Positions 1 to 44,847 of a stretch of DNA of 44,847 nucleotides are shown in pieces. The notes beneath the pieces are model-generated. The model did not search any database. It was not told where the DNA came from and saw only the letters and a list, made by a program, of their open reading frames with translations. Position 1 is the stretch's first letter, and the number at the start of each line of letters is the position of its first letter. The DNA lies in contig JACQBP010000045.1 in NCBI GenBank assembly GCA_016194445.1, positions 1 through 44,847 on the forward strand, read 5' to 3'. The DNA is from Candidatus Liptonbacteria bacterium. Its GTDB lineage: Bacteria > Patescibacteriota > Minisyncoccia > UBA6257 > 2-01-FULL-56-20. Made by a program: the position numbers and the translations under genes.

Positions 1-99
1 AAAAAGTTTATCGAGCTCGCCGATCTGGTCACGGAAATGAAAGAAATAAAACACCCCTACATGAAAGGCATCAAAGCCAAAAAAGGTTTAGAATACTGA
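1..99 (+). CDS. cobO: C-terminal fragment of cob(I)alamin/corrinoid adenosyltransferase (CobO/BtuR/CobA family), truncated by window edge
   Basis: Frame 1 reads [32 protein letters not shown], matching the family C-terminal ADLVTEM..IKHP...G..A..G.E motif. Confidence 0.85.
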
Positions 100-143
100 A
101 AACAATTATTCTAATTTCTAAATAACCTAATTATTCTAAAAAT

Positions 144-695
144 ATGGCTAAGCTTTTTCAAAAACTCGGCGGGCTAAAATATCTCATCGCCCTGGCAGCC
201 GGTATCAGCCTGCGCTTCATTCCTTTTCGCGCTCCCAATATTGAACCGGTGATGGCCACCACCATGCCCTTGGCCAAAAAATACGGGCGCTTGAGCGGTT
301 TCCTATTTGCGTTCTTGAGCATGGTCCTCTACGACCTCATCGACGGCAAAGTCGGCGCCTGGACTTGGGTGACCGCCGTCGTTTATGGCGCAATCGGCAT
401 CGCCGCGGCCTATTACTTCAAAAACAAATCCAACCGCCCGCTCAATTATCTAAAATTTTCCATCGTGAGCACCCTCGCCTTCGATGCTTTAACTGGTCTC
501 ACGATCGGCCCGCTTTTCTTCCATCAAGCCTTTACCGTCGCGCTCGTCGGCCAAATCCCCTTCACTTTAATCCACTTAGCCGGCAATTCCGTCCTAGCGC
601 TAGCCGTAAGCCCACTTATCTATCGCTGGCTCGTTTTAAACCCCAAACTTGAAACTCAAAACTCTAAAAACTATTTAGCCGTAGATCAACTCTAA
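144..695 (+). CDS. ECF transporter S-component, probably cobalamin-specific (BtuM/CbrT-like)
   Basis: 183 aa, ~6 hydrophobic helices, PN(I)EP loop motif after helix 1, directly downstream of the adenosyltransferase. Confidence 0.7.
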   Translation: MAKLFQKLGGLKYLIALAAGISLRFIPFRAPNIEPVMATTMPLAKKYGRLSGFLFAFLSMVLYDLIDGKVGAWTWVTAVVYGAIGIAAAYYFKNKSNRPLNYLKFSIVSTLAFDALTGLTIGPLFFHQAFTVALVGQIPFTLIHLAGNSVLALAVSPLIYRWLVLNPKLETQNSKNYLAVDQL

Positions 696-703
696 AATAT
701 TAG

Positions 704-743
704 CAAAATAAAGCCCGCGATATGTCTTGCGGGCTTTATTTTG
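704..743. terminator. Bidirectional intrinsic terminator
   Basis: CAAAATAAAGCCCGC / GCGGGCTTTATTTTG inverted repeat between convergent genes. Confidence 0.8.
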
Positions 744-749
744 ATTTCT

Positions 750-1754
750 CTATGAGGCCGGAGGTGGATCAGAAACTGGCGGTGGAGTTGGGTCTGTCGG
801 CGGCGGAGTCGGATCGGCTGGGGGCGGAGTGGTATCGGATGGAGGTGGAGTCGGCTCGGTTGAAGTTGGAGTAGGATCAACCACAGGCATAGTCGAAGTC
901 GAATCCGGAACAGTAGAAGTAGAATCCACCGGAGTCTCATTGGTCGTTGAAGTTGAAGTAGAGCTTTCGGTCTGATCTGGAACCGCTTCACTTCCTGCGC
1001 CGGCTTCTCCCTCTAAACCGGTATCACCCTCCGGCGAAACCGCATCCAGAATACTCGCCCCTAAATTAGCCGGCTCGGAAGGAGGCGGCTCGCTCTCGCA
1101 AGTCGGCGCTGGAGCTTGACCCCCTAGATAATCAGATAAAGCTATCTGGTCAAAGACATCCGAAACGCCATCACCGTTCAAGTCAGTTTTCACTCCCGTC
1201 GGGATCGAGCCCCCGCTGAAGAGATAGTTTATCAAAACCGTCACGTCTGGCATATTTATCACCCCGTCAGCATTGATGTCGCCGCAGAGCAAGAAAAACT
1301 GATCGCAGGTTGAAACCGTTTCCGAAGTATTAATCTCTTCAATTAAGTTATGATAATAGGCCAGCGTGTCGCTTACTTGCGGATCAGCGAGCAATGCCGC
1401 ATCCGCTTGGGCCGCCAACTGTGAAAGAGTGGTGCTATCTCCGCCTCCCACAATCGCTTCTCCGGAACCGAAATAAGCGATATCAAATTTCAAAGCCAAA
1501 AGCTGTTTTTTAAGCTTATTGGCTAAAACATTATTCGGCAGATTAAAAACCGCGTCCGCTTCCGCGTTATTTGCCACCGTTGTATCCCCTACTGTTTGCG
1601 GGAAAATTCTTTGGCTAGGATGATTCTTCCAGTATCCCATTGAGCGGATTTCATAAGTTAAGCAGGGCTTTCTCTCGATCGTGGCCGTCACATTCACAAT
1701 ATGCGCCTCAAAAGCCGCAAGCGGCACCACGAGCGTAATTAAAACGAAAAACAA
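750..1754 (-). CDS. Secreted/surface protein with dockerin type I (double EF-hand-like) module and Pro/Thr/Ser-rich tail; start uncertain
   Basis: GDINADGVINMPD and DLNGDGVSDVFD Ca-binding repeats; hydrophobic N-terminus followed by AFEAHIVNVTATIE; C-terminal DPTPPP repeats. The frame stays open upstream to 1940. Confidence 0.75.
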   Translation of the reverse strand: MFFVLITLVVPLAAFEAHIVNVTATIERKPCLTYEIRSMGYWKNHPSQRIFPQTVGDTTVANNAEADAVFNLPNNVLANKLKKQLLALKFDIAYFGSGEAIVGGGDSTTLSQLAAQADAALLADPQVSDTLAYYHNLIEEINTSETVSTCDQFFLLCGDINADGVINMPDVTVLINYLFSGGSIPTGVKTDLNGDGVSDVFDQIALSDYLGGQAPAPTCESEPPPSEPANLGASILDAVSPEGDTGLEGEAGAGSEAVPDQTESSTSTSTTNETPVDSTSTVPDSTSTMPVVDPTPTSTEPTPPPSDTTPPPADPTPPPTDPTPPPVSDPPPAS

Positions 1755-2013
1755 ACCAATTCTCGAAATTAAAAGCAGTTTAAAAATATAACCTAAAGTT
1801 AATTTAAATTCCCCGATAGCGTTAAAAATTTTCTCCCCAAAATTTTGCTTCTGTCCTAAGCGAAGCCGAAGGGCTTGCCCTAAAATCGCCGTCTCCGTTA
1901 AAACCCCCTTCTTTATTCGATAATCCTTTTTACACCTATTTCATTTGGAGGTATGTTATACTTTAGCCATATAAGGTGTCAGTAGGGAAACTAGGGTAAA
2001 AATCTTCAATTCC

Positions 2014-2033
2014 TGTGGATAAGTTTTGGATAA
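2014..2033 (-). promoter_or_regulatory. Pair of DnaA-box-like sites
   Basis: TGTGGATAA (2014-2022, reverse complement TTATCCACA) and TTTGGATAA (2025-2033). Confidence 0.45.
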
Positions 2034-2051
2034 GTCAAAAAGGCCGAAAAA

Positions 2052-2125
2052 AATCCGGGCATGGACGCTAAATCGGGGAAACTGCCTGAAAAATCAAGCA
2101 AAGATTTAGCGTCCGTGCCCGGATT
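2052..2125 (+). repeat. Long intergenic inverted repeat (23-bp arms, 28-nt loop)
   Basis: AATCCGGGCATGGACGCTAAATC / GATTTAGCGTCCGTGCCCGGATT, with one T.G pair on the + strand. Confidence 0.85.
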
Positions 2126-2216
2126 CTTGAAAAGTCTCAGCTATTCTATTGTCGCTAGACTCTAAAACAATTATCCTTAAATTGTCAATGGTTTCCAAAA
2201 ATTCATCTAGCACCTA

Positions 2217-3272
2217 ATGGACCGTCAAAATCTACAAGTTTATTTTTTCCTAGGACTTATCTTCGTCGCCCTCGTTATTGTTTTCTTTATGTTCCTGCCC
2301 TTCCTAGGATCAGTCGTCCTCGCTACTACCTTTGCTGTTCTCTTCGAACCCGTCTACGAAAAAATTTTAAAACTATCTCGAAACCAAAGAAGTGTCGCCT
2401 CCCTCGCCACCATTCTTACCATTCTCATTATTGTTTTTGTTCCCTTAACTCTGATTGGTATTAAAGTCTTTGGCGAAGCTCAAGATCTTTATCTTAGAAT
2501 CACCCAACCCAACACCGCTATTAACCCGGTCACCAAAATCGAAAACACCTTAGAACATAACCTCAAAATTTTCTTTCCCAAGTTGTCTGTTTCTCTTAAT
2601 CTTAATGATAGTATCAAGAGCTTTTTCAAGTGGTTCACCCAAAATTTAGGACCCATCTTCTCCGGTTTAGCCAACATTTTAACAAGCTTCCTGCTTAGTC
2701 TTTTGGCTATTTACTACATTTTTAAGGACGGCGCGCGGCTCAAAAAAGCCGTCTTCAGAGTTAGTCCTCTGCCGGAAAAATACAATGTCGAAATACTAGA
2801 GAAGGTTAAATCCTCTATCAGTTCAGTTATTAAAGGCAATCTTATCGTCGCGATGAGCCAAGGTATCGTGGCCGGCATCGGCTTTACCATCTTTGGCGTG
2901 CCCAACGCCGCCCTCTGGGGTTTTGTTACAGTCGTTGCCGCCCTCGTTCCAATCGTCGGCACCTCTCTTGTCCTTGCCCCAGTTATTATTTACCTCTTTC
3001 TTTTTGACACCCTGTTCTCCGCGATTGGTCTTCTCGCCTGGAGCATGCTCGCGGTCGGTTTAATCGACAACCTCCTCGGACCAAAGCTTATTCAAAAAAA
3101 GATCCAAGTTCACAATTTCCTGATCCTCTTAAGTGTTTTGGGCGGTATCAGTCTTTTTGGACCGATCGGCTTTCTTTTAGGTCCGTTCTTGCTAGCTTTC
3201 CTCTCTGCCCTGCTTCAAATCTACCCCTCCCTCATTCTCCGAAAAAAAGAAGTGGTCGAAATGATCGAGTAG
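2217..3272 (+). CDS. AI-2E family transporter
   Basis: 351 aa polytopic membrane protein with IP.VG, IDNLLGP and GG...FG.IG..LGP motifs. Confidence 0.9.
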   Translation: MDRQNLQVYFFLGLIFVALVIVFFMFLPFLGSVVLATTFAVLFEPVYEKILKLSRNQRSVASLATILTILIIVFVPLTLIGIKVFGEAQDLYLRITQPNTAINPVTKIENTLEHNLKIFFPKLSVSLNLNDSIKSFFKWFTQNLGPIFSGLANILTSFLLSLLAIYYIFKDGARLKKAVFRVSPLPEKYNVEILEKVKSSISSVIKGNLIVAMSQGIVAGIGFTIFGVPNAALWGFVTVVAALVPIVGTSLVLAPVIIYLFLFDTLFSAIGLLAWSMLAVGLIDNLLGPKLIQKKIQVHNFLILLSVLGGISLFGPIGFLLGPFLLAFLSALLQIYPSLILRKKEVVEMIE

Positions 3273-3320
3273 CCTTAAAACTACTAACCTTTAAGTGATA
3301 GTGGCTACTATACTCGAGTC

Positions 3321-3887
3321 TTATTGAACTCTTTCTACGTACTCGCCAGTTTCTGTATTCACCTTCACAACATCCCCTTCGTCCACAAAAAGCGGCACTG
3401 AAATTTTGGCTCCCGTTTCAAGCGTTACCACCTTCGTTCCCCCTTGCGCCGTGTTGCCTCTAATCGCCGGCGGGGCTTCGGTAACTTTCAGTTCCATTTT
3501 AACTGGTAACGTCACCCCAATTACTTTTTCATTGAAAACTAGAGTCGTCACTTGCGTACTCTGCTTCAAAAACTGTCCCGCCTCGCCCACTAATTCTTCC
3601 TTCAAAGAAAATCTATTTCCCGGTTTTCCGATCTCGTGAAACCAACACTCGCCTTTGGCTTTATAAATAAAGTTAGCTTCCTTTTTCTCCATGTCGGCCT
3701 CGTCGAAGTTATCGCTCGGCTGAAAATTTCGATCGAAAACCTTGCCAGTCATCAAGTTTCGAATCTTAGTCTGCACCACCGCCTTCCTCTGTTGCATGCG
3801 CAAAAAATGCGCCTCCAAAACCTCGTACGGCTCGCCGTTCATCACAAAAAACACTCCTTTTCTTAAATCAGTGTAAGATAAAGACAT
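3321..3887 (-). CDS. efp: Elongation factor P
   Basis: PAIRGNTA, LETGAKISVPLFV, VNTETGEYVER; tip loop reads RMQQRKA. Confidence 0.97.
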   Translation of the reverse strand: MSLSYTDLRKGVFFVMNGEPYEVLEAHFLRMQQRKAVVQTKIRNLMTGKVFDRNFQPSDNFDEADMEKKEANFIYKAKGECWFHEIGKPGNRFSLKEELVGEAGQFLKQSTQVTTLVFNEKVIGVTLPVKMELKVTEAPPAIRGNTAQGGTKVVTLETGAKISVPLFVDEGDVVKVNTETGEYVERVQ

Positions 3888-3996
3888 AAGGGCACACTTA
3901 TCCCGAGCGAGTCCCGCTAAGCGGGACGACGAGGGGGATACAATTGATTTGATACTGATTTTAGCAGAAAATCAATAGAAATCAACTCATAGTAAA

Positions 3997-4139
3997 CAAA
4001 ATCGGCGGGGAACATTTCTGCTCCACCGCCGAATGTCGCTAAGGGATTTCTTTTAGCGCTCCCCGCTCTTGGGGCATGGCCGGCATCATCCCTGATTGGC
4101 CTGGCGCGACGTTTGGACGCCAATCTCGCCTTTCCGTGA
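3997..4139 (-). ncRNA. Candidate small structured RNA or leader (~140 nt) upstream of efp
   Basis: Consensus promoter immediately upstream; several complementary segments; ends in a GAAA-capped GC hairpin plus ATTTTGTTT. Confidence 0.55.
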
Positions 4140-4145
4140 AACCAA

Positions 4146-4173
4146 ATTATAAACCTCAAAACCAAACTGTCAA
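4146..4173 (-). promoter_or_regulatory. Consensus sigma70 promoter TTGACA-16-TATAAT
   Basis: Reverse complement of TGTCAA (4168-4173) and ATTATA (4146-4151). Confidence 0.8.
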
Positions 4174-4177
4174 CAAA

Positions 4178-4210
4178 CTAAAAACCCCCGTTTTAATGCG
4201 GGGGTTTTAG
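4178..4210 (-). terminator. Intrinsic terminator after khpA
   Basis: AAAACCCCCG / CGGGGGTTTT stem with U-run on the minus strand. Confidence 0.75.
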
Positions 4211-4230
4211 CTATTTAAGTTTCTTATATT

Positions 4231-4539
4231 TTAGAAACTCCCTGAATCGCCTTCCATGGGTTTCCTTTGTCTTGAACCGCCCTCCGGCTCTTCAATTTTC
4301 AAATTAACCCGGGCGTTGTTTTTGATCCCCACGATGCGGAGCAATGAACGGATCGCCTTCGCGGTCGCGCCTTGGCGTCCAACCACCTGTCCCATATCTA
4401 ATGCGTTTACCCGAAGCGAAAGTAGCACTCCCATTTCATCCACTTTGCGAACCACCTTCACGTCATCGGGATGATCAACTAAGGACTTTACTAAGAATTC
4501 CAGGAAATCCTGATCAGCAGTATTAGTCATTATTTTCAA
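4231..4539 (-). CDS. khpA: KH-domain RNA-binding protein KhpA
   Basis: DMGQVVGRQGATAKAIR (GxxG) motif; conserved position after rpsP. Confidence 0.92.
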   Translation of the reverse strand: MKIMTNTADQDFLEFLVKSLVDHPDDVKVVRKVDEMGVLLSLRVNALDMGQVVGRQGATAKAIRSLLRIVGIKNNARVNLKIEEPEGGSRQRKPMEGDSGSF

Positions 4540-4624
4540 TTCTGATTTTCATTTCGACCTTTTCATCAAGACGTAAGTCTTCGCAGTTTAAAAGCTGACT
4601 TTCGAAATCATGTTTCTTTTCTGC

Positions 4625-4942
4625 CTAAGCGCCCACCGCCGCGCTCGCCGCCGGAGCCGTCTTATCGCTACTCTCTTTCTTGCTCATTTTAACCGCCGCT
4701 TTTTTCCCCGTTATCACGCCTCCCTGAATCAATAGGTTGTGGACGGTAACGGTGGGCTGCGCCCCGACCCCTAACCAATGTTTCACTCTTTCCTTTTTAA
4801 CGCTCACTGCCTTAGTAAAAGAGTTGTAAGAACCCAAATCCTCAACTGGCGGGCCTCCCAATTTTGACCGCTTCAAAGCCACAACTAGCCGGTAGCTCGG
4901 TTGATGTTTCTTCCCGATCCTCTGTAATTTTATGGCTAACAT
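4625..4942 (-). CDS. rpsP: 30S ribosomal protein S16
   Basis: IKLQRIGKKHQPSYRLVV, WLGVGAQPT. Confidence 0.97.
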   Translation of the reverse strand: MLAIKLQRIGKKHQPSYRLVVALKRSKLGGPPVEDLGSYNSFTKAVSVKKERVKHWLGVGAQPTVTVHNLLIQGGVITGKKAAVKMSKKESSDKTAPAASAAVGA

Positions 4943-5070
4943 AAAAAGTAGGTCAATAATAAAACCTTTCCGTTATAAAATCAAGGTATGATTGAAAACC
5001 TAAGTAATTGAGTGCTGTACGCGCTCGGAGGCGGTGGTGTAGGCATCTGCTGTGGCATTTGCGGTGGAGC

Positions 5071-5511
5071 TTATGGTGGTGTGAGCATAGGTGGCGGCAT
5101 TAAGCCAGCGGAATTATTTCTATTTAAAATTTCTTGCACCTTCTTAGCCACGTCCCCTAATTCTTCCGTTTTCTCAATAAAATCTTCCATCCCTAATTCT
5201 TTGCTGATGTTTTTATGATCCCCCGTCAAAGCCGGCCATGGATCTTTAAGATTGGTCAGAAAGGCAACTTTCAAATTTTTGGTTTCTGGGTTTTGTTTGA
5301 TATTTAAAGCAATGTCCGTCCCCGTCGGTCCCGGTGGCATAAAAATATCCATCAAAATTAAATCGGGCATCAACTCTTTTGATTTTTGCACGGCTTCCGC
5401 CTCATTTTTAGCCGCCTCCGTGTCAAATCCGGCCGCTCGAAGCTTAGCCGTGAAAATCTCTCGAAAATTTTCCTCGTCATCCACTATTAAAATAAGCGGC
5501 TTTTGCCTCAT
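5071..5511 (-). CDS. Single-domain response regulator (receiver)
   Basis: IVDDE, LMDIFMP, FLT, K residues; Pro-rich tail. Confidence 0.9.
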   Translation of the reverse strand: MRQKPLILIVDDEENFREIFTAKLRAAGFDTEAAKNEAEAVQKSKELMPDLILMDIFMPPGPTGTDIALNIKQNPETKNLKVAFLTNLKDPWPALTGDHKNISKELGMEDFIEKTEELGDVAKKVQEILNRNNSAGLMPPPMLTPP

Positions 5512-5519
5512 AACTGAAA

Positions 5520-5906
5520 TTAAAAAAAACTTTTAACCTTACTAGCAATCTTATCCAAATCATCCGTTTTCCTAAGATAATCATTCGCCCCGATCTCTTT
5601 CGAAAAATGCACATCCGCCTCTCGCATTTCCATCCTCGGATCGCCAAAATTAGTCAAAAAAACCACTTTGATATCTTTCGTCTTCGGATCATTCTTGAGT
5701 TTCATCACTGCCCCCGCTCCATTTAAAACCGGCATCTCCATATCCATGAGTATCAAATCCGGCTTTAACTCCCGAGCGCTCTTGTAACCTTCCTCGCCAT
5801 CCTTCGCTGTCTTGACCTGAAAACCGGCTTCCGTCAACTTAGCCGAGAATATCTCTCGAAAGTTTTCTTCGTCGTCAACAATCAAAACCAAAGGTGGATT
5901 ATTCAT
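5520..5906 (-). CDS. Single-domain response regulator (receiver), paralog of the neighbour
   Basis: IVDDEENFREIF shared with 5071..5511; LMDMEMP. Confidence 0.92.
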   Translation of the reverse strand: MNNPPLVLIVDDEENFREIFSAKLTEAGFQVKTAKDGEEGYKSARELKPDLILMDMEMPVLNGAGAVMKLKNDPKTKDIKVVFLTNFGDPRMEMREADVHFSKEIGANDYLRKTDDLDKIASKVKSFF

Positions 5907-5980
5907 ATCTTTTATGATAATATTTTACCCGAAATTACACAAATTCGCTATCCCCATTCTTAACTCCTGTATTTAGTCCA

Positions 5981-6020
5981 CCTAAAATCTAAAACCTATA
6001 ACCTATAACCTACAACCTAA
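5981..6020 (+). repeat. Degenerate heptamer tandem repeat (CCTAnAA)x5-6
   Basis: cctaaaa tctaaaa cctataa cctataa cctacaa cctaa just upstream of prfA. Confidence 0.8.
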
Positions 6021-6026
6021 TTCATA

Positions 6027-6758
6027 ATGACCAATAAAATTATACTAGAAATCAGAGCCGGTGCTGGCGGCGACGAAGCCTCAATTTTTGCGGGCGACCT
6101 GGCCCGAATGTACCAGCGTTATGCCGGAAAACGCGGTTGGAATTTTCATATTTTAGACTCTAGTCAAAATAGTCTTGACGGCTATAAAAATCTCGTAGCC
6201 GAACTCTCGGGCGTTGGCGCGTACGATGAATTAAAACAAGAGTCCGGCGTCCACCGCGTCCAGCGTGTCCCCAAAACCGAAAAATCCGGCCGCGTCCACA
6301 CTTCGACTGCCTCCGTCGCCATTTTGCCCATCGTCGAAGCCAAAGAAGTCAATATAAAGGACAGCGACCTCGAAGTCACTTTCTCCCGCGCTGGTGGTCC
6401 CGGCGGCCAAAATGTGAACAAAGTGGAAACAGCCGTAAGAATTTTACACAAGCCCTCTGGTATCGTCGTCGCCTCCCGTGAAGAACGCTCCCAGCACGCC
6501 AATCGTGAAAAAGCCATGGAAGTTCTGCGAGCCAAGCTCTACGAAATAGAACAACAAAAAGTTTCCGGCGACATTGGCGCTTCCCGCCGCGAACAAATCG
6601 GCTCGGCTGATCGCTCCGAAAAAATCCGCACCTACAACTTTCCGGACGACCGCATCACTGATCACCGCATCGGCAAAAAATTTTCAAGAATTGAAGATAT
6701 TATGGACGGTAATATCGATCCCATAGTAAAAGCATTCCGGAAAACGCCACAGAGCTAG
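6027..6758 (+). CDS. prfA: Peptide chain release factor 1, short form lacking the N-terminal helical domain
   Basis: [13 protein letters not shown] start, PKT (PxT) specificity motif, GGQ motif, [10 protein letters not shown]. Confidence 0.92.
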
Positions 6759-6770
6759 GAGGAAACACTT

Positions 6771-6841
6771 GCCCCGTACTAAACGAGAAATCTGAATCTA
6801 TTAATAAGCAGTTTAAATTTTTCTCGTTTTAGTATCGGGGT
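6771..6841 (+). repeat. Palindromic element CCCCGTA...TCGGGG
   Basis: GCCCCGTACTAAACGAGAAA / TTTCTCGTTTTAGTATCGGGGT imperfect inverted repeat. Confidence 0.7.
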
Positions 6842-6842
6842 G

Positions 6843-6881
6843 GAACCCATTATCAAAGCTTTCAAAAAATCCCCCCAAACA
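6843..6881 (+). pseudogene. Displaced duplicate of the prfA 3' end
   Basis: Translates EPIIKAFKKSPQT versus [13 protein letters not shown] at the prfA C-terminus. Confidence 0.7.
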
Positions 6882-6923
6882 ACCCCCTCCTCCGTACAGG
6901 TTTACTATTAAGAGTATAATACG

Positions 6924-7409
6924 GGCTAGCTCGGTGAGAGAGTCAAGCGCTTGGCTCTCAAACCTTAGGTTTCAAGGATTAGCTAGCCAGCTATCAACCA
7001 GTAGAAAGGATGTTGCGGACAAGGGAGCCCTCCATCGGAACTGACCGTTTGGTCGCTTTGGTGGGACAAAAGAGTAGGCTCACGCGCGTAGCGCAAGTAC
7101 CGTACTGGAAGAAAGTCTGACCGCAAAGAGGAAGGGCTATACCAACGGAGACGGGGACCGGGTTATGTAAATTTTTTAAAAACATAATGCGGATTGCCAC
7201 CCCTAACCGAAGTGATGCTCGAAAACTCTGTAGCTGATCCAGAGGCTGGGCGGATAAGTTCGAGGGTTGTACTGTCCGTCGCTAACACACCCCGAAAGCC
7301 AGAATCTCGCTTCGGCAAGCGAGTAGGAGGCAAAGCCTTTAAAGAAGCCCGCGAACATAGCGCAACACCACCCCGCAGACTTGAGCCGTCTGCGGGGTGT
7401 TTCTTTTTT
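6924..7409 (+). ncRNA. Large structured ncRNA (~480 nt), possibly ROOL-like
   Basis: TATAAT at 6915-6920; many local and long-range helices; 3' intrinsic terminator; no credible ORF. Family assignment is from recalled motifs only. Confidence 0.7.
7369..7409 (+). terminator. Intrinsic terminator of the large RNA
   Basis: CACCCCGCAGAC / GTCTGCGGGGTG 12-bp stem followed by TTTCTTTTTT. Confidence 0.85.
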
Positions 7410-7453
7410 AAAAATAATCTTTTTCAGGTAAAAAACCCGTCAGAGTTTTTTAA

Positions 7454-7948
7454 TTACTCCCTCAAAGTAAACTTCGTATACGCCGGCTGGTGATTCACTA
7501 ATTCTTCCGGCTTAAACCAAACGTTGATTTCGGCTTTCGCTTCTTCAGCTGAACCGGAAGCGTGAATCAAATTAAAAACGCCGATTCCTTTTCCATCCGC
7601 GTGCTTAAAAGAAACGTGGGCGTAATCGCCGCGGATCGTCCCCGGCGCGGCCGACTTCGGCTCCGTCGTCCCCACCATTTTCCGCGCAATTTCAACCATC
7701 TCAATTCCTTCTAAAACTATTGCCACAATCGGCCCGGAAGTGAGCATCTCAATCATAAGCTCTCGCACCTTCTCTCCACGCCGCTTAGCCAAATCATCCG
7801 TGTAGTGCAAACTCGCCGTATCCTTGGCCGAAGCTAAAAGCTTGAGGCCGATGAGCTTCGCCCCCACTCTTTCAAATCGGGTCACAATCTCCCCTATAAT
7901 CCCCCGCTCCAAAACGTCCGGTTTTAACAAAACTAATGTTCTTTCCAT
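7454..7948 (-). CDS. ndk: Nucleoside diphosphate kinase
   Basis: ERTLVLLKPD, PGTIRGDY, NLIHAS. Confidence 0.95.
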   Translation of the reverse strand: MERTLVLLKPDVLERGIIGEIVTRFERVGAKLIGLKLLASAKDTASLHYTDDLAKRRGEKVRELMIEMLTSGPIVAIVLEGIEMVEIARKMVGTTEPKSAAPGTIRGDYAHVSFKHADGKGIGVFNLIHASGSAEEAKAEINVWFKPEELVNHQPAYTKFTLRE

Positions 7949-7986
7949 TTGCCTTAAATTCTAACTGAAAACAAAAAATATATCAA

Positions 7987-8304
7987 CTAAACCTTACCTT
8001 TAGGATTATTAAACCAGCGCTGCAAAAGTGGCACACCGAAAAATAAAATACAAAAATTCAAAACCCCAGGAATTAAAGTTAGAATATGGTAATAAAAACT
8101 TGTATAATCGACGTCGTTAAAAAAGTTTGAGGGAAATACCTCATATAAAAACGCTGAGGGTAGGGAAAGTATATAATTAACCCCGATTGGTACCGCACAC
8201 CCTAATTCCTCACATTCGAAATTCAAAACCCACCAAGAAAGCAGGAAAAAGAGTATGTAGATAATACTTAGAGTTAAAATAAAACTTGATCGCTTGAGCT
8301 TCAT
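7987..8304 (-). CDS. Hypothetical small membrane protein
   Basis: AT-rich ORF, 3 hydrophobic segments, CEELGC pair; abuts the aspS stop. Confidence 0.6.
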   Translation of the reverse strand: MKLKRSSFILTLSIIYILFFLLSWWVLNFECEELGCAVPIGVNYILSLPSAFLYEVFPSNFFNDVDYTSFYYHILTLIPGVLNFCILFFGVPLLQRWFNNPKGKV

Positions 8305-8306
8305 AA

Positions 8307-9770
8307 TTATCCCTTCAACTTCAACCCTAAATCATCTAGTTGTTTCTTATCAACTTCGCTCGGCGCCCCCATCATCAAATCCCGCCCGTCTCCGGTCTTC
8401 GGAAACGCAATCACTTCCCGAATATTCGACTCGTTTTGATAAAGCATCACCAGCCGATCAATCCCCGGCGCAATCCCCCCGTGCGGCGGCACGCCATAAT
8501 TAAAAGCTTCAAACATGTGTCCAAATTGCTTTTCCACCTCCTCCGGTTTATTGCCCAAAAACTCAAAGACCCGCTTCAAAAGCGCCGGATCGTAAGTCCT
8601 GATTGACCCACCGCCCACCTCGTACCCGTTCAACACAAAATCATACTGGTACGCCGAAAGTTTTAACCCTTCTTTTTCGGAATCGAGCATCTTGAAAAGT
8701 TTTTTTGAGTTTTCACTCCCCGGTTTGAAATCGTCTGGCACAAGCGAGGTATCAAAAGTCGGAAAAGTAAACGGATGGTGCACGGCTCCGATCGAACCAT
8801 CATCTTTTTTCTCAAACATCGGAAAGTCCACCACAAACGCAAAGGCGAGTTCGTTTGGATCATTTTTGTCCTTTCTCAAGTCCGGCTTGTCGGAATGATA
8901 TTTCTTCATCACATCGACGTATTTCAATCGCGGAAATTTACCCGTGGTGAGCTTGCCGAATCCACCTTCCGCCGTCAAAGTCGAAATTTTTTTCTCTGGA
9001 AAAAGCTCGCTCGTGAGTTTGATAAACAATTCCTCCGTTAAATTTAAAATATCCTCTTGCGTCACAAAACTCATCTCCAAATCGAGCTGCGTAAACTCCG
9101 GTTGCCGGTCTCCGCGCGTGTCCTCGTCCCTAAAACACCTCACAATCTGGAAATATCTCTCGAGTCCGCCAACCATCAAAAGCTGTTTGTACTGCTGGGG
9201 CGACTGCGGTAAAGCGTAAAAATTCCCCTTTTGAAGTCGAGAGGGCACTAAATAATCTCTAGCTCCTTCTGGAGTAGACTTACCAAGATAGGGCGTCTCA
9301 ATTTCCACGAAACCTCTCTCGCTCAAAAAATCCCGAATGTATTTCGTAACCTTATGCCGAACCATCAAGTTTCTCGTTAGTCGTTCCCGTCGTAAGTCAA
9401 GATACCGATACTTCATCCTCACATCCTCTCCAATCTCCCGCCCATCGGTATCAAGCGGCATCGGTAATTCTTTCGAAGCGCTCAAAATCTCCAAACCCGT
9501 TGCCTGAATTTCGTAAGCGCCGGTCGCAATTTTATTGTTCACTAACTTTTCCGGCCGCTTCGCCACTTTACCCATCACCTTCACCACATACTCCAATCTC
9601 AAATCCCCCGCTTCTTTCATCTCCGGCCCAAAAACAACTTGAACAAGTCCCGAGCGATCCCTTAAATCAATAAAGACAAGCTTCCCGTGATCCCGCCTCG
9701 AATGCACCCAACCAAAAAGCTGAACTTCTTTGCCTTCATGTTTTACAACTTCCGCTGTTGATATCCGCAT
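8307..9770 (-). CDS. aspS: Aspartate-tRNA ligase, short form without GAD insertion, likely non-discriminating
   Basis: RRDHG, TPEGARDY, LPQSPQ, FRDED.R.DRQPEFTQLD, PPHGGIAPG.DR; 487 aa. Confidence 0.96.
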   Translation of the reverse strand: MRISTAEVVKHEGKEVQLFGWVHSRRDHGKLVFIDLRDRSGLVQVVFGPEMKEAGDLRLEYVVKVMGKVAKRPEKLVNNKIATGAYEIQATGLEILSASKELPMPLDTDGREIGEDVRMKYRYLDLRRERLTRNLMVRHKVTKYIRDFLSERGFVEIETPYLGKSTPEGARDYLVPSRLQKGNFYALPQSPQQYKQLLMVGGLERYFQIVRCFRDEDTRGDRQPEFTQLDLEMSFVTQEDILNLTEELFIKLTSELFPEKKISTLTAEGGFGKLTTGKFPRLKYVDVMKKYHSDKPDLRKDKNDPNELAFAFVVDFPMFEKKDDGSIGAVHHPFTFPTFDTSLVPDDFKPGSENSKKLFKMLDSEKEGLKLSAYQYDFVLNGYEVGGGSIRTYDPALLKRVFEFLGNKPEEVEKQFGHMFEAFNYGVPPHGGIAPGIDRLVMLYQNESNIREVIAFPKTGDGRDLMMGAPSEVDKKQLDDLGLKLKG

Positions 9771-9807
9771 TTGAATAATACGCCTAGTATTCTAGAATTA
9801 TATGTAA

Positions 9808-10302
9808 ATGCTGACCTTCGAGCAAATGCTCATTAACCTCATCGTGGCTCTGGCCCTCGGCGCGCTGATCGGCGTCGAACGCGAATTCGCCGGCAAAGAA
9901 GCCGGTATTCGTACCTCCATGTTGGTGGCCGGTGGAGCGACCATCTTCTCGATGATTGCCTTAACTCTCCCGGAGTTGATTGGCAAAAACGTCACCAACT
10001 ACGCCCAAGCCATCACCGTCCAAAACGCCGGTTTTCTAAACATCATTGCCAATATCGTGGTCGGCATCGGTTTCCTCGGCGCCGGCATCATCATCAAAAA
10101 TAAAAACCATGTGCATGGCTTAACCACCGCCGCCGACATCTGGATGACTTCCGCGATCGGTGTCTTGGTCGGCATCGGTCTCGTCCAATTCGCTATCATC
10201 TCCGCCATCATCGTCTCTGGTCTTCTCTTCTTATTCCGTAAAATGAAAATCTCCGAACGCATCGACAAAGACTTCCCCGGCAAAGACGACGACGGGAACT
10301 AG
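9808..10302 (+). CDS. MgtC/SapB family membrane protein
   Basis: IGVERE, AGIRT, GIGFLGAG, GLTTAA. Confidence 0.93.
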   Translation: MLTFEQMLINLIVALALGALIGVEREFAGKEAGIRTSMLVAGGATIFSMIALTLPELIGKNVTNYAQAITVQNAGFLNIIANIVVGIGFLGAGIIIKNKNHVHGLTTAADIWMTSAIGVLVGIGLVQFAIISAIIVSGLLFLFRKMKISERIDKDFPGKDDDGN

Positions 10303-10337
10303 ATTTGCAAGAAAACCTCCGAAACTACCCAAGTCAT

Positions 10338-11213
10338 ATGAATTTACCAAAAATAGATAAAAACCTGAACGACCGCGGTGGTATACAAACTTCACTGCTT
10401 TTAATTTTAGCCATATTAGTCATAGGATTAGTAGGAGTTATTTTATTCTTCTACTTTCTTATGTCCCCATTCTATTCCGAGGGAAAACACAATTACCAAC
10501 TTTGGATTATGCCACTAGTCCCGATTTGGGTAATTTTAATGTACAGCATAATAAAAAAACTCGCGCAAAAAACCACGAAGCGCCTCGGTACTAGATCAGA
10601 GCCAAACCGCACCATAGTAGTTATAGCGACAATACTCGCACTAATCCCGTTTGGATACATTATCTACGCTCTTGGCAGGGCAGAAATTAACAATTTTGTA
10701 GCTTCAAAACAGATTAGAGTAGCAAATAAGTGTGCGGACTTCTTTTCAGAAAACTTCCAAATAACAGAGATCTACAATGAAAGACTTGTGCCAGAAGAAA
10801 AAGCCATAAAAATAACAGCGAAAACATCCGTCACAACACCAATACTCCTTACTATTAGTGAGCCTGATGGAACCCTCTACGAGGAGCCGATCGAAAAAGA
10901 TCATCTAGTTTTGAATCTTGATTTTGATATCACGGAAAACCCAATGCTGACACAATATCGGAGAAGTGAGATATTAGTAGAACCTGGAACTAAAAGTATA
11001 GACTTCGTGATAACTCCAAGTAAATTTCTTACTAAACCAAATTATTACAATAAAATAGCGTTAGACAACTGGGTAAGTGGAAAATCATTTAGCCTCAGGC
11101 GTCTGGCTCTCTACGCTCGAGATCAATCAAACTGCAGTTCCACTTCAGCATTCATTAGCGCATACGGCTCTTACGCAACCAGGAAATATACGAAACAAGA
11201 TCTAGGTCTCTAA
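10338..11213 (+). CDS. Hypothetical membrane protein (3 TM plus extracytoplasmic domain); ATG 10338 preferred over TTG 10305
   Basis: Long AT-rich ORF with three hydrophobic segments; no recognised motif. Confidence 0.65.
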   Translation: MNLPKIDKNLNDRGGIQTSLLLILAILVIGLVGVILFFYFLMSPFYSEGKHNYQLWIMPLVPIWVILMYSIIKKLAQKTTKRLGTRSEPNRTIVVIATILALIPFGYIIYALGRAEINNFVASKQIRVANKCADFFSENFQITEIYNERLVPEEKAIKITAKTSVTTPILLTISEPDGTLYEEPIEKDHLVLNLDFDITENPMLTQYRRSEILVEPGTKSIDFVITPSKFLTKPNYYNKIALDNWVSGKSFSLRRLALYARDQSNCSSTSAFISAYGSYATRKYTKQDLGL

Positions 11214-11788
11214 AAATGTATCCAAAATCTCCACTTCCTTTTCTTCCAATACGGCCCCGCATAATTCACGCCCACTCTAGGGCCTCTTTTAATTTGTGAC
11301 TCGAGAAATTTTACGCCTCGATTTTCCACCCAAAGTCCAGATTTTTTACTTGCCGGCATTCCGTTCAATTTTTTATCAATCCTCAAAAACTTGGTGAGTT
11401 TCGCCGGCCCGTTAAAACCTTCGACACCTCTAATTAGTATCGCCGCCGGATAATCCTTCTCCCTCGTCACAATATTCAGCATCCAGTGCATCCCGTATGT
11501 AAAATAAACATACCAATGTCCCGCCGGCCCAAACATAATCGAATTTCGAATCGTCTTCCCCCGCGCCGCGTGTGAAGCTTTGTCATTAAATCCATCATAA
11601 ACTTCAACTTCGCGGATCACTAACGATATTTGGTTATTTTTAATAAGTTCGCGAAGTTGTCCGGAGGTTTTCCGGAGGACTACTATTTCTTTTTTACTAA
11701 AGCGCCGAACCAAAAATTTCCCCAGCAACTCCTTCGCCACTAAAACTGTATCCCGCTCAAAAAACCTTCTTGATAAAATCCGGCGCAT
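11210..11788 (-). CDS. mpg: 3-methyladenine DNA glycosylase (MPG/AAG family)
   Basis: EVEVY, ASHA, MFGPAG..YVYFTYGMHWMLN, AILIRG, GPAKL, PRVGV. Confidence 0.93.
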   Translation of the reverse strand: MRRILSRRFFERDTVLVAKELLGKFLVRRFSKKEIVVLRKTSGQLRELIKNNQISLVIREVEVYDGFNDKASHAARGKTIRNSIMFGPAGHWYVYFTYGMHWMLNIVTREKDYPAAILIRGVEGFNGPAKLTKFLRIDKKLNGMPASKKSGLWVENRGVKFLESQIKRGPRVGVNYAGPYWKKRKWRFWIHF

Positions 11789-11829
11789 AAATCAAATTTT
11801 AGCAAAAGTTCCCAAAAACCCGCCAACTA

Positions 11830-11927
11830 AACTATCTAACGATCGTAAGATAGTTGAGTTTGAAAAAACATCCCCACCATCCCTCTCTTACCCACTATAG
11901 TATCTAACGATCGCCGGATACTATAGT
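11830..11927. repeat. Two related REP-like palindromes
   Basis: AACTATCTAACGATCGTAAGATAGTT (11830-11855) and ACTATAGTATCTAACGATCGCCGGATACTATAGT (11894-11927) share TATCTAACGATCG. Confidence 0.7.
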
Positions 11928-11957
11928 AAAAACAAAACACCCCGCCGAAGCGGGGCA
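11928..11957 (-). terminator. Terminator of rnpB
   Basis: CCCCGC-TTCG-GCGGGG hairpin followed by TGTTTTGTTTTT on the minus strand. Confidence 0.85.
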
Positions 11958-11962
11958 TTTTA

Positions 11963-12610
11963 TGGCAATTCATAAGCGGGATTCTGTCTCGCCCGTCATA
12001 GCTTTCGCGACGGCGGGATTAACGATCATTTATCTGGGCCTTTGATTACTCGCAGGCTCAAGCGGCACTTCCGAAAACAGCTTGCGCTGTTCGGACACGA
12101 CCTTGCACTCGATAAGGATTTAGCCGTTTCACCTCTGTCTTTTTATCCCTATAACAGAGTTAGACCAAACTAGCTTGGGATTGGATCTCCCTCGTCCTTT
12201 CGAACGAGAGCGTCACTGCTCGCACCTCTACGCTTACGCGCGACGGCTGTTAGCCGCTACCTTTTTATCCTGTTTACACAGGAGAGTGTCCCGACTTTCC
12301 TCCCCCCACCACTTTTCATGCCGACTCGAGACTACCTTTTATTCGCTTTACTAATTCTTTATAAGAATTTTTAAACTGCTTCAGCTTTCTTTCTCGAGTC
12401 AGGGCATCTAACTTAGATCGGTAGATTTCACAGTAGACAAGAACGAAAGGACCTCTGTGTTTCGTTGATTTAGTATCACCCGCATTATGCTCAGATAGCC
12501 GACGCTTCAAATCATTAGTGACACCAATATACAACCTACCGTCCTTTGTACTTTTCAAGACATAAACGCAATACATGAAAAGTGGTGGGGGGCGATCGTC
12601 TGAATTACCA
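11963..12610 (-). ncRNA. rnpB: RNase P RNA with ~250-nt insertion in the P3 loop
   Basis: P1 TGGTAATTCA/TGAATTGCCA; GACGATCGC; CR-I GAGGAAAGTCGGGAC; GGTGAAACGGCTAAATCC; GAGTGCAAG; AGATAAATGATCGT; CR-V ACAGAATCCCGCTTA. Confidence 0.93.
12316..12576 (-). CDS. GIY-YIG nuclease family protein nested in rnpB
   Basis: VYVL...LYIGVT, RRL.EHN.G, LVY.E, A..RE..LK motifs; 86 aa. Confidence 0.92.
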   Translation of the reverse strand: MYCVYVLKSTKDGRLYIGVTNDLKRRLSEHNAGDTKSTKHRGPFVLVYCEIYRSKLDALTRERKLKQFKNSYKELVKRIKGSLESA

Positions 12611-12616
12611 ACCCCA

Positions 12617-12645
12617 ACTATACCCTATACCAACCAAAATAGCAA
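12617..12645 (-). promoter_or_regulatory. Probable rnpB promoter TTGCTA-17-TATAGT
   Basis: Near-consensus hexamers ending 6 nt upstream of P1. Confidence 0.65.
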
Positions 12646-12747
12646 TATGTGGTAATAACGTCTAAGAAAAAATTTATTTCCGAAACCATAAGCGAGAGGC
12701 GAGGTAGAAATCAGTTAGCGAGTAATTTTAATGACTCTTATGTAAAA

Positions 12748-12886
12748 GCAAACAAGATATTCCTTTGGCGCGGCTCGGAGGCCGAGCGGGCAGGGTGTCC
12801 CGCCTTGGCGGGACGAGCGAGGCCGGAGTGCCAGCGAAAGTTCTCGCTGGGAACTTGAGTGGTAGTCAAAGGAATATCTTGTTTGC
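12748..12886 (+). repeat. Dispersed structured element family A, copy 1 (20-bp perfect terminal inverted repeat), nested in an outer inverted repeat 12663-12928
   Basis: GCAAACAAGATATTCCTTTG / CAAAGGAATATCTTGTTTGC; interior highly similar to 17151-17286. Confidence 0.85.
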
Positions 12887-12941
12887 ACCCTTAAGCTGAA
12901 GCGGGTTGAAGAAATAAACTTTTTCTTAACAAAACTATCTT

Positions 12942-13178
12942 CTACTTCAGTCCCAAAAGCTCCATCAAATACCTCTTATCAAACCCAACCACAATTTTCC
13001 CGCCCACATCGATGACCGGCACTCCCAACTGGCCGGACTTATCCACCATCTCTTTTCGAGCTTCAAGATTCGTCGCCACATCCTTCTCCTCAAACTCCAC
13101 CCCCTTTTCTTTAAAAAGCGCTTTGGCCATCTTGCAATAAACGCAAGTCGGCGTGGAATAAATTATTACTTTAGACAT
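12942..13178 (-). CDS. Glutaredoxin-like (NrdH/YruB-type) protein
   Basis: YSTPTCVYC, GQLGVPVI, VGFD. Confidence 0.92.
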   Translation of the reverse strand: MSKVIIYSTPTCVYCKMAKALFKEKGVEFEEKDVATNLEARKEMVDKSGQLGVPVIDVGGKIVVGFDKRYLMELLGLK

Positions 13179-13180
13179 GA

Positions 13181-13489
13181 TTATCGGTGTGATATAACCT
13201 TCTCAATTTTAGAAATTCTCTCCTCAAGCAAATTGTATTCATCACGGCCAACCTTAATCTTAACATCACCCCTAACAATGTGAAGTTCCATTTTTATTTC
13301 TTCAATATCCACCGTATTTTTAGCCACCATATCTCGGATTAACACTAGCTGTTGCTGAATACCAAAAGTTGACTCGGCAATGAGCTTAACTTGCGACTCA
13401 AAACTTTCAGTCAACACTCCCAGATAACGTTGATATTCATTTCTCTGATCAGTTAAAATCTTCTCCAGTTTTTGGTCGTTTATTTCCAT
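13181..13489 (-). CDS. Hypothetical coiled-coil protein
   Basis: Heptad-like sequence; promoter TTGACG-18-TAGAAT ends 6 nt before the ATG. Confidence 0.75.
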   Translation of the reverse strand: MEINDQKLEKILTDQRNEYQRYLGVLTESFESQVKLIAESTFGIQQQLVLIRDMVAKNTVDIEEIKMELHIVRGDVKIKVGRDEYNLLEERISKIEKVISHR

Positions 13490-13579
13490 GCTTCTATTCT
13501 ACTTCTAGGTTTTGATACACGTCAAGAGTTAAATAATTCGCTCCGGAACCAAATGATTCCGGAGCTAGACTGTGTTATC

Positions 13580-13807
13580 CTAAGCAACCACCGACACAGG
13601 CATCTCGATCAGTCGATGGTCGTAGGGATTGGTTGGGCTCCTCAAAACAGGATACGTCGCTGACTGATAAGCCACGCGGAGGCCGTCTACAAATTTCTTA
13701 GCCTCCTCAAAAGCAGCTGCCCAATCATTCGCAAGTATAACCCGAATTGTTATGAAGCCAGGGCATCTGTAATCTGCCTCTTCCGATTGAAACAAAAACG
13801 CCTTCAC
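13580..13807 (-). CDS. Hypothetical protein
   Basis: GAGGAGG SD before GTG; hairpin GCTCCGGAA/TTCCGGAGC downstream. Confidence 0.6.
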   Translation of the reverse strand: MKAFLFQSEEADYRCPGFITIRVILANDWAAAFEEAKKFVDGLRVAYQSATYPVLRSPTNPYDHRLIEMPVSVVA

Positions 13808-13868
13808 TTAGACCTCCTCTCTATTTGATGTAGAAACCAAATTAGCCACCACTAGTATATTTAAAAAC

Positions 13869-14297
13869 CTACCTTTTGTCCAACTCCCTATTCACCAACC
13901 TATCCGCCCGCTTATTTTGTTCCCTCGGGATATGTTTAAACTCCACCTTCTTAAAATCCAACCTCAAATTCCAAACTTCAACAAATAGTGGCTGCAAATC
14001 CGGTTCTTTGATCTTATACTCCCCATTCAACTGCTTCACAATCAACTCCGAATCCATCCGCACCTCAACCTCCGCCTCCCCTGCCTTCTTGCCCCCCAAA
14101 AGCGCCTTGGCTTTTTTGAGAGCGAATACGAGCGCCAAATACTCCGCTTTGTTGTTTGTCATCTCTCCCAAATATTCTGAATACTCCTTGCTCCCCACCA
14201 CCACCCCCAAAGCCGCTGGTCCTGGGTTCCCCCTAGCGCCTCCGTCGGTATAAATTATCAATTTCTTATCTCCGAAAAGTTTGGCCGATCTAACCAT
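13869..14297 (-). CDS. rnhA: Ribonuclease HI family protein
   Basis: YTDGGARGNPGPA, TNNKAEY, DSEL, HIPREQNKRAD. Confidence 0.93.
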   Translation of the reverse strand: MVRSAKLFGDKKLIIYTDGGARGNPGPAALGVVVGSKEYSEYLGEMTNNKAEYLALVFALKKAKALLGGKKAGEAEVEVRMDSELIVKQLNGEYKIKEPDLQPLFVEVWNLRLDFKKVEFKHIPREQNKRADRLVNRELDKR

Positions 14298-15234
14298 TTA
14301 AAACTTTAATTAATTCGTGAACGATTCGCATCGCCTCTCTCTTATTTTTGATCCCCGTAATCCCCGCCGCCCTCGCGTGTCCTCCCGCTTTGAATCCATA
14401 TCGCTCGCGCACTAATTTTCTCAAATCGTGCTTGTGTGATTTTGGCCTCCAGGGATTGGCCCCCACTGCCACCCGAAAAACTTTTCCGCTTTTTAAGAGC
14501 GTCACAATATAGCTCAAACTTGGCACTAAAAAGTGCGGCGCAAACCGCACTCTTTCCACTTCGCCCAAACTCAAATCAATAAAACAAACTTTATCAAAAA
14601 TTTGAAGATTTTTCCGATGATACTCCAAACTCTCCTTTATTTTCGCTAGAACATTTTTCACTACCGCCATCACCCTTCTATCTTTGGCCACTTTGACCAA
14701 ATCTTTTCGACTTAGCTCCTCAATCACCCACCGCACTGGATCACCCTTTTGAGATTTTTGATCAAGATAACTGTCAATCTGAAGCGCTGGCGCATTGAGT
14801 TCGATTGTATCTTTCGCCGACTTATATTTGGCCGCATCCACAATATCCGCCCACTTAACTAAATCTTTAATATACCTACTCGGCCTATATCCAAACTTCT
14901 TTACCAAAACATCGAAGACTAAATGGCAACAAGATTCGTATTTAAAATTCAAATTGAGATATTTTGTTCTCTTAAATTTCTTTTCCCAATCCGGTCGAAT
15001 AAAGGTTGATAAATGATGATCAAAAAAGAAAGCGGCTTTGGGGTGGTAGTAGAAATCAAAAATCACCACTGGATTTTTAGACCTTTTCACCATTCTGTCC
15101 CAGTTCGACCGAGCGTAATGATCCACCGCAAAATAATTAGCCACCGAATCGCCGCGCGATCGCAGATATTCCAAAAACACCGCCGATGAAACTCTCCCAT
15201 CAAAATCGTTGTGAAAATAAACGTCGTACTTCAT
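14290..15234 (-). CDS. DHH family phosphoesterase
   Basis: FHNDFDG, FDHH, SC, D..D and C-terminal GGH motifs. Confidence 0.85.
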   Translation of the reverse strand: MKYDVYFHNDFDGRVSSAVFLEYLRSRGDSVANYFAVDHYARSNWDRMVKRSKNPVVIFDFYYHPKAAFFFDHHLSTFIRPDWEKKFKRTKYLNLNFKYESCCHLVFDVLVKKFGYRPSRYIKDLVKWADIVDAAKYKSAKDTIELNAPALQIDSYLDQKSQKGDPVRWVIEELSRKDLVKVAKDRRVMAVVKNVLAKIKESLEYHRKNLQIFDKVCFIDLSLGEVERVRFAPHFLVPSLSYIVTLLKSGKVFRVAVGANPWRPKSHKHDLRKLVRERYGFKAGGHARAAGITGIKNKREAMRIVHELIKVLNG

Positions 15235-16328
15235 TTTTTAGATTTTTCGAGAGCCTCTATCCCAGGAAGTTTTTCCCCCGCCAAAAATTCAAGCATCGCT
15301 CCCCCGCCAGTAGAGACAAAGCCAAACTTATTAAAAAATCCATACTCTCGCAAAAACATCACCGTCTCTCCCCCACCGGCCAAAGAAAAACATTTTTTAT
15401 TTGAAACTATGGCTCGCGCAACCGCCAAAGATCCCCTCTCAAATCCTTTCTTTTCAAAAAGCCCCATCGGCCCATTCCAAATCACCGTCCTAGCCTTGCT
15501 GATCTCCGCGGCAAAGAGCTTCTCGGTTCTCGGCCCAATATCCAGAATTCTTTTATTTTTTATATGGTAATCAATCGGCAAAACTAATTTTTTATATTTA
15601 AGGAGCGGCAGAAAAGCTTTCCGATTATCTTTTTCGGCCAGTGAGTCCCCAATATCCACTCCTTTAATCCAAAGCAAAGTGTTAGCCGGCTCTCCCCCAA
15701 CAATAAACCGATCCGCTTTTTTTCGGAAAAACTTCAAAATCCCCAACTTATCTCCCGCCTTACCTCCCCCTAAAACAATCAAGGTTGGTTTCTTAGGGTT
15801 GGCCACCACGTGCGAAAGATATTTAATCTCCCTCTCGAGCTGAAATCCGGCATAGGACGGCAAAAATTCTGTAATCGCGGCCACCGAAGTGTCGTTGCGG
15901 TGTGAAATCGGAAAACCTTCATTCACATAAAAATCTCCCAAATGGGCCAACTTTTTAGCCAACTCTCGGCTGTTTTGATATTCTCCCTTTAGAAATCGGA
16001 TATTCTCCAAAACAAAAACTGATCCGGGGTTGGCTTGGTCTAAAATTTTTTTGATATCACCGAACCGAAAATGAGGTATAAAACTTATTTTTTTGCCGAG
16101 CAGCCGAGCTAATTTTTGAGAATCTTTTCGTAAACTGAACTTCTTTTCAAACCCCTTAGGCCTACCCCTGTGGCTCAGAGCTAAAACCTTACACTTTCTT
16201 TTTAACAAAAACTTTAGAGTCGGAATTGCCGTCTCCATCCGCCAAGTGTCTTCCGTATTGAAATCCAACCGTACAACTGCCGTGCTCCCCAACCTTTTCT
16301 TACCTACTTTACTTAAATATCTAATCAT
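15231..16328 (-). CDS. pgk: Phosphoglycerate kinase (divergent)
   Basis: RLDFN, SHRGRP, LENIRF, DIGP, WNGPMGLFE, STGGGAMLEFL. Confidence 0.93.
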   Translation of the reverse strand: MIRYLSKVGKKRLGSTAVVRLDFNTEDTWRMETAIPTLKFLLKRKCKVLALSHRGRPKGFEKKFSLRKDSQKLARLLGKKISFIPHFRFGDIKKILDQANPGSVFVLENIRFLKGEYQNSRELAKKLAHLGDFYVNEGFPISHRNDTSVAAITEFLPSYAGFQLEREIKYLSHVVANPKKPTLIVLGGGKAGDKLGILKFFRKKADRFIVGGEPANTLLWIKGVDIGDSLAEKDNRKAFLPLLKYKKLVLPIDYHIKNKRILDIGPRTEKLFAAEISKARTVIWNGPMGLFEKKGFERGSLAVARAIVSNKKCFSLAGGGETVMFLREYGFFNKFGFVSTGGGAMLEFLAGEKLPGIEALEKSKK

Positions 16329-16470
16329 TCTCTTACTCTTATAAATTCGCGTTATTGAAATAGATTCGTATATTCGTGATTACTCAAAAAATCTAATCAT
16401 TCTGAAAGCCTTTCCATTATAACAAAAAAAGTGTGCCCCCGCATCTCAACGAGATGCGGGGGCAATTCAG

Positions 16471-17034
16471 TCATATCGGAGGCAATTCCGAAGTAGGTTT
16501 TTCGAGCCACGCTCGATTTCGTCTGCACCACCAGCGGGCCTGCCACAAAGTCTTCAGACAAATTGCCCCCACTTCGCGGATCGAAGAAAAAATCAGGTTC
16601 TCGGTGTGCCAAACTCCTGCAACCTTGATTGGCTTCCGAAAACCGTTCCGTTGAAGAAACCGAACAATCATCGCCACCCTCGGCGCATGATACCAAGAAG
16701 TAACTATGACGATTGAGTTGAACTCATTCTTCGACCCCACCAGACGGATTATCTCAACGACGTCCCGAAAAGTGTCACTGCTTTCGGCCCAATCACTGAT
16801 AATCAGTCTGGATTCGTCAGGAACTAATCCTTCCCCAAGCATAACCCACTTAATATGCTCGGCGTGGATCTCTCTTCCATTCGGAGGTTTCCCTCCGGTA
16901 AGCACGAGCGACACTTGGTCGTTCCCTCGAGCAAGATCAACTGCGAAATGAATCCGGTACCACTCGTGCACACCAACTCGATCCCCTTCGACCCAACAAG
17001 CCAAAGGGCAAACCGCGGTTTTCCCGAGTTCCAA
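16471..17034 (-). CDS. YdcF/ElyC (DUF218)-like protein
   Basis: LTGG and IVTSWYHAPR motifs; AAGGAGGTGAT SD, TTGACA-17-TATCAT promoter, terminator at ~16424-16465. Confidence 0.7.
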   Translation of the reverse strand: MELGKTAVCPLACWVEGDRVGVHEWYRIHFAVDLARGNDQVSLVLTGGKPPNGREIHAEHIKWVMLGEGLVPDESRLIISDWAESSDTFRDVVEIIRLVGSKNEFNSIVIVTSWYHAPRVAMIVRFLQRNGFRKPIKVAGVWHTENLIFSSIREVGAICLKTLWQARWWCRRNRAWLEKPTSELPPI

Positions 17035-17150
17035 TCCCGATCACCTCCTTGTGGTTGGTTTGGTAAAGCAACGACTCAAAAAGCCAACCTAATGATAATA
17101 CGAAATCAAGTAATTGTCAAATCAAACATAAACTGCTCAAAAAGCAAAGC

Positions 17151-17286
17151 GCAAATAAGATATTTCTTTTGCGCGGCTCGGAGGCCGAGCGGGCAGGGTT
17201 CGAGCGTAGCGAGAGAGCGAGGCCGGAGCGCCAGCGAAAGTTCTCGCTGGGAACTTGAGCGGTAGCCAAAGGAATATCTTATTTGC
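17151..17286 (+). repeat. Dispersed structured element family A, copy 2
   Basis: Same terminal inverted repeat with a compensatory C-G to T-A change; one internal hairpin swapped relative to copy 1. Confidence 0.85.
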
Positions 17287-17294
17287 ACCGCACC

Positions 17295-19670
17295 TCACTC
17301 CCTCAACCTCCGATAAATTTCCTTTTCTATCTCCTGCCGGTCAGCCCCGTATTTCAGTCTCGAATACTCCTTAAGTTTATAGGCCGCCTCGGCGTTTCCC
17401 TTCTCGACCGGCAAAGTCTTGATATTAAAAGGCTTTGAGGTTTCACCGTTTATCAAAATTTTCGCGTAAGCGTTGAAATTGTCGATATTGACCAAATCGC
17501 TCCGGTCAAAAGTCGGCTCGAACTGCTTGAGTAAAAATTCCGCGTCCTGCACCCCCACCCGAAAAACAATCTGACTGCCAACGTTGCCAAAAACCGCGTC
17601 TCTAATTTTTTCTGTGAGTTGCGCGATAAACTGGTGCGCCATCGTGAGACTCAACCGATATTTCCTGGCTTCCGAAAGAATGGTGGAAATCGATTCGGTT
17701 GTAAAATTCTGGAATTCATCAATGTATAAATTAAAATCTCTCCTCTTCGATGCATCGGGAATATCCACCCGAGAGAGCGCCGCCATCAGCATTTTCCCTG
17801 TAAAAACCATCCCCAAAAGTCCCGCGTTAATATCCCCAATCCTGCCTTTTGAAAGATTAATGAGTATGATCTTCCCCTCATCCATCGCTTGCCGAAAATT
17901 AAACGCGGACTTCGCCTGCCCAATAATCGGCCGCATGTAGTCATTCGAAATAAAATTATTAAACTTCGAAGTGATGTAAGGCGTCATATTCGCAAGCGAC
18001 GCCTCCCCGCCGGCCTTAATGGCCTCTTTTTCCCAAAAATCAATCACCACTGGATTCTGAATTCTAGCCAGTTTCCGTTTACGATATTCTGTGTCCGTAA
18101 ATATTCTAGGCACTTCGATTAAAGTCGCCGGTTCGTTCGGCAAGTCTTCCATCAAAAGCAGAAGCGCGTTGCGCATATACTGCTCAAACATCGGCCCCAT
18201 TGTCTCCTGCGAAAACAGTTTATTAAAAATGCTCTGCATCTCATTTACGATAAAAGTTTTCTCTTCCGGCCGGCCAAAATTGTAATCGAGCATGTTGAGT
18301 CCCAGTGGCCGATCTAAATCCGCTGGATCAAAATAAATCACGTCCTCCATTCTCTCCGGCGGAATCTGGCCCAAAACTTCCTCCACCAAATCCCCGTGAG
18401 GATCAATCATCGCCACTCCAAAACCCCGCGTGATGTCGTGAATCAACATGTTGGTCATCAGGGTCGATTTCCCGGTTCCAGTTTGACCGATAATATAAAT
18501 ATGCCGCCGGCGGTCCTCTTCGGTGATATAAACCGGTTCGTACTCGCCGCGGAAACTGGTCCGGCCAATCAAAATTCCAGTCGCCGGCAAATTCGCTGGC
18601 GGCGGCGCTTCCTTGGACTTCAGCCACTTCACTTTCGGCGCCTCGGTGGTCGCGCTCGGCAAATGGAAAAAGCTCGCGATCTCCTCGCTGTTTAAAACCA
18701 TGGCCTGTTTGTTCTCGAAATTCCGGAAGCTAAAATCGTAAACCAAACCCTTAGAATTCTTGGGCTTTGCCACCTTAAATTCATTCCTCCTTGGAGCGCC
18801 AAATTGAGCCAAACCCGCCAAAAATCCATCCAAAATATCGCTGGCCTGAAAAGGAGTCGCCGCCGAAGTGACCAGTCGCAAGTTAACTTTAAAAAGCGGC
18901 TTGGAGATTTTAGCCTCAAGTGCCTTCACGCCTTCTTCGTCCACCACCTTCATCGCCTTATTCTCTTGTCTTTCCTCAAGTTTTTTCGGACTCAAGGCTT
19001 CGCTAATCATCTTGAAACCAAAACCGCTACCAAAAAGATTTTCCCAAGACTCCCCTTTCTTTAAATGCTCCACGAGATCGTAAACTCTTTTTTTGACATC
19101 TTGCCCCCCGGGTCGAATCAAAAGTTGAATCGCCGCTCCTTCGCCCACCTCGTTCACTTTGGAGAAACCGCCCACAATCGAAGAAAAAGAATCCGCTTCG
19201 AGCTCTCGATAAGTCCGGATCGGCAAAACTGAATCTTCTTTTTGCAAAACATAAGCCACGGCCACGGCGCCCTCCGGATTAAAAATGTTATAGTCCTGGT
19301 TGGCTGGCTCCACCACCGCTCCGCTCCAAAGCCCTTGAACCTGTTTCGCCGCCACCTCGCTCATGGTCTTAGGCACCGCCAAATAAAAATGAATTTCTTC
19401 GCCGATATGCGGCACCGCCGCCTCAAAGCCAAAAGTCTTCCTCATCGAACTCAAGTTGCTCACTAACTTCTCAAATTTGTTAATCTCTAATCGAAAATCT
19501 TTTTCCCGACCGCCCTCGCTCAGCATCTCTTCCCTAGGTATCTTGATCAAGAATAAACTCAAACCTAAAGCTGCGAGCACCGAACGCTTTCTTAAATATC
19601 GAAAAATAAAATAACCGCCCCCCACGACCGCTATTCCCAAAACACTTCCTAGGAAAAAGTTTAGGAACAT
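17295..19670 (-). CDS. VirD4/TraD/HerA-like membrane-anchored ATPase
   Basis: N-terminal TM; GQTGTGKS Walker A, IDPHGD, LYIDEFQNF Walker B, SEARKY, AHQ. Confidence 0.88.
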   Translation of the reverse strand: MFLNFFLGSVLGIAVVGGGYFIFRYLRKRSVLAALGLSLFLIKIPREEMLSEGGREKDFRLEINKFEKLVSNLSSMRKTFGFEAAVPHIGEEIHFYLAVPKTMSEVAAKQVQGLWSGAVVEPANQDYNIFNPEGAVAVAYVLQKEDSVLPIRTYRELEADSFSSIVGGFSKVNEVGEGAAIQLLIRPGGQDVKKRVYDLVEHLKKGESWENLFGSGFGFKMISEALSPKKLEERQENKAMKVVDEEGVKALEAKISKPLFKVNLRLVTSAATPFQASDILDGFLAGLAQFGAPRRNEFKVAKPKNSKGLVYDFSFRNFENKQAMVLNSEEIASFFHLPSATTEAPKVKWLKSKEAPPPANLPATGILIGRTSFRGEYEPVYITEEDRRRHIYIIGQTGTGKSTLMTNMLIHDITRGFGVAMIDPHGDLVEEVLGQIPPERMEDVIYFDPADLDRPLGLNMLDYNFGRPEEKTFIVNEMQSIFNKLFSQETMGPMFEQYMRNALLLLMEDLPNEPATLIEVPRIFTDTEYRKRKLARIQNPVVIDFWEKEAIKAGGEASLANMTPYITSKFNNFISNDYMRPIIGQAKSAFNFRQAMDEGKIILINLSKGRIGDINAGLLGMVFTGKMLMAALSRVDIPDASKRRDFNLYIDEFQNFTTESISTILSEARKYRLSLTMAHQFIAQLTEKIRDAVFGNVGSQIVFRVGVQDAEFLLKQFEPTFDRSDLVNIDNFNAYAKILINGETSKPFNIKTLPVEKGNAEAAYKLKEYSRLKYGADRQEIEKEIYRRLRE

Positions 19671-19677
19671 AACTTGA

Positions 19678-20097
19678 TCATTTTAAAAGTCCTCTTCTTT
19701 TAAACTCATCGTAAAGTTTACCCGCCAAAGCGTCATGAAAAGTATCCAAAACAAAAGGACTCGACTGACTGGCTTCTTTGACCGCTTTCATCACCCCCTC
19801 GCTTAAAGCTTTCGAAATGAGATGTTCCACTTCAAGTTTAGCGGAAGGCGGAGCGCTCTCTGCATAATTTGGTAAGGCTCCAGCCGACTGATCATCTTGG
19901 ACTTTATTAGGAGCCGCGGGTGGTGGCGTACTCGCCTGGAGCGCCTTTTTCAAAAGCTCCCGCCCGCCCAAATTTAGGGTCTCGGCAGCCTTTTTTTGCT
20001 TCTCCACTTCTTCTTGAATCTGCCTTACTTCAGCCTCAAAATTCTCGTTTTTGAACTCTGGGGAAAACTGGTCTGGCATAGCTTTAGAAATCCACAA
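19678..20097 (-). CDS. Conserved-looking hypothetical protein (start may be ATG of MPDQF)
   Basis: C-terminal PFVLDTFHDAL...L; operonic with the ATPase. Confidence 0.75.
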   Translation of the reverse strand: MWISKAMPDQFSPEFKNENFEAEVRQIQEEVEKQKKAAETLNLGGRELLKKALQASTPPPAAPNKVQDDQSAGALPNYAESAPPSAKLEVEHLISKALSEGVMKAVKEASQSSPFVLDTFHDALAGKLYDEFKRRGLLK

Positions 20098-20275
20098 GCT
20101 TGAAGTTTCTAACTACAGTATAATTACTTTGGGTTTGAAACCCGGAAACGATTAAGCTCGTGGCTTATTCTTTTTTTAATTATACCAAACATAGCTACGA
20201 AATACGAATTTGTACAAATATACAAATAAAAAAATCCGTATATTCGTAGGTCATTCGTAATCCGTAGAGTAATTC

Positions 20276-21898
20276 ATGACTAGATACATCTTCGTGGTCG
20301 GCGGCGTCATGTCCGGTATTGGCAAGGGCATTGCCACCGCTTCAATCGCCTCGCTTTTGGAAAACCGCGGCTACAACGTCACCGCCGTCAAAATCGATCC
20401 CTACATCAACGTTGACGCCGGCACCATGAACCCCATCGAACACGGGGAAGTTTTTGTGACCGAAGATGGCCTCGAATCCGATCAAGATCTCGGCAACTAC
20501 GAACGTTTTTTAAATAAAAACATTTATCGGACTAACTATATGACCACCGGGCTGGTCTACAAAACCGTCATCGAAGCCGAGCGCGCCTTGAAGTATGACG
20601 GCAAGTGTGTCGAAGTCGTGCCTCATATTCCCGAAGAAGTTATCCGCCGGATTAAACTCGCCGCCAAAAAATCCAAAGCGGATTTTGTTTTGGTAGAAAT
20701 CGGCGGCACGGTTGGCGAATACCAAAACATTTTATACCTCGAAGCCGCTCGGATGATGAAAATTGAAAACCCGAACGCCGTCATTTTTGTTTTAGTGAGT
20801 TACTTGCCTGTCCCCGGAAATTTGGGCGAAATGAAAACCAAACCCACTCAATACGCTGTCCGCACGTTAAATTCCGCCGGCCTCCAGCCCGACATCATCA
20901 TCGCGCGCTCTTCCGCCTCTCTCGACGAACCCCGCAAGAAAAAACTTTCCATTTTCTGCAACATCCCAGCCGAAAATATCGTCTCTGCCCCGGATGTCAA
21001 AAGCATCTACGAAGTTCCGATTAACTTCGAGCGTGAACAGCTCACCTTAAGAATTTTAAAAAAATTTGGGCTTCAAGCCAAAAGAAACGGCCACACCCCT
21101 TGGTCCAAACTCATTCAAAAAATCGCCCGCGCTAAAAAAGAAGTTAAAATCGGCATCGTTGGCAAATACTTCGACACTGGCAAGTTCACGCTCTCCGATT
21201 CCTACATCTCCGTGATCGAAGCCATCAAACACGCTTCCTGGGCTGAAGGCGCCATTCCTAAGATCGATTGGCTAAACGCTAAAGATTTTGAAACCAAACC
21301 AAACGCCGTCAAAAGTCTTTCTGGGTATGACGGCATTATCGTCCCCGGCGGCTTCGGTTCACGGGGTGTCGAAGGCAAAATCAAAGCCATTAAATACGCC
21401 CGCGAACACAAGATTCCCTACTTTGGCCTCTGCTACGGCATGCAACTCGCCACCGTCGAATTCGCCCGCGATGTCGCCGGTATGAAAAACGCCAATTCGA
21501 CTGAAATTAACCCCAAAACTCCGTATCCCATAATCGATATCCTCCCCGAACAAATCAAAAACCTCTCCGAAAAGAACCTCGGTGGCTCCATGCGCCTCGG
21601 CGCCTACAAATGCCGCCTGGTCAAAAACACCATTGCTTTAAAAGCTTATGGCAAACCGCTCATCAGCGAACGCCATCGCCATCGCTACGAAGTCAACAAC
21701 AAACTCCGCGACAAGCTGGAAAAATCCGGCCTCATTTTCTCCGGTCTGAATCCCGAAAAAAATTTAGTGGAAATTATTGAGTTAAAAAACCATCCCTTCT
21801 TCGTCGGCGTCCAATTCCATCCCGAGCTAAAGTCACGTCCCTTCGACCCGCACCCTTTGTTTTTAGAATTCATCAAAGCCGCTCTTAGAAAAAAATAG
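20276..21898 (+). CDS. pyrG: CTP synthase
   Basis: GGVMSGIGKG, DPYINVDAGTM, KTKPTQ, GLCYGMQ, RHRHRYE, QFHPE. Confidence 0.98.
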   Translation: MTRYIFVVGGVMSGIGKGIATASIASLLENRGYNVTAVKIDPYINVDAGTMNPIEHGEVFVTEDGLESDQDLGNYERFLNKNIYRTNYMTTGLVYKTVIEAERALKYDGKCVEVVPHIPEEVIRRIKLAAKKSKADFVLVEIGGTVGEYQNILYLEAARMMKIENPNAVIFVLVSYLPVPGNLGEMKTKPTQYAVRTLNSAGLQPDIIIARSSASLDEPRKKKLSIFCNIPAENIVSAPDVKSIYEVPINFEREQLTLRILKKFGLQAKRNGHTPWSKLIQKIARAKKEVKIGIVGKYFDTGKFTLSDSYISVIEAIKHASWAEGAIPKIDWLNAKDFETKPNAVKSLSGYDGIIVPGGFGSRGVEGKIKAIKYAREHKIPYFGLCYGMQLATVEFARDVAGMKNANSTEINPKTPYPIIDILPEQIKNLSEKNLGGSMRLGAYKCRLVKNTIALKAYGKPLISERHRHRYEVNNKLRDKLEKSGLIFSGLNPEKNLVEIIELKNHPFFVGVQFHPELKSRPFDPHPLFLEFIKAALRKK

Positions 21899-21933
21899 AG
21901 GGGCGGTTCGGCATCCCAAACCTCTCCCCTCAT

Positions 21934-22020
21934 GTTTCCCCTTATCGAAGCTTTCCCGTAGAGTCTCCTACCCCATGAAACCAATTTAGGAGTCCCTGTC
22001 TAGCTCTTTCGCGAGGAAAC
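21934..22020 (-). repeat. Hairpin element after pyrG, possibly an inverted-orientation relative of family B
   Basis: GTTTCC/GGAAAC closure; minus strand has CTCCTA-AATTGGT-hairpin-TAGGAG. Confidence 0.4.
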
Positions 22021-22172
22021 TAAGAAAGTTTATCACTCTCAAAAATAAACCGCAAGATTATTGAAAAAAATCTAAGTTGGAGCAATTTATTCAAAACGTC
22101 CGCGAGGAAAACAAAAACCCGCCGTTCGCATTTCGCTACTAGGCGGGGAACTACTGTGAGTGTCGTTCACTT

Positions 22173-22547
22173 CTAACACCCTTTAGACTCACGAGAAGCT
22201 TGAACGGCTCGGAGATCCTTCATGAGATTCCGCACTTCTCGTCGCAAATCACCGAGTTGGACATATACAGCTTGAAGTCTGCTGATATGTAATTCTTTCA
22301 CTGGATTCTTCTGCTGCTCCGGTTGTGAGTTAAGAATATCAAGCGCACAGAGAACCCTGAATCTGGTTTCCGTTTTACCCTCACCCCGCAACCAACGATA
22401 CACCGTGACGCGGCTAAGATGGTAAAACATCGGATAGTTCCTAAGCACTCGAGTGATAGCATCCCAGGAGCCGTACTGCCTAAGAGCAGCTTCTAGTTGC
22501 TCTTTCACATCTACTAATGGTTTAGGAATGGACCTTTCTCGCTTCAT
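22173..22547 (-). CDS. Hypothetical protein with HTH-like motif and C-terminal coiled coil
   Basis: LSRVTVYRWLRGE; promoter TTGACG-17-TATAGG, purine-rich SD, terminator at ~22113-22148. Confidence 0.65.
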   Translation of the reverse strand: MKRERSIPKPLVDVKEQLEAALRQYGSWDAITRVLRNYPMFYHLSRVTVYRWLRGEGKTETRFRVLCALDILNSQPEQQKNPVKELHISRLQAVYVQLGDLRREVRNLMKDLRAVQASRESKGC

Positions 22548-22725
22548 ACCCTTTCCCCTCTCGTTTAAAAGACCTACATAGTGAACTACTTATCCTATAG
22601 CACTACTTGAACTCAGCGTCAAGCAAAACTGGAGAATTCTCACTTCGAAAGTGCGGCTAAAAAAGAAGCCGCCACTAGGATTAAGTGACGGCGACTGTAA
22701 GACCGGCGAGGTTCTTTCTTGTTTA

Positions 22726-22956
22726 TTAGGCTGGTAATACGACTCCCACCAGCGTAATAACGACCACACCGAGCAACCACAGACATGCAGGCTTGAGAAG
22801 TTTCCAGTTGGCTTGGTCGTCCAGGTCACAACCGTTGCAGGCATAATATCCGGTTGCGCCCACGAAGAATATGATCAACCTGAGCGCGGCCATCACGCCG
22901 CAAACCAGCCAAGCCATCCCAAGCAACTGCGTAGCAAGAGAAAATGGCTCATCCAT
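22726..22956 (-). CDS. Small two-TM hypothetical protein (start MDEPF)
   Basis: GGAGG SD before ATG 22956; TTGCTT-16-TATAAC promoter inside the longer ORF; CNGC loop. Confidence 0.6.
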   Translation of the reverse strand: MDEPFSLATQLLGMAWLVCGVMAALRLIIFFVGATGYYACNGCDLDDQANWKLLKPACLWLLGVVVITLVGVVLPA

Positions 22957-23065
22957 GTAACTAGCCTCCGCTTTGGGGTTTAACCTACCGAAAACCAGCT
23001 TTGTGCTGTTTAGAGTTATACCAAAATCAAGCCAAAAAGCAAGGCTAGGGACCATAGTAACTTTT

Positions 23066-23195
23066 GTAAAACTTTTACTTTCCGAAACCCCGCAGCCGGC
23101 TAGCTTGGTGTCGCCTTAGGCGACTCGTCGAGCGAGGACAGGATTATCCGCCGCTGGAGCGGATAATCCGAGGTTGAGGAAAGAAAAAGTTTTAC
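23066..23195 (+). repeat. Dispersed structured element family B
   Basis: Closing stem, GCTTGGT bulge, GTCGCC-TTA-GGCGAC hairpin, GC-closed CGCTGGA loop; near-identical to 36960-37095. Confidence 0.85.
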
Positions 23196-23202
23196 GCTCA
23201 AC

Positions 23203-23514
23203 CTAAATCTTGGTTATTTCTAACTCCGTATACGGTTGCCGATGCCCCTTCTTTTTTCTATATCTAGTCTTCGAGTGATACCGAAAAATGATTTTCTTTT
23301 TATCCCGCCCCTGATTTAAAACCTTCGCCTCCACTTTTTCTCCCGAAAGATAGGGGGTTCCCACTTCCACCCTATCGCCATCCGCTTTAAGTAAAACTTT
23401 ATCAAAAATAAGAGCGCCGCCAGTTTCAGCTTTTAGTCTTTCCACTTTTAACTTGTCTCCAACGGAAACTTTGTACTGCTTTCCGCCTGTTTCAATTACA
23501 GAAAAATTTTTCAT
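23203..23514 (-). CDS. rplU: 50S ribosomal protein L21
   Basis: VIETGGKQYKV, GTPY, KKGHRQPYT. Confidence 0.97.
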   Translation of the reverse strand: MKNFSVIETGGKQYKVSVGDKLKVERLKAETGGALIFDKVLLKADGDRVEVGTPYLSGEKVEAKVLNQGRDKKKIIFRYHSKTRYRKKKGHRQPYTELEITKI

Positions 23515-23545
23515 AGGTATTTCTTATTCTTCTTTTTACCCCCTA

Positions 23546-23690
23546 AGCGAAACTTTTATTTTGAAAGAGCTCGCGGAGACCGTAAAAGCTTGGTCCCCGT
23601 CGTAACGGGGTTTTACGGTCGAGCGCGCAGGCGGGCTTTGGCCGCTGGAGCCAAAGAACCGCCGGTCTTTCAAAACAAAAGTTGAGCGCT
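23546..23690 (+). repeat. Dispersed structured element family B (stems replaced, loops conserved)
   Basis: GACCGTAAAA-GCTTGGT-hairpin-TTTTACGGTC; TTTGGC-CGCTGGA-GCCAAA. Confidence 0.8.
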
Positions 23691-24039
23691 AATTCACCGA
23701 TATAATAGCCGCAAAGTAAATAAAAATCAAGATGCTCAAAAAGAGGGTAAAAGCGGAAGCTAATTTAGCCAAAAACTTATCTCTAAGCTCCAACTCATAA
23801 GCAATCAGAAAATTAACCATAACGACTAGGATCCCAAAAAGCCCCACCTTCGCCAAGTCCCAAGCGTAACCCACTTGGTTGATGCCGGAGATATTGCTGA
23901 AATGAATGATGAGCGGCAAAGATATAGTCCTTAAAGCCAAATACGCCCACAACCACCCGCCCAAAACAAAAACCAAACTGACCACAAAACTTAAGTTATT
24001 AAATTTCGAACTAAAAATTTTCCGGAATGTTTGATTCAT
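23689..24039 (-). CDS. Small membrane protein (3 TM)
   Basis: PLIIHFS...GI loop between TM helices; follows mrdA. Confidence 0.75.
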   Translation of the reverse strand: MNQTFRKIFSSKFNNLSFVVSLVFVLGGWLWAYLALRTISLPLIIHFSNISGINQVGYAWDLAKVGLFGILVVMVNFLIAYELELRDKFLAKLASAFTLFLSILIFIYFAAIISVN

Positions 24040-25960
24040 AATCGTTGATGTTTTTATTCTCCTGATTAACTTTCGTCATTCTATTCAAATAATACCAATC
24101 TAAAACATCTTTCGCAATCGGCACCGCGTTTAAACTCCCTTCTTTAGAGTTTTCAACCAAAACTAGAATGCTGATCTCTGGATTTTGAGCGGGCGCGTAA
24201 CCCACAAAAAAAGCGTTTTCTTGGCTGTTATTCCTTATCTGAGCGCTGCCAGTTTTAGCGGCCACCTTAAAAGGCAAATCGTGAAGCGCGTAAGCGGTTC
24301 CGAGTGGGGAAGTGACCGCCCTTTCCATTCCTTTTTGAACTTCTTTGATGACGGAAGTGCCAACCGCCGACAGATCTTTAACCGCTTTCGGTTGATGAAA
24401 ACCATTCACCAAAAAAGTTTGATACACCTCTCCCCCATTCGCCACCGCGCCGATGTAGCTCAAAAGCTGGAGTGGGGTCACTAAAAGATCGCCCTGCCCA
24501 ATCGCAACATTATAAGTGTCACCCAAAAGCCAAGGTTTGCCCGTCTTCTTTTCCCGACTTAATGCATCCGGCAGAGAACCGGCCGCCTCCCCAAACAAAT
24601 CGATGCCGTTCGGAATCCCCAAACCAAACTTCTGCCACCACTCCTTGAGTTTGTTGATGCCCAAACCTTTGACTCCCTCCTGTCCCGCCGCCGCCCGGGG
24701 CGGCGACCCTCCGCCTACGATGTAAAAATAAACATTACTCGATTGAGCCAGCGCCGAAGCTAAGTTCACCTGGCCCTGATAACGCCAATCCAAAAATCGA
24801 GTCGGTTCGTCCGGGTTGTATGGATTTGGGACATCCAAATATCCCGGCGAAAAAATTTCCCTTTCGGGAGTAATCACCCCTTCGCTAAGCGCCGCGATGG
24901 CATGCAACGGCTTGATCGTCGAACCCGGCGAGTAAAGACCGCCAATGGCTCGGTTAAAAAGAGGTTTGAGGGGCGCACTAAGCAACTCGGCTACCGCCTT
25001 ACTCGTCGAGGCAGAATTAAAAATACCGTTATCGTAACTCGGCAAGTTAACCATGGCGAGTACCCGACCGTCTCTTGGATCAATCGCCAGACCCACTCCC
25101 ACCTTCCGACCCAAACTCTCTAACCCTTGCTTTAAGCGACTATAAAAGTAAGTTTGAAAATCCGCGTCGATCGTTAAGTGCAACTCTTGGCCAATTTCTG
25201 ATTCCTTGCCTTTTTTCTGATCGAGGACATTGCCTCTCGCGTCTCGAACCTTAACCGACGTGCCCGGTTTTCCTCGAAGTTTGTTTTCATAAAAAGCTTC
25301 GAGGCCGGCTTTGCCCACAAAATCCCGGCCGCCTAAATTCGGATACCGTTTTAAATCTTCCGCGCTGGCGATCCCAGTGTAACCCACGACCGATGCAAAC
25401 ACCGGTCCCTGCGGGTAGTGGCGATCAAAGCCGCGGCTGACTAAAATTACGGTGGAATCCAAACTTTCCAGTTTTATCAGTTGGCTTTGACTTAAATCAG
25501 CGTTCAAAAGAATCGTATCGCTAAAAACCCCCTGATTATTCTCTTCAATTAAATGCCAAAAATCGTCCGCGCTAATTCCTAAAACCTCCCCGGCCACCTT
25601 AAGAGTCTGATTCTGCAAATCGCTCCTCCGAAGAAATTCTCTCACGTTGAGAAAAGCCAAGAAAACCGGCCGATTTTCGGCCAAAACCTTACCTCGCGCG
25701 TCATAGATAATTCCCCTCGGAGCCGGCAACCTCTGGACTTCGCTTAAGTTAGCCAACGCTCGAGCCTTATAAAAACTGCTCTCGAAAGCCAGTAAGATAA
25801 TTTTCACCGTCGCCCCCAAACCCACTAAAAAAACTATCACCCCGAGATAAAATAAAATTTGCTGATTGAGCGGCGCTTCCGTCACCCCCAAGTCTCGCAC
25901 CCAGTCATCTCCCAAAGACTCTTCTAAAGCCAAATCTCTTTTTTTTCTGAACTTAAACAT
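24011..25960 (-). CDS. mrdA: Penicillin-binding protein 2
   Basis: APRGIIYD, PGSTIK (SxxK), SSN, KTG; in the mreBCD operon. Confidence 0.93.
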   Translation of the reverse strand: MFKFRKKRDLALEESLGDDWVRDLGVTEAPLNQQILFYLGVIVFLVGLGATVKIILLAFESSFYKARALANLSEVQRLPAPRGIIYDARGKVLAENRPVFLAFLNVREFLRRSDLQNQTLKVAGEVLGISADDFWHLIEENNQGVFSDTILLNADLSQSQLIKLESLDSTVILVSRGFDRHYPQGPVFASVVGYTGIASAEDLKRYPNLGGRDFVGKAGLEAFYENKLRGKPGTSVKVRDARGNVLDQKKGKESEIGQELHLTIDADFQTYFYSRLKQGLESLGRKVGVGLAIDPRDGRVLAMVNLPSYDNGIFNSASTSKAVAELLSAPLKPLFNRAIGGLYSPGSTIKPLHAIAALSEGVITPEREIFSPGYLDVPNPYNPDEPTRFLDWRYQGQVNLASALAQSSNVYFYIVGGGSPPRAAAGQEGVKGLGINKLKEWWQKFGLGIPNGIDLFGEAAGSLPDALSREKKTGKPWLLGDTYNVAIGQGDLLVTPLQLLSYIGAVANGGEVYQTFLVNGFHQPKAVKDLSAVGTSVIKEVQKGMERAVTSPLGTAYALHDLPFKVAAKTGSAQIRNNSQENAFFVGYAPAQNPEISILVLVENSKEGSLNAVPIAKDVLDWYYLNRMTKVNQENKNINDYESNIPENF

Positions 25961-26416
25961 CTAAGTTGAGGTGAAAAGATTATTTAAAAATAAAAAAATG
26001 ATCGCTCCAAAAAGTAAGTCCGCTCCCAAAATCTGCAAGAGTATTCTCAAATTCACCGTCAAAAAAGAAAAGTCAACTAAAGCGTAAAAAATCAGTACCC
26101 CGAAAAAAACGGCCAAAAAAACACCGAGCCACAATTTACCTCGGAAAAAGCGGTGGCCGAAAAATGAAAGCGCGGGTAGAACCGCTAAAGCCATCATTTC
26201 TAAACTTAAAGCGGGTTGCCAATTCAACCATAAAATTGCGACCAAAATAAGAAACGTGAGTTTCCAAAAATCGACAAAAAAGGCCAAGACTAAAAGCGCC
26301 ACCAAAATAAAATCCGGATGTAAATTTGAGGCGCTAAAAAATGCTCCCAAAAAAATAGCTAGGAGCAAAACCAAGGAAGCGAAAAACAGATTCACTCTCT
26401 CTTGTTCAGGGTTCAT
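25961..26416 (-). CDS. mreD: MreD-like membrane protein (start MNPEQ, ATGA overlap with mreC)
   Basis: Hydrophobic 151 aa with PDFIL motif, between mreC and mrdA. Confidence 0.7.
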   Translation of the reverse strand: MNPEQERVNLFFASLVLLLAIFLGAFFSASNLHPDFILVALLVLAFFVDFWKLTFLILVAILWLNWQPALSLEMMALAVLPALSFFGHRFFRGKLWLGVFLAVFFGVLIFYALVDFSFLTVNLRILLQILGADLLFGAIIFLFLNNLFTST

Positions 26417-27114
26417 TTCTTTAAAACCATAACGGCCTTGATCTGGCTCCAGTCGTAATTCATTTTGAGATCGGCTTCCTGAAACAACTGATCTTTCGAC
26501 CAACCGATATTCCAAACTTCACCGAGCGGCAATCCATAAGGAAATCGCTCATCTGTACTGTAAACCACCTCCCCTTCTTGGATCTTCGCCTCTTTTTTAA
26601 TTAAGGTGAGTCTCGGCTCTCCGCCACCGATCACTAAAGCTTCCACTCCGGGCTTGCCGATTTTGGCTTCGGACTTCCACTCTGGATCAAAAATCGTTGT
26701 GACCAAACTCGTCCGCTCTTTCACTTCTTTTATCCTACCAAGTAAAATCTCGTCATTTTTGAGTAAACCGCTCTTTTCCTTCACAAAGAGCGTAACCGCC
26801 TGATTCACTCCTATCCCCTGTCCACGCCCTGCATTCAGTAAAATCTCGTTTTTAAGATTAAAAGGATAGCGGCTGTAAACTAGAGCCGGCGTAAAATCAG
26901 TTGTGATTTTTGGCAACTGCTCTTTAAGATCTCCCAATTTAATCAGTTCTGCTTTGAGCGACTCATTTTCGAGCGTGAGGCGCTCCCGTTCCGTTTCTTC
27001 TCCCGGTTCTTTCGCCAAAAAACTTCTTAAGTCCCAACCCAATTTAGGGTTGAATAAAATTAAAACCAGTAGGCCAAAAATCAAAATCCCCAAAAAAACA
27101 TTTTTCTTCCTCAT
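26413..27114 (-). CDS. mreC: Rod shape-determining protein MreC
   Basis: TM, L..ENE.LK coiled coil, FPYGLPLG. Confidence 0.9.
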   Translation of the reverse strand: MRKKNVFLGILIFGLLVLILFNPKLGWDLRSFLAKEPGEETERERLTLENESLKAELIKLGDLKEQLPKITTDFTPALVYSRYPFNLKNEILLNAGRGQGIGVNQAVTLFVKEKSGLLKNDEILLGRIKEVKERTSLVTTIFDPEWKSEAKIGKPGVEALVIGGGEPRLTLIKKEAKIQEGEVVYSTDERFPYGLPLGEVWNIGWSKDQLFQEADLKMNYDWSQIKAVMVLKK

Positions 27115-27132
27115 ATCATAAAAATATTGAGA

Positions 27133-28185
27133 CTAAGGTGATAAAAAATTAATCGTCATCGGCTTCAAAGGATTGTCGAGCAACTGCCGATGGCCATCAA
27201 AATTATCCACCAGTTTCCCTAAACCGCGCGCCACGCAAGTTAAAGGTTCATCCACCACTTCCGTGGCGACCGATGTTTCCCGCTCTATTAAGGCATCGAT
27301 CCCTCTTAAATTGGCTCCGCCCCCGCAAAGATAAATGCCTTGTTTTAACATATCTCCCACCAGCTCCGGAGGAGTGAGCTCAATCACTTCTTTGATTGTT
27401 TCGATCATTGATCGCACTGACTTGTTGATGGCGGCTCGGACTTGAGTGTCTTTAATTAAAACCTCCCTCGGTAAGCCCGTCGCTAAATCCCGGCCCCGTA
27501 AACTGACCTCCAATTTCTCACTATGCGGAATAGCCGATCCAGCTGCCACCTTGGCAAACTCAGCGGTGGGTTCGCCGATCGCGAGCTTGAATTCATCTCT
27601 TACAAAATTAACTATATCTTCATTAAACTTATCTCCCGCTACCTTGAGAGTCCGGGAAACGACCGTCCCGCCCATTGAAATCACGGCGATATCGGTGGTG
27701 CCGCCGCCAATATCCACGATTAAGCTGGCCGTGGGCAGGTGAATCGGTAAATTCGCTCCCAAGGCTGCCGCTACCGGCGATTCAACTAAGTAAACTTTCG
27801 AACAACCGGCGTTTAAAACTGCGTCCTCGACAGATTTTCTCTCCACTTCCGTCAAATTGTCAGGTATAGATAAAATTCCCCTCCGATAACTGAAAAATGA
27901 CTTCTCGCTAATCTGTCTCAAAAATTGGCGGATGACTTCCTGGGCCATTTCAAAATCAGAAATCACGCCATTTTTAAGTGGTCGGACCACGCTGATATGA
28001 GCGGGCGTTCGTCCAAACATTTTCTTGGCCTCTTCGCCCACGGCTAAAATCTTGTTTGTCTTATTGTTAAACGCCACGACCGTCGGTTCGTTCACTAACA
28101 CTCCTCGACCGCGCAAATAGATCAGGGAATTGGCCGTTCCCAAATCAATCCCGACGTCTTTAAAAAAAGTACCGAAGAATGCCAT
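27133..28185 (-). CDS. mreB: Actin-like MreB
   Basis: GIDLGTAN, RPLKNGVI, VDIGGGTT, TPPEL, PLTCVARG. Confidence 0.96.
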   Translation of the reverse strand: MAFFGTFFKDVGIDLGTANSLIYLRGRGVLVNEPTVVAFNNKTNKILAVGEEAKKMFGRTPAHISVVRPLKNGVISDFEMAQEVIRQFLRQISEKSFFSYRRGILSIPDNLTEVERKSVEDAVLNAGCSKVYLVESPVAAALGANLPIHLPTASLIVDIGGGTTDIAVISMGGTVVSRTLKVAGDKFNEDIVNFVRDEFKLAIGEPTAEFAKVAAGSAIPHSEKLEVSLRGRDLATGLPREVLIKDTQVRAAINKSVRSMIETIKEVIELTPPELVGDMLKQGIYLCGGGANLRGIDALIERETSVATEVVDEPLTCVARGLGKLVDNFDGHRQLLDNPLKPMTINFLSP

Positions 28186-28190
28186 AATGT

Positions 28191-29426
28191 TTAACCTTTA
28201 TTTTTCAGTAATCTCAAAACCCCTTTCACGTCCGCCAATTTAACGTTTTTCTCCGATCTTATTTTGACCTCAACCTTCTTACCAGTTTTTTTACTCAAAA
28301 CTAGTCGCCAAGGAATCCCAATCAAATCCGCCTCCGCGAACTTCTCGCCCGCCGAGATTTTCCTGTCATCATAGAGTACTTCAATCTCCGCCTTCTGTAA
28401 ATCTCCGTAGAGCTTTCTCCCTAAGGCCTTTTCAAGTTCTAAAAGGTGAACTTGAAAAGGCGCCACTGTTTTTGGCCAAACTATTCCCCGCTCATCGTGA
28501 AAAACCTCGGCGATGGTCCCCGCCAATCGGCCTGGGCCAATCCCATAACTTCCCATAATCACCGGCTTCAGCTCCTCATTCTGATCTTTAAACATCAAAT
28601 TAAAATCTGTCGAAAACCGAGCTCCTAAGGAGAAAATATTGCCCACCTCTACCGCCTTCACTTCTTCTAAATCCCCTCGCTTCAAGCCCAAATCCGCCAA
28701 AATTTCCTCCCTTAAAACTTCTTTATTCACAGCTAAACCTTTCTTCCGATCCAAGTAAATCGTATCTTCGCCGACCGGTGCAATTGTTTGAAACTCGTGA
28801 GAATATTTTGAAAAAGTGCCACCGGAAGCGAAGGTCAAAAAAGTCTTATCCCCCAAGCCCACCCGGCTAAAAACCTTTAAATAGGCTCCCTTAGCCTTCT
28901 CGTAAAACGCCCTATGTTGAACTTCAGAATCCGTAAATGAGTACAAATCCTTCATCAAAAACTCGCGCGTTCTTAAAATCCCACTCTTCGCTCGAATTTC
29001 ATTTCGAAATTTAGTTTGAAATTGATAAACGAAAATCGGCAAATCTCGGTACGAGGAGATATAACTCTTCATCAGGTACGTGAGAGGCTCTTCGTGAGTG
29101 GCTGCGAGTCCGAGTTCCGAATCATTTTTCAACTTCGTCTTAAACCAAACGTCCAAAACTTTATCCTCCCAACGGCCACTCTTCTGCCAAACGGTTTTGT
29201 CCTGAAGGGTTGAGAGTAAAAGTTCTTGCCCTCCAATCGCATTCATCTCCTCCCGAATAATCTGCTCAATTTTTTTCAAAACCCGAAACCCGAGCGGCAA
29301 ATATTCGTACACGCCCGCCATCACTTTATGCACAAAACCAGCCCTGACTAAAAACCGCATCCCTTGGGCTTCCTCGTCCGCCGGAAACGTGCGGAAAGAT
29401 TTAGTAAATAATTCTGACTGTTTCAT
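28191..29426 (-). CDS. proS: Proline-tRNA ligase, short form without INS editing domain
   Basis: THEE, YRDLP, KFRNE.RAKSG.LR.REFLMKD, EVGNIF.LG, MGSYGIG; 411 aa. Confidence 0.95.
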   Translation of the reverse strand: MKQSELFTKSFRTFPADEEAQGMRFLVRAGFVHKVMAGVYEYLPLGFRVLKKIEQIIREEMNAIGGQELLLSTLQDKTVWQKSGRWEDKVLDVWFKTKLKNDSELGLAATHEEPLTYLMKSYISSYRDLPIFVYQFQTKFRNEIRAKSGILRTREFLMKDLYSFTDSEVQHRAFYEKAKGAYLKVFSRVGLGDKTFLTFASGGTFSKYSHEFQTIAPVGEDTIYLDRKKGLAVNKEVLREEILADLGLKRGDLEEVKAVEVGNIFSLGARFSTDFNLMFKDQNEELKPVIMGSYGIGPGRLAGTIAEVFHDERGIVWPKTVAPFQVHLLELEKALGRKLYGDLQKAEIEVLYDDRKISAGEKFAEADLIGIPWRLVLSKKTGKKVEVKIRSEKNVKLADVKGVLRLLKNKG

Positions 29427-29546
29427 CTTTATTTAAAAAGAATAGCACAGGAAAGATGACCTCGCAAAAATTGACAATTTCCATTAAAACCTATAGATTA
29501 AAAAATGGTAACGGAACCGGCGACAACAGTAAAGGAGGACTCACGA

Positions 29547-29768
29547 ATGCACAATCCAACCAGCTTCCCCTACGAGGTCCAGGTCAGAGATATTGAAGAC
29601 CCAGAAACTCCGTTCCGCATCAAAATCGATCGAGACCCTCAAACCCTCAAGCTGGACTCGAAACTCGTAGCGGAAAACGGCAACGGCTACACAGTCATCA
29701 GCTTCGCTGCTGATGGTAATCCAATTATCGACCTCACCGACTGTGCCACGGTCTTACCACCGGCCTGA
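29547..29768 (+). CDS. Hypothetical small protein (start MHNPT)
   Basis: AAGGAGG SD; TTGACA-17-TAGATT promoter at 29471; hairpin GAAGCCCCG/CGGGGCTTC at 29791-29822. Confidence 0.6.
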   Translation: MHNPTSFPYEVQVRDIEDPETPFRIKIDRDPQTLKLDSKLVAENGNGYTVISFAADGNPIIDLTDCATVLPPA

Positions 29769-29828
29769 AAACGGCTGGAGCCAAAGCATTGAAGCCCCGT
29801 TCGTTTTTGCGCGCGGGGCTTCCAACTT

Positions 29829-30902
29829 TTAAAAAAACTTAGCTAAAAAGAAAATCACGAGTCCAAAAGCGCTGAAAACCGCCGAGATAATCCAAAACCG
29901 CATGGTCACCTGTGATTCCGGCCAACCTAAGGCCTCAAAATGGTGATGAATGGGGGTGGAGAGAAAAATTTTCTTCCCTCTCGTTTTTTTGCTGATCATC
30001 TGGGCTATCACCGACAAAGATTCGGCCACCAAAATAATTCCGAAAAAAGGCAAGAGTAGGACGGTATTGGTGAGCATCGCGATCACCCCAATTGTAATCC
30101 CAAGTGACATCGAACCGGTATCCCCCATAAAAAATCTGGCCGGATATATGTTAAACCATAAAAATGCGAGTAGCGCTCCAATTGTCACTCCGCCAAAAGC
30201 CGCTAAATCGTACCGCCCTAAAACAAAAGCCACGGTGGTCAAGGCCACAAAGGCAAAAAGCGACACGCCGCCCAAAAGTCCGTCTAAACCATCGGTTTCG
30301 TTGGCCGAAAAGGCGCTCGCGACAATAATAAAAATAAAAATCGGAATGTTGAGCCACCCCACTTCAATCGTTCCCAAAAACGGCACATAAATCACGGTCC
30401 AATCGAGTTTAAAATAAAACCACCACGCCCCAATTAAAGCCGCCACCGTGTAAACCAAAAGTTTATATCGAATTTTGAGTCCTCCTCCGTTCGAACCAAT
30501 CTTTAAAACACCAAGCCAGTCATCTAGGAGTCCCAAAATCGCGGCGATAATTAAAGCCGCGAGCGGCAAATAAGTTTGAGCTCGGTCAATAAAATTTAAA
30601 TAACCCCAAAAACCGTCAAAAAAGTAATTCAAAATCCCAAAGACAATGGCAAGTAAGAGTACCGTTGACCAAATAATCACCCCGCCCGCCGTTGGCGTGC
30701 CTTCTTTTTTCTGATGGAATTTATGAAAAACTGGCGCCTCCGATCTGGTCCGGATCTGTTTACGCATTTGATATCTTTTTATAAGCCGATACCAAAAAGG
30801 CGTGGCAAGAAGCGCCACTAAAAAAGCTATCCCCGTCAAAATAATGACGCGAATAGCTTGACCAGGAATCGATTCCGATAAAACTCCTTGAGAAAAAATC
30901 AT
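29829..30902 (-). CDS. mraY: Phospho-N-acetylmuramoyl-pentapeptide transferase
   Basis: KEGTPTAGG, DD, NETDGLDGL, FMGDTGS, PIHHHFE; start at MIFSQ. Confidence 0.95.
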   Translation of the reverse strand: MIFSQGVLSESIPGQAIRVIILTGIAFLVALLATPFWYRLIKRYQMRKQIRTRSEAPVFHKFHQKKEGTPTAGGVIIWSTVLLLAIVFGILNYFFDGFWGYLNFIDRAQTYLPLAALIIAAILGLLDDWLGVLKIGSNGGGLKIRYKLLVYTVAALIGAWWFYFKLDWTVIYVPFLGTIEVGWLNIPIFIFIIVASAFSANETDGLDGLLGGVSLFAFVALTTVAFVLGRYDLAAFGGVTIGALLAFLWFNIYPARFFMGDTGSMSLGITIGVIAMLTNTVLLLPFFGIILVAESLSVIAQMISKKTRGKKIFLSTPIHHHFEALGWPESQVTMRFWIISAVFSAFGLVIFFLAKFF

Positions 30903-30915
30903 TCCGTCGTGTAAG

Positions 30916-31971
30916 TTAATATCGATAACTCGACTTAAACCAATTAAACAAACTTTCGGTCTCGCCAAATCTATCGTCCGTTCCGAGAATGATAACTCCG
31001 ACCGGCCTCCGTCCATAAGCGAAGATTGAAATCAGATTACCTTGAGCTTCATCGGTGTGACCGGTTTTCCCGCCCAAAAAATCCGCTCGACCAGCCAAAG
31101 TATTATTATTATCAAACTTAAACACTCGGTTAGTGCTCAAATCTCGAATCGAAATTTTCGCTTTTCTGGTTAACTCAAAAATTTTGGGATAGTTCTCATA
31201 AATTTTTTCCGAGAGCTTTTTTAAATCCCTCACGGTGGATTGATTAGAAACTGATATCCCGGTCGGATCTTTAAAATAAGTACCGTTCAAATCCCACGCT
31301 TTGGCTTGTTCGTTCATCGCCGTTATAAAATTTTCTCGCCCGAAGGTGTGGGCCAAAGCTTCCGCCGCTTCATTACTAGAAGTTCCAAGCATAACTTTCA
31401 AAAGATCGTCAGCGGTAAAAACCTCCCCCACTTTAAGCTCGGCTCCATTCCCCTCTGGAAACTCGAAATCCTTCGCCTCCAAACTAACTTTCTGGTTCAA
31501 ATCAATGTTCTTGATGGTCAAGGCCGCTGTCATAAGTTTAGTGAGCGAAGCCATGGGCCAGCGAGTTTCACCTCCTAGCTCAAAATAAGCCGTGTCGGTT
31601 TGAAGGTCAAAAACCGTGGCCGCTTGAACTTTTATCTCTGGAGGGTCTAATTCTTGAGTCTTGAAAAAGCTAAACTTAGTTTGTTCGCTTTTAGCCTGCG
31701 CCGGATCGATATTGCTCTTTGACTGAACGGCTTGGTTTGGAATCGCCTCGCTAACATTTGACGTTGAGCTTTCATCTATTAAAGAAGTGAAATCGGAACT
31801 GGTGGTTATTATAAGATTATTGGTCACCGATGCCGACTCCAACTTAATCTCTGGCTTTGGCGGTTCTTTTTTCGCGATCACCTCTTGGCTCTTGGTTTTG
31901 CTATTCCCTAAAACCACCGTCACAAAAACCATCACTCCCACCAGTAAAAATTTTGGAAAATTATTCTTCAT
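30916..31971 (-). CDS. D-alanyl-D-alanine carboxypeptidase (peptidase S11)
   Basis: ASLTKLMT, SSN, KTG; start MKNNF overlapping the scpB end. Confidence 0.9.
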   Translation of the reverse strand: MKNNFPKFLLVGVMVFVTVVLGNSKTKSQEVIAKKEPPKPEIKLESASVTNNLIITTSSDFTSLIDESSTSNVSEAIPNQAVQSKSNIDPAQAKSEQTKFSFFKTQELDPPEIKVQAATVFDLQTDTAYFELGGETRWPMASLTKLMTAALTIKNIDLNQKVSLEAKDFEFPEGNGAELKVGEVFTADDLLKVMLGTSSNEAAEALAHTFGRENFITAMNEQAKAWDLNGTYFKDPTGISVSNQSTVRDLKKLSEKIYENYPKIFELTRKAKISIRDLSTNRVFKFDNNNTLAGRADFLGGKTGHTDEAQGNLISIFAYGRRPVGVIILGTDDRFGETESLFNWFKSSYRY

Positions 31972-32548
31972 TTTGGTTCGTAGTTTCTTTAGCGGTCGTG
32001 AGCGGCGCTTCAAAACCCTCAAGCAAAGACTTGAATTTGCCGTAATCCGGCAACTCCTCAATTTTTTGAAGACCGAGGTGTTTTATCAAATCCAAACTCG
32101 CTTGGTACAAATAACTATTCAGTCGTTTCGGATCGGGAAAGCGCTCCACTAAACCTCGCAGCAATAAATTTCTAAGCGTAAAAACCGAATTGACTCCTCG
32201 AAAATAATCGAGCCGACTCCTCGAGATCGGACCTAAATAAGCTACTACCGACAACGCTTCCACCGAAGCCGGCGACAAGTCTTCCGAAAGTTCATCTTTG
32301 ATAAACTGATTTAAAATTCCAGCCATCGCGGGTTTCGTCGCGAGTTGGAAAAAATCTCCCTGAGAAACCAACCCCAACCCCCTCTGATCGCTCTCGAGCG
32401 TTTCTTTAAGCTGGTTCAAAAGTCTCTCCCCTTCTCCCAGCTTGAGGTTTAAAAATTTCTCGATCTTCTTAACCTCGAGCGGCTCCCCGTGAATAAAAAG
32501 TAAAGCCTCAAGCGCTGCTAACTTTCGATTTGTTTTCTGTTCTTCCAT
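31961..32548 (-). CDS. scpB: SMC-Scp complex subunit ScpB
   Basis: LEALLF, EALSVVAY.GP, RGVNS, EELP; start MEEQK. Confidence 0.93.
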   Translation of the reverse strand: MEEQKTNRKLAALEALLFIHGEPLEVKKIEKFLNLKLGEGERLLNQLKETLESDQRGLGLVSQGDFFQLATKPAMAGILNQFIKDELSEDLSPASVEALSVVAYLGPISRSRLDYFRGVNSVFTLRNLLLRGLVERFPDPKRLNSYLYQASLDLIKHLGLQKIEELPDYGKFKSLLEGFEAPLTTAKETTNQNEE

Positions 32549-32562
32549 TTTACTTTCTTTAA

Positions 32563-32704
32563 AAATGAAGAGGGTTAAGTTTTGAAACCCCCGCAGCCGC
32601 TTTGGCATGGTCCGCTCGTTCTCTTCGAGCGGCAAAGCGGTGAGGATAAGCGAATGAGCCGCTGGGCGAAAGAAGCGGGTTGAAAAATTTAATCCTCTTC
32701 ATTT
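32563..32704 (+). repeat. Dispersed structured element family B (divergent), overlapping the scpA stop
   Basis: Closing stem AAATGAAGAGGG/CCTCTTCATTT; CCGCTTTG-GCATGGT-hairpin-CAAAGCGG; GCCGCTGG loop. Confidence 0.75.
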
Positions 32705-33433
32705 CCTTCTCACTATTATATCAGAAAAATAAGTCTCTTGCTCGAGGTAAATCAACTGCTCTCTCGCCAAATGCAAAATCGCCAAAAAAATAATGATGAT
32801 CTCGGCCTTAGTTTTCGACTCGGCCATTTGCATAAAACTATCCTCCCCCTTGCCTTGCAGCCGGAGAATGATTTCCTGAATTTTTTCCTCGATAGAAACC
32901 ACTCTTTCCCTCACCACCTTCTCTTCAACTTCTAGGTCCCTAAAACCTTCAACAATATTGCTCAAAGCCTGGAGCAAAATTTTCTGATTCAACTTATCCC
33001 CAGGATAAAAAACCCCCGCCCAACTACCCGCTCCCGCCGCCCCCAAACCTCCTTCCAAAAAATAGGGCCGGCTAAATTCGTTGTTTTTCTCCCGCCACCG
33101 AAGTTGGAGCATCTTCATCGCCGGTTTGAGTTCTCTGTACAACTTGAGTCTTCTCTCCAAATCCTTAATGTCCTCCTCTTCTTCCTGCGATAATTCTAAC
33201 CGCGGCAAAAGCGATTTAGATTTTAAAAGTACTAACCGGCTCGCAACCACAATAAAATCAGCTAAAGTCGGCACCTCCACCTTTTCTAAACTGCGGATAT
33301 ATTTCAAAAAATCATCGGTCACGGCCGCCAAACTAATTTCCGACACCTCCATTTTTCGCTCCTCAATAAACTGAAGTAGCTTGTCCAAGGGGCCAGCAAA
33401 TTTTTCTAACCTTAATTCATACGTTGGATTCAT
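32699..33433 (-). CDS. scpA: SMC-Scp complex kleisin ScpA
   Basis: FAGPLDKLL, LKSKSLLP, FLAILHL, Q..YFSDI; start MNPTY. Confidence 0.93.
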   Translation of the reverse strand: MNPTYELRLEKFAGPLDKLLQFIEERKMEVSEISLAAVTDDFLKYIRSLEKVEVPTLADFIVVASRLVLLKSKSLLPRLELSQEEEEDIKDLERRLKLYRELKPAMKMLQLRWREKNNEFSRPYFLEGGLGAAGAGSWAGVFYPGDKLNQKILLQALSNIVEGFRDLEVEEKVVRERVVSIEEKIQEIILRLQGKGEDSFMQMAESKTKAEIIIIFLAILHLAREQLIYLEQETYFSDIIVRRK

Positions 33434-33438
33434 AAAAA

Positions 33439-34728
33439 TTATTGCGCAAGTAATAACGCTTCTCTTGTATAAACATTCGCCGGATTCCAAACTAACCACC
33501 CCTGCCCCTCATTTTCCTCGCTCGCTTTGATTTCCGCCCGGACTTTCGTGGCGTCATAAGTCGCGCCCAGATTAAAATCCTGAAGCCAGGGTCGGATTTT
33601 CGCCCGAGCTTCTTTTGTTTTTACCACCTCCGTGGTTCCGGAGGCCGCCGTGGTCGAAGTGCTTTTCACTTTTTCAAATTCATAATTCCTGATTTTTAGC
33701 ATCGCCCCTTCAAGCGAATTTTTAATCACTTCATAAGGATAATCGGCCGGATTTTTATAACCGGCAAACCCAGAGGCGTAATGCGACGGATAAACCATCG
33801 GATCGATGTAATCAAAATAAGGCAGCGCTTTCAGAAGCGTCTGCCCGATGCCTAAATCATCTATGGCCACGGTAACCAACCCAAACAAATCCGCCGAAAG
33901 TTTTGCCTCGCCTAAATTTTCTCTCAAATATTTAAAGAAACTCCCAATCACCGATGCCCTCGAGCTTTTCTTATCCCAAACCGGATAGATAATTTTATTC
34001 AAACTGCCGTCCGAAGGAAAGCGGACGTAGTCAAAATTCACCTCGTCAAAACCTCGAGTGAGAGCGTCTCGAGCAACCGTTAAATCATAATTCCAAACAT
34101 CCTTCGAAGCGGGGTCCATCCAAGCCAAACCTTTATTATCTTTCCAAACCGATCCCGTCGAACTGCTCTTTAAAGCCCACTCCGGATGCGCCCCGGCCAA
34201 GATTGGATCCTGAAAAACCGAAATCCGGCCGATCACATAAATCTGTTTTTCGTGCAGTTTTTTGATTAAAGCGTTCGGCTTCAAAATCCGCAGTTCATTC
34301 AAAGCTCCGCTCCCCTTAATGAGTGGTTCGTCAATATAATAAGAAACGTAACCCGAATAATCTTTAATATCAATCACGATCGCATTCAACTCCGTCTCGT
34401 CAATCATCTTCATCAAATAGTCCATCTTTTTGGTTGAACCCGCCGACCAGCCCGTCGCGTAAATCGCTTTGATCACCGCCGGCGGGTTGGCTAGTGGCTG
34501 TTGATTTTCGATATCGCCACTGCTTTTTTTAACTTCGCTTTTTAAGATAGATGAAGTTGGAATCGGCGCCTCTGGTTGGCCCTGGATGCCCCCCATCGGA
34601 TTGGTCGAACTCGAACCAACCGAATCCGCCGGCTTAATCTCAAAAACTTTTGGCGCTCGGAAAAATAAAAAAAACCCGGCCGCCGCCAAAATTAAAACCG
34701 CTATAAACCACCCGTAAAACTTCATCAT
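33439..34728 (-). CDS. Putative glycoside hydrolase (DUF4015/GH18-like)
   Basis: ELNAIVIDIKD, GFDEVNFDYVRFP, PMVYPSHY, RPWLQDF; N-terminal TM. Confidence 0.85.
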   Translation of the reverse strand: MMKFYGWFIAVLILAAAGFFLFFRAPKVFEIKPADSVGSSSTNPMGGIQGQPEAPIPTSSILKSEVKKSSGDIENQQPLANPPAVIKAIYATGWSAGSTKKMDYLMKMIDETELNAIVIDIKDYSGYVSYYIDEPLIKGSGALNELRILKPNALIKKLHEKQIYVIGRISVFQDPILAGAHPEWALKSSSTGSVWKDNKGLAWMDPASKDVWNYDLTVARDALTRGFDEVNFDYVRFPSDGSLNKIIYPVWDKKSSRASVIGSFFKYLRENLGEAKLSADLFGLVTVAIDDLGIGQTLLKALPYFDYIDPMVYPSHYASGFAGYKNPADYPYEVIKNSLEGAMLKIRNYEFEKVKSTSTTAASGTTEVVKTKEARAKIRPWLQDFNLGATYDATKVRAEIKASEENEGQGWLVWNPANVYTREALLLAQ

Positions 34729-34845
34729 CTATGGAGAAAGTCTAGTTTAATTAAAGTCAGAATACCACGAAAAACTTCGCTCGTAAAACGAAAAACCCTC
34801 GCCTGTAAAAGACGAGGGGTGATCTGAAAATGCAACGGGGCTCAA

Positions 34846-34974
34846 TCAGCGAGCCACCGGGTGGTGAATAAAGGCGTACACGCCGACAACTATTAACCCG
34901 ATGAGTACGGCCCACATCCACCATGTCCCCTTGGCCGACTGGTCAGTCTGACCATCATCCAATTCCGCTGCCAT
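34846..34974 (-). CDS. 42-aa single-pass membrane microprotein
   Basis: MAAELDDGQTDQSAKGTWWMWAVLIGLIVVGVYAFIHHPVAR; GGGAGG SD; terminator at ~34791-34820. Confidence 0.65.
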   Translation of the reverse strand: MAAELDDGQTDQSAKGTWWMWAVLIGLIVVGVYAFIHHPVAR

Positions 34975-35027
34975 ACTTCCCTCCCGTTACTCGGCGCTGT
35001 TTTAAAAAAACGTTTGCGGAAAATGGA

Positions 35028-35153
35028 TTACCAGCTTGGATGGTACATCCAAACCAACACACCAGAGATGGCTACAAGACAAACTACCAGAAACCACAAC
35101 GGCATCCCGTCTTTTCCCTGCAAAGAGACTCCATCTCCCTCCCGTGTTTCCAT
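35028..35153 (-). CDS. 41-aa single-pass membrane microprotein
   Basis: METREGDGVSLQGKDGMPLWFLVVCLVAISGVLVWMYHPSW; GGAGG SD; TTGACG-17-TATTTT promoter upstream. Confidence 0.65.
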   Translation of the reverse strand: METREGDGVSLQGKDGMPLWFLVVCLVAISGVLVWMYHPSW

Positions 35154-35247
35154 AGAACCCTCCGCTCAAAACTGCCGTTAAATTTCCCTTGGATACCAAT
35201 TTTAAAATACTAGAAAATCCAATCGGCGTCAATTAATCCCCCCTGCT

Positions 35248-35282
35248 TGATACTTAATACTGAATACTTAATACTATATACT
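35248..35282 (+). repeat. Heptamer tandem repeat (nnATACT)x5 abutting the dnaX start
   Basis: tgatact taatact gaatact taatact atatact then ATG. Confidence 0.8.
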
Positions 35283-36392
35283 ATGTCGCTTGCCTTATAT
35301 AGAAAATACCGCCCTAAAAAACTCGAAGATCTGATCGGCCAAGAAACCACCGTTCAGATCCTCAAAAACGCGGCCAAATCTGACCGCCTCGGCCATGCTT
35401 ATCTTTTCTACGGACCAAGAGGCACCGGCAAAACTTCGACCGCGAGATTAATCGCCAAGCTCTTAAACTGCGAAAAACGCTTGAGCGACGAAAAATTCCG
35501 CCTTCTTGGCGAACCCTGTGGCGAATGTTCGCACTGCAAAGAAATCGATATGAACTTCTCTTTCGATGTGGTTGAGATCGACGCCGCCTCGAATCGCGGC
35601 ATCGATGAAATCCGCAACCTCAAAGAAAACATTCAAACCTCGCCGGTCAAAGGTGACTACAAAGTTTACATCATTGATGAAGTCCACATGTTAACCGGCC
35701 CGGCTTGGAACGCTCTCCTTAAAACCCTAGAAGAACCTCCCGCGCACGCCGTCTTTGTTTTAGCCACCACTGAATACGAAAAAATCCCAGCCACCGTGAG
35801 CTCCCGCGCTCAGCGCTTCGTTTTCAAAAAAGCCTCCAAGGTTAAAATCATTGAAAAAATAAAAATGATCGCGGGCCTAGAAAAAATCGCGATCGAAGAC
35901 GCTGCCCTCGAACTTATCGCCGCTATCGGCGACGGCTCCTTCCGCGACGCGGAATCCCTCTTAGATCAGTTAAGTTCTTCGGGCGAAAAAATCACTCTCG
36001 AAGTCGTCGAGCAACTCACCGGCCGCACGGGATTAAAAAAAGTGAGTGAACTCTCCGAACTGATTTTGAAAAAAGACGCGGCGGGCGCTTTAAGTTTCCT
36101 GGCCGAAATGAGCGAAGAAGGCGTCAACCTCACCCAACTCGCCAAAGACCTCATCCACTATCTTCGTAAAATCCTCTCTTTAAAAACCAACCCCGGCCTC
36201 GAAAGATTTTTCTCCTCTGAACTGACTAAAGAAGAGATTGAACACTTAAAAAAATTATCTGCTCTCGCCGACACCGAACGTCAAATCAAATTTTTAAAAT
36301 CCCTTATCCTCGCCTACACCGAAATCCGCTATTCTCCTTTCCCAATCGTCCCCCTTGAAGTGGCTATTATCGAAAACCTCCAAACCCCTTAA
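35283..36392 (+). CDS. dnaX: DNA polymerase III subunit gamma/tau (short, 369 aa)
   Basis: ALYRKYRP, GPRGTGKTS, EIDAASNRG, IIDEVHML, NALLKTLEEPP. Confidence 0.96.
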   Translation: MSLALYRKYRPKKLEDLIGQETTVQILKNAAKSDRLGHAYLFYGPRGTGKTSTARLIAKLLNCEKRLSDEKFRLLGEPCGECSHCKEIDMNFSFDVVEIDAASNRGIDEIRNLKENIQTSPVKGDYKVYIIDEVHMLTGPAWNALLKTLEEPPAHAVFVLATTEYEKIPATVSSRAQRFVFKKASKVKIIEKIKMIAGLEKIAIEDAALELIAAIGDGSFRDAESLLDQLSSSGEKITLEVVEQLTGRTGLKKVSELSELILKKDAAGALSFLAEMSEEGVNLTQLAKDLIHYLRKILSLKTNPGLERFFSSELTKEEIEHLKKLSALADTERQIKFLKSLILAYTEIRYSPFPIVPLEVAIIENLQTP

Positions 36393-36448
36393 AAGAACTG
36401 CGGGCCTACTCCGTAGAATAAGCCCGCAAAACAGTTTGTGCTCTTGAA

Positions 36449-36838
36449 TCATACCGAAGCGGCCATTTGCATCGCCCGACCCCTCCGCTTCCTCGGGCTC
36501 ACCTTCTTCGATCCCGTTTGCGAAACCTGCCCGACCGGCCCTTCAATCTCCCGAATCCAAGCTTCTCGCAAAGAAGCGCATAAGGCGAGATTGTAAGGGA
36601 TCGTGGAGTCAAAACCGTGCGATACGGCGCTCTGGAATCGAGCGTTCCCCGAGGTTTCGGCTGGCCAGAGCCAACCCAGACCGTTGGCAAAATCACCCTT
36701 CAACTGACCCAAGATGCAACTGTCCCGGTCATGCATTCTCAAACGCCGAAGGCTGATCCGCTTTTTCCAGTCAGGCATTCTTTGACTGAGAAGCTTGGCC
36801 CCTCGAGCCACATTCGCTTCCAACTCTTTCTGATCCAA
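36449..36838 (-). CDS. Hypothetical protein (probable TTG start, MDQKE)
   Basis: GGAGG SD 6 nt before TTG; VARGA.LL....P.W...I......CILGQL pattern; bidirectional hairpin at 36400-36427. Confidence 0.6.
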   Translation of the reverse strand: MDQKELEANVARGAKLLSQRMPDWKKRISLRRLRMHDRDSCILGQLKGDFANGLGWLWPAETSGNARFQSAVSHGFDSTIPYNLALCASLREAWIREIEGPVGQVSQTGSKKVSPRKRRGRAMQMAASV

Positions 36839-36959
36839 CTGCCACCTCCCTCTAAAAAAAGGTTGAACTCTGCCTCGCGCTAGCAAAAATATAACACAAG
36901 CCCATTCCAAAAATCAAATTGTCCCCGCCACCACTCCTTTTTCTCATCTGGAGCAGACG

Positions 36960-37095
36960 TCTCGTAAAATTTTGGTTTCCGAAACCCCGCAGCCGGCGAG
37001 CTTGGTGTCGCCTTAGGCGACTCGCCGAGCGAGGACAGAATTATTCGCCGCTGGAGCGGATAATTCGAGGTTGAGGAAAGTAAAATTTTAAGAGA
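36960..37095 (+). repeat. Dispersed structured element family B
   Basis: Near-identical to 23066-23195 with compensatory or wobble changes. Confidence 0.85.
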
Positions 37096-37106
37096 CCATA
37101 TAAATC

Positions 37107-37556
37107 TCACCGAGTGACCTTAATCGTCTTCCCCAACTCTGCCGCCGGCGCCGCAACCGTAATCTCGGTGGTCGACGCGTTTTTTACGACCGTATAACCC
37201 GTGTCGTAATCGGTTACGCTCGTGTAGCGCGCGCTCGAAGTGGCTGGATCAAAAGGCAGATTGTTCATATAGTTCGGCACCAGACACGGCGCGATGTCAT
37301 AGTTCCCGGCCCCCACGGCCATTCTTTTAGTCGTCGTCGGAATATCACCATTCGCACAGGTAAAAATGCCCGTCCTCGTGTCCGCCACATTTTGCCGAAT
37401 GGCGTTTAGGATCGCATTTAAGTGCAAACTTCGTTCTGAATTTCGGGATGAGGCAAACTGCCCCACCGGATTCAACTTCACCACCCACACGCCCAAAATA
37501 ATCGCCAAAATGGCAATCGATATCAAAAGCTCCATCATCGTCAAACCCCTCTTCAT
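37107..37556 (-). CDS. Type IV pilin-like protein
   Basis: MKRG|LTMMELL prepilin motif, hydrophobic helix, two Cys, P.DP motif. Confidence 0.9.
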   Translation of the reverse strand: MKRGLTMMELLISIAILAIILGVWVVKLNPVGQFASSRNSERSLHLNAILNAIRQNVADTRTGIFTCANGDIPTTTKRMAVGAGNYDIAPCLVPNYMNNLPFDPATSSARYTSVTDYDTGYTVVKNASTTEITVAAPAAELGKTIKVTR

Positions 37557-37572
37557 ATAAGTTAATTATACG

Positions 37573-37604
37573 CTAAAAACTACAACCTATCACCTACAAC
37601 CTAG
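37573..37604 (+). repeat. Heptamer repeat (CTAnnAC-type)
   Basis: ctaaaaa ctacaac ctatcac ctacaac ctag. Confidence 0.7.
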
Positions 37605-37605
37605 T

Positions 37606-39036
37606 TTATTGGACCTCCTCCCACGATATCAAACTATACTGATCACTGCTTAAAGGAAAACTTGGCGGCGGCCCATAAAGCAAGTAAGAATCGTAAATAT
37701 AATCTCGTTGCTGATAACCGTTCGAGGCCGAATAGTTAAAGGCGGGTCTAAGAGCGCTCCCTAACATCCCATACGAAGTAAAAAGCGCGCGACTAGAATT
37801 TGAACCGCAAAAGGCGTATGAATAACGCCCCACCCGCCCATTTTGTGTCATCATCGCGGCATCAACCCTTAAATCATCCTCGCTTACGAGTCCCACGTTA
37901 ATATTATTTTGAGCCAGGAGCGCTATCACGTCACTGCCATCGTAGTTAGTGTAGAGCACGTCGCTATTCACCGTAATACTCGACCGAGTCGCCGGGTTAT
38001 CCGGAAACCGGCCCGAAGCAATGGTTAATCTTTTATTCTTAATCTGACCTCGCACCCATAGATTATCTTCCACGAAAATATTCCCGTTCGCCGGAATCGT
38101 CCCCGTCGCAAATATAGTTTCGGTTTGAATGCTCCAGGTTCCCCATCCCGACTGACCCGAATTGCTGCAACCGCCTGGCGGCGCAGTGAGCGCCGTCACT
38201 TTATAAATCGTAAAAATCCCGCTGGTCGCTAACTGCAAATCGTATCCTAAAACCGTGGAACTGCCAAAATAAGTTCCACTCGCTTGCGCGGCAGTTTTGA
38301 TCAAGGCCAAATCTTGAGTTATTTTTCCAAAATCCACCGCCGGCACCGGAAACTGTCGGCCCGCCATAAAAACATCCGGCCGACTCGGCACGGCCGCCGG
38401 CGGCAATGGATCGGTGGGTGCCGAGTGGGTGTGCACCCCAAATTCATTAGCGCCACTGTGATCCGGATCATCAAAAGTGGTTTGAGCGCTCGTGACCAGG
38501 TTATGAGCCAAACCGTCAAACCGCAAGCCCGAGTTGGAATGAACCAAACCAAACACCTCCGCGGCCGAACCAAATCGAACGTAATCATTTAAAACCCAAG
38601 CGAATTTCGCAAAAGAAGGTATGCCCATCCTCACCTTAATTACCTTCTCCACTGAGCTGTCGGCTAAAGCCTTGCCGGTGCTTTTTATATTCACAATCGT
38701 GGAACCATTTGTCGGCGCCGTAATATCGAGTACAAACTGGCCGATCAAATTGCCGCTTTTATCGTAATAATTGTGAGTGTAAGGCCCGGCGCTACCTGTG
38801 CCATCCTGATAATCCTTCGGCGCGTGCGCTAAGTGCCAGCGATAGTACTCAATCCCCGACTCCGCGATGGTGAAGGCCAAAGATTTATTGAAAGCCCTCA
38901 CGGAAAGTTTAAGGAAGGAAAGAGCGGCAAACGTAAAACCGGAAATTAAAATGACCACGATCGCCGCAAAAAAAACCATCTGCAGCGACAACTGTCCCCC
39001 TCTTTTTCTAATTTGTATTATTCGTATCATTCGCAT
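37606..39036 (-). CDS. PilX-like minor pilin with large C-terminal domain
   Basis: RGG|QLSLQ N-terminus without Glu5, AESGIEY helix, terminal SWEE. Confidence 0.8.
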   Translation of the reverse strand: MRMIRIIQIRKRGGQLSLQMVFFAAIVVILISGFTFAALSFLKLSVRAFNKSLAFTIAESGIEYYRWHLAHAPKDYQDGTGSAGPYTHNYYDKSGNLIGQFVLDITAPTNGSTIVNIKSTGKALADSSVEKVIKVRMGIPSFAKFAWVLNDYVRFGSAAEVFGLVHSNSGLRFDGLAHNLVTSAQTTFDDPDHSGANEFGVHTHSAPTDPLPPAAVPSRPDVFMAGRQFPVPAVDFGKITQDLALIKTAAQASGTYFGSSTVLGYDLQLATSGIFTIYKVTALTAPPGGCSNSGQSGWGTWSIQTETIFATGTIPANGNIFVEDNLWVRGQIKNKRLTIASGRFPDNPATRSSITVNSDVLYTNYDGSDVIALLAQNNINVGLVSEDDLRVDAAMMTQNGRVGRYSYAFCGSNSSRALFTSYGMLGSALRPAFNYSASNGYQQRDYIYDSYLLYGPPPSFPLSSDQYSLISWEEVQ

Positions 39037-39060
39037 GCATTAGTATAGTGGTATCACAAT

Positions 39061-39681
39061 TTAATTGCTTCTTAGGTTCCTGATGGTGATGGTATCTGAA
39101 AATAAAAGTGGGTTCGGCGCTTTGCCAGGATTAGTGTCCACGTGAACCGAAACCTTCACCACTCTTATTTTAGAAACATCCACCGTTGAAGTCATAGCCG
39201 TTTGCGTCCCGGTGTAACTGTCGTCAAAATAATCAAAAAAATTAGTGCCGGTCGCGTTCACCGCGTTGTAAATTACATTTTTGACGACTTCGCTTGAGGT
39301 TACATATTGAAACGTCCCCGTCGGTTTAATTACCCCTTTTTCAACCGTGCTTGTCACCAACGTGTACCTGACTCTTTCAAAAATTCCATCCTGATCAATA
39401 TCGCTGAAAAAAACCAGCGAACTGGTCGACGCCGATTGGATTGGATAAGCCCCGTTTGAAGCCGGACCTGCCGACCTGATATCAGTTACCATCACCTGAA
39501 AAGTTTGATCCAGGGTACTTCTTGATTGAAGTTTTTGATTCACAAAGTTCTCAATATTTGAAACGTTACTCGTTAAACTCGAAACGACCAAGACCAAAAC
39601 CGCCGAGATAGCCGCAAAAATTATCACCTCTACGAGCGAAAACCCATTCTTTGACTTTTTGTTATGTATTACCTTATCCAT
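39061..39681 (-). CDS. PilW-like minor pilin
   Basis: KNG|FSLVEV, DIRSA, C-terminal IRN. Confidence 0.85.
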   Translation of the reverse strand: MDKVIHNKKSKNGFSLVEVIIFAAISAVLVLVVSSLTSNVSNIENFVNQKLQSRSTLDQTFQVMVTDIRSAGPASNGAYPIQSASTSSLVFFSDIDQDGIFERVRYTLVTSTVEKGVIKPTGTFQYVTSSEVVKNVIYNAVNATGTNFFDYFDDSYTGTQTAMTSTVDVSKIRVVKVSVHVDTNPGKAPNPLLFSDTITIRNLRSN

Positions 39682-39704
39682 AATTCGGTTTTGTTTTATT
39701 CCTT

Positions 39705-39735
39705 CTACAACCTAAAACCTATCACCTAAAACCTG
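39705..39735 (+). repeat. Heptamer repeat (CTAnnAC-type)
   Basis: ctacaac ctaaaac ctatcac ctaaaac ctg. Confidence 0.7.
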
Positions 39736-39738
39736 TTC

Positions 39739-41499
39739 TTACTGCGGCTGCAATAAAATTTCTGCCTGTGTCCAATTGCCCACTACCGAAACCGAACTGG
39801 TCGCCGGATTGTATCCCGTCGCGCTAACTGTAATATCGTAGTCACCAGAGGCTAAGTTGTTGAATAAAGCTTGGGAGGGTGGCACGCACACCCCTTTAAA
39901 TTCAACACTCACATCATCGAGTCGCGGCGTGTAATTCTCATCCGCGGTTGAAAAATAAACTTTATATCGCAAGTAGCGATTACCAGAGAGTCCACTCCAC
40001 ACATTCGAACTCGAGGCAACGTAGTAGCTCGTAGCGGTGCCATCGGGTCCCACAAAATTCCAAGTCGCGTTGTCGTTGTTTGAAGCTAACTGAAACTTCA
40101 GACTGTCCGAGCCGGTTTGCGAAGGCTGAACTTGAGGATTCCAATTCAAACCGTAAAAACTGGCCGTTGAAGAACCAACATCAAAAGTATTCGAAACCAG
40201 CCAGCTCGTGGTCGAAGTGCTGTAAGTCGACGAAGCGTTCGCTAAAAGTTTTATGGTTCCGGCCGGATTCCCCGTGTCTAAACCGCCATCTTGGGCGGCA
40301 TACTGCCCCCCGGACCAATCCGTTTCTCTAAGAAAACTATGGCCAGTAATCGCGCTCGCTTGAAATCCAGATTTAGTTAAATTAACCGATGCTTCCAAAA
40401 CTCCATTCCCGTTCACACTATTTTTCACCGTTACTAAAAGCGACTTCGGCGCGGTCGGTTGAACCACAAACCTGAAATCGTAGGTGGAACTCGGATTCAC
40501 AATCATCGGCGAAAGCGGGACAGTTCCCAACAAATCATAACTGGCTTCATTCAATGGAAAAGAATAAGTGTCCCATTCAATATTGTTAAGGGACTTAGAA
40601 CTGCTCGATCCAGTGTTAGTGCTAGTTGTAAATTTTAAAACATCTGGGTTGGTACCAATCAGTCTCGTCCCGTTCATCGAAAAATGAATATTCGGGATTG
40701 CCTCACACCGGAGTCCCGAGGAGTCAACGTTGACTCGGCTTACCTTATCAATAGCAAAACTGATCGCGGTTACGGTTTGAGCCGCCACGGTGGCGTGCGG
40801 CTTGGTTGGATTCGGATTCCCCGCCGCTCCAATGGGATAAGTTTGATCCGAAGAGTAGCCGGCTTTACTCACGCTAATTTGATAACTTTGAGTGCTCGTG
40901 GGCACCCCCACTAGTTGCAACACGCCACTTGCGTTAGTCGCGTCGGTAAGATCAATCGTTGGCGTCACTGATGCGTTAACCACGTGCACATTCGCCGCGC
41001 TAACTGACGAACCAATCGCGTCAAAAACATTAATAAAAATCGAACCGTTGGTGCTCGCGCTCTCAAGATTCTTGGGCGCCACCGTGGTCGTAAAAACCAT
41101 CGGCACAAACTTTAAGCAAGTGAGGCAACTCACTTCGAGCTCCACTAATTTATAATCGGCCGGCGCGGTATCGTTCGGTGTGCCGCCCAAAGTCCCGTCA
41201 AACGGATCATCAATATTCCGGACCGTTGTCTTGACCGTAAAATTAACGTTATCAAACTTAATAACTTGAATTTGGGGAATTGCGCCCGCCGGCACTCCTC
41301 CTTGAGTCCCAACGCTGTCGTAAGTCATATTTCTCAAAATCTCGACTTGTCGGTTAAAAACCGACGTGGCTGCTCCTCTGATTTCTAAATTATTTACGGT
41401 GTCGAGAATTGAAAAATAAACTAAATAAATTCCGCCAAAAAGCATCACGATAATCGCGACGCTAATCACCACATCAATCAGGCTGAAGCCTTTTTTCAT
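39739..41499 (-). CDS. PilV-like minor pilin fused to carboxypeptidase-regulatory-like beta-sandwich domains
   Basis: KKG|FSLID (Asp at +5), E.LRN..Y, T.A.G...YQISVSKAGY repeats. Confidence 0.82.
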   Translation of the reverse strand: MKKGFSLIDVVISVAIIVMLFGGIYLVYFSILDTVNNLEIRGAATSVFNRQVEILRNMTYDSVGTQGGVPAGAIPQIQVIKFDNVNFTVKTTVRNIDDPFDGTLGGTPNDTAPADYKLVELEVSCLTCLKFVPMVFTTTVAPKNLESASTNGSIFINVFDAIGSSVSAANVHVVNASVTPTIDLTDATNASGVLQLVGVPTSTQSYQISVSKAGYSSDQTYPIGAAGNPNPTKPHATVAAQTVTAISFAIDKVSRVNVDSSGLRCEAIPNIHFSMNGTRLIGTNPDVLKFTTSTNTGSSSSKSLNNIEWDTYSFPLNEASYDLLGTVPLSPMIVNPSSTYDFRFVVQPTAPKSLLVTVKNSVNGNGVLEASVNLTKSGFQASAITGHSFLRETDWSGGQYAAQDGGLDTGNPAGTIKLLANASSTYSTSTTSWLVSNTFDVGSSTASFYGLNWNPQVQPSQTGSDSLKFQLASNNDNATWNFVGPDGTATSYYVASSSNVWSGLSGNRYLRYKVYFSTADENYTPRLDDVSVEFKGVCVPPSQALFNNLASGDYDITVSATGYNPATSSVSVVGNWTQAEILLQPQ

Positions 41500-41539
41500 A
41501 CCAATCTAAATTATACCATTCCGTAAACTCCTTCTCACC

Positions 41540-41689
41540 AAGTTCCAACTTGTGTTCAGGGGCAACTCTCGCAGGCTCTGCCAGCTTGGTTCCCGAATCT
41601 TCGAGGGGTAGCAGTGCCGAGAGGGTAGGGCGACTTTCGCCGCTGGAGCGAAAGAACGCCCGGTGCCGCTGAACACACGTCAGGAACTT
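41540..41689 (+). repeat. Dispersed structured element family B (stems replaced, loops conserved)
   Basis: TGTGTTCAG/CTGAACACA stem; GCTTGGT bulge; CTTTCGC-CGCTGGA-GCGAAAG. Confidence 0.8.
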
Positions 41690-41695
41690 ATCCCA

Positions 41696-42787
41696 CTATT
41701 GGCTCAACCCCTGCGAAATCGAGTAAATCGGCGTGATGATCGAAATGGCCACAAAACCCACAAACAGACCCATAAAAAGCAGCATCACCGGTTCGAGGAG
41801 TGTGGTTAAATTCCGCACTTTATTATCCACTTCCTCCGTGTAATATTCCGACAAATAAAAAAGATTGTCTTCCAAGTTGCCGGTGTTTTCCCCAATCTTA
41901 ATCATGCCGCACAAAAGAATGGGAAAAAACTTCTCGTTCAAACTCAAGTATTCGGCCAATTGCTGTCCTTTCCGGATATTCTCATCCGCGTTAGCTAGCG
42001 CCCGCCGGTAAACCAAATTATTAAAAGTGCTCGCCGTAATCGTGACCGCCTCCACAATTCTAATCCCGCTTTTAAGGAGCAGCCCCAAAATTCGAGTGAA
42101 GTTGGCCATATTAATGTTAATAGTGAGTCCCGAGAGTACCGGCACCATAAAAACCGATCGATCAAAAAAATATTTAAAAACCGGCAGTCGAATCAACAAT
42201 CTAAAAATCACTATGAGCAGTATCCCTCCGACCAACAATTCCCAACCGTACTGCTTAGTAAAATTTAGGACCTCAATCAGGATTCTCGTGGTGGCGGGCA
42301 ATTTTATGTTCAAACCCGTAAAAACTGGAATGATTTTCGGGAAAACTACGAAAGTCAAAAAACCGGTGATGGCGAGAGTGGCTATCAAAATCACCATTGG
42401 ATAAACCATGGCCGACCTAATTTTACTTCTCAAAACCTTAGCTTTTTTGAGTTCGTCCGCTAAATAAAGCAAGTTTTGAGCGAGCGTACCGCTCGTCTCG
42501 CCCACTCGAATGATATTGATAAAAAAATCCCCGAAGATGTGCTGATGGGCCTGAAGGCTGTCGGCCAAAGACTGACCCTTTTCAATGTCGCCAATCAGTC
42601 GGTCCACGATCTCGATGAGCGTCTTTGAGGTGATTTGATTGCGAATGATCTTAAGGCCCTCCACTAAAGGCAAACCGGCCTTAATCACAATCGCCAAGTG
42701 CCTGGCGAAATCAATCTTTTCCTGAACCGAAAGCCGTTCAAAAAAAGCTGGAAAACCCCCGTGGGCTGATTTTTTAGAACTCGGCAT
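41696..42787 (-). CDS. pilC: Type IV pilus/T2SS platform protein (PilC/GspF)
   Basis: AGLPLVE, GETSG.L, AMVYP, GENTG.L, LLEP, PIY. Confidence 0.95.
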   Translation of the reverse strand: MPSSKKSAHGGFPAFFERLSVQEKIDFARHLAIVIKAGLPLVEGLKIIRNQITSKTLIEIVDRLIGDIEKGQSLADSLQAHQHIFGDFFINIIRVGETSGTLAQNLLYLADELKKAKVLRSKIRSAMVYPMVILIATLAITGFLTFVVFPKIIPVFTGLNIKLPATTRILIEVLNFTKQYGWELLVGGILLIVIFRLLIRLPVFKYFFDRSVFMVPVLSGLTININMANFTRILGLLLKSGIRIVEAVTITASTFNNLVYRRALANADENIRKGQQLAEYLSLNEKFFPILLCGMIKIGENTGNLEDNLFYLSEYYTEEVDNKVRNLTTLLEPVMLLFMGLFVGFVAISIITPIYSISQGLSQ

Positions 42788-42833
42788 AGAAATCTATGAC
42801 TCCTGTCATAAGTTATTAGTTACCAGTCATAGG

Positions 42834-44132
42834 TTATTCGTGAATAATCCTCAACACCTCCTCCAAACTCGTCTTTCCCTCGAGAGCTAGCGCCAAACCA
42901 TTCTGAAGCATCGTCTTCATCCCGTTTTTAATGGCGGCGTCCTTTATTGTTTGGTTATTTGCGCGAGCCATAATCAGTTCCCGAATTTCGTCGTTCACCT
43001 CGATCACTTCCCGAATGCCGATCCTGCCTTTATAACCAATTTTCCCGCAAGTCGCGCAACCTTCGCCAATGTAAAAAACTGGCTGCTTGTCTTTTAAACC
43101 AGGAATCATCTCTCTCACGCTTTGAAGCTCACTCGCGCTTAGATCCCGTTTCTTTTTACAGTCCGGACAAATCATTCTGACCAACCTTTGTCCCATCACA
43201 ATATTAATCGTCGAAGCGATCAAAAATGGCGGCACGCCCATATCCATCAGTCGGGGAAAAGTGGTCGCCGCGTCATTGGTGTGAAGGGTAGATAAAAGCA
43301 AGTGACCAGTCAGCGCGGCGTTGACCGCGATCCCCGCCGTTTCTTGATCTCGAATTTCACCAACCATAATCACGTTCGGATCCTGACGCAAAATTGACCG
43401 GAGGCCGTTCGCAAAAGTCAGACCCACTCTTGCGTCTGCCTGCACCTGCGTGATGCCCTCAAGTGAATACTCAATCGGATCCTCCACCGTAATAATCGAA
43501 GTCTCTGGCACATTCAGTTTTTTGAGAATCGTGTAAAGCGTCGTGCTCTTCCCAGAACCCGTCGGGCCGTTCGCCAAAATCATCCCGTAGGGCTTCTTGA
43601 TCGCCCGCTCCACTTTTTTAAGTTCCTCCGGCGCAAACCCCAAATCTTCCAAAGTGAAAGTTTGTGTTTCGGCAAGCAATCTCAAAACGGCATTCTCTCC
43701 GTAGTAAGTGGGCATAATCGAAACCCGCACATCAATCGCTCCCACTCCGTCCGGATCGGTCTTGAATCTTCCGTCTTGAGGCAAAAAGTGTTCGTCCGTC
43801 CGCAGTCCCGACATCACCTTAATCCGACTGATAATCTCCTGGTGGAGTGATTTGGTGATAAAAATCTTATCAAAAATATCATGGAGCATCCCATCAATCC
43901 TAAATCTCACCCTGATTTTATCCGGCGTGGGATCCAAATGCACATCCGAAGCTCTCGCCACGTAAGCGTACTTCACAAACAAATTGACCAAACTCACAAT
44001 CGAAACTTCGTCGATGGGCTTCGTAATTTGCTTCTCAATATCAAGCTTTAGGGAAGCAACATCCACCACTTCTTTTTTCTTAGGCGGATTCTCAATTTTG
44101 CTTTCGTCTTTTTTAGGACCAAAAATAGCCAT
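42834..44132 (-). CDS. pilB: Type IV pilus assembly ATPase (PilB/GspE), short N-terminus
   Basis: ASDVH, PQDGR, GPTGSGKST, LRQDP, GEIRD, TGHL, LHTND, CxxC...CxxC. Confidence 0.95.
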   Translation of the reverse strand: MAIFGPKKDESKIENPPKKKEVVDVASLKLDIEKQITKPIDEVSIVSLVNLFVKYAYVARASDVHLDPTPDKIRVRFRIDGMLHDIFDKIFITKSLHQEIISRIKVMSGLRTDEHFLPQDGRFKTDPDGVGAIDVRVSIMPTYYGENAVLRLLAETQTFTLEDLGFAPEELKKVERAIKKPYGMILANGPTGSGKSTTLYTILKKLNVPETSIITVEDPIEYSLEGITQVQADARVGLTFANGLRSILRQDPNVIMVGEIRDQETAGIAVNAALTGHLLLSTLHTNDAATTFPRLMDMGVPPFLIASTINIVMGQRLVRMICPDCKKKRDLSASELQSVREMIPGLKDKQPVFYIGEGCATCGKIGYKGRIGIREVIEVNDEIRELIMARANNQTIKDAAIKNGMKTMLQNGLALALEGKTSLEEVLRIIHE

Positions 44133-44201
44133 CGATAGTTTTCTTACTACTTTATTATAGTTTATTATAGCACGAAGCCAAATCAGCTAAAACCAAGTTA
44201 A

Positions 44202-44301
44202 CCCAGCTCCACGACTCCACAGCCGCGGCTTCAGGGCTATTCCCTTCGGGACCATACTGCCAATTCCTCCACGTCACACCTATGGCTTCCGTGGGGCTGG
44301 G
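44202..44301 (-). repeat. Structured intergenic element, possible family-B relative in opposite orientation
   Basis: CCCAGCTCCACG/CGTGGGGCTGGG closure; minus strand contains GTATGGT-CCC-GAA-GGG. Confidence 0.5.
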
Positions 44302-44348
44302 CGAATTCCCCAGTCCTCTTGTGATTAGTCATTTGTTACAATAATGTC

Positions 44349-44513
44349 ATGTCCTCAAAATCCATCATCTGGCTCGGCATGATCGTGGGCTCGACGGCCG
44401 GCAGTTTTATCCCCTCTCTCTGGGGCTCCGGCGTTCTTTCTTACTCGTCTCTTTTATTTTCTACCCTCGGCGGTGTCGCCGGCATCTGGCTCGGGTTTAA
44501 ATTGAGCCGGTGA
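44349..44513 (+). CDS. 54-aa Gly-rich two-helix membrane protein (below ORF track cutoff)
   Basis: MSSKSIIWLGMIVGSTAGSFIPSLWGSGVLSYSSLLFSTLGGVAGIWLGFKLSR; TGnTACAAT 6 nt before the ATG; host-like codons. Confidence 0.8.
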   Translation: MSSKSIIWLGMIVGSTAGSFIPSLWGSGVLSYSSLLFSTLGGVAGIWLGFKLSR

Positions 44514-44553
44514 TTAGGTTTTCTTAGTGAAGAATGAACTTAGAAAACCAATC

Positions 44554-44625
44554 ATCCTGAGGAGCAAGGCGAGGAGGTACCAAACACACTAGTGTGAGGT
44601 ACCGAGTGCACTTGCGACGTAGGAT
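44554..44625 (+). repeat. REP-like composite hairpin between convergent genes
   Basis: ATCCT-GAGGA-GCAAG...GGTACC..CACAC-TA-GTGTG..GGTACC...CTTGC-GACGT-AGGAT. Confidence 0.6.
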
Positions 44626-44640
44626 TACCTTTTTATTTAA

Positions 44641-44847
44641 TCAGTCAAAAATATTCACGAGATACTGGTCAATTTCGCGCTGGGACAAGTCGTATAAATA
44701 TTTGCCGCTGTTATGTAAATCAGTCGCAAGCGCTACGCCCACAAAACGCCAGTGCCACGGCTCGAATTGATAGTACGAATTGTTGGAAGGGTAAGAGAGC
44801 ACCAAGCCGAACTTGTACGCGTTTGTCTCCAACCATTTATAAGCTTT
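44641..44847 (-). CDS. C-terminal part of M15B (VanY-like) D,D- or L,D-carboxypeptidase, truncated by window edge
   Basis: AYKWLETNAYKFG...SYP...EPWHWRFVG. Confidence 0.9.
   Translation of the reverse strand, partial: KAYKWLETNAYKFGLVLSYPSNNSYYQFEPWHWRFVGVALATDLHNSGKYLYDLSQREIDQYLVNIFD

Follow-up and report, generated by a model that had tools for sequence, protein, structure and literature searches.

The window analysed here (the whole stretch of DNA, 44,847 nt) belongs to a small Patescibacteria-type genome of 0.89 Mb that is 99% complete, and the locus of interest lies among housekeeping genes for EF-P, a release factor, NDK and AspRS, with response regulator genes also nearby. What is encoded in the 695 nt that separate the stop codon of prfA from the stop codon of ndk? 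An initial annotation proposed an ornate, standalone noncoding RNA (ncRNA) gene amid core genes, with a suspected likeness to ROOL RNA and a new large RNA class as the fallback. A standalone, ornate RNA gene among housekeeping genes is supported; the evidence turns away from ROOL and favours the fallback, and the interval probably holds a real structured ncRNA of a new family.

Transcription signals and coding capacity

The gene signals and structural elements are listed in Table 1. The −10 box noted in the initial annotation is present in the sequence. At the corresponding −35 position of the window, CGTACA (6893–6898) matches at three of six positions with a 16-nt spacer, and a promoter scan of the window did not return a complete sigma-70-like site. 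At the aligned place, the three homologous loci described below (G006, G005 and L058) have a TTGACA −35 box, a spacer of 16–17 nt and a −10 box of TATAAT or TAAAAT. The true 5′ end of the RNA probably lies near 6926–6928. The terminator, which had been called strong, has a stem of 12 pairs, nine of them G–C, followed by TTTCTTTTTT. A covarying terminator is found in all four known versions of the RNA, with covariation at three stem positions.

The description of the region as ORF-poor also stands. About 480 nt between the −10 box and the terminator are without a conserved ORF, and the plus strand of the window locus has short, non-conserved ORFs of 36, 36 and 99 codons. These frames are the reason to consider that the locus encodes one or more small proteins, which we regard as extremely improbable: the 99-codon frame reads on through the terminator, and no ORF is common to the four versions, among which only matches of 11–32 amino acids occur, in differing frames and under conserved nucleotide blocks. 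The spacings between conserved blocks (28, 25, 29 and 28 nt) differ by amounts that are not multiples of three. Promoter, terminator and at least nine G–U cells in the helices, which would be A–C on the opposite strand, all point to the plus strand. Judged from its sequence, the locus carries the generic marks of a gene for a standalone structured ncRNA: a promoter, a terminator, compensatory helices and no conserved ORF.

Table 1 Gene signals and structural elements of the RNA locus, in window positions.
Feature	Position	Strand	Description
prfA	6027–6758	+	upstream neighbour; short release-factor gene
Promoter	6893–6920	+	perfect −10 box TATAAT at 6915–6920, GAG directly before it
RNA gene as analysed	6921–7409	+	starts immediately after the −10 box and includes the whole T run
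5′ domain	6924–6988	+	P1 encloses the invariant strand, P2 and P3
P1	6924–6931 with 6981–6988	+	GGCTAGCT/AGCTAGCC
Invariant strand	6928–6935	+	AGCUCGGU, within the 5′ domain
P2 hairpin	6938–6946 with 6951–6959	+	loop GCGC; covaries
P3 hairpin	6960–6964 with 6968–6972	+	invariant
Variable central domain	6998–7108	+	closed by P4
P4	6998–7003 with 7103–7108	+	CCAGTA/TACTGG in the window
P6 and P6a region	7153–7203	+	P6 encloses P6a and the conserved bulge (A)UUGCCA
P6	7153–7156 with 7200–7203	+	4–5 bp among versions
P6a hairpin	7158–7192	+	A/U-rich loop
Candidate pseudoknot X	7218–7223 with 7259–7264	+	region 7218–7264; spans P7
P7 hairpin	7226–7230 with 7240–7244	+	loop with conserved GCUGAUC
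3′ domain, three-way junction	7243–7338	+	Z, Y, joining strand, W and P9
Z	7243–7247 with 7334–7338	+	100% paired
Y	7249–7254 with 7275–7280	+	91% paired, with changes on both sides
Joining strand	7281–7297	+	17 nt, conserved, with CCGAAA
W	7298–7300 with 7329–7331	+	100% paired
P9 hairpin	7306–7312 with 7317–7323	+	inside W; 66.7% paired in alignment A7
Intrinsic terminator	7369–7409	+	stem 7369–7380 with 7388–7399, then T run
ndk	7454–7948	−	downstream neighbour

Homologues and distribution

The initial annotation had proposed collecting homologues and building a covariance model as a check, and this yielded four sequences and two models: R1, of the 5′ domain (with the P1 pairs placed two columns off), and R2, of the 3′ domain. 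The four distinct versions are those of the window (G000), of two species of the same genus (G006 and G005) and of a metagenome contig (L058), with lengths as cut of 490, 502, 451 and 455 nt, respectively. The window RNA is homologous to the other three along its whole length. BLASTN against 61 related genomes returned only G006, in which just the two ends were alignable (78% identity), plus one 26-nt chance match. The release-factor gene was located in all five further species of the genus, and reading downstream of it revealed the copy in G005, missed by BLASTN; G001–G004 have no copy at the post-prfA site. Three of the seven species of the genus carry the RNA, with one copy per carrier genome.

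The covariance models score 76–100 bits on the four versions and about 18–20 bits on anything else in the family genomes and relatives searched. R1 gave three strong matches (76–90 bits) and four at about 18 bits among 125 genomes of the family, and R2 gave three strong matches (96–100 bits) and three at about 19.6 bits among 40 genomes; applied to all versions, R2 scores 90–100 bits. An exact three-block 3′ pattern was absent from all 400 further genomes of the order that were sampled. A stricter 3′ pattern, run on contigs with one genome per species, returned 52 loci, two of them real and identical to G006 and G005, and the remaining 50 scoring 24 bits or less with R2. In metagenomes the 5′ pattern returned 25 loci, of which two are real (a G006-identical copy and the new L058), one is 23S rRNA (L055), 14 belong to one unrelated repeated family and eight are chance matches. 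Viral contigs had no match to the 5′ pattern; their 24 loci matching the 3′ pattern all score 18.5 bits or less with R2, and none is true. BLASTN against phage and plasmid sets gave no match. The RNA was not found outside the genus in the family, order, phage and plasmid sets searched, so its distribution is narrow and patchy, and as far as searched the family appears confined to one Patescibacteria genus.

In each of the three genomes that give enough context the RNA lies directly 3′ of prfA, and the release factor encoded there is a short, domain-1-less form. On the metagenome contig, NUDIX genes lie on both sides of the RNA, and its upstream neighbour is one of these rather than prfA. The RNA is followed by ndk in the window and by two NUDIX genes in G006, all in opposite orientation to it; the NUDIX gene that follows it in G005 shares its strand. 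Overall, three of the four loci have a downstream gene in opposite orientation, and the identity of that gene varies from locus to locus. A terminator between prfA and the RNA is absent in G006 and G005, and prfA transcripts therefore probably continue into the RNA in these two genomes.

The patchy occurrence would be explained if the RNA were part of a mobile or defence-type element, as a guide, scaffold or satellite RNA of a system not yet recognised. Presence in three of seven species and the changing gene after the RNA (ndk, or NUDIX on either strand) agree with such an origin, as do a direct repeat of 9–12 nt that flanks the RNA in G006 and is present as a single copy at the empty G004 site, and a relic of the prfA 3′ end that precedes the RNA in the window. 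We nevertheless hold this origin to be unlikely. The direct repeat is known from one locus only; no transposase, integrase, nuclease or reverse transcriptase adjoins the RNA at any of the four loci; the single copy per genome and the blank viral, phage and plasmid searches also speak against it; and the post-prfA site shared by the three genomes with context fits vertical descent plus losses.

Covariation of the helices

Along the RNA, conserved blocks are separated by stretches too changed to align, which nevertheless form helices at matching places. The local helices listed in the initial annotation were confirmed by a script check, which located GGCTAGCT/AGCTAGCC (6924/6981) and CCAGTA/TACTGG (6998/7103), as well as TTATGT/ACATAA, CTCGAA/TTCGAG, CTCTG/CAGAG and CTCGCTT/AAGCGAG. 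Most of them are matched at the same relative position in the three other versions, with different letters. The three long-range pairings suggested alongside them were not sustained, each being confined to the window version: GCGGACA/TGTCCGT (7015/7273) uses a strand whose positions 7275–7280 pair with 7249–7254 in helix Y, with covariation in all four versions, and the GGGCT/AGCCC and TGTTGC/GCAACA candidates fall in a pre-terminator stretch for which two of the four versions show no conservation.

Helices were first chosen by eye and then tested on plain MAFFT alignments that had not been fitted to the structure (A7, A8 and A9); two MAFFT alignments of the 3′ domain, A4 and A5, were left out because they were out of register. 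Over the three alignments together, the 48 proposed pairs are 87–96% paired, against 12–69% with slid partners, and 15 of the 48 have changed on both sides. The 5′ domain (A8, 14 pairs) is 96.0% paired, against 12–46% for slid partners, with two both-side changes; the P6, P6a and P7 region (A9, 13 pairs) is 90.4% paired, against 43–69%, with six both-side changes compared with none or one for slid partners; and Z, Y, W and P9 (A7, 21 pairs) are 86.6% paired, against 33–51%, with seven. The lower value for P9 within A7 arises because this hairpin is out of register in two of the aligned sequences. The observed percentage paired or covariation score was reached by at most 4 of 500 shuffles (four for A8, none for A9 and one for A7), counts that overstate significance and are not probabilities, because the sequences are only four and all come from close relatives. 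In a hand-anchored table, 18 of 45 helix positions are compensatory, and the two non-pair cells both fall in the terminator of G006. With the terminator excluded, minimum free energy z-scores are modest, at −1.7 to −3.7, and those of the opposite strand are similar for three of the four versions.

These data bear on whether the region has any function of its own, since it could belong to the 3′ end of prfA, as an untranslated tail or a terminator region, or be neutral intergenic DNA that looks alike through close kinship. Such a reading is improbable, although it can draw on the missing terminator between prfA and the RNA in G006 and G005, on the restriction of the sequences to close relatives and on the four of seven species that lack the RNA with no evident harm. 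A consensus promoter of its own precedes the RNA in three of the four versions, helices are kept in stretches diverged beyond alignment, with the 15 pairs altered on both sides, and the upstream gene in L058 is not prfA at all.

Proposed architecture of the RNA

A structured ncRNA is thus the reading we follow here. It would be transcribed on its own, measure about 450–500 nt and fold into several defined domains. The 5′ domain contains two hairpins; the variable centre, which a helix closes, is followed by a bulged hairpin; and the three-way junction of the 3′ domain would be tied to an upstream strand by a likely pseudoknot.

In the 5′ domain, P1 is an 8-bp helix with wholly different letters in G000 and G006; it is weaker in G005 and weak in L058, and its outer pairs may fall in part before the first transcribed base. 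P2 has up to nine pairs, with five compensatory positions, and its loop is a self-complementary 4-mer in all four versions, GCGC or, in one species, GGCC. A P4-type helix of 5–6 bp, built from unrelated letters, closes the central domain at the equivalent place in every one of the four versions, and the interior of the domain is unalignable among them. The candidate GAGCC/GGCTC pairing of the window (7025/7077) falls within this variable centre. A purine-rich, CAAAGAG-like linker follows.

In the bulged hairpin, three of the four P6 pairs have changed on both sides and all cells (100%) are paired. The P7 loop retains GAUC in three of the four versions. The CTCGAA/TTCGAG helix of the window corresponds to element X, in which the strand just 5′ of P7 can pair with the interior of Y; this pairing would cross Y and Z, which would make X a pseudoknot. 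In G005 and L058 it comprises 9–12 bp of different letters; in G006 it is weak. Shuffled sequences reached the observed duplex in 29 of 2,000 trials for G000, 82 of 2,000 for G005 and 18 of 2,000 for L058, against 678 of 2,000 for G006, where it is unsupported; a long-range pseudoknot is likely on the strength of three of the four sequences. P7 and Z cannot both be at full length at once, because both helices use positions 7243–7244, at the end of P7 and the beginning of Z.

Comparison with known RNA families

At the gathering score, Rfam 15 has no match anywhere in the window. A permissive scan of positions 6700–7500 with all 4,227 families (E ≤ 10) returned five chance-level matches with E values of 1.3–6.5, none to a large RNA, and four of the five are the terminator read on the minus strand. 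The search with the ROOL model for which the initial annotation had called (RF03087, 574 positions) scored 47 candidates across the genome, none of which reached E ≤ 10; this negative carries the caveat that the model gave no signal in any of its 14 control genomes either, and so had no positive control.

ROOL, GOLLD and OLE RNAs assemble with themselves. The RNA resembles ROOL in being large, complex in fold, standalone, bacterial, patchy in distribution and without an assigned function, and it can be grouped loosely with GOLLD, OLE and raiA RNA as an ornate orphan RNA. Membership of the ROOL, GOLLD or OLE families, in a compact and diverged form, would also account for the purine-rich linkers that suggested ROOL in the first place, and the self-complementary P2 loop of all four versions would permit RNA–RNA contacts. 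Such membership is highly improbable on present evidence. The permissive scan shows no large-RNA family. Fewer conserved junctions and pseudoknots were found than in ROOL, with two conserved junction domains (P1–P3 and Z/Y/W) and one candidate pseudoknot; the junction count, made outside the variable centre, is a lower bound. According to PMC5737381, ROOL averages 581 nt and is often found beside tRNA genes and in prophages; the RNA described here measures 451–502 nt, its host is a Patescibacteria genus and it lies away from tRNA genes and prophages, ARAGORN having found no gene, and hence no tRNA gene, in the 44.8-kb window. The suspected likeness to ROOL is accordingly not upheld: the RNA fails the ROOL features that were tested, namely model score, size, architecture as resolved and genomic company, and the assignment is unsupported because no Rfam family matches, ROOL by name included.

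The initial annotation had also set the RNA apart from RNase P RNA, tmRNA and tRNA, and this is confirmed by the location of the first two elsewhere in the genome. The RNase P RNA gene is at 11957–12350 of the window on the minus strand (67.8 bits, full model), and the tmRNA gene is on another contig (124 bits). Bacterial RNase P RNA (RF00010) is similar in size and likewise has its own gene, and one stretch of the window RNA may resemble its conserved P4 strand; however, this stretch lies in the variable centre and is not retained in the other versions.

A diverged housekeeping RNA more generally (SRP RNA, 6S RNA, or a second RNase P RNA or tmRNA), or a piece or mimic of 23S rRNA, would fit the finding that the SRP RNA models (RF00169 and RF01854) and the 6S RNA model have no match in the genome. 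It would also fit L055, a domain III segment of 23S rRNA on an unrelated metagenome contig that contains both motifs of the 5′ pattern, AGCUCGGUGAGA and AAACCUNAGGUUUC, plus five further bases. We consider this very unlikely. L055 was selected by a pattern of those very motifs; the genome's own 23S rRNA has an intact matching segment, which differs and is unlike the RNA beyond about 8 bases, and the Rfam scan shows no LSU match, so that a 23S fragment or mimic was rejected. SRP RNA was rejected as well, there being neither an SRP RNA model match nor SRP proteins: neither the Ffh M domain (PF02978) nor the SRP-type GTPase domain (PF00448) was found, and no SRP-type G3 motif was found in a fitting frame. 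Nor is the RNA a housekeeping RNA in disguise, because four of the seven species of the genus lack it.

No large RNA of complex fold from Patescibacteria was found in the open-access literature, with the qualification that the supplements to PMC5737381, which hold 224 motifs, could bear on novelty. By the sequence comparisons made here it is a new RNA family without a detectable relative, which does not imply a new mechanism.

Possible function

The way in which conservation is distributed points to action through shape. Junction strands, bulges and loops are conserved, stems covary and peripheral helices drift, which argues for an RNA that would act in trans through its three-dimensional form, either as the RNA component of a ribonucleoprotein or by serving as a protein decoy. 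Trans action that depends on shape and involves a protein partner is the most likely mode, on the basis of this conservation pattern; any specific partner carries much less weight than the identification of a structured ncRNA of a new family. A regulator that base-pairs with mRNAs is expected to retain a single-stranded seed, and a cis-acting element its downstream gene. Pairing to mRNAs and control of neighbouring genes are both unlikely, because neither a kept seed nor a kept downstream gene is seen.

The RNA is dispensable, since four of the seven species of the genus do without it. Within that limit, and with four sequences from one genus, the persistence in a 0.9-Mb genome of a strongly promoted RNA some 450 nt long suggests a real trade-off of cost and benefit. 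The four versions form a compact, naturally variable sequence set for structure work.

Bacterial RNAs of complex fold longer than 400 nt are rare, and among the known ones are ribozymes, cores of ribonucleoproteins and RNA-only cages. It is conceivable, though we give it little credence, that the RNA represents a new Patescibacteria class of large, shape-driven RNA that assembles with itself via the P2 and P7 loops, or that is catalytic or ligand-binding, and that might serve the release factor. A hint of RNA-only assembly may be seen in the self-complementary loops, P2 with GCGC or GGCC in four of four versions and P7 with GAUC in three of four.

Genomic context of the RNA gene

The candidate structured RNA gene (window 6921-7409, plus strand) lies downstream of prfA, which encodes a short release factor. 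The match of this protein to the PCRF domain is confined to the part of the profile from its position 100 onwards, which indicates that the N-terminal domain is absent. Sister species whose copy of the gene is complete encode the same short form, in frames of 242–268 amino acids; the copy in G001, another species of the genus, is truncated by the contig end. A second release-factor paralogue of 326–341 amino acids is also present, with 41–42% identity.

Coordinates of features adjoining the RNA gene and of other RNA genes of the genome
Feature	Position	Strand	Description
Short release factor (prfA), 243 aa	6027-6758	+	PCRF domain match begins at profile position 100
Hairpin, ~85 nt	6770-6845		Between prfA and RNA promoter; occurs once in genome
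Relic of prfA 3' end	~6842-6885		3' of hairpin; reads EPIIKAFKKSPQ
NUDIX genes beside RNA gene	L003 1630-2651; L009 43-920; L058 2-184 and 746-1249	varying	L003, locus of G006; L009, further RNA-gene locus; L058, metagenome contig
RNase P RNA	11957-12350	-	RF00010, full model length, 67.8 bits
23S rRNA gene	G000:C25:1459-8848	-	~7.4 kb span vs 2925-position model

The relic matches the end of the live prfA gene at 23 of 35 nucleotides. Together with the preceding hairpin, it suggests that the stretch between prfA and the RNA gene was rearranged and that the -35 box of the RNA promoter was damaged as well.

In G006, another species carrying the RNA, the gene is located between two copies of a direct repeat of 9–12 nucleotides (L003, approximately 1090-1110 and 1640-1655). 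The same repeat occurs as a single copy immediately after the prfA stop codon in G004 (locus L008), where the site is free of the RNA. This flanking arrangement, found at a single locus, may reflect either a target-site duplication or a deletion scar.

Genes for NUDIX hydrolases adjoin the RNA gene in three of the four loci, the neighbour in the window being NDK rather than NUDIX. This adjacency may be plain synteny, because the order prfA–NUDIX is also present in G004, without the RNA.

At the locus of G003 (L011), a further species of the genus, an unrelated stretch of approximately 330 nucleotides occupies the place 3' of prfA where the RNA is found in other species. Within it are a site resembling a promoter and a hairpin resembling a terminator, and it may represent another small RNA gene.

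Self-complementary loops

The tetraloop of hairpin P2 of the proposed fold (window 6947-6950) is a self-complementary 4-mer in all four distinct versions of the RNA, reading GGCC in the species G005 and GCGC in the other three. In the loop of hairpin P7 (window 7231-7239), GAUC is kept in three of the four. These loop sequences are compatible with, though far from proof of, loop–loop contacts between RNA molecules.

Signal recognition particle and other RNA genes

No component of the signal recognition particle, RNA or protein, was detected in the genome of the window, which is 99% complete: neither of the two SRP RNA models (RF00169, RF01854) gave a match, nor did PF02978, the M domain of Ffh, or PF00448, the GTPase domain of SRP54 type, and no SRP-type DTAGR motif was found in a fitting frame. 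PF00448 was likewise unmatched in all 40 relatives; in a phylum-wide sample of 100 genomes it had a match in a single genome, a weak one (25.9 bits). SecY was detected (1.5e-99).

No tRNA genes were found in the 44.8 kb of the window (1-44847). The RNase P RNA gene scores below the RF00010 gathering score of 100 bits and for that reason went unreported when the window was scanned against Rfam in the standard way. The span of the 23S rRNA gene, compared with the length of its model, implies large insertions in the gene.

What the first reader, a model, noticed from the sequence alone, without database searches (positions are those of the whole stretch)
11963..12610. RNase P RNA carrying an intact GIY-YIG endonuclease gene as the loop of helix P3
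Seen: on the minus strand the rnpB 5' segment (P1/P2, TGGTAATTCAGACGATCGC) is separated from CR-I (GAGGAAAGTC) by ~290 nt. That interval is a perfect 19-bp inverted repeat (12302-12320 / 12574-12592, CCCCCCACCACTTTTCATG) enclosing an 86-aa GIY-YIG ORF. The ATG lies at the inner end of one arm and the TGA lies in the other arm, so the ORF is almost exactly the loop. Established: P3 is a length-variable peripheral helix, and GIY-YIG nucleases are common mobile or homing enzymes. Inference: a selfish nuclease gene sits in an essential ribozyme without disrupting its fold, giving a dual ribozyme/mRNA whose start codon is sequestered in the stem. The loop may be retained, or cut out like an rRNA intervening sequence; no group I or II intron core is visible.
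Basis: partly seen in the sequence, partly recalled or inferred. Interest (0 to 1): 0.9.

Follow-up and report, generated by a model that had tools for sequence, protein, structure and literature searches.

The report
Nuclease gene nested inside RNase P RNA
The only RNase P ribozyme gene of this tiny groundwater bacterium carries an intact small nuclease gene inside one of its helices, closed off by a long stem, and the same arrangement recurs in many related uncultured bacteria.

Summary
The only rnpB of this 0.89-Mb genome lies at window 11957-12611 (- strand). Between P2 and CR-I it holds a perfect 19-bp inverted repeat enclosing an 86-aa GIY-YIG ORF. The ATG lies in the 5' arm and the TGA in the 3' arm. 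Five same-genus rnpB genes have a short, uninterrupted P3 at that position. Contigs from a second sample cross both junctions.

It is not a one-off. The same ORF-in-P3 design occurs in 5 other genera among 400 genomes sampled from the order. It also occurs in 26 of 48 metagenome contigs that share the junction; others carry broken or ORF-less forms.

The stem belongs largely to the element. The same arms flank a 70%-identical ORF in a different rnpB helix of another genome, and a related cassette in an intergenic site.

The P3 proteins form one clade under purifying selection. Stem pairing covaries and tolerates G-U but not A-C, which points to selection on the RNA.

Best reading: a selfish UPF0213-type GIY-YIG cassette whose inverted repeats stand in for P3. 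Whether the loop is retained or cut out by RNase III could not be tested.

GIY-YIG-encoding non-intron insertions are published for CPR rRNA genes. My searches found none for RNase P RNA.

The parts
12617..12645 (-). Sigma-70-like promoter (TTGCTA, 17-nt spacer, TATAGT) just upstream of the rnpB 5' end. It is the only promoter-like site in 11800-12800.
   Evidence: 1 site found; shuffles give a mean of 1.4, so it is a consensus match only
11957..12611 (-). Whole RNase P RNA gene (class A type) including the insert
12601..12611 (-). P1 5' strand (TTGGTAATTCA); pairs with 11963-11972
   Evidence: homology to G006, where cmscan aligns it as P1
12594..12600 (-). P2 5' strand (GACGATC); pairs with 12021-12027 (GATCGTT)
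12574..12592 (-). 5' arm of the inverted repeat, which is the 5' strand of the P3 stand-in. It contains the ATG (12574-12576).
12316..12576 (-). 86-aa stand-alone GIY-YIG (UPF0213-type) ORF, stop codon included
12302..12320 (-). 3' arm of the inverted repeat, which is the 3' strand of the P3 stand-in. It contains the TGA (12316-12318).
12293..12302 (-). CR-I (GAGGAAAGTC), sharing its first G with the 3' arm
11957..12292 (-). Remainder of the ribozyme core up to the P1 3' strand (11963-11972). It is highly conserved with same-genus relatives.
11932..11963 (-). Intrinsic-terminator-like hairpin followed by a T run, directly after rnpB

Best explanation
A small selfish DNA cassette occupies helix P3 of the genome's only RNase P RNA gene. 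It consists of one 86-aa stand-alone GIY-YIG nuclease gene (UPF0213 type) bounded by inverted repeats that include its start and stop codons.

Shown:
- The cassette lies exactly where relatives have a short P3.
- Its two arms are predicted to zip into a 19-20-bp helix between P2 and CR-I, so P1, P2, CR-I and the rest of the core keep their normal registers.
- The arms belong largely to the element, because they appear with it at other sites.
- One clade of these nucleases is found in rnpB P3 in many lineages, alongside empty, degraded and ORF-less alleles.
- The protein is under purifying selection.
- The stem is maintained by compensatory changes that tolerate G-U but not A-C.

Inferred:
- The ORF has no promoter of its own and is transcribed only as part of the rnpB transcript from the rnpB promoter.
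- This genome shows no Shine-Dalgarno signal, so initiation should depend on an accessible AUG. Translation would then be possible mainly in the short window before the 3' arm is transcribed, or after the stem is cut. Once the stem closes, the AUG is buried and the RNA serves as ribozyme.
- The nuclease promotes spread or retention of the cassette among rnpB alleles in a gain, decay and loss cycle.

Open, about even odds: the ~250-nt loop stays on the mature ribozyme, or RNase III (two homologs are encoded) cuts the long stem. Cutting would release a stem-capped mRNA and leave a two-piece RNase P RNA held together by P1, P2 and the stem's base.
For: Anatomy and fold.

Only rnpB in a 99%-complete genome; rnpA is present.

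Empty P3 in 5 of 5 same-genus rnpB genes compared.

Both junctions are seen in contigs of a second sample.

The same ORF-in-P3 design:
- 5 of the 101 other GIY-YIG matches, found in 80 other genomes of the 400 sampled from the order. These are G324, G048, G038, G150 and G405, from families f1, f25, f15 and f16.
- 26 of 48 metagenome contigs holding the exact 22-nt arm/CR-I junction. A further 4 have truncated, broken or internally deleted inserts and 18 are ORF-less.

Arms travel with the element:
- L042 has a 70%-identical ORF with arms TCCCCCACCACTTTTACAAA in the helix beyond P15 of rnpB, while its P3 is an ordinary short hairpin.
- G736 has the same arms in an intergenic site after a terminator.
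- 70 of 102 family loci have exact inverted repeats of 11 bp or more that bracket the ORF, with related C-rich/G-rich ends.
- 4 of the 8 other paralogs in this genome have such repeats of 12-19 bp.

Protein tree: all 31 P3 proteins fall in one clade of 37 rows (SH-aLRT 90). The label needs 5 changes against 27.7 in shuffles, with 0 of 500 shuffles as low.

rnpB-core tree: occupied and empty alleles are interspersed, with 18 changes, at least 4 forced by starred branches. G000 sits in a 97% clade with 7 empty alleles.

Purifying selection: 22 distinct proteins share invariant Y5, Y16, G18, R26, E29, H30, E50, R60 and E61. dN/dS has a median of 0.18 (range 0.07-0.46) in the 21 of 231 pairs with finite dS below 3.

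Stem covariation across 23 distinct stems:
- Positions 1-13: 298 of 299 cells paired.
- Positions 14-22: 193 of 207 paired, against 76-130 when the partner is slid by 1-3.
- Positions 16-19 each show 4-6 standard pair types.
- Positions 14-22 show 21 G-T cells and 0 A-C cells.

The ATG is at stem position 15-18 in 28 of 32 occupied alleles.

Promoter, terminator and translation signals:
- The only promoter-like site lies upstream of rnpB, and a terminator follows it.
- An SD-like 4-mer precedes 34 of 378 long ORFs (9%), against 10% in random 17-mers.
- Two RNase III homologs are encoded.
Against: - No RNA evidence exists for this locus. The RNA runs held only conserved core pieces of relatives. 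Transcription through the insert, translation and processing are therefore all inferred.
- No nuclease activity, target or transfer event is shown. An 86-aa catalytic domain has no evident DNA-binding part.
- No target-site duplication flanks the P3 copies; the longest direct repeat is 3 nt.
- The metagenome P3 set was picked by an exact 22-nt arm/CR-I pattern. Conservation of that arm, and part of the clustering in the protein tree, follow from the selection.
- The protein tree has 86 columns, and its key branch (SH-aLRT 90) is not starred.
- G-T versus A-C is counted in cells, not independent events, and coding constraints act on the same bases.
- Outside rnpB the arms show no such bias (9 G-T, 7 A-C, 6 other), so the arms may serve primarily at the DNA level.
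- The lack of correlation between protein and rnpB-core identity (Spearman -0.05) may reflect saturation and noisy alignment rather than horizontal movement.
- RF00010 does not reach its gathering score here (67.8 against 100). The same holds for 27 of the 41 genomes.
Confidence: 0.78

Rival explanations
1. The GIY-YIG gene is a domesticated host gene, for example a repair nuclease, that has long resided in rnpB P3 and uses the strong stable-RNA promoter. It is inherited vertically and is no longer mobile. Absences are simple losses.
For: Purifying selection and invariant residues. One protein clade is tied to P3. No target-site duplication flanks the P3 copies. Stand-alone UPF0213 proteins are common chromosomal genes in many bacteria.
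Against: - 5 of 5 same-genus relatives lack it.
- Occupied and empty alleles are interspersed on the rnpB tree.
- Broken and internally deleted copies exist (L246, L227).
- The same arms and a nested protein occur at other sites.
- The genome holds 9 paralogs, several of them repeat-flanked at unrelated loci.
- Protein identity and rnpB identity are uncorrelated.
Confidence: 0.12
2. The inverted repeats are only DNA-level terminal repeats of a transposon-like element. Their pairing in the rnpB transcript is incidental, and the host merely tolerates a large floppy insert in a dispensable loop.
For: Related repeats flank family members at many non-RNA sites. Outside rnpB, isolated arm mismatches show no G-T over A-C bias (9 against 7). 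14 of 70 loci have flanking direct repeats of 7 nt or more, against 4.5% in a mismatched-locus control.
Against: In the P3 copies the inner stem covaries, with 21 G-T and 0 A-C cells at positions 14-22. The stem starts exactly where P3 starts in relatives, between P2 and CR-I. ORF-less alleles keep the stem with many G-U pairs in the 5' arm.
Confidence: 0.06
3. The insert is a self-splicing or protein-assisted intron carrying a homing endonuclease, removed with ligation so that a normal RNase P RNA results.
For: GIY-YIG genes are classic passengers of group I introns (recalled). TIGR01453 group I intron endonuclease gives a weak sub-threshold match of 21.2 bits against a cut-off of 56.
Against: No intron family appears among the Rfam matches at E<=10 in 11900-12700. 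The 253 nt between the arms are almost wholly the 258-nt coding sequence, which leaves no room for a ribozyme core. In CPR rRNA genes, all GIY-YIG proteins were reported in insertions unlike either intron class (PMC11270868, passages read).
Confidence: 0.02
4. Assembly chimera, or a dead rnpB pseudogene.
For: The genome is a 48-contig metagenome assembly. RF00010 is below its gathering score.
Against: - Contigs from two samples cross the junctions.
- More than 30 independent contigs and genomes show the same architecture.
- This is the only rnpB in a 99%-complete genome.
- The core is highly conserved with relatives.
Confidence: 0.01

Closest known systems
Insertion sequences in rRNA genes of CPR bacteria that encode GIY-YIG proteins (Tsurumaki et al. 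2024, PMC11270868; passages read)
   Same: Same broad group of bacteria. Both are non-intron insertions that encode a GIY-YIG protein inside a structured RNA gene. Insertions are mostly at the top or base of stem-loops, and the taxonomic distribution is patchy.
   Different: The host RNA here is the RNase P ribozyme. 'RNase P' occurs 0 times in that paper's main text. There the GIY-YIG insertions are described as sparse, at several sites and apparently outside homing. Here one nuclease clade is tied to one site (P3), with conserved arms that carry the start and stop codons. That paper's supplements were not readable, so I cannot say whether its rRNA insertions have such arms.
Intervening sequences (IVS) of bacterial 23S rRNA cut out by RNase III without ligation (as summarised in PMC11270868; examples recalled)
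   Same: An extra element at the tip of a peripheral helix, closed by a long duplex. The host RNA stays functional. Distribution is sporadic, and RNase III is encoded here.
   Different: Classical IVSs are about 100-200 nt. Whether any are coding I recall only in part, and that paper names a 23S_rRNA_IVP family. Excision is not shown here. The host would become a two-piece ribozyme, which I know of only from in-vitro reconstitution (recalled).
Group I intron-encoded and free-standing GIY-YIG homing endonucleases such as I-TevI and the phage T4 Seg proteins (recalled)
   Same: GIY-YIG catalytic domain. Presence/absence polymorphism at a fixed site. Intact, decayed and lost copies, as in the homing-endonuclease life cycle.
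   Different: Those enzymes are 200-250 aa with a DNA-binding domain, whereas this one is 86 aa of catalytic domain only. There is no intron. Bounding inverted repeats are not a feature of those systems.
UPF0213 stand-alone GIY-YIG proteins (BH0048, PDB 1ZG2; EF2693, PDB 1YWL)
   Same: Best solved relatives, at E 1.2e-9 and 3.8e-6. Same size and single-domain build.
   Different: Those are annotated as hypothetical chromosomal proteins. No link to structured-RNA genes or inverted repeats is on record in what I searched.
Diverged RNase P RNAs of CPR bacteria (Lui et al. 2021, PMC8172020; passages read)
   Same: CPR rnpB genes often fall below Infernal thresholds and show large helix extensions or missing helices. 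Here too, only 14 of 41 genomes reach the gathering score.
   Different: That paper mentions no protein-coding insert ('GIY' occurs 0 times). Its extended helix example is P15.

Membership tests
Bacterial RNase P RNA class A (RF00010) | Covariance-model score at or above the gathering score (100 bits) | tested here: not met
   67.8 bits, E 2.3e-20; nothing at gathering threshold. The model cannot span the 270-nt insert. Uninterrupted same-genus genes also score only 80.6-106.7 bits, and 27 of 41 genomes are below the cut-off. A run with the insert removed was not possible with these tools.
Bacterial RNase P RNA class A (RF00010) | Conserved core: CR-I GAGGAAAGUC, the ACAGAA...GCUUA region near the 3' end, and P4-forming segments in register | tested here: met
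   cmscan alignment and a 6-sequence alignment with long invariant runs from CR-I to the 3' end
Bacterial RNase P RNA class A (RF00010) | P1 and P2 pair the 5' segment with the 3' end, and P3 is a hairpin between P2 and CR-I | tested here: met
   P1 of 10 bp and P2 of 7 bp read from the sequence. Both form in the MFE and centroid folds. The 5' segment is one base different from that of G006, which cmscan aligns as P1/P2.
Bacterial RNase P RNA class A (RF00010) | Pre-tRNA 5' cleavage activity | not testable with these tools
   Indirect only: it is the sole rnpB in the genome and rnpA is present.
GIY-YIG nuclease superfamily (PF01541), UPF0213 stand-alone group | Domain match above the curated cut-off | tested here: met
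   68.2 bits against a cut-off of 22.6, residues 1-71. PDB 1ZG2 UPF0213 at E 1.2e-9.
GIY-YIG nuclease superfamily (PF01541), UPF0213 stand-alone group | Conserved motif residues (the two Tyr motifs, Arg, His/Glu) | tested here: met
   Y5, Y16, G18, R26, E29, H30, E50, R60 and E61 are invariant in 22 distinct P3 proteins. Which of these are catalytic is recalled, not tested.
GIY-YIG nuclease superfamily (PF01541), UPF0213 stand-alone group | Nuclease activity | not testable with these tools
   none
Group I / group II intron | Ribozyme core detectable; ORF in a peripheral loop of the intron | tested here: not met
   No intron family among the 7 Rfam matches at E<=10. The ORF fills the space between the arms.
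RNase III-processed intervening sequence | Insert at a helix tip, closed by an extended duplex | tested here: met
   19-20 bp here, and 14-26 bp in 31 of 32 occupied alleles. G405 has 5 pairs, one mismatch, then 7 pairs.
RNase III-processed intervening sequence | RNase III present in the organism | tested here: met
   Two PF14622 matches above the cut-off, 137.4 and 103.9 bits
RNase III-processed intervening sequence | Insert absent from the mature RNA, which is fragmented | not testable with these tools
   No RNA contig covered the insert
Homing endonuclease gene | Presence/absence at one site among related alleles, with decayed copies | tested here: met
Homing endonuclease gene | Sequence-specific cleavage of the empty allele; DNA-recognition domain | tested here: inconclusive
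   No domain beyond the 71-residue catalytic match in 86 aa. Cleavage is not testable here.
Terminal-inverted-repeat transposable element | Terminal inverted repeats shared by copies at different sites | tested here: met
Terminal-inverted-repeat transposable element | Target-site duplication and a recognised transposase | tested here: not met
   P3 copies have direct repeats of only 3 nt. 14 of 70 other loci have 7 nt or more. The only gene is a bare GIY-YIG domain.

The most novel reading that the evidence does not exclude
These are a previously undescribed kind of bacterial mobile cassette: a bare GIY-YIG nuclease gene whose inverted repeats carry its start and stop codons. The cassette inserts 'seamlessly' because the repeats rebuild what they interrupt. 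They form a helix in a ribozyme here. Elsewhere the right end recreates a TTGAC box, a start codon or a tRNA 5' end. In rnpB the cassette would make the essential ribozyme a one-shot mRNA. After RNase III cuts the stem, the result would be a natural two-piece RNase P RNA plus a stem-capped nuclease mRNA. ORF-less P3 hairpins with the same arms, as in genome G001 and 18 metagenome contigs, would then be relics. That would mean mobile DNA has rewritten a helix of RNase P RNA across a bacterial lineage.
Probability: 0.3. Interest if true: 0.9.

Novelty: new variant of a known kind. Interest (0 to 1): 0.75.

Why it matters
RNase P RNA is one of the few universal ribozymes, and its gene is normally treated as purely non-coding. 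Here an intact, selected protein gene lives inside one of its helices in a whole lineage of uncultured bacteria.

Practical consequence: covariance models miss or under-score such genes. This one gets 67.8 bits, and G038 gets 31.7, so genomes may be wrongly called rnpB-less.

Three questions become directly testable:
- How large an insertion can a catalytic RNA tolerate, and does it work as two pieces in vivo?
- How does a minimal nuclease-only element spread and persist?
- Do mobile elements supply new helices to structured RNAs?

It also extends the known CPR habit of rRNA insertions to a third essential RNA.

Tried and rejected
- **Rfam at gathering threshold on the whole window:** no match. 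The E-value mode was needed.
I used homology to uninterrupted relatives and folding instead.
- **tblastn of the nuclease against 30 relatives' rnpB loci:** only one noise hit at E 4.8. Eight further rnpB hits had no locus. Of these only G038 was looked at later, and it is occupied.
- **RNA evidence:** six RNA runs held 4-9% of the sampled words. The one I laid (X6) covered only 12084-12275, with many differences, so it holds the conserved core of other organisms. It says nothing about expression or processing here. The joints listed have sides of 20-29 letters in conserved core and were disregarded.
- **CR-I-like motif after the stop in L182:** a false positive, because it lies in a coding context.
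- **Co-divergence test:** the Mantel r of 0.55 is driven by near-identical pairs. Without them Spearman is -0.05. I use this only as weak evidence.
- **dN/dS:** 210 of 231 pairs were saturated or undefined, including G000 against G324.
- **Trees:**
  - rnpB tree: 10 rows were left out, 4 with a core cut short by the contig end and 6 without a recognisable 3' motif.
  - Protein tree: rows with internal stops or lengths outside 70-125 aa were left out.
- **Class-level pattern search:** only 1 further genome of 400 matched. The fixed 235-265 gap misses known cases such as G038.
- **Direct repeats as target-site duplications:** none at P3.
- **Shine-Dalgarno upstream of the ORF:** uninformative, because the genome as a whole shows none.
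- **Literature** (library as described in the calls):
  - 'RNase P RNA'+'GIY-YIG': 21 papers, 15 listed, of which 14 were mitochondrial-genome and 1 a chloroplast-genome paper.
  - 'rnpB'+'Candidate Phyla Radiation': 0.
  - 'RNase P RNA'+'Patescibacteria': 0.
  - 'GIY-YIG'+'inverted repeats'+'tRNA genes'+'mobile': nothing relevant by title or abstract.
  - 'GIY-YIG'+'Candidate Phyla Radiation': 5 papers.
  - 'RNase P RNA'+'intervening sequence'+'open reading frame'+'bacterial': nothing relevant.
  - 'YhbQ'+'GIY-YIG': 0.
  - 'RNase P'+'Candidate Phyla Radiation'+'insertions': 3 papers.
  - Supplements were closed, so tables of rRNA insertion sites in PMC11270868 and the RNase P figures of PMC8172020 were not seen.
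Full report
**What is there**

Read on the minus strand, the region runs as follows:
- a sigma-70-like promoter, TTGCTA-17-TATAGT, at 12645-12617; it is the only such site in 11800-12800
- TTGGTAATTCA (12611-12601) and GACGATC (12600-12594)
- a 19-nt arm, CCCCCCACCACTTTTCATG (12592-12574)
- an 86-codon ORF (12576-12316)
- the complementary arm, CATGAAAAGTGGTGGGGGG (12320-12302)
- GAGGAAAGTC (CR-I, 12302-12293)
- about 330 nt of RNase P RNA core, ending in GATCGTT (12027-12021) and TGAATTGCCA (11972-11963)
- a terminator-like hairpin (11963-11932)

The repeat finder gives the two arms as 19 nt, 100% complementary and 253 nt apart. The ATG is the last triplet of the 5' arm, and the TGA lies inside the 3' arm. 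The ORF matches Pfam GIY-YIG at E 8e-19. Its nearest solved relatives are the UPF0213 stand-alone GIY-YIG proteins 1ZG2 and 1YWL.

**Is it RNase P RNA, and is it the working copy?**

Rfam finds nothing at gathering threshold. At E-value threshold RF00010 scores 67.8 bits (E 2.3e-20) over 11957-12350. The model's P1-P3 are forced onto the ORF tail because the model cannot bridge the insert.

The true 5' segment is identified by homology. In the same-genus genome G006 the string TTGGTAATTCAGATGATCGC, one base different, is aligned by cmscan as P1/P2 and is followed by a short P3 and CR-I. A MAFFT alignment with five same-genus rnpB genes shows one gap of about 270 nt exactly at P3 and long invariant runs elsewhere. 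Folding the 655-nt RNA gives P1, P2 and the long stem in both the MFE and centroid structures, with z = -5.1.

The genome is 894 kb in 48 contigs and 99% complete. It has no other rnpB: the next hit scores 9.1 bits at E 0.48. It does encode RnpA. Uninterrupted rnpB genes of relatives also often miss the Rfam cut-off, which only 14 of 41 genomes reach. This agrees with the published note that CPR RNase P RNAs are diverged (PMC8172020, passages).

**Not an assembly artefact**

A 19.5-kb Logan contig of run X1 spans the stretch without a difference, but X1 may be the source sample. Two contigs of a different sample of the same study cross the 3' junction (12230-12461) and the 5' junction (12466-12616) without a difference. 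The strongest argument is recurrence, described next.

**Recurrence**

I searched 400 genomes sampled from the same order with the protein. This gave 101 further matches at E<=1e-18 in 80 genomes, and I fetched all of them.

Five lie in rnpB P3 with the same layout:

| Genome | Identity to G000 protein |
|---|---|
| G324 | 78% |
| G048 | 67% |
| G038 | 66% |
| G150 | 52% |
| G405 | 52% |

These five come from five genera and four families. A sixth candidate, L182, was a false motif match.

A scan of metagenome contigs for the exact 22-nt arm/CR-I junction found 48 contigs, which break down as follows:

| Contigs | State of P3 |
|---|---|
| 26 | intact 83-86-aa GIY-YIG ORF between perfectly matching arms |
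| 4 | ORF cut by the contig end, ORF-length insert without an intact frame, broken ORF, or internal deletion (L264, L251, L246, L227) |
| 3 | same arms around a 10-nt loop |
| 6 | same arms around 43-79 nt with no ORF |
| 9 | short P3 with a variant 5' arm, in several contigs U-rich and wobble-paired |

So intact, decaying and empty states coexist at one site.

**The stem belongs to the element**

The nearest relative in the species-representative genomes is L042, at 70% identity. It is also inside rnpB (RF00010 52.9 bits) but in the helix beyond P15. It is flanked by TCCCCCACCACTTTTACAAA and its complement, while that gene's P3 is an ordinary short hairpin.

A class-level pattern search found the same arms around a GIY-YIG ORF in an intergenic site after a terminator (G736).

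Across the 102 family loci examined, 70 have exact inverted repeats of 11 bp or more that bracket the ORF. Their outer ends are related and C-rich/G-rich. The left arm starts 14-49 nt before the ATG, and the right arm usually overlaps or follows the stop. In this genome 4 of the 8 other paralogs have such repeats of 12-19 bp.

In G000 the stem begins at the very base where P3 begins in G006. The element's arms therefore stand in for P3 rather than sitting on top of it. The P3 of same-genus genome G001 (…ACCGCT GAAA AGTGGTGG…) resembles the arms and may be a relic; that is inference.

**Lineage and selection**

In a tree of 123 family proteins, all 31 P3-borne proteins fall in one clade of 37 rows (SH-aLRT 90). 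Six non-P3 rows are nested within it, including L042. The label needs 5 changes against 27.7 in shuffles. Caveats: the alignment has 86 columns, and the metagenome rows were chosen by the arm pattern.

On a tree of the rnpB core, with the insert left out, occupied and empty alleles are interspersed. There are 18 changes, at least 4 forced by well-supported branches. G000 sits in a 97%-supported group with 7 empty alleles.

Protein identity and core identity are uncorrelated once near-identical pairs are removed. This is weak evidence.

The 22 distinct P3 proteins are 49-78% identical, yet they keep the GIY-YIG motif residues invariant. dN/dS is 0.07-0.46 (median 0.18) in the 21 pairs where dS is measurable.

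**The stem as RNA**

Among 23 distinct stems:
- Positions 1-13 are paired in 298 of 299 cells.
- Positions 14-22 are paired in 193 of 207 cells, against 76-130 when the partner is slid by 1-3.
- Positions 16-19 each show 4-6 different standard pairs.
- Positions 14-22 hold 21 G-T cells and no A-C cell.

G-T without A-C is the asymmetry expected for pairing in the sense RNA. Outside rnpB the arms show no such bias (9 against 7). These counts are cells rather than independent events, and the same bases also encode the protein ends.

The ATG is at stem position 15-18 in 28 of 32 occupied alleles. The stop ends 10-21 nt before the stem's 3' end.

**How it most likely works**

Shown: the layout, its conservation, selection on both the protein and the stem, and the mobility of the arms together with the gene.

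Inferred: the ORF is transcribed only within the rnpB transcript, since the one promoter-like site lies upstream of rnpB and one terminator follows it. The genome shows no Shine-Dalgarno signal: 9% of 378 long ORFs have an SD-like 4-mer, against 10% of random 17-mers. Start-codon accessibility should therefore govern initiation. The AUG is free only until the 3' arm is made about 260 nt later, or after the stem is cleaved. The stem then buries it, and the RNA is a ribozyme with an oversized P3.

Two RNase III homologs are encoded, and a 19-26-bp duplex is a plausible substrate. Excision without ligation, as for 23S rRNA intervening sequences (PMC11270868), would give a two-piece RNase P RNA. 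I put retention and excision at about even odds.

The nuclease presumably drives or stabilises the cassette's spread among rnpB alleles. How an 86-aa catalytic domain finds its site is unknown.

**Comparison with what is known**

GIY-YIG proteins encoded in non-intron insertions of CPR rRNA genes are in print (PMC11270868, passages), as are diverged CPR RNase P RNAs with extended helices (PMC8172020). None of my eight literature searches returned a report of a protein-coding insert in bacterial RNase P RNA. Supplements were closed, and subscription journals are not covered.

I therefore rate it a new variant of a known kind. The new points are the host RNA, the site-specific nuclease clade and the codon-bearing arms that replace a ribozyme helix.

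Noticed in passing
G000 contig C16:7453-10659 (locus L006: 542-835 and 1501-1758): Two GIY-YIG cassettes sit in consecutive intergenic gaps of a cytochrome oxidase-like operon. The order is an upstream unassigned ORF, then GIY, COX3 (PF00510), GIY, COX4_pro (PF03626) and UbiA (PF01040). The second cassette has a 14-bp inverted repeat, and its right arm overlaps the next gene's ATG.
   Followed up: partly
G000 C7:376-603 and C10:13233-13418 (loci L005, L007): Two more paralogs share near-identical 19-bp inverted repeats (CCCAGTACTACAAyTTTGA). Each is flanked by ATG on both sides, directly in front of a downstream ORF. The C10 copy has a premature stop but intact arms.
   Followed up: partly
G000 C29:28353-28553, C44:1613-1822, C16:10511-10723 (L004, L008, L009); also L131, L138, L143, L145, L150, L130: Many family members lie on the same strand directly next to tRNA genes, mostly just upstream. 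One (L130) lies about 260 nt upstream of 23S rRNA. In L131, L170 and L179 the right arm's end appears to run into the 5' acceptor strand of the sequence that follows, and that end is duplicated at the left flank. This was read from the sequence; the following sequence was checked as a tRNA only for L131.
   Followed up: partly
Loci L126-L215: In one subfamily the flanks read ...TTG|ACCCCGCACC...GGTGCGGGGT|TGAC..., so a TTGAC (-35-like) box stands at both ends; the direct repeat GGGGTTGAC reaches 9-10 nt in four loci. In another subfamily the flanks read ATGA|ATCCC...GGGAT|GAAA, at host start codons. 14 of 70 loci have flanking direct repeats of 7 nt or more, against 4.5% in a mismatched control.
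   Followed up: partly
Loci L043-L121 (genome contigs): In Alphaproteobacteria, Flavobacteriia and other phyla, 41-48%-identical small GIY-YIG ORFs are also bracketed by inverted repeats. 49 of 80 loci have an exact repeat of 9 bp or more, often of the type TTGTCATTCCTGCGAAGGCAGGAATCCA. The repeat-bounded design may therefore be widespread.
   Followed up: no
window 11826-11860 and 11894-11927; G000 C45:3223, C43:10299, C31:29727, C10:35310: A small family of long palindromes is centred on CGATCG. There are four perfect 38-40-bp copies elsewhere in the genome and two imperfect ones just downstream of the rnpB terminator. Similar palindromes appear upstream of rnpB in L123 and L259.
   Followed up: partly
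whole genome G000: No Shine-Dalgarno signal: an SD-like 4-mer lies upstream of 34 of 378 long ORFs (9%), against 10% of random 17-mers. Starts were taken as the first ATG, so this is rough.
   Followed up: partly
L122 (G324) and L124 (G038), downstream of CR-I; also G028 (788-nt hit), G039, G024, G020, G034, G010: Several relatives' rnpB genes carry other large ORF-less expansions, for example over 150 nt beyond P15 in G324 and G038. Their Rfam scores drop to 31-43 bits. The origin of these expansions was not examined.
   Followed up: no
same-genus genome G005 and same-family genome G021: No rnpB hit at E<=0.001 in these two genomes (96% and 88% complete). I did not check whether the gene is missing from the assembly or hidden by an insert.
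   Followed up: no

Follow-up and report, generated by a model that had tools for sequence, protein, structure and literature searches.

ERIC or IRU sequences of Enterobacteriaceae are imperfect palindromes of about 130 bp, which lie between genes in DNA that is often co-transcribed; their copy number varies widely between species, some copies are orthologous while others are gained or lost, and to our knowledge no transposase is known for them. REP, BIME and REPIN elements, hairpins some 35 bp long, are conserved in sequence, have a matching RAYT (Y1 HUH) gene and may protect mRNA 3' ends. The attC sites of integrons are recognised by structure, with conserved extrahelical bases, variable stems, one functional strand and a position directly 3' of genes. 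Such sites carry R''/L'' and L'/R' boxes (RYYYAAC ... GTTRRRY) in an array of promoterless cassettes, and in chromosomal integrons the attC folding strand reportedly stays on the template of the leading strand. Correia (NEMIS) elements of Neisseria and the Rickettsia palindromic elements (RPEs) are small palindromic repeats that are co-transcribed and can overlap gene ends, the former with conserved terminal inverted repeats and TA duplications, the latter inserting in frame into genes.

Copies of the repeat in the window and the genome

We analysed a stretch of 44,847 nucleotides from a Candidatus Liptonbacteria bacterium (contig JACQBP010000045.1), called the window here, and the genome that contains it (G000; 0.89 Mb, 99% complete). 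A first-pass annotation had placed five copies of a folded element in intergenic sequence, and all five are present on the + strand between ORFs of the - strand. Two further copies were found in the window and at least 23 across G000. All belong to a single family of interspersed repeats, non-coding and about 135-150 bp long, which is native to Patescibacteria and commonest in the class of the host. A covariance model trained on four window copies (R1) recovers the five noted copies with E values from 7e-45 to 9.5e-6; a model termed R2 was applied in the wider scans.

23545..23688, + strand: reference copy with Type I flanks, between rplU (L21) and an ORF of 116 aa (both - strand); R1 160.6 bits, E 7e-45; MFE -70.6 kcal/mol, z -5.98
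23064..23196, + strand: copy of subfamily A, 92% identical to copy 36960; R1 55.5 bits, E 6.5e-14
36960..37093, + strand: copy of subfamily A, with the stop codon of a pilin-like gene (- strand) 10-13 nt away; R1 53.7 bits
32563..32702, + strand: copy of subfamily C, between scpB and scpA; R1 27.7 bits, E 9.5e-6
41540..41686, + strand: copy between an ORF of 586 aa and a T2SSF/PilC-like gene; R1 139.5 bits
12746..12883, + strand: newly found divergent copy with bulge GCAGGGT and a shortened loop; R1 31.9 bits, E 5.8e-7; R2 42.9 bits
17147..17287, + strand: newly found weak divergent copy; R1 20 bits, E 0.0017; R2 29.6 bits, E 8.8e-5

Contigs from two DNA runs break within copy 36960, at 37055-37084, because of the repeat. 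The contigs of four DNA runs over 22500-42400 show no joints and no indels, and are uninformative on polymorphism.

A match to a known Rfam family had been named as grounds for rejecting the element, and none was found: Rfam 15 gave no match at the gathering score over the entire window, only four chance-level matches in 23000-23750 (E 0.9-7, far under gathering), and none at E<=1 for eight copies of other taxa. A tRNA, a T-box, a 5S rRNA and a known self-cleaving ribozyme were also considered and have no Rfam support. In the part of the literature open to full-text search, a repeat of such kind in Patescibacteria (CPR) was not found.

Anatomy of the fold

The fold is a three-way junction, in which a long closing stem (P1) carries one arm (P2) with a 7-nt GCUUGGU bulge and another (P3) capped by CGCNGGA. 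In the reference copy, its parts are as follows.

23551..23568, + strand: P1 closing stem, 5' arm, paired with 23666-23683 (MFE; covariation)
23666..23683, + strand: P1 closing stem, 3' arm (MFE; covariation)
23569..23628, + strand: P2 arm (register set by compensatory changes in loci L033 and L034; pair counts)
23588..23594, + strand: conserved 7-nt 5' bulge GCTTGGT (variants tabulated in 109 copies)
23630..23663, + strand: P3 arm, made of P3a, a G/AA internal loop, P3b and the apical loop (MFE; covariation)
23643..23649, + strand: conserved apical loop CGCTGGA, family consensus CGCNGGA (variants tabulated in 109 copies)

P2 starts with a short conserved helix (consensus GCUCUC/GAGCGC, with one mismatch or bulge), followed by a GGA/GA internal loop, the variable helix P2a, the 7-nt bulge and the hairpin P2b. 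A K-turn reading of the GGA/GA loop was rejected because loci L033 and L034 show compensatory changes, and the pairing of the bulge with a conserved CCGAG proposed by RNAalifold was rejected because the bulge varies without compensation. What is conserved across genera, families and classes is a small number of unpaired, mostly purine-rich nucleotides, namely the GGA/GA loop, the GCUUGGU bulge, the CGCNGGA loop, the GAA loop and tandem G.A mismatches. The bulge change GCTTGTT is accompanied by the loop change CGCTAGA in both copies concerned (2 of 2), a joint change in the sequences that hints at a tertiary contact.

The architecture first described for the five copies, a closing stem with a GC(T/A)TGGT-bulge arm and a CGCTGG(A) arm, holds throughout, save for one arm of copy 32563. 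The bulge is GCTTGGT in all of them but that copy, which has GCATGGT. There the scpA stop codon lies inside the base of P1, P3 is degenerate and the CGCTGG-capped arm is mostly unpaired.

Folding strength and covariation

The + strand of the five copies folds much more stably than shuffled sequence (MFE z -4.9 to -6.2), and none of 200 shuffles equals it. The main covariation set holds one copy per genome from 30 genomes. Paired cells make up 96.2% of 1457, against 59.5% after shuffling and 38-48% after sliding the partner column; both sides are altered in 48 of the 50 pairs, including 17 of 17 in P1 and 11 of 12 in P3, which none of 500 shuffles matches. In a second, independent set of 31 copies, 93.5% of cells are paired versus 58.2% when shuffled. 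The stems are thus free to change so long as pairing holds, as had been proposed from the window, and the covariation in both sets clearly points to selection on the structure.

G.U pairs fill 2-3% of cells and A.C 1-1.5%, as against 6.4% and 0% in tRNAs of the same genome, so that G.U in the repeat is about one third as frequent as in tRNAs. The low G.U content, with A.C present, suggests a DNA-like pairing. The preference for the + strand noticed at the outset is borne out: this strand is the more stable one in all five noted window copies, and of 109 copies, the corresponding G-rich strand of the model is the stabler in 94 under RNA parameters and in 102 under DNA parameters.

Neighbours, orientation and transcription signals

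The repeat neighbours unrelated housekeeping genes, such as rplU, PBP2, scpA/scpB, pilin, pilC, murB and uppP. In these very compact genomes it occupies the few gaps that are permissive, usually right at an opposite-strand gene's stop codon, and the 3' base of the G-rich strand often touches or overlaps a convergent stop. Of the 41 copies that have such a stop no more than 60 nt away, 11 have an outer stem that reaches into it or directly adjoins it. After one copy comes a direct duplicate of the final 22 codons of uppP.

An orientation antisense to the flanking genes had been claimed for the element; it applies to most neighbours but not to all, as 16 of 23 copies in G000 are antisense to both neighbours, with 28 antisense against 12 sense copies in other genomes. 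Orientation also follows base composition. GC skew in the orientation of the repeat is negative at 22 of 23 G000 copies, and after a coding-strand correction, which is approximate and leaves 10 of 88 copies as misfits, it is negative in the other 78, placing the G-rich folding strand mostly on the C-rich strand. Where the neighbours are coded on the repeat's own strand, the corrected skew is negative in 13 of 19 copies.

Between the 5' end of antisense copies and the next start codon on the opposite strand there are 8-50 nt. No promoter-like site was found on the + strand before copies 23064 and 23545, and copy 36960 has a single weak one (9/12) across its start. With so short a gap and no consistent promoter, the favoured strand of antisense copies is therefore probably seldom transcribed, and most copies are unlikely to yield the suggested antisense RNA. 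The same-sense copies are located at the ends of transcription units, directly upstream of -35/-10 promoters. An intrinsic terminator was rejected, with no terminator-like site at the scanned copies. GIY-YIG minigenes were considered as a partner encoded by neighbours and rejected, since just one of the nine in G000 is near a copy.

Gain, loss and retention of copies

Species of one genus differ by gains and losses of copies. The repeat is absent from the site of copy 41540 in all four alignable congeners. At the site of copy 23545 two congeners are empty and four hold other structured repeats, and at that of copy 36960 two are empty and G006 holds a different subfamily. Sites without the copy, for which a search had been proposed at the start, are seen for all three copies. 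Movement has been recent, for paralogues in G000 are 92% identical and share 89-90% identity with a non-orthologous copy of G003, compared with 63-77% for flanking genes. The mobility ascribed to the element by the first-pass annotation stands as far as these gains, losses and near-identical paralogues go, but does not extend to a copy downstream of murB, which occupies the same place in four species (G000, G002, G003 and G005). These species agree in the flanks of the copy but differ completely in its inner stems, which nevertheless pair. Retention with changed, paired stems argues for selection at this locus and against a purely selfish repeat; gene conversion from other copies would be an alternative source of the pattern.

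Fresh insertions with exact boundaries were not seen among the compared copies and sites. A target duplication shared by the whole family was not found in the flanks of 109 copies either, the empty sites in congeners being too diverged to align. Flanks resembling direct repeats (AAGCGRAG ... CGRAGCG) occur at 24 of the 109 copies but are conserved between loci, and the inverted flanks of 37 simply lengthen the stem.

Distribution and search for a mobilising enzyme

The repeat is carried by 59 of 151 sampled genomes in the class of the host and by 34 of 61 relatives. Elsewhere in the phylum it is rarer (10 of about 144 genomes). In all, its presence and copy number were scored in roughly 450 genomes. 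Carriers have from 1 to about 29 copies, and other genomes have none. In a scan of genome_contigs, whose search pattern was too loose, 11 of the 80 matches listed are true by R2 and 69 are chance; the true ones among those listed include MAGs labelled Saccharibacteria, Colwellbacteria and Omnitrophota. A bulge-loop pattern run over 401 genomes gave matches that are nearly all chance-level. A viral origin was rejected, as none of 77 pattern matches in viral_contigs is true by R2.

The repeat has no gene of its own, in agreement with its first description as non-autonomous, and no transposase tracks it. The proposed co-occurrence with HUH or RAYT transposases was not borne out: Y1_Tnp (PF01797) is absent from G000, G003, G005, G009 and G017, which hold 8-23 copies, and its matches in 16 of 61 relatives show no link to repeat carriage. 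Among scanned neighbours there is no ORF for TnpA (Y1) or TnpB/IscB, and G000 has no match to TnpB (PF07282), rve or IS110. Its one DDE_Tnp_1 insertion sequence (GC-rich, contig C15) was rejected as the source, having unrelated inverted ends of 21 bp. Reverse transcriptases, also put forward as partners, are represented in G000 by two short matches only. The sole tyrosine recombinase of G000 is Xer-like (229-243 bits as Xer) and scores 118 bits as an integron integrase, under the cut-off of 265; attC R/L boxes or a dif-like site were not seen at the copies.

Candidate explanations

The initial interpretation, a structure-selected non-autonomous mobile element or a functional ssDNA or antisense RNA module, is partly supported. 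We give about an even chance to a structure-constrained interspersed DNA repeat without a transposase, ERIC/REP-like in behaviour. Its conserved part would be a docking surface, on a folded G-rich single strand, for a hypothetical trans-acting factor that the repeat does not encode. New copies and the upkeep of perfect stems may come from replication-linked hairpin events at the DNA level with no dedicated transposase, for example intra-strand template switching, copy-choice, and recombination between copies or with imported DNA. The orientation bias may be a survivor effect, if copies with the stabler strand on the lagging-strand template or in operon mRNA are lost; work of Trinh and Sinden in 1991 is said to provide the basis for this.

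A genuine structured RNA is a possible but clearly less probable explanation. It could be a cis-acting mRNA module, serving as a 3' end, an intercistronic insulator, or a processing or protein-binding site, or else a multi-copy small RNA gene, with the conserved bulge and loop engaged in a tertiary contact or in protein binding. The covarying helices with junction and loop nucleotides conserved across classes fit this, as do the purine-rich loops and tandem G.A on the stabler strand, typical of folded RNAs, the joint bulge-loop change, the murB copy, and the same-sense copies before promoters. G.U exceeds A.C about 2 to 1, though it stays at a third of its tRNA level and A.C mismatches occur. 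The prevailing antisense orientation, the short distance to the next start codon with no consistent promoter, the copy number of 0 to about 29 and the turnover at orthologous sites all argue against it. Another explanation is a folded ssDNA substrate of recombination or transposition, comparable to attC, the attP hairpin of CTX phage or the end of an IS200/IS605 element, of which a host or phage Xer-type recombinase or an HUH nuclease would read the bulge and loop on one strand. Conserved extrahelical bases in variable, mostly Watson-Crick stems, the position directly 3' of genes, an orientation that tracks replication-associated skew, the direct-repeat-like flanks and the Xer-like recombinase of G000 would all suit such a substrate. 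We nevertheless regard it as unlikely, because G000 has neither an integron integrase nor a Y1/HUH gene, the copies show no attC boxes or dif-like site and are flanked by core housekeeping genes instead of cassettes, and many flanks merely extend the stem. Moreover, by the skew convention, the favoured strand is on the leading-strand template and not on the exposed lagging-strand one.

An ordinary MITE mobilised by a DDE transposase, or a REPIN that a RAYT mobilises, is largely refuted and very improbable. The repeat is short, non-coding, palindromic, multi-copy and intergenic, with presence and absence differing between species, as such elements are; however, its terminal stem P1 differs between subfamilies and is the least conserved part, the centre being the most conserved, which is the reverse of a MITE or REPIN, and a family-wide target duplication was not found. 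The unrelated ends of the only DDE element in G000 speak against the MITE, and a Y1_Tnp that is absent there and does not track the repeat speaks against the REPIN. It is also improbable that the element is a self-sufficient folded RNA or ssDNA, in which bulge and loop would touch and build a core that is active or recruits proteins, spread phylum-wide and into Omnitrophota with the help only of host functions that are universal, such as replication, Xer or RNA processing. Such an element would resemble HEARO or OLE before the discovery of their partners, and if real, it would be either a mobile element that lacks a transposase or a new class akin to ribozymes.

Among bacteria, the genomes of Patescibacteria rank with the smallest and most compact, yet G000 retains at least 23 copies of a non-coding fold of 140 bp. 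If the repeat is selfish, it persists and moves without a dedicated enzyme; if it is useful, it performs some function at gene ends, at the level of RNA or DNA, in a major branch of bacteria that is uncultured. A host benefit is possible, for instance as a barrier at mRNA 3' ends. The covariance model can serve as a marker for annotating thousands of MAGs.

Comparison with known systems

Like REP elements, the repeat is a multi-copy extragenic palindrome just past genes, in which structure outweighs most sequence; in contrast to them, it has no Y1 gene in G000 and several other carriers, and its conserved part is internal while the outer stem varies. It shares with attC the conserved extrahelical bases, variable stems, one favoured strand and a site 3' of genes, but lacks IntI, the R/L core boxes and a cassette array, and its neighbours are housekeeping genes. 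Correia elements and RPEs are likewise small interspersed palindromic repeats in compact genomes, although a three-way junction with covarying stems and conserved loops is found in neither. ERIC/IRU is similar in size, intergenic position, absence of a transposase, variable copy number and mixed orthology, a likeness in behaviour. ERIC is a single long hairpin with sequence conserved throughout, whereas the repeat described here is a three-way junction with free stems and conserved loops and junction, and the phylum-wide range and the biased orientation are its own.

Copies in the window and anatomy of the element

The first-pass annotation had described five intergenic copies of a three-way-junction repeat of 130-150 nt, each just 3' of a minus-strand gene. 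All five (named by their window starts 23066, 23546, 32563, 36960 and 41540) read as described, with Open Reading Frames (ORFs) on the minus strand on either side. Compared with dinucleotide shuffles they fold far better on both strands (z -4.4 to -7.9), and the plus strand, proposed as the favoured one, is the more stable in every copy (minimum free energy of plus/minus strand: -63.0/-61.5, -70.6/-69.2, -65.6/-52.3, -61.9/-52.5 and -74.4/-70.4 kcal/mol).

To extend this set, we searched the 894-kb genome holding the window (G000; 99% complete, 45% G+C) for both motifs at the correct spacing, which gave 7 true copies and 2 chance matches, one of them a tRNA. The covariance model R1, built from four copies, returned 22 genome matches at E<=10 and, on the window plus 16 extracted loci, 23 matches at E<=1. 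Seven of these lie inside the window, namely the original five, 12746-12883 and 17147-17287. BLAST alone showed one more member of the 32563 subfamily, at contig C37:22971-23076. The divergent copy 12746 is 169 nt away from a GIY-YIG gene (window 12316-12576, minus strand), and the weak copy 17147 is directly adjoined by a 791-aa ORF (window 17295-19670, minus strand) with weak matches to type IV secretion coupling-protein/HerA-like ATPases.

The closing stem, the bulged arm and the CGCTGG(A)-capped arm of the original description are all present, except that the P3 arm of copy 32563 has decayed. On the model strand (the window plus strand), the element reads from 5' to 3' as follows.

P1, first: long closing stem, mainly A+T-rich, often broken by a tandem G.A mismatch
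P2, directly 3' of P1: short conserved helix in which GCUCUC (consensus) pairs with GAGCGC apart from a mismatch or bulge at one position
Internal loop after P2: GGA/GA
P2a: variable stem, 8-10 bp
5' bulge after P2a: 7 nt, GCUUGGU
P2b: variable hairpin, with an extra inserted hairpin in some copies
Junction between the P2 and P3 arms: single A
P3 arm: P3a, then a G/AA internal loop, then P3b with a CGCNGGA cap
GG: after the P3 arm, leading back into P1

The register of P2 was set by compensatory changes in two copies. Stems were said to differ in sequence yet still pair, and this holds well beyond one genome: in alignments fitted to the model, which somewhat favours the structure but by far less than the margins observed, 96.2% of 1,457 cells are standard pairs (one copy per genome, 30 genomes); shuffling lowers this to 59.5%, and sliding the partner column to 38-48%. 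Another set, 31 copies sampled across class, phylum and named MAGs, gave 93.5% against 58.2%. Both sides have changed in 48 of 50 pairs of the 30-genome set, and none of 500 shuffles matches any measure.

The family matches no RNA catalogued in Rfam 15: the window had no gathering-score match, a search at E<=10 around two copies yielded nothing above chance level, and eight copies of other taxonomic origin had no match at E<=1. In titles and abstract openings, a full-text literature search revealed no publication on such a repeat in CPR/Patescibacteria.

Strand preference and orientation

Over 109 copies, G and A predominate on the model strand (G 4,850, C 3,655, A 3,810, T 3,338). It is the more stable of the two strands in 94 of them under RNA parameters (on average -6.4 kcal/mol relative to the complement) and in 102 under DNA parameters. 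The claim that wobbles favour the plus strand is right in direction, since G.U cells exceed A.C cells (72 vs 37 in one set, 48 vs 18 in another), but both are rare (2-3% and 1-1.5%) and the preference is modest; for comparison, 30 parsed tRNAs of G000 have 6.4% G.U and no A.C. Because both kinds of cell are rare, pairing is nearly strand-symmetric, much as in a DNA palindrome, and leans modestly towards the model strand.

The element was also thought to lie antisense to its flanking genes. With gene calls approximated by longest ORFs, this is true of 16 of 23 copies in G000 for both neighbours, but three are sense and four mixed or at contig ends; seven other genomes hold 28 antisense, 12 sense and 24 mixed copies and one at an end. 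As for replication, GC skew within 10 kb, when read along the element, has a negative sign for 22 of the 23 copies, including all three sense ones. After approximate coding-strand correction it is negative in 78 of 88 copies, and in 13 of the 19 whose neighbours are coded on the element's strand. On these counts, replication direction predicts the orientation of the element better than gene direction does. By the usual GC-skew convention, we take the model strand to be the lagging strand, that is, the leading-strand template.

For 86 copies we measured stop-codon distances, on the same approximate gene calls, with a limit of 60 nt. It turned out that 41 have a convergent stop codon that near to the extended stem's 3' base (11 overlapping or abutting, 3 at 1-3 nt, 16 at 4-10 nt and 11 further), and 6 have a same-sense stop codon as near to the 5' base, none within 10 nt. 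Where the stem overlaps a gene end, that end is found again, inverted, in the stem's far arm. Besides, at G000:C37:44736-45050 (locus L002:2237-2556, minus strand) a second copy of the 22 terminal codons of uppP/BacA immediately follows the element, with about half of the residues identical by eye. Of the two, the upstream one completes the gene, and its downstream counterpart is a diverged remnant with its own stop codon at the end.

Flanks of the form AAGCGRAG ... CGRAGCG are conserved in 24 of 109 copies and can extend the helix through tandem G.A mismatches on the model strand; in 37 the flanks merely extend P1, and 26 have a TTGAC box or TTATCCAC within about 40 nt after the element. The sequence TTATCCACA, the DnaA-box consensus, occurs 24 times in G000 (about 7 expected), among other places on the window minus strand at about 2014 and at C28:9203 beside the murB copy, and is situated mostly 10-25 nt upstream of -35-like TTGAC boxes. 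It follows the ...CGAGCG flank by 4-5 nt in about 13-15 of 109 copies, and copies carrying it come from several genera and a Saccharibacteria-labelled MAG.

Gain, loss and distribution

Adjoining genes are unrelated core genes, such as rplU, a PBP2-type transpeptidase, scpA/scpB, a pilin, a PilC-like gene, murB and uppP, and in single-copy genomes rpsJ, rpsP and ruvB. We compared orthologous sites in six congeners (G001-G006), one genome per species, a sampling that could not catch fresh insertions, and found empty sites for copies 41540, 23546 and 36960. Copy 41540 has no counterpart in G003, G004, G005 and G006, where there is a short gap without a copy (14 nt in G004). At the site of copy 23546 (window 23515-23688), G004 and G005 have gaps of 25 and about 37 nt respectively, a further, different palindrome is present in G002, and G001:C56, G003:C6 and G006:C50 (loci L057, L056 and L055) carry a different, larger structured repeat. 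This repeat, of about 210-250 nt, has its own conserved core, and its outer stem and flanks are common to Type I copies (those with the flanks of 23546). The site of copy 36960 is empty in G001 and G002, and in G006 it holds a copy of another subfamily at equal distance from the pilin stop codon. A 153-aa ORF adjoining copy 36960 (window 36449-36910, minus strand; no Pfam match) is absent along with the element in G001 and G002.

The proposed mobility is only part of the picture. Subfamily A (copies 23066 and 36960) shows 92% identity between its two G000 sites and 89-90% to a copy on a non-orthologous G003 contig, while flanking genes share 63-77%. Downstream of murB, however, G000, G002, G003 and G005 all have a copy in the same orientation, with flanks and outermost stem conserved and all inner stems different yet paired, so that old resident copies and recent movement coexist.

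R1 found the element in 34 of 61 genomes including G000 (1 to 29 matches each), of which 26 are among the 36 other genomes of the family and 7 among 24 in other families of the order. By R2, a broader model, 59 of 151 genomes sampled evenly across the class carry it, as do 10 of about 144 from other classes of the phylum. In a pattern search of genome_contigs, R2 confirmed 11 of 80 among the matches listed, with labels, which may be wrong for MAGs, of Colwellbacteria, Patescibacteria group, Saccharibacteria (2), Omnitrophota/Omnitrophica (2), "Gammaproteobacteria" (1) and plain "bacterium" (3). None of 77 pattern matches in viral contigs was true by R2. In loci L087, L090 and L092 of the relative G007 and in the Omnitrophota-labelled L271 and L261, additional sequence common to these loci encloses the element (GGCCTCGCTCG... 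at its left, ...CACCNTGCCCGC at its right), so that one and the same composite is present both in this relative and in MAGs whose labels place them in another phylum.

Candidate enzymes and interpretation

A HUH/RAYT partner, suggested for follow-up, did not emerge: Y1_Tnp is found in 16 of 61 relatives and in none of G000 and the relatives G003, G005, G009 and G017. G000 gave no TnpB-type, rve or IS110 match and two short reverse transcriptase matches. Its one DDE element, IS4/IS5-like and G+C-rich against 45% for the genome (C15:47975-49299; DDE_Tnp_1, 374-aa frame, 21-bp inverted ends), has ends unrelated to the repeat; it represents either foreign DNA or a binning error. The single tyrosine recombinase scores as Xer and not as integron integrase. 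Small stand-alone genes for GIY-YIG nucleases (frames of 74-136 aa) occur at nine places in G000, a single one of them close to a copy.

The element has a conserved fold, turns over between species, and is asymmetric in strand and biased in orientation. We give about half of our belief to its being a structure-constrained interspersed DNA repeat without its own transposase. The G-rich strand, once folded, may offer its conserved purine-rich surface to a factor encoded elsewhere, and replication-linked template switching and recombination at the hairpin may both spread the element and maintain its perfect stems, which would explain why G.U is scarce, why stems grow into gene ends and why one gene end has a direct duplicate. 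The orientation bias could reflect preferential loss of copies with the more stable strand on the lagging-strand template or in operon mRNAs; Trinh and Sinden reportedly provided the basis for the former in 1991.

The main rival, a true structured RNA, would account for the RNA-like loops, for the murB copy retained in four species and for a bulge change accompanied by a loop change in both copies concerned, but it is unlikely, as the antisense position leaves no room for a promoter and the pairing statistics are DNA-like. We regard it as improbable that the element is an attC-like or CTX-like single-strand recombination site: such sites resemble it in behaviour in several respects, but all membership tests came out negative.
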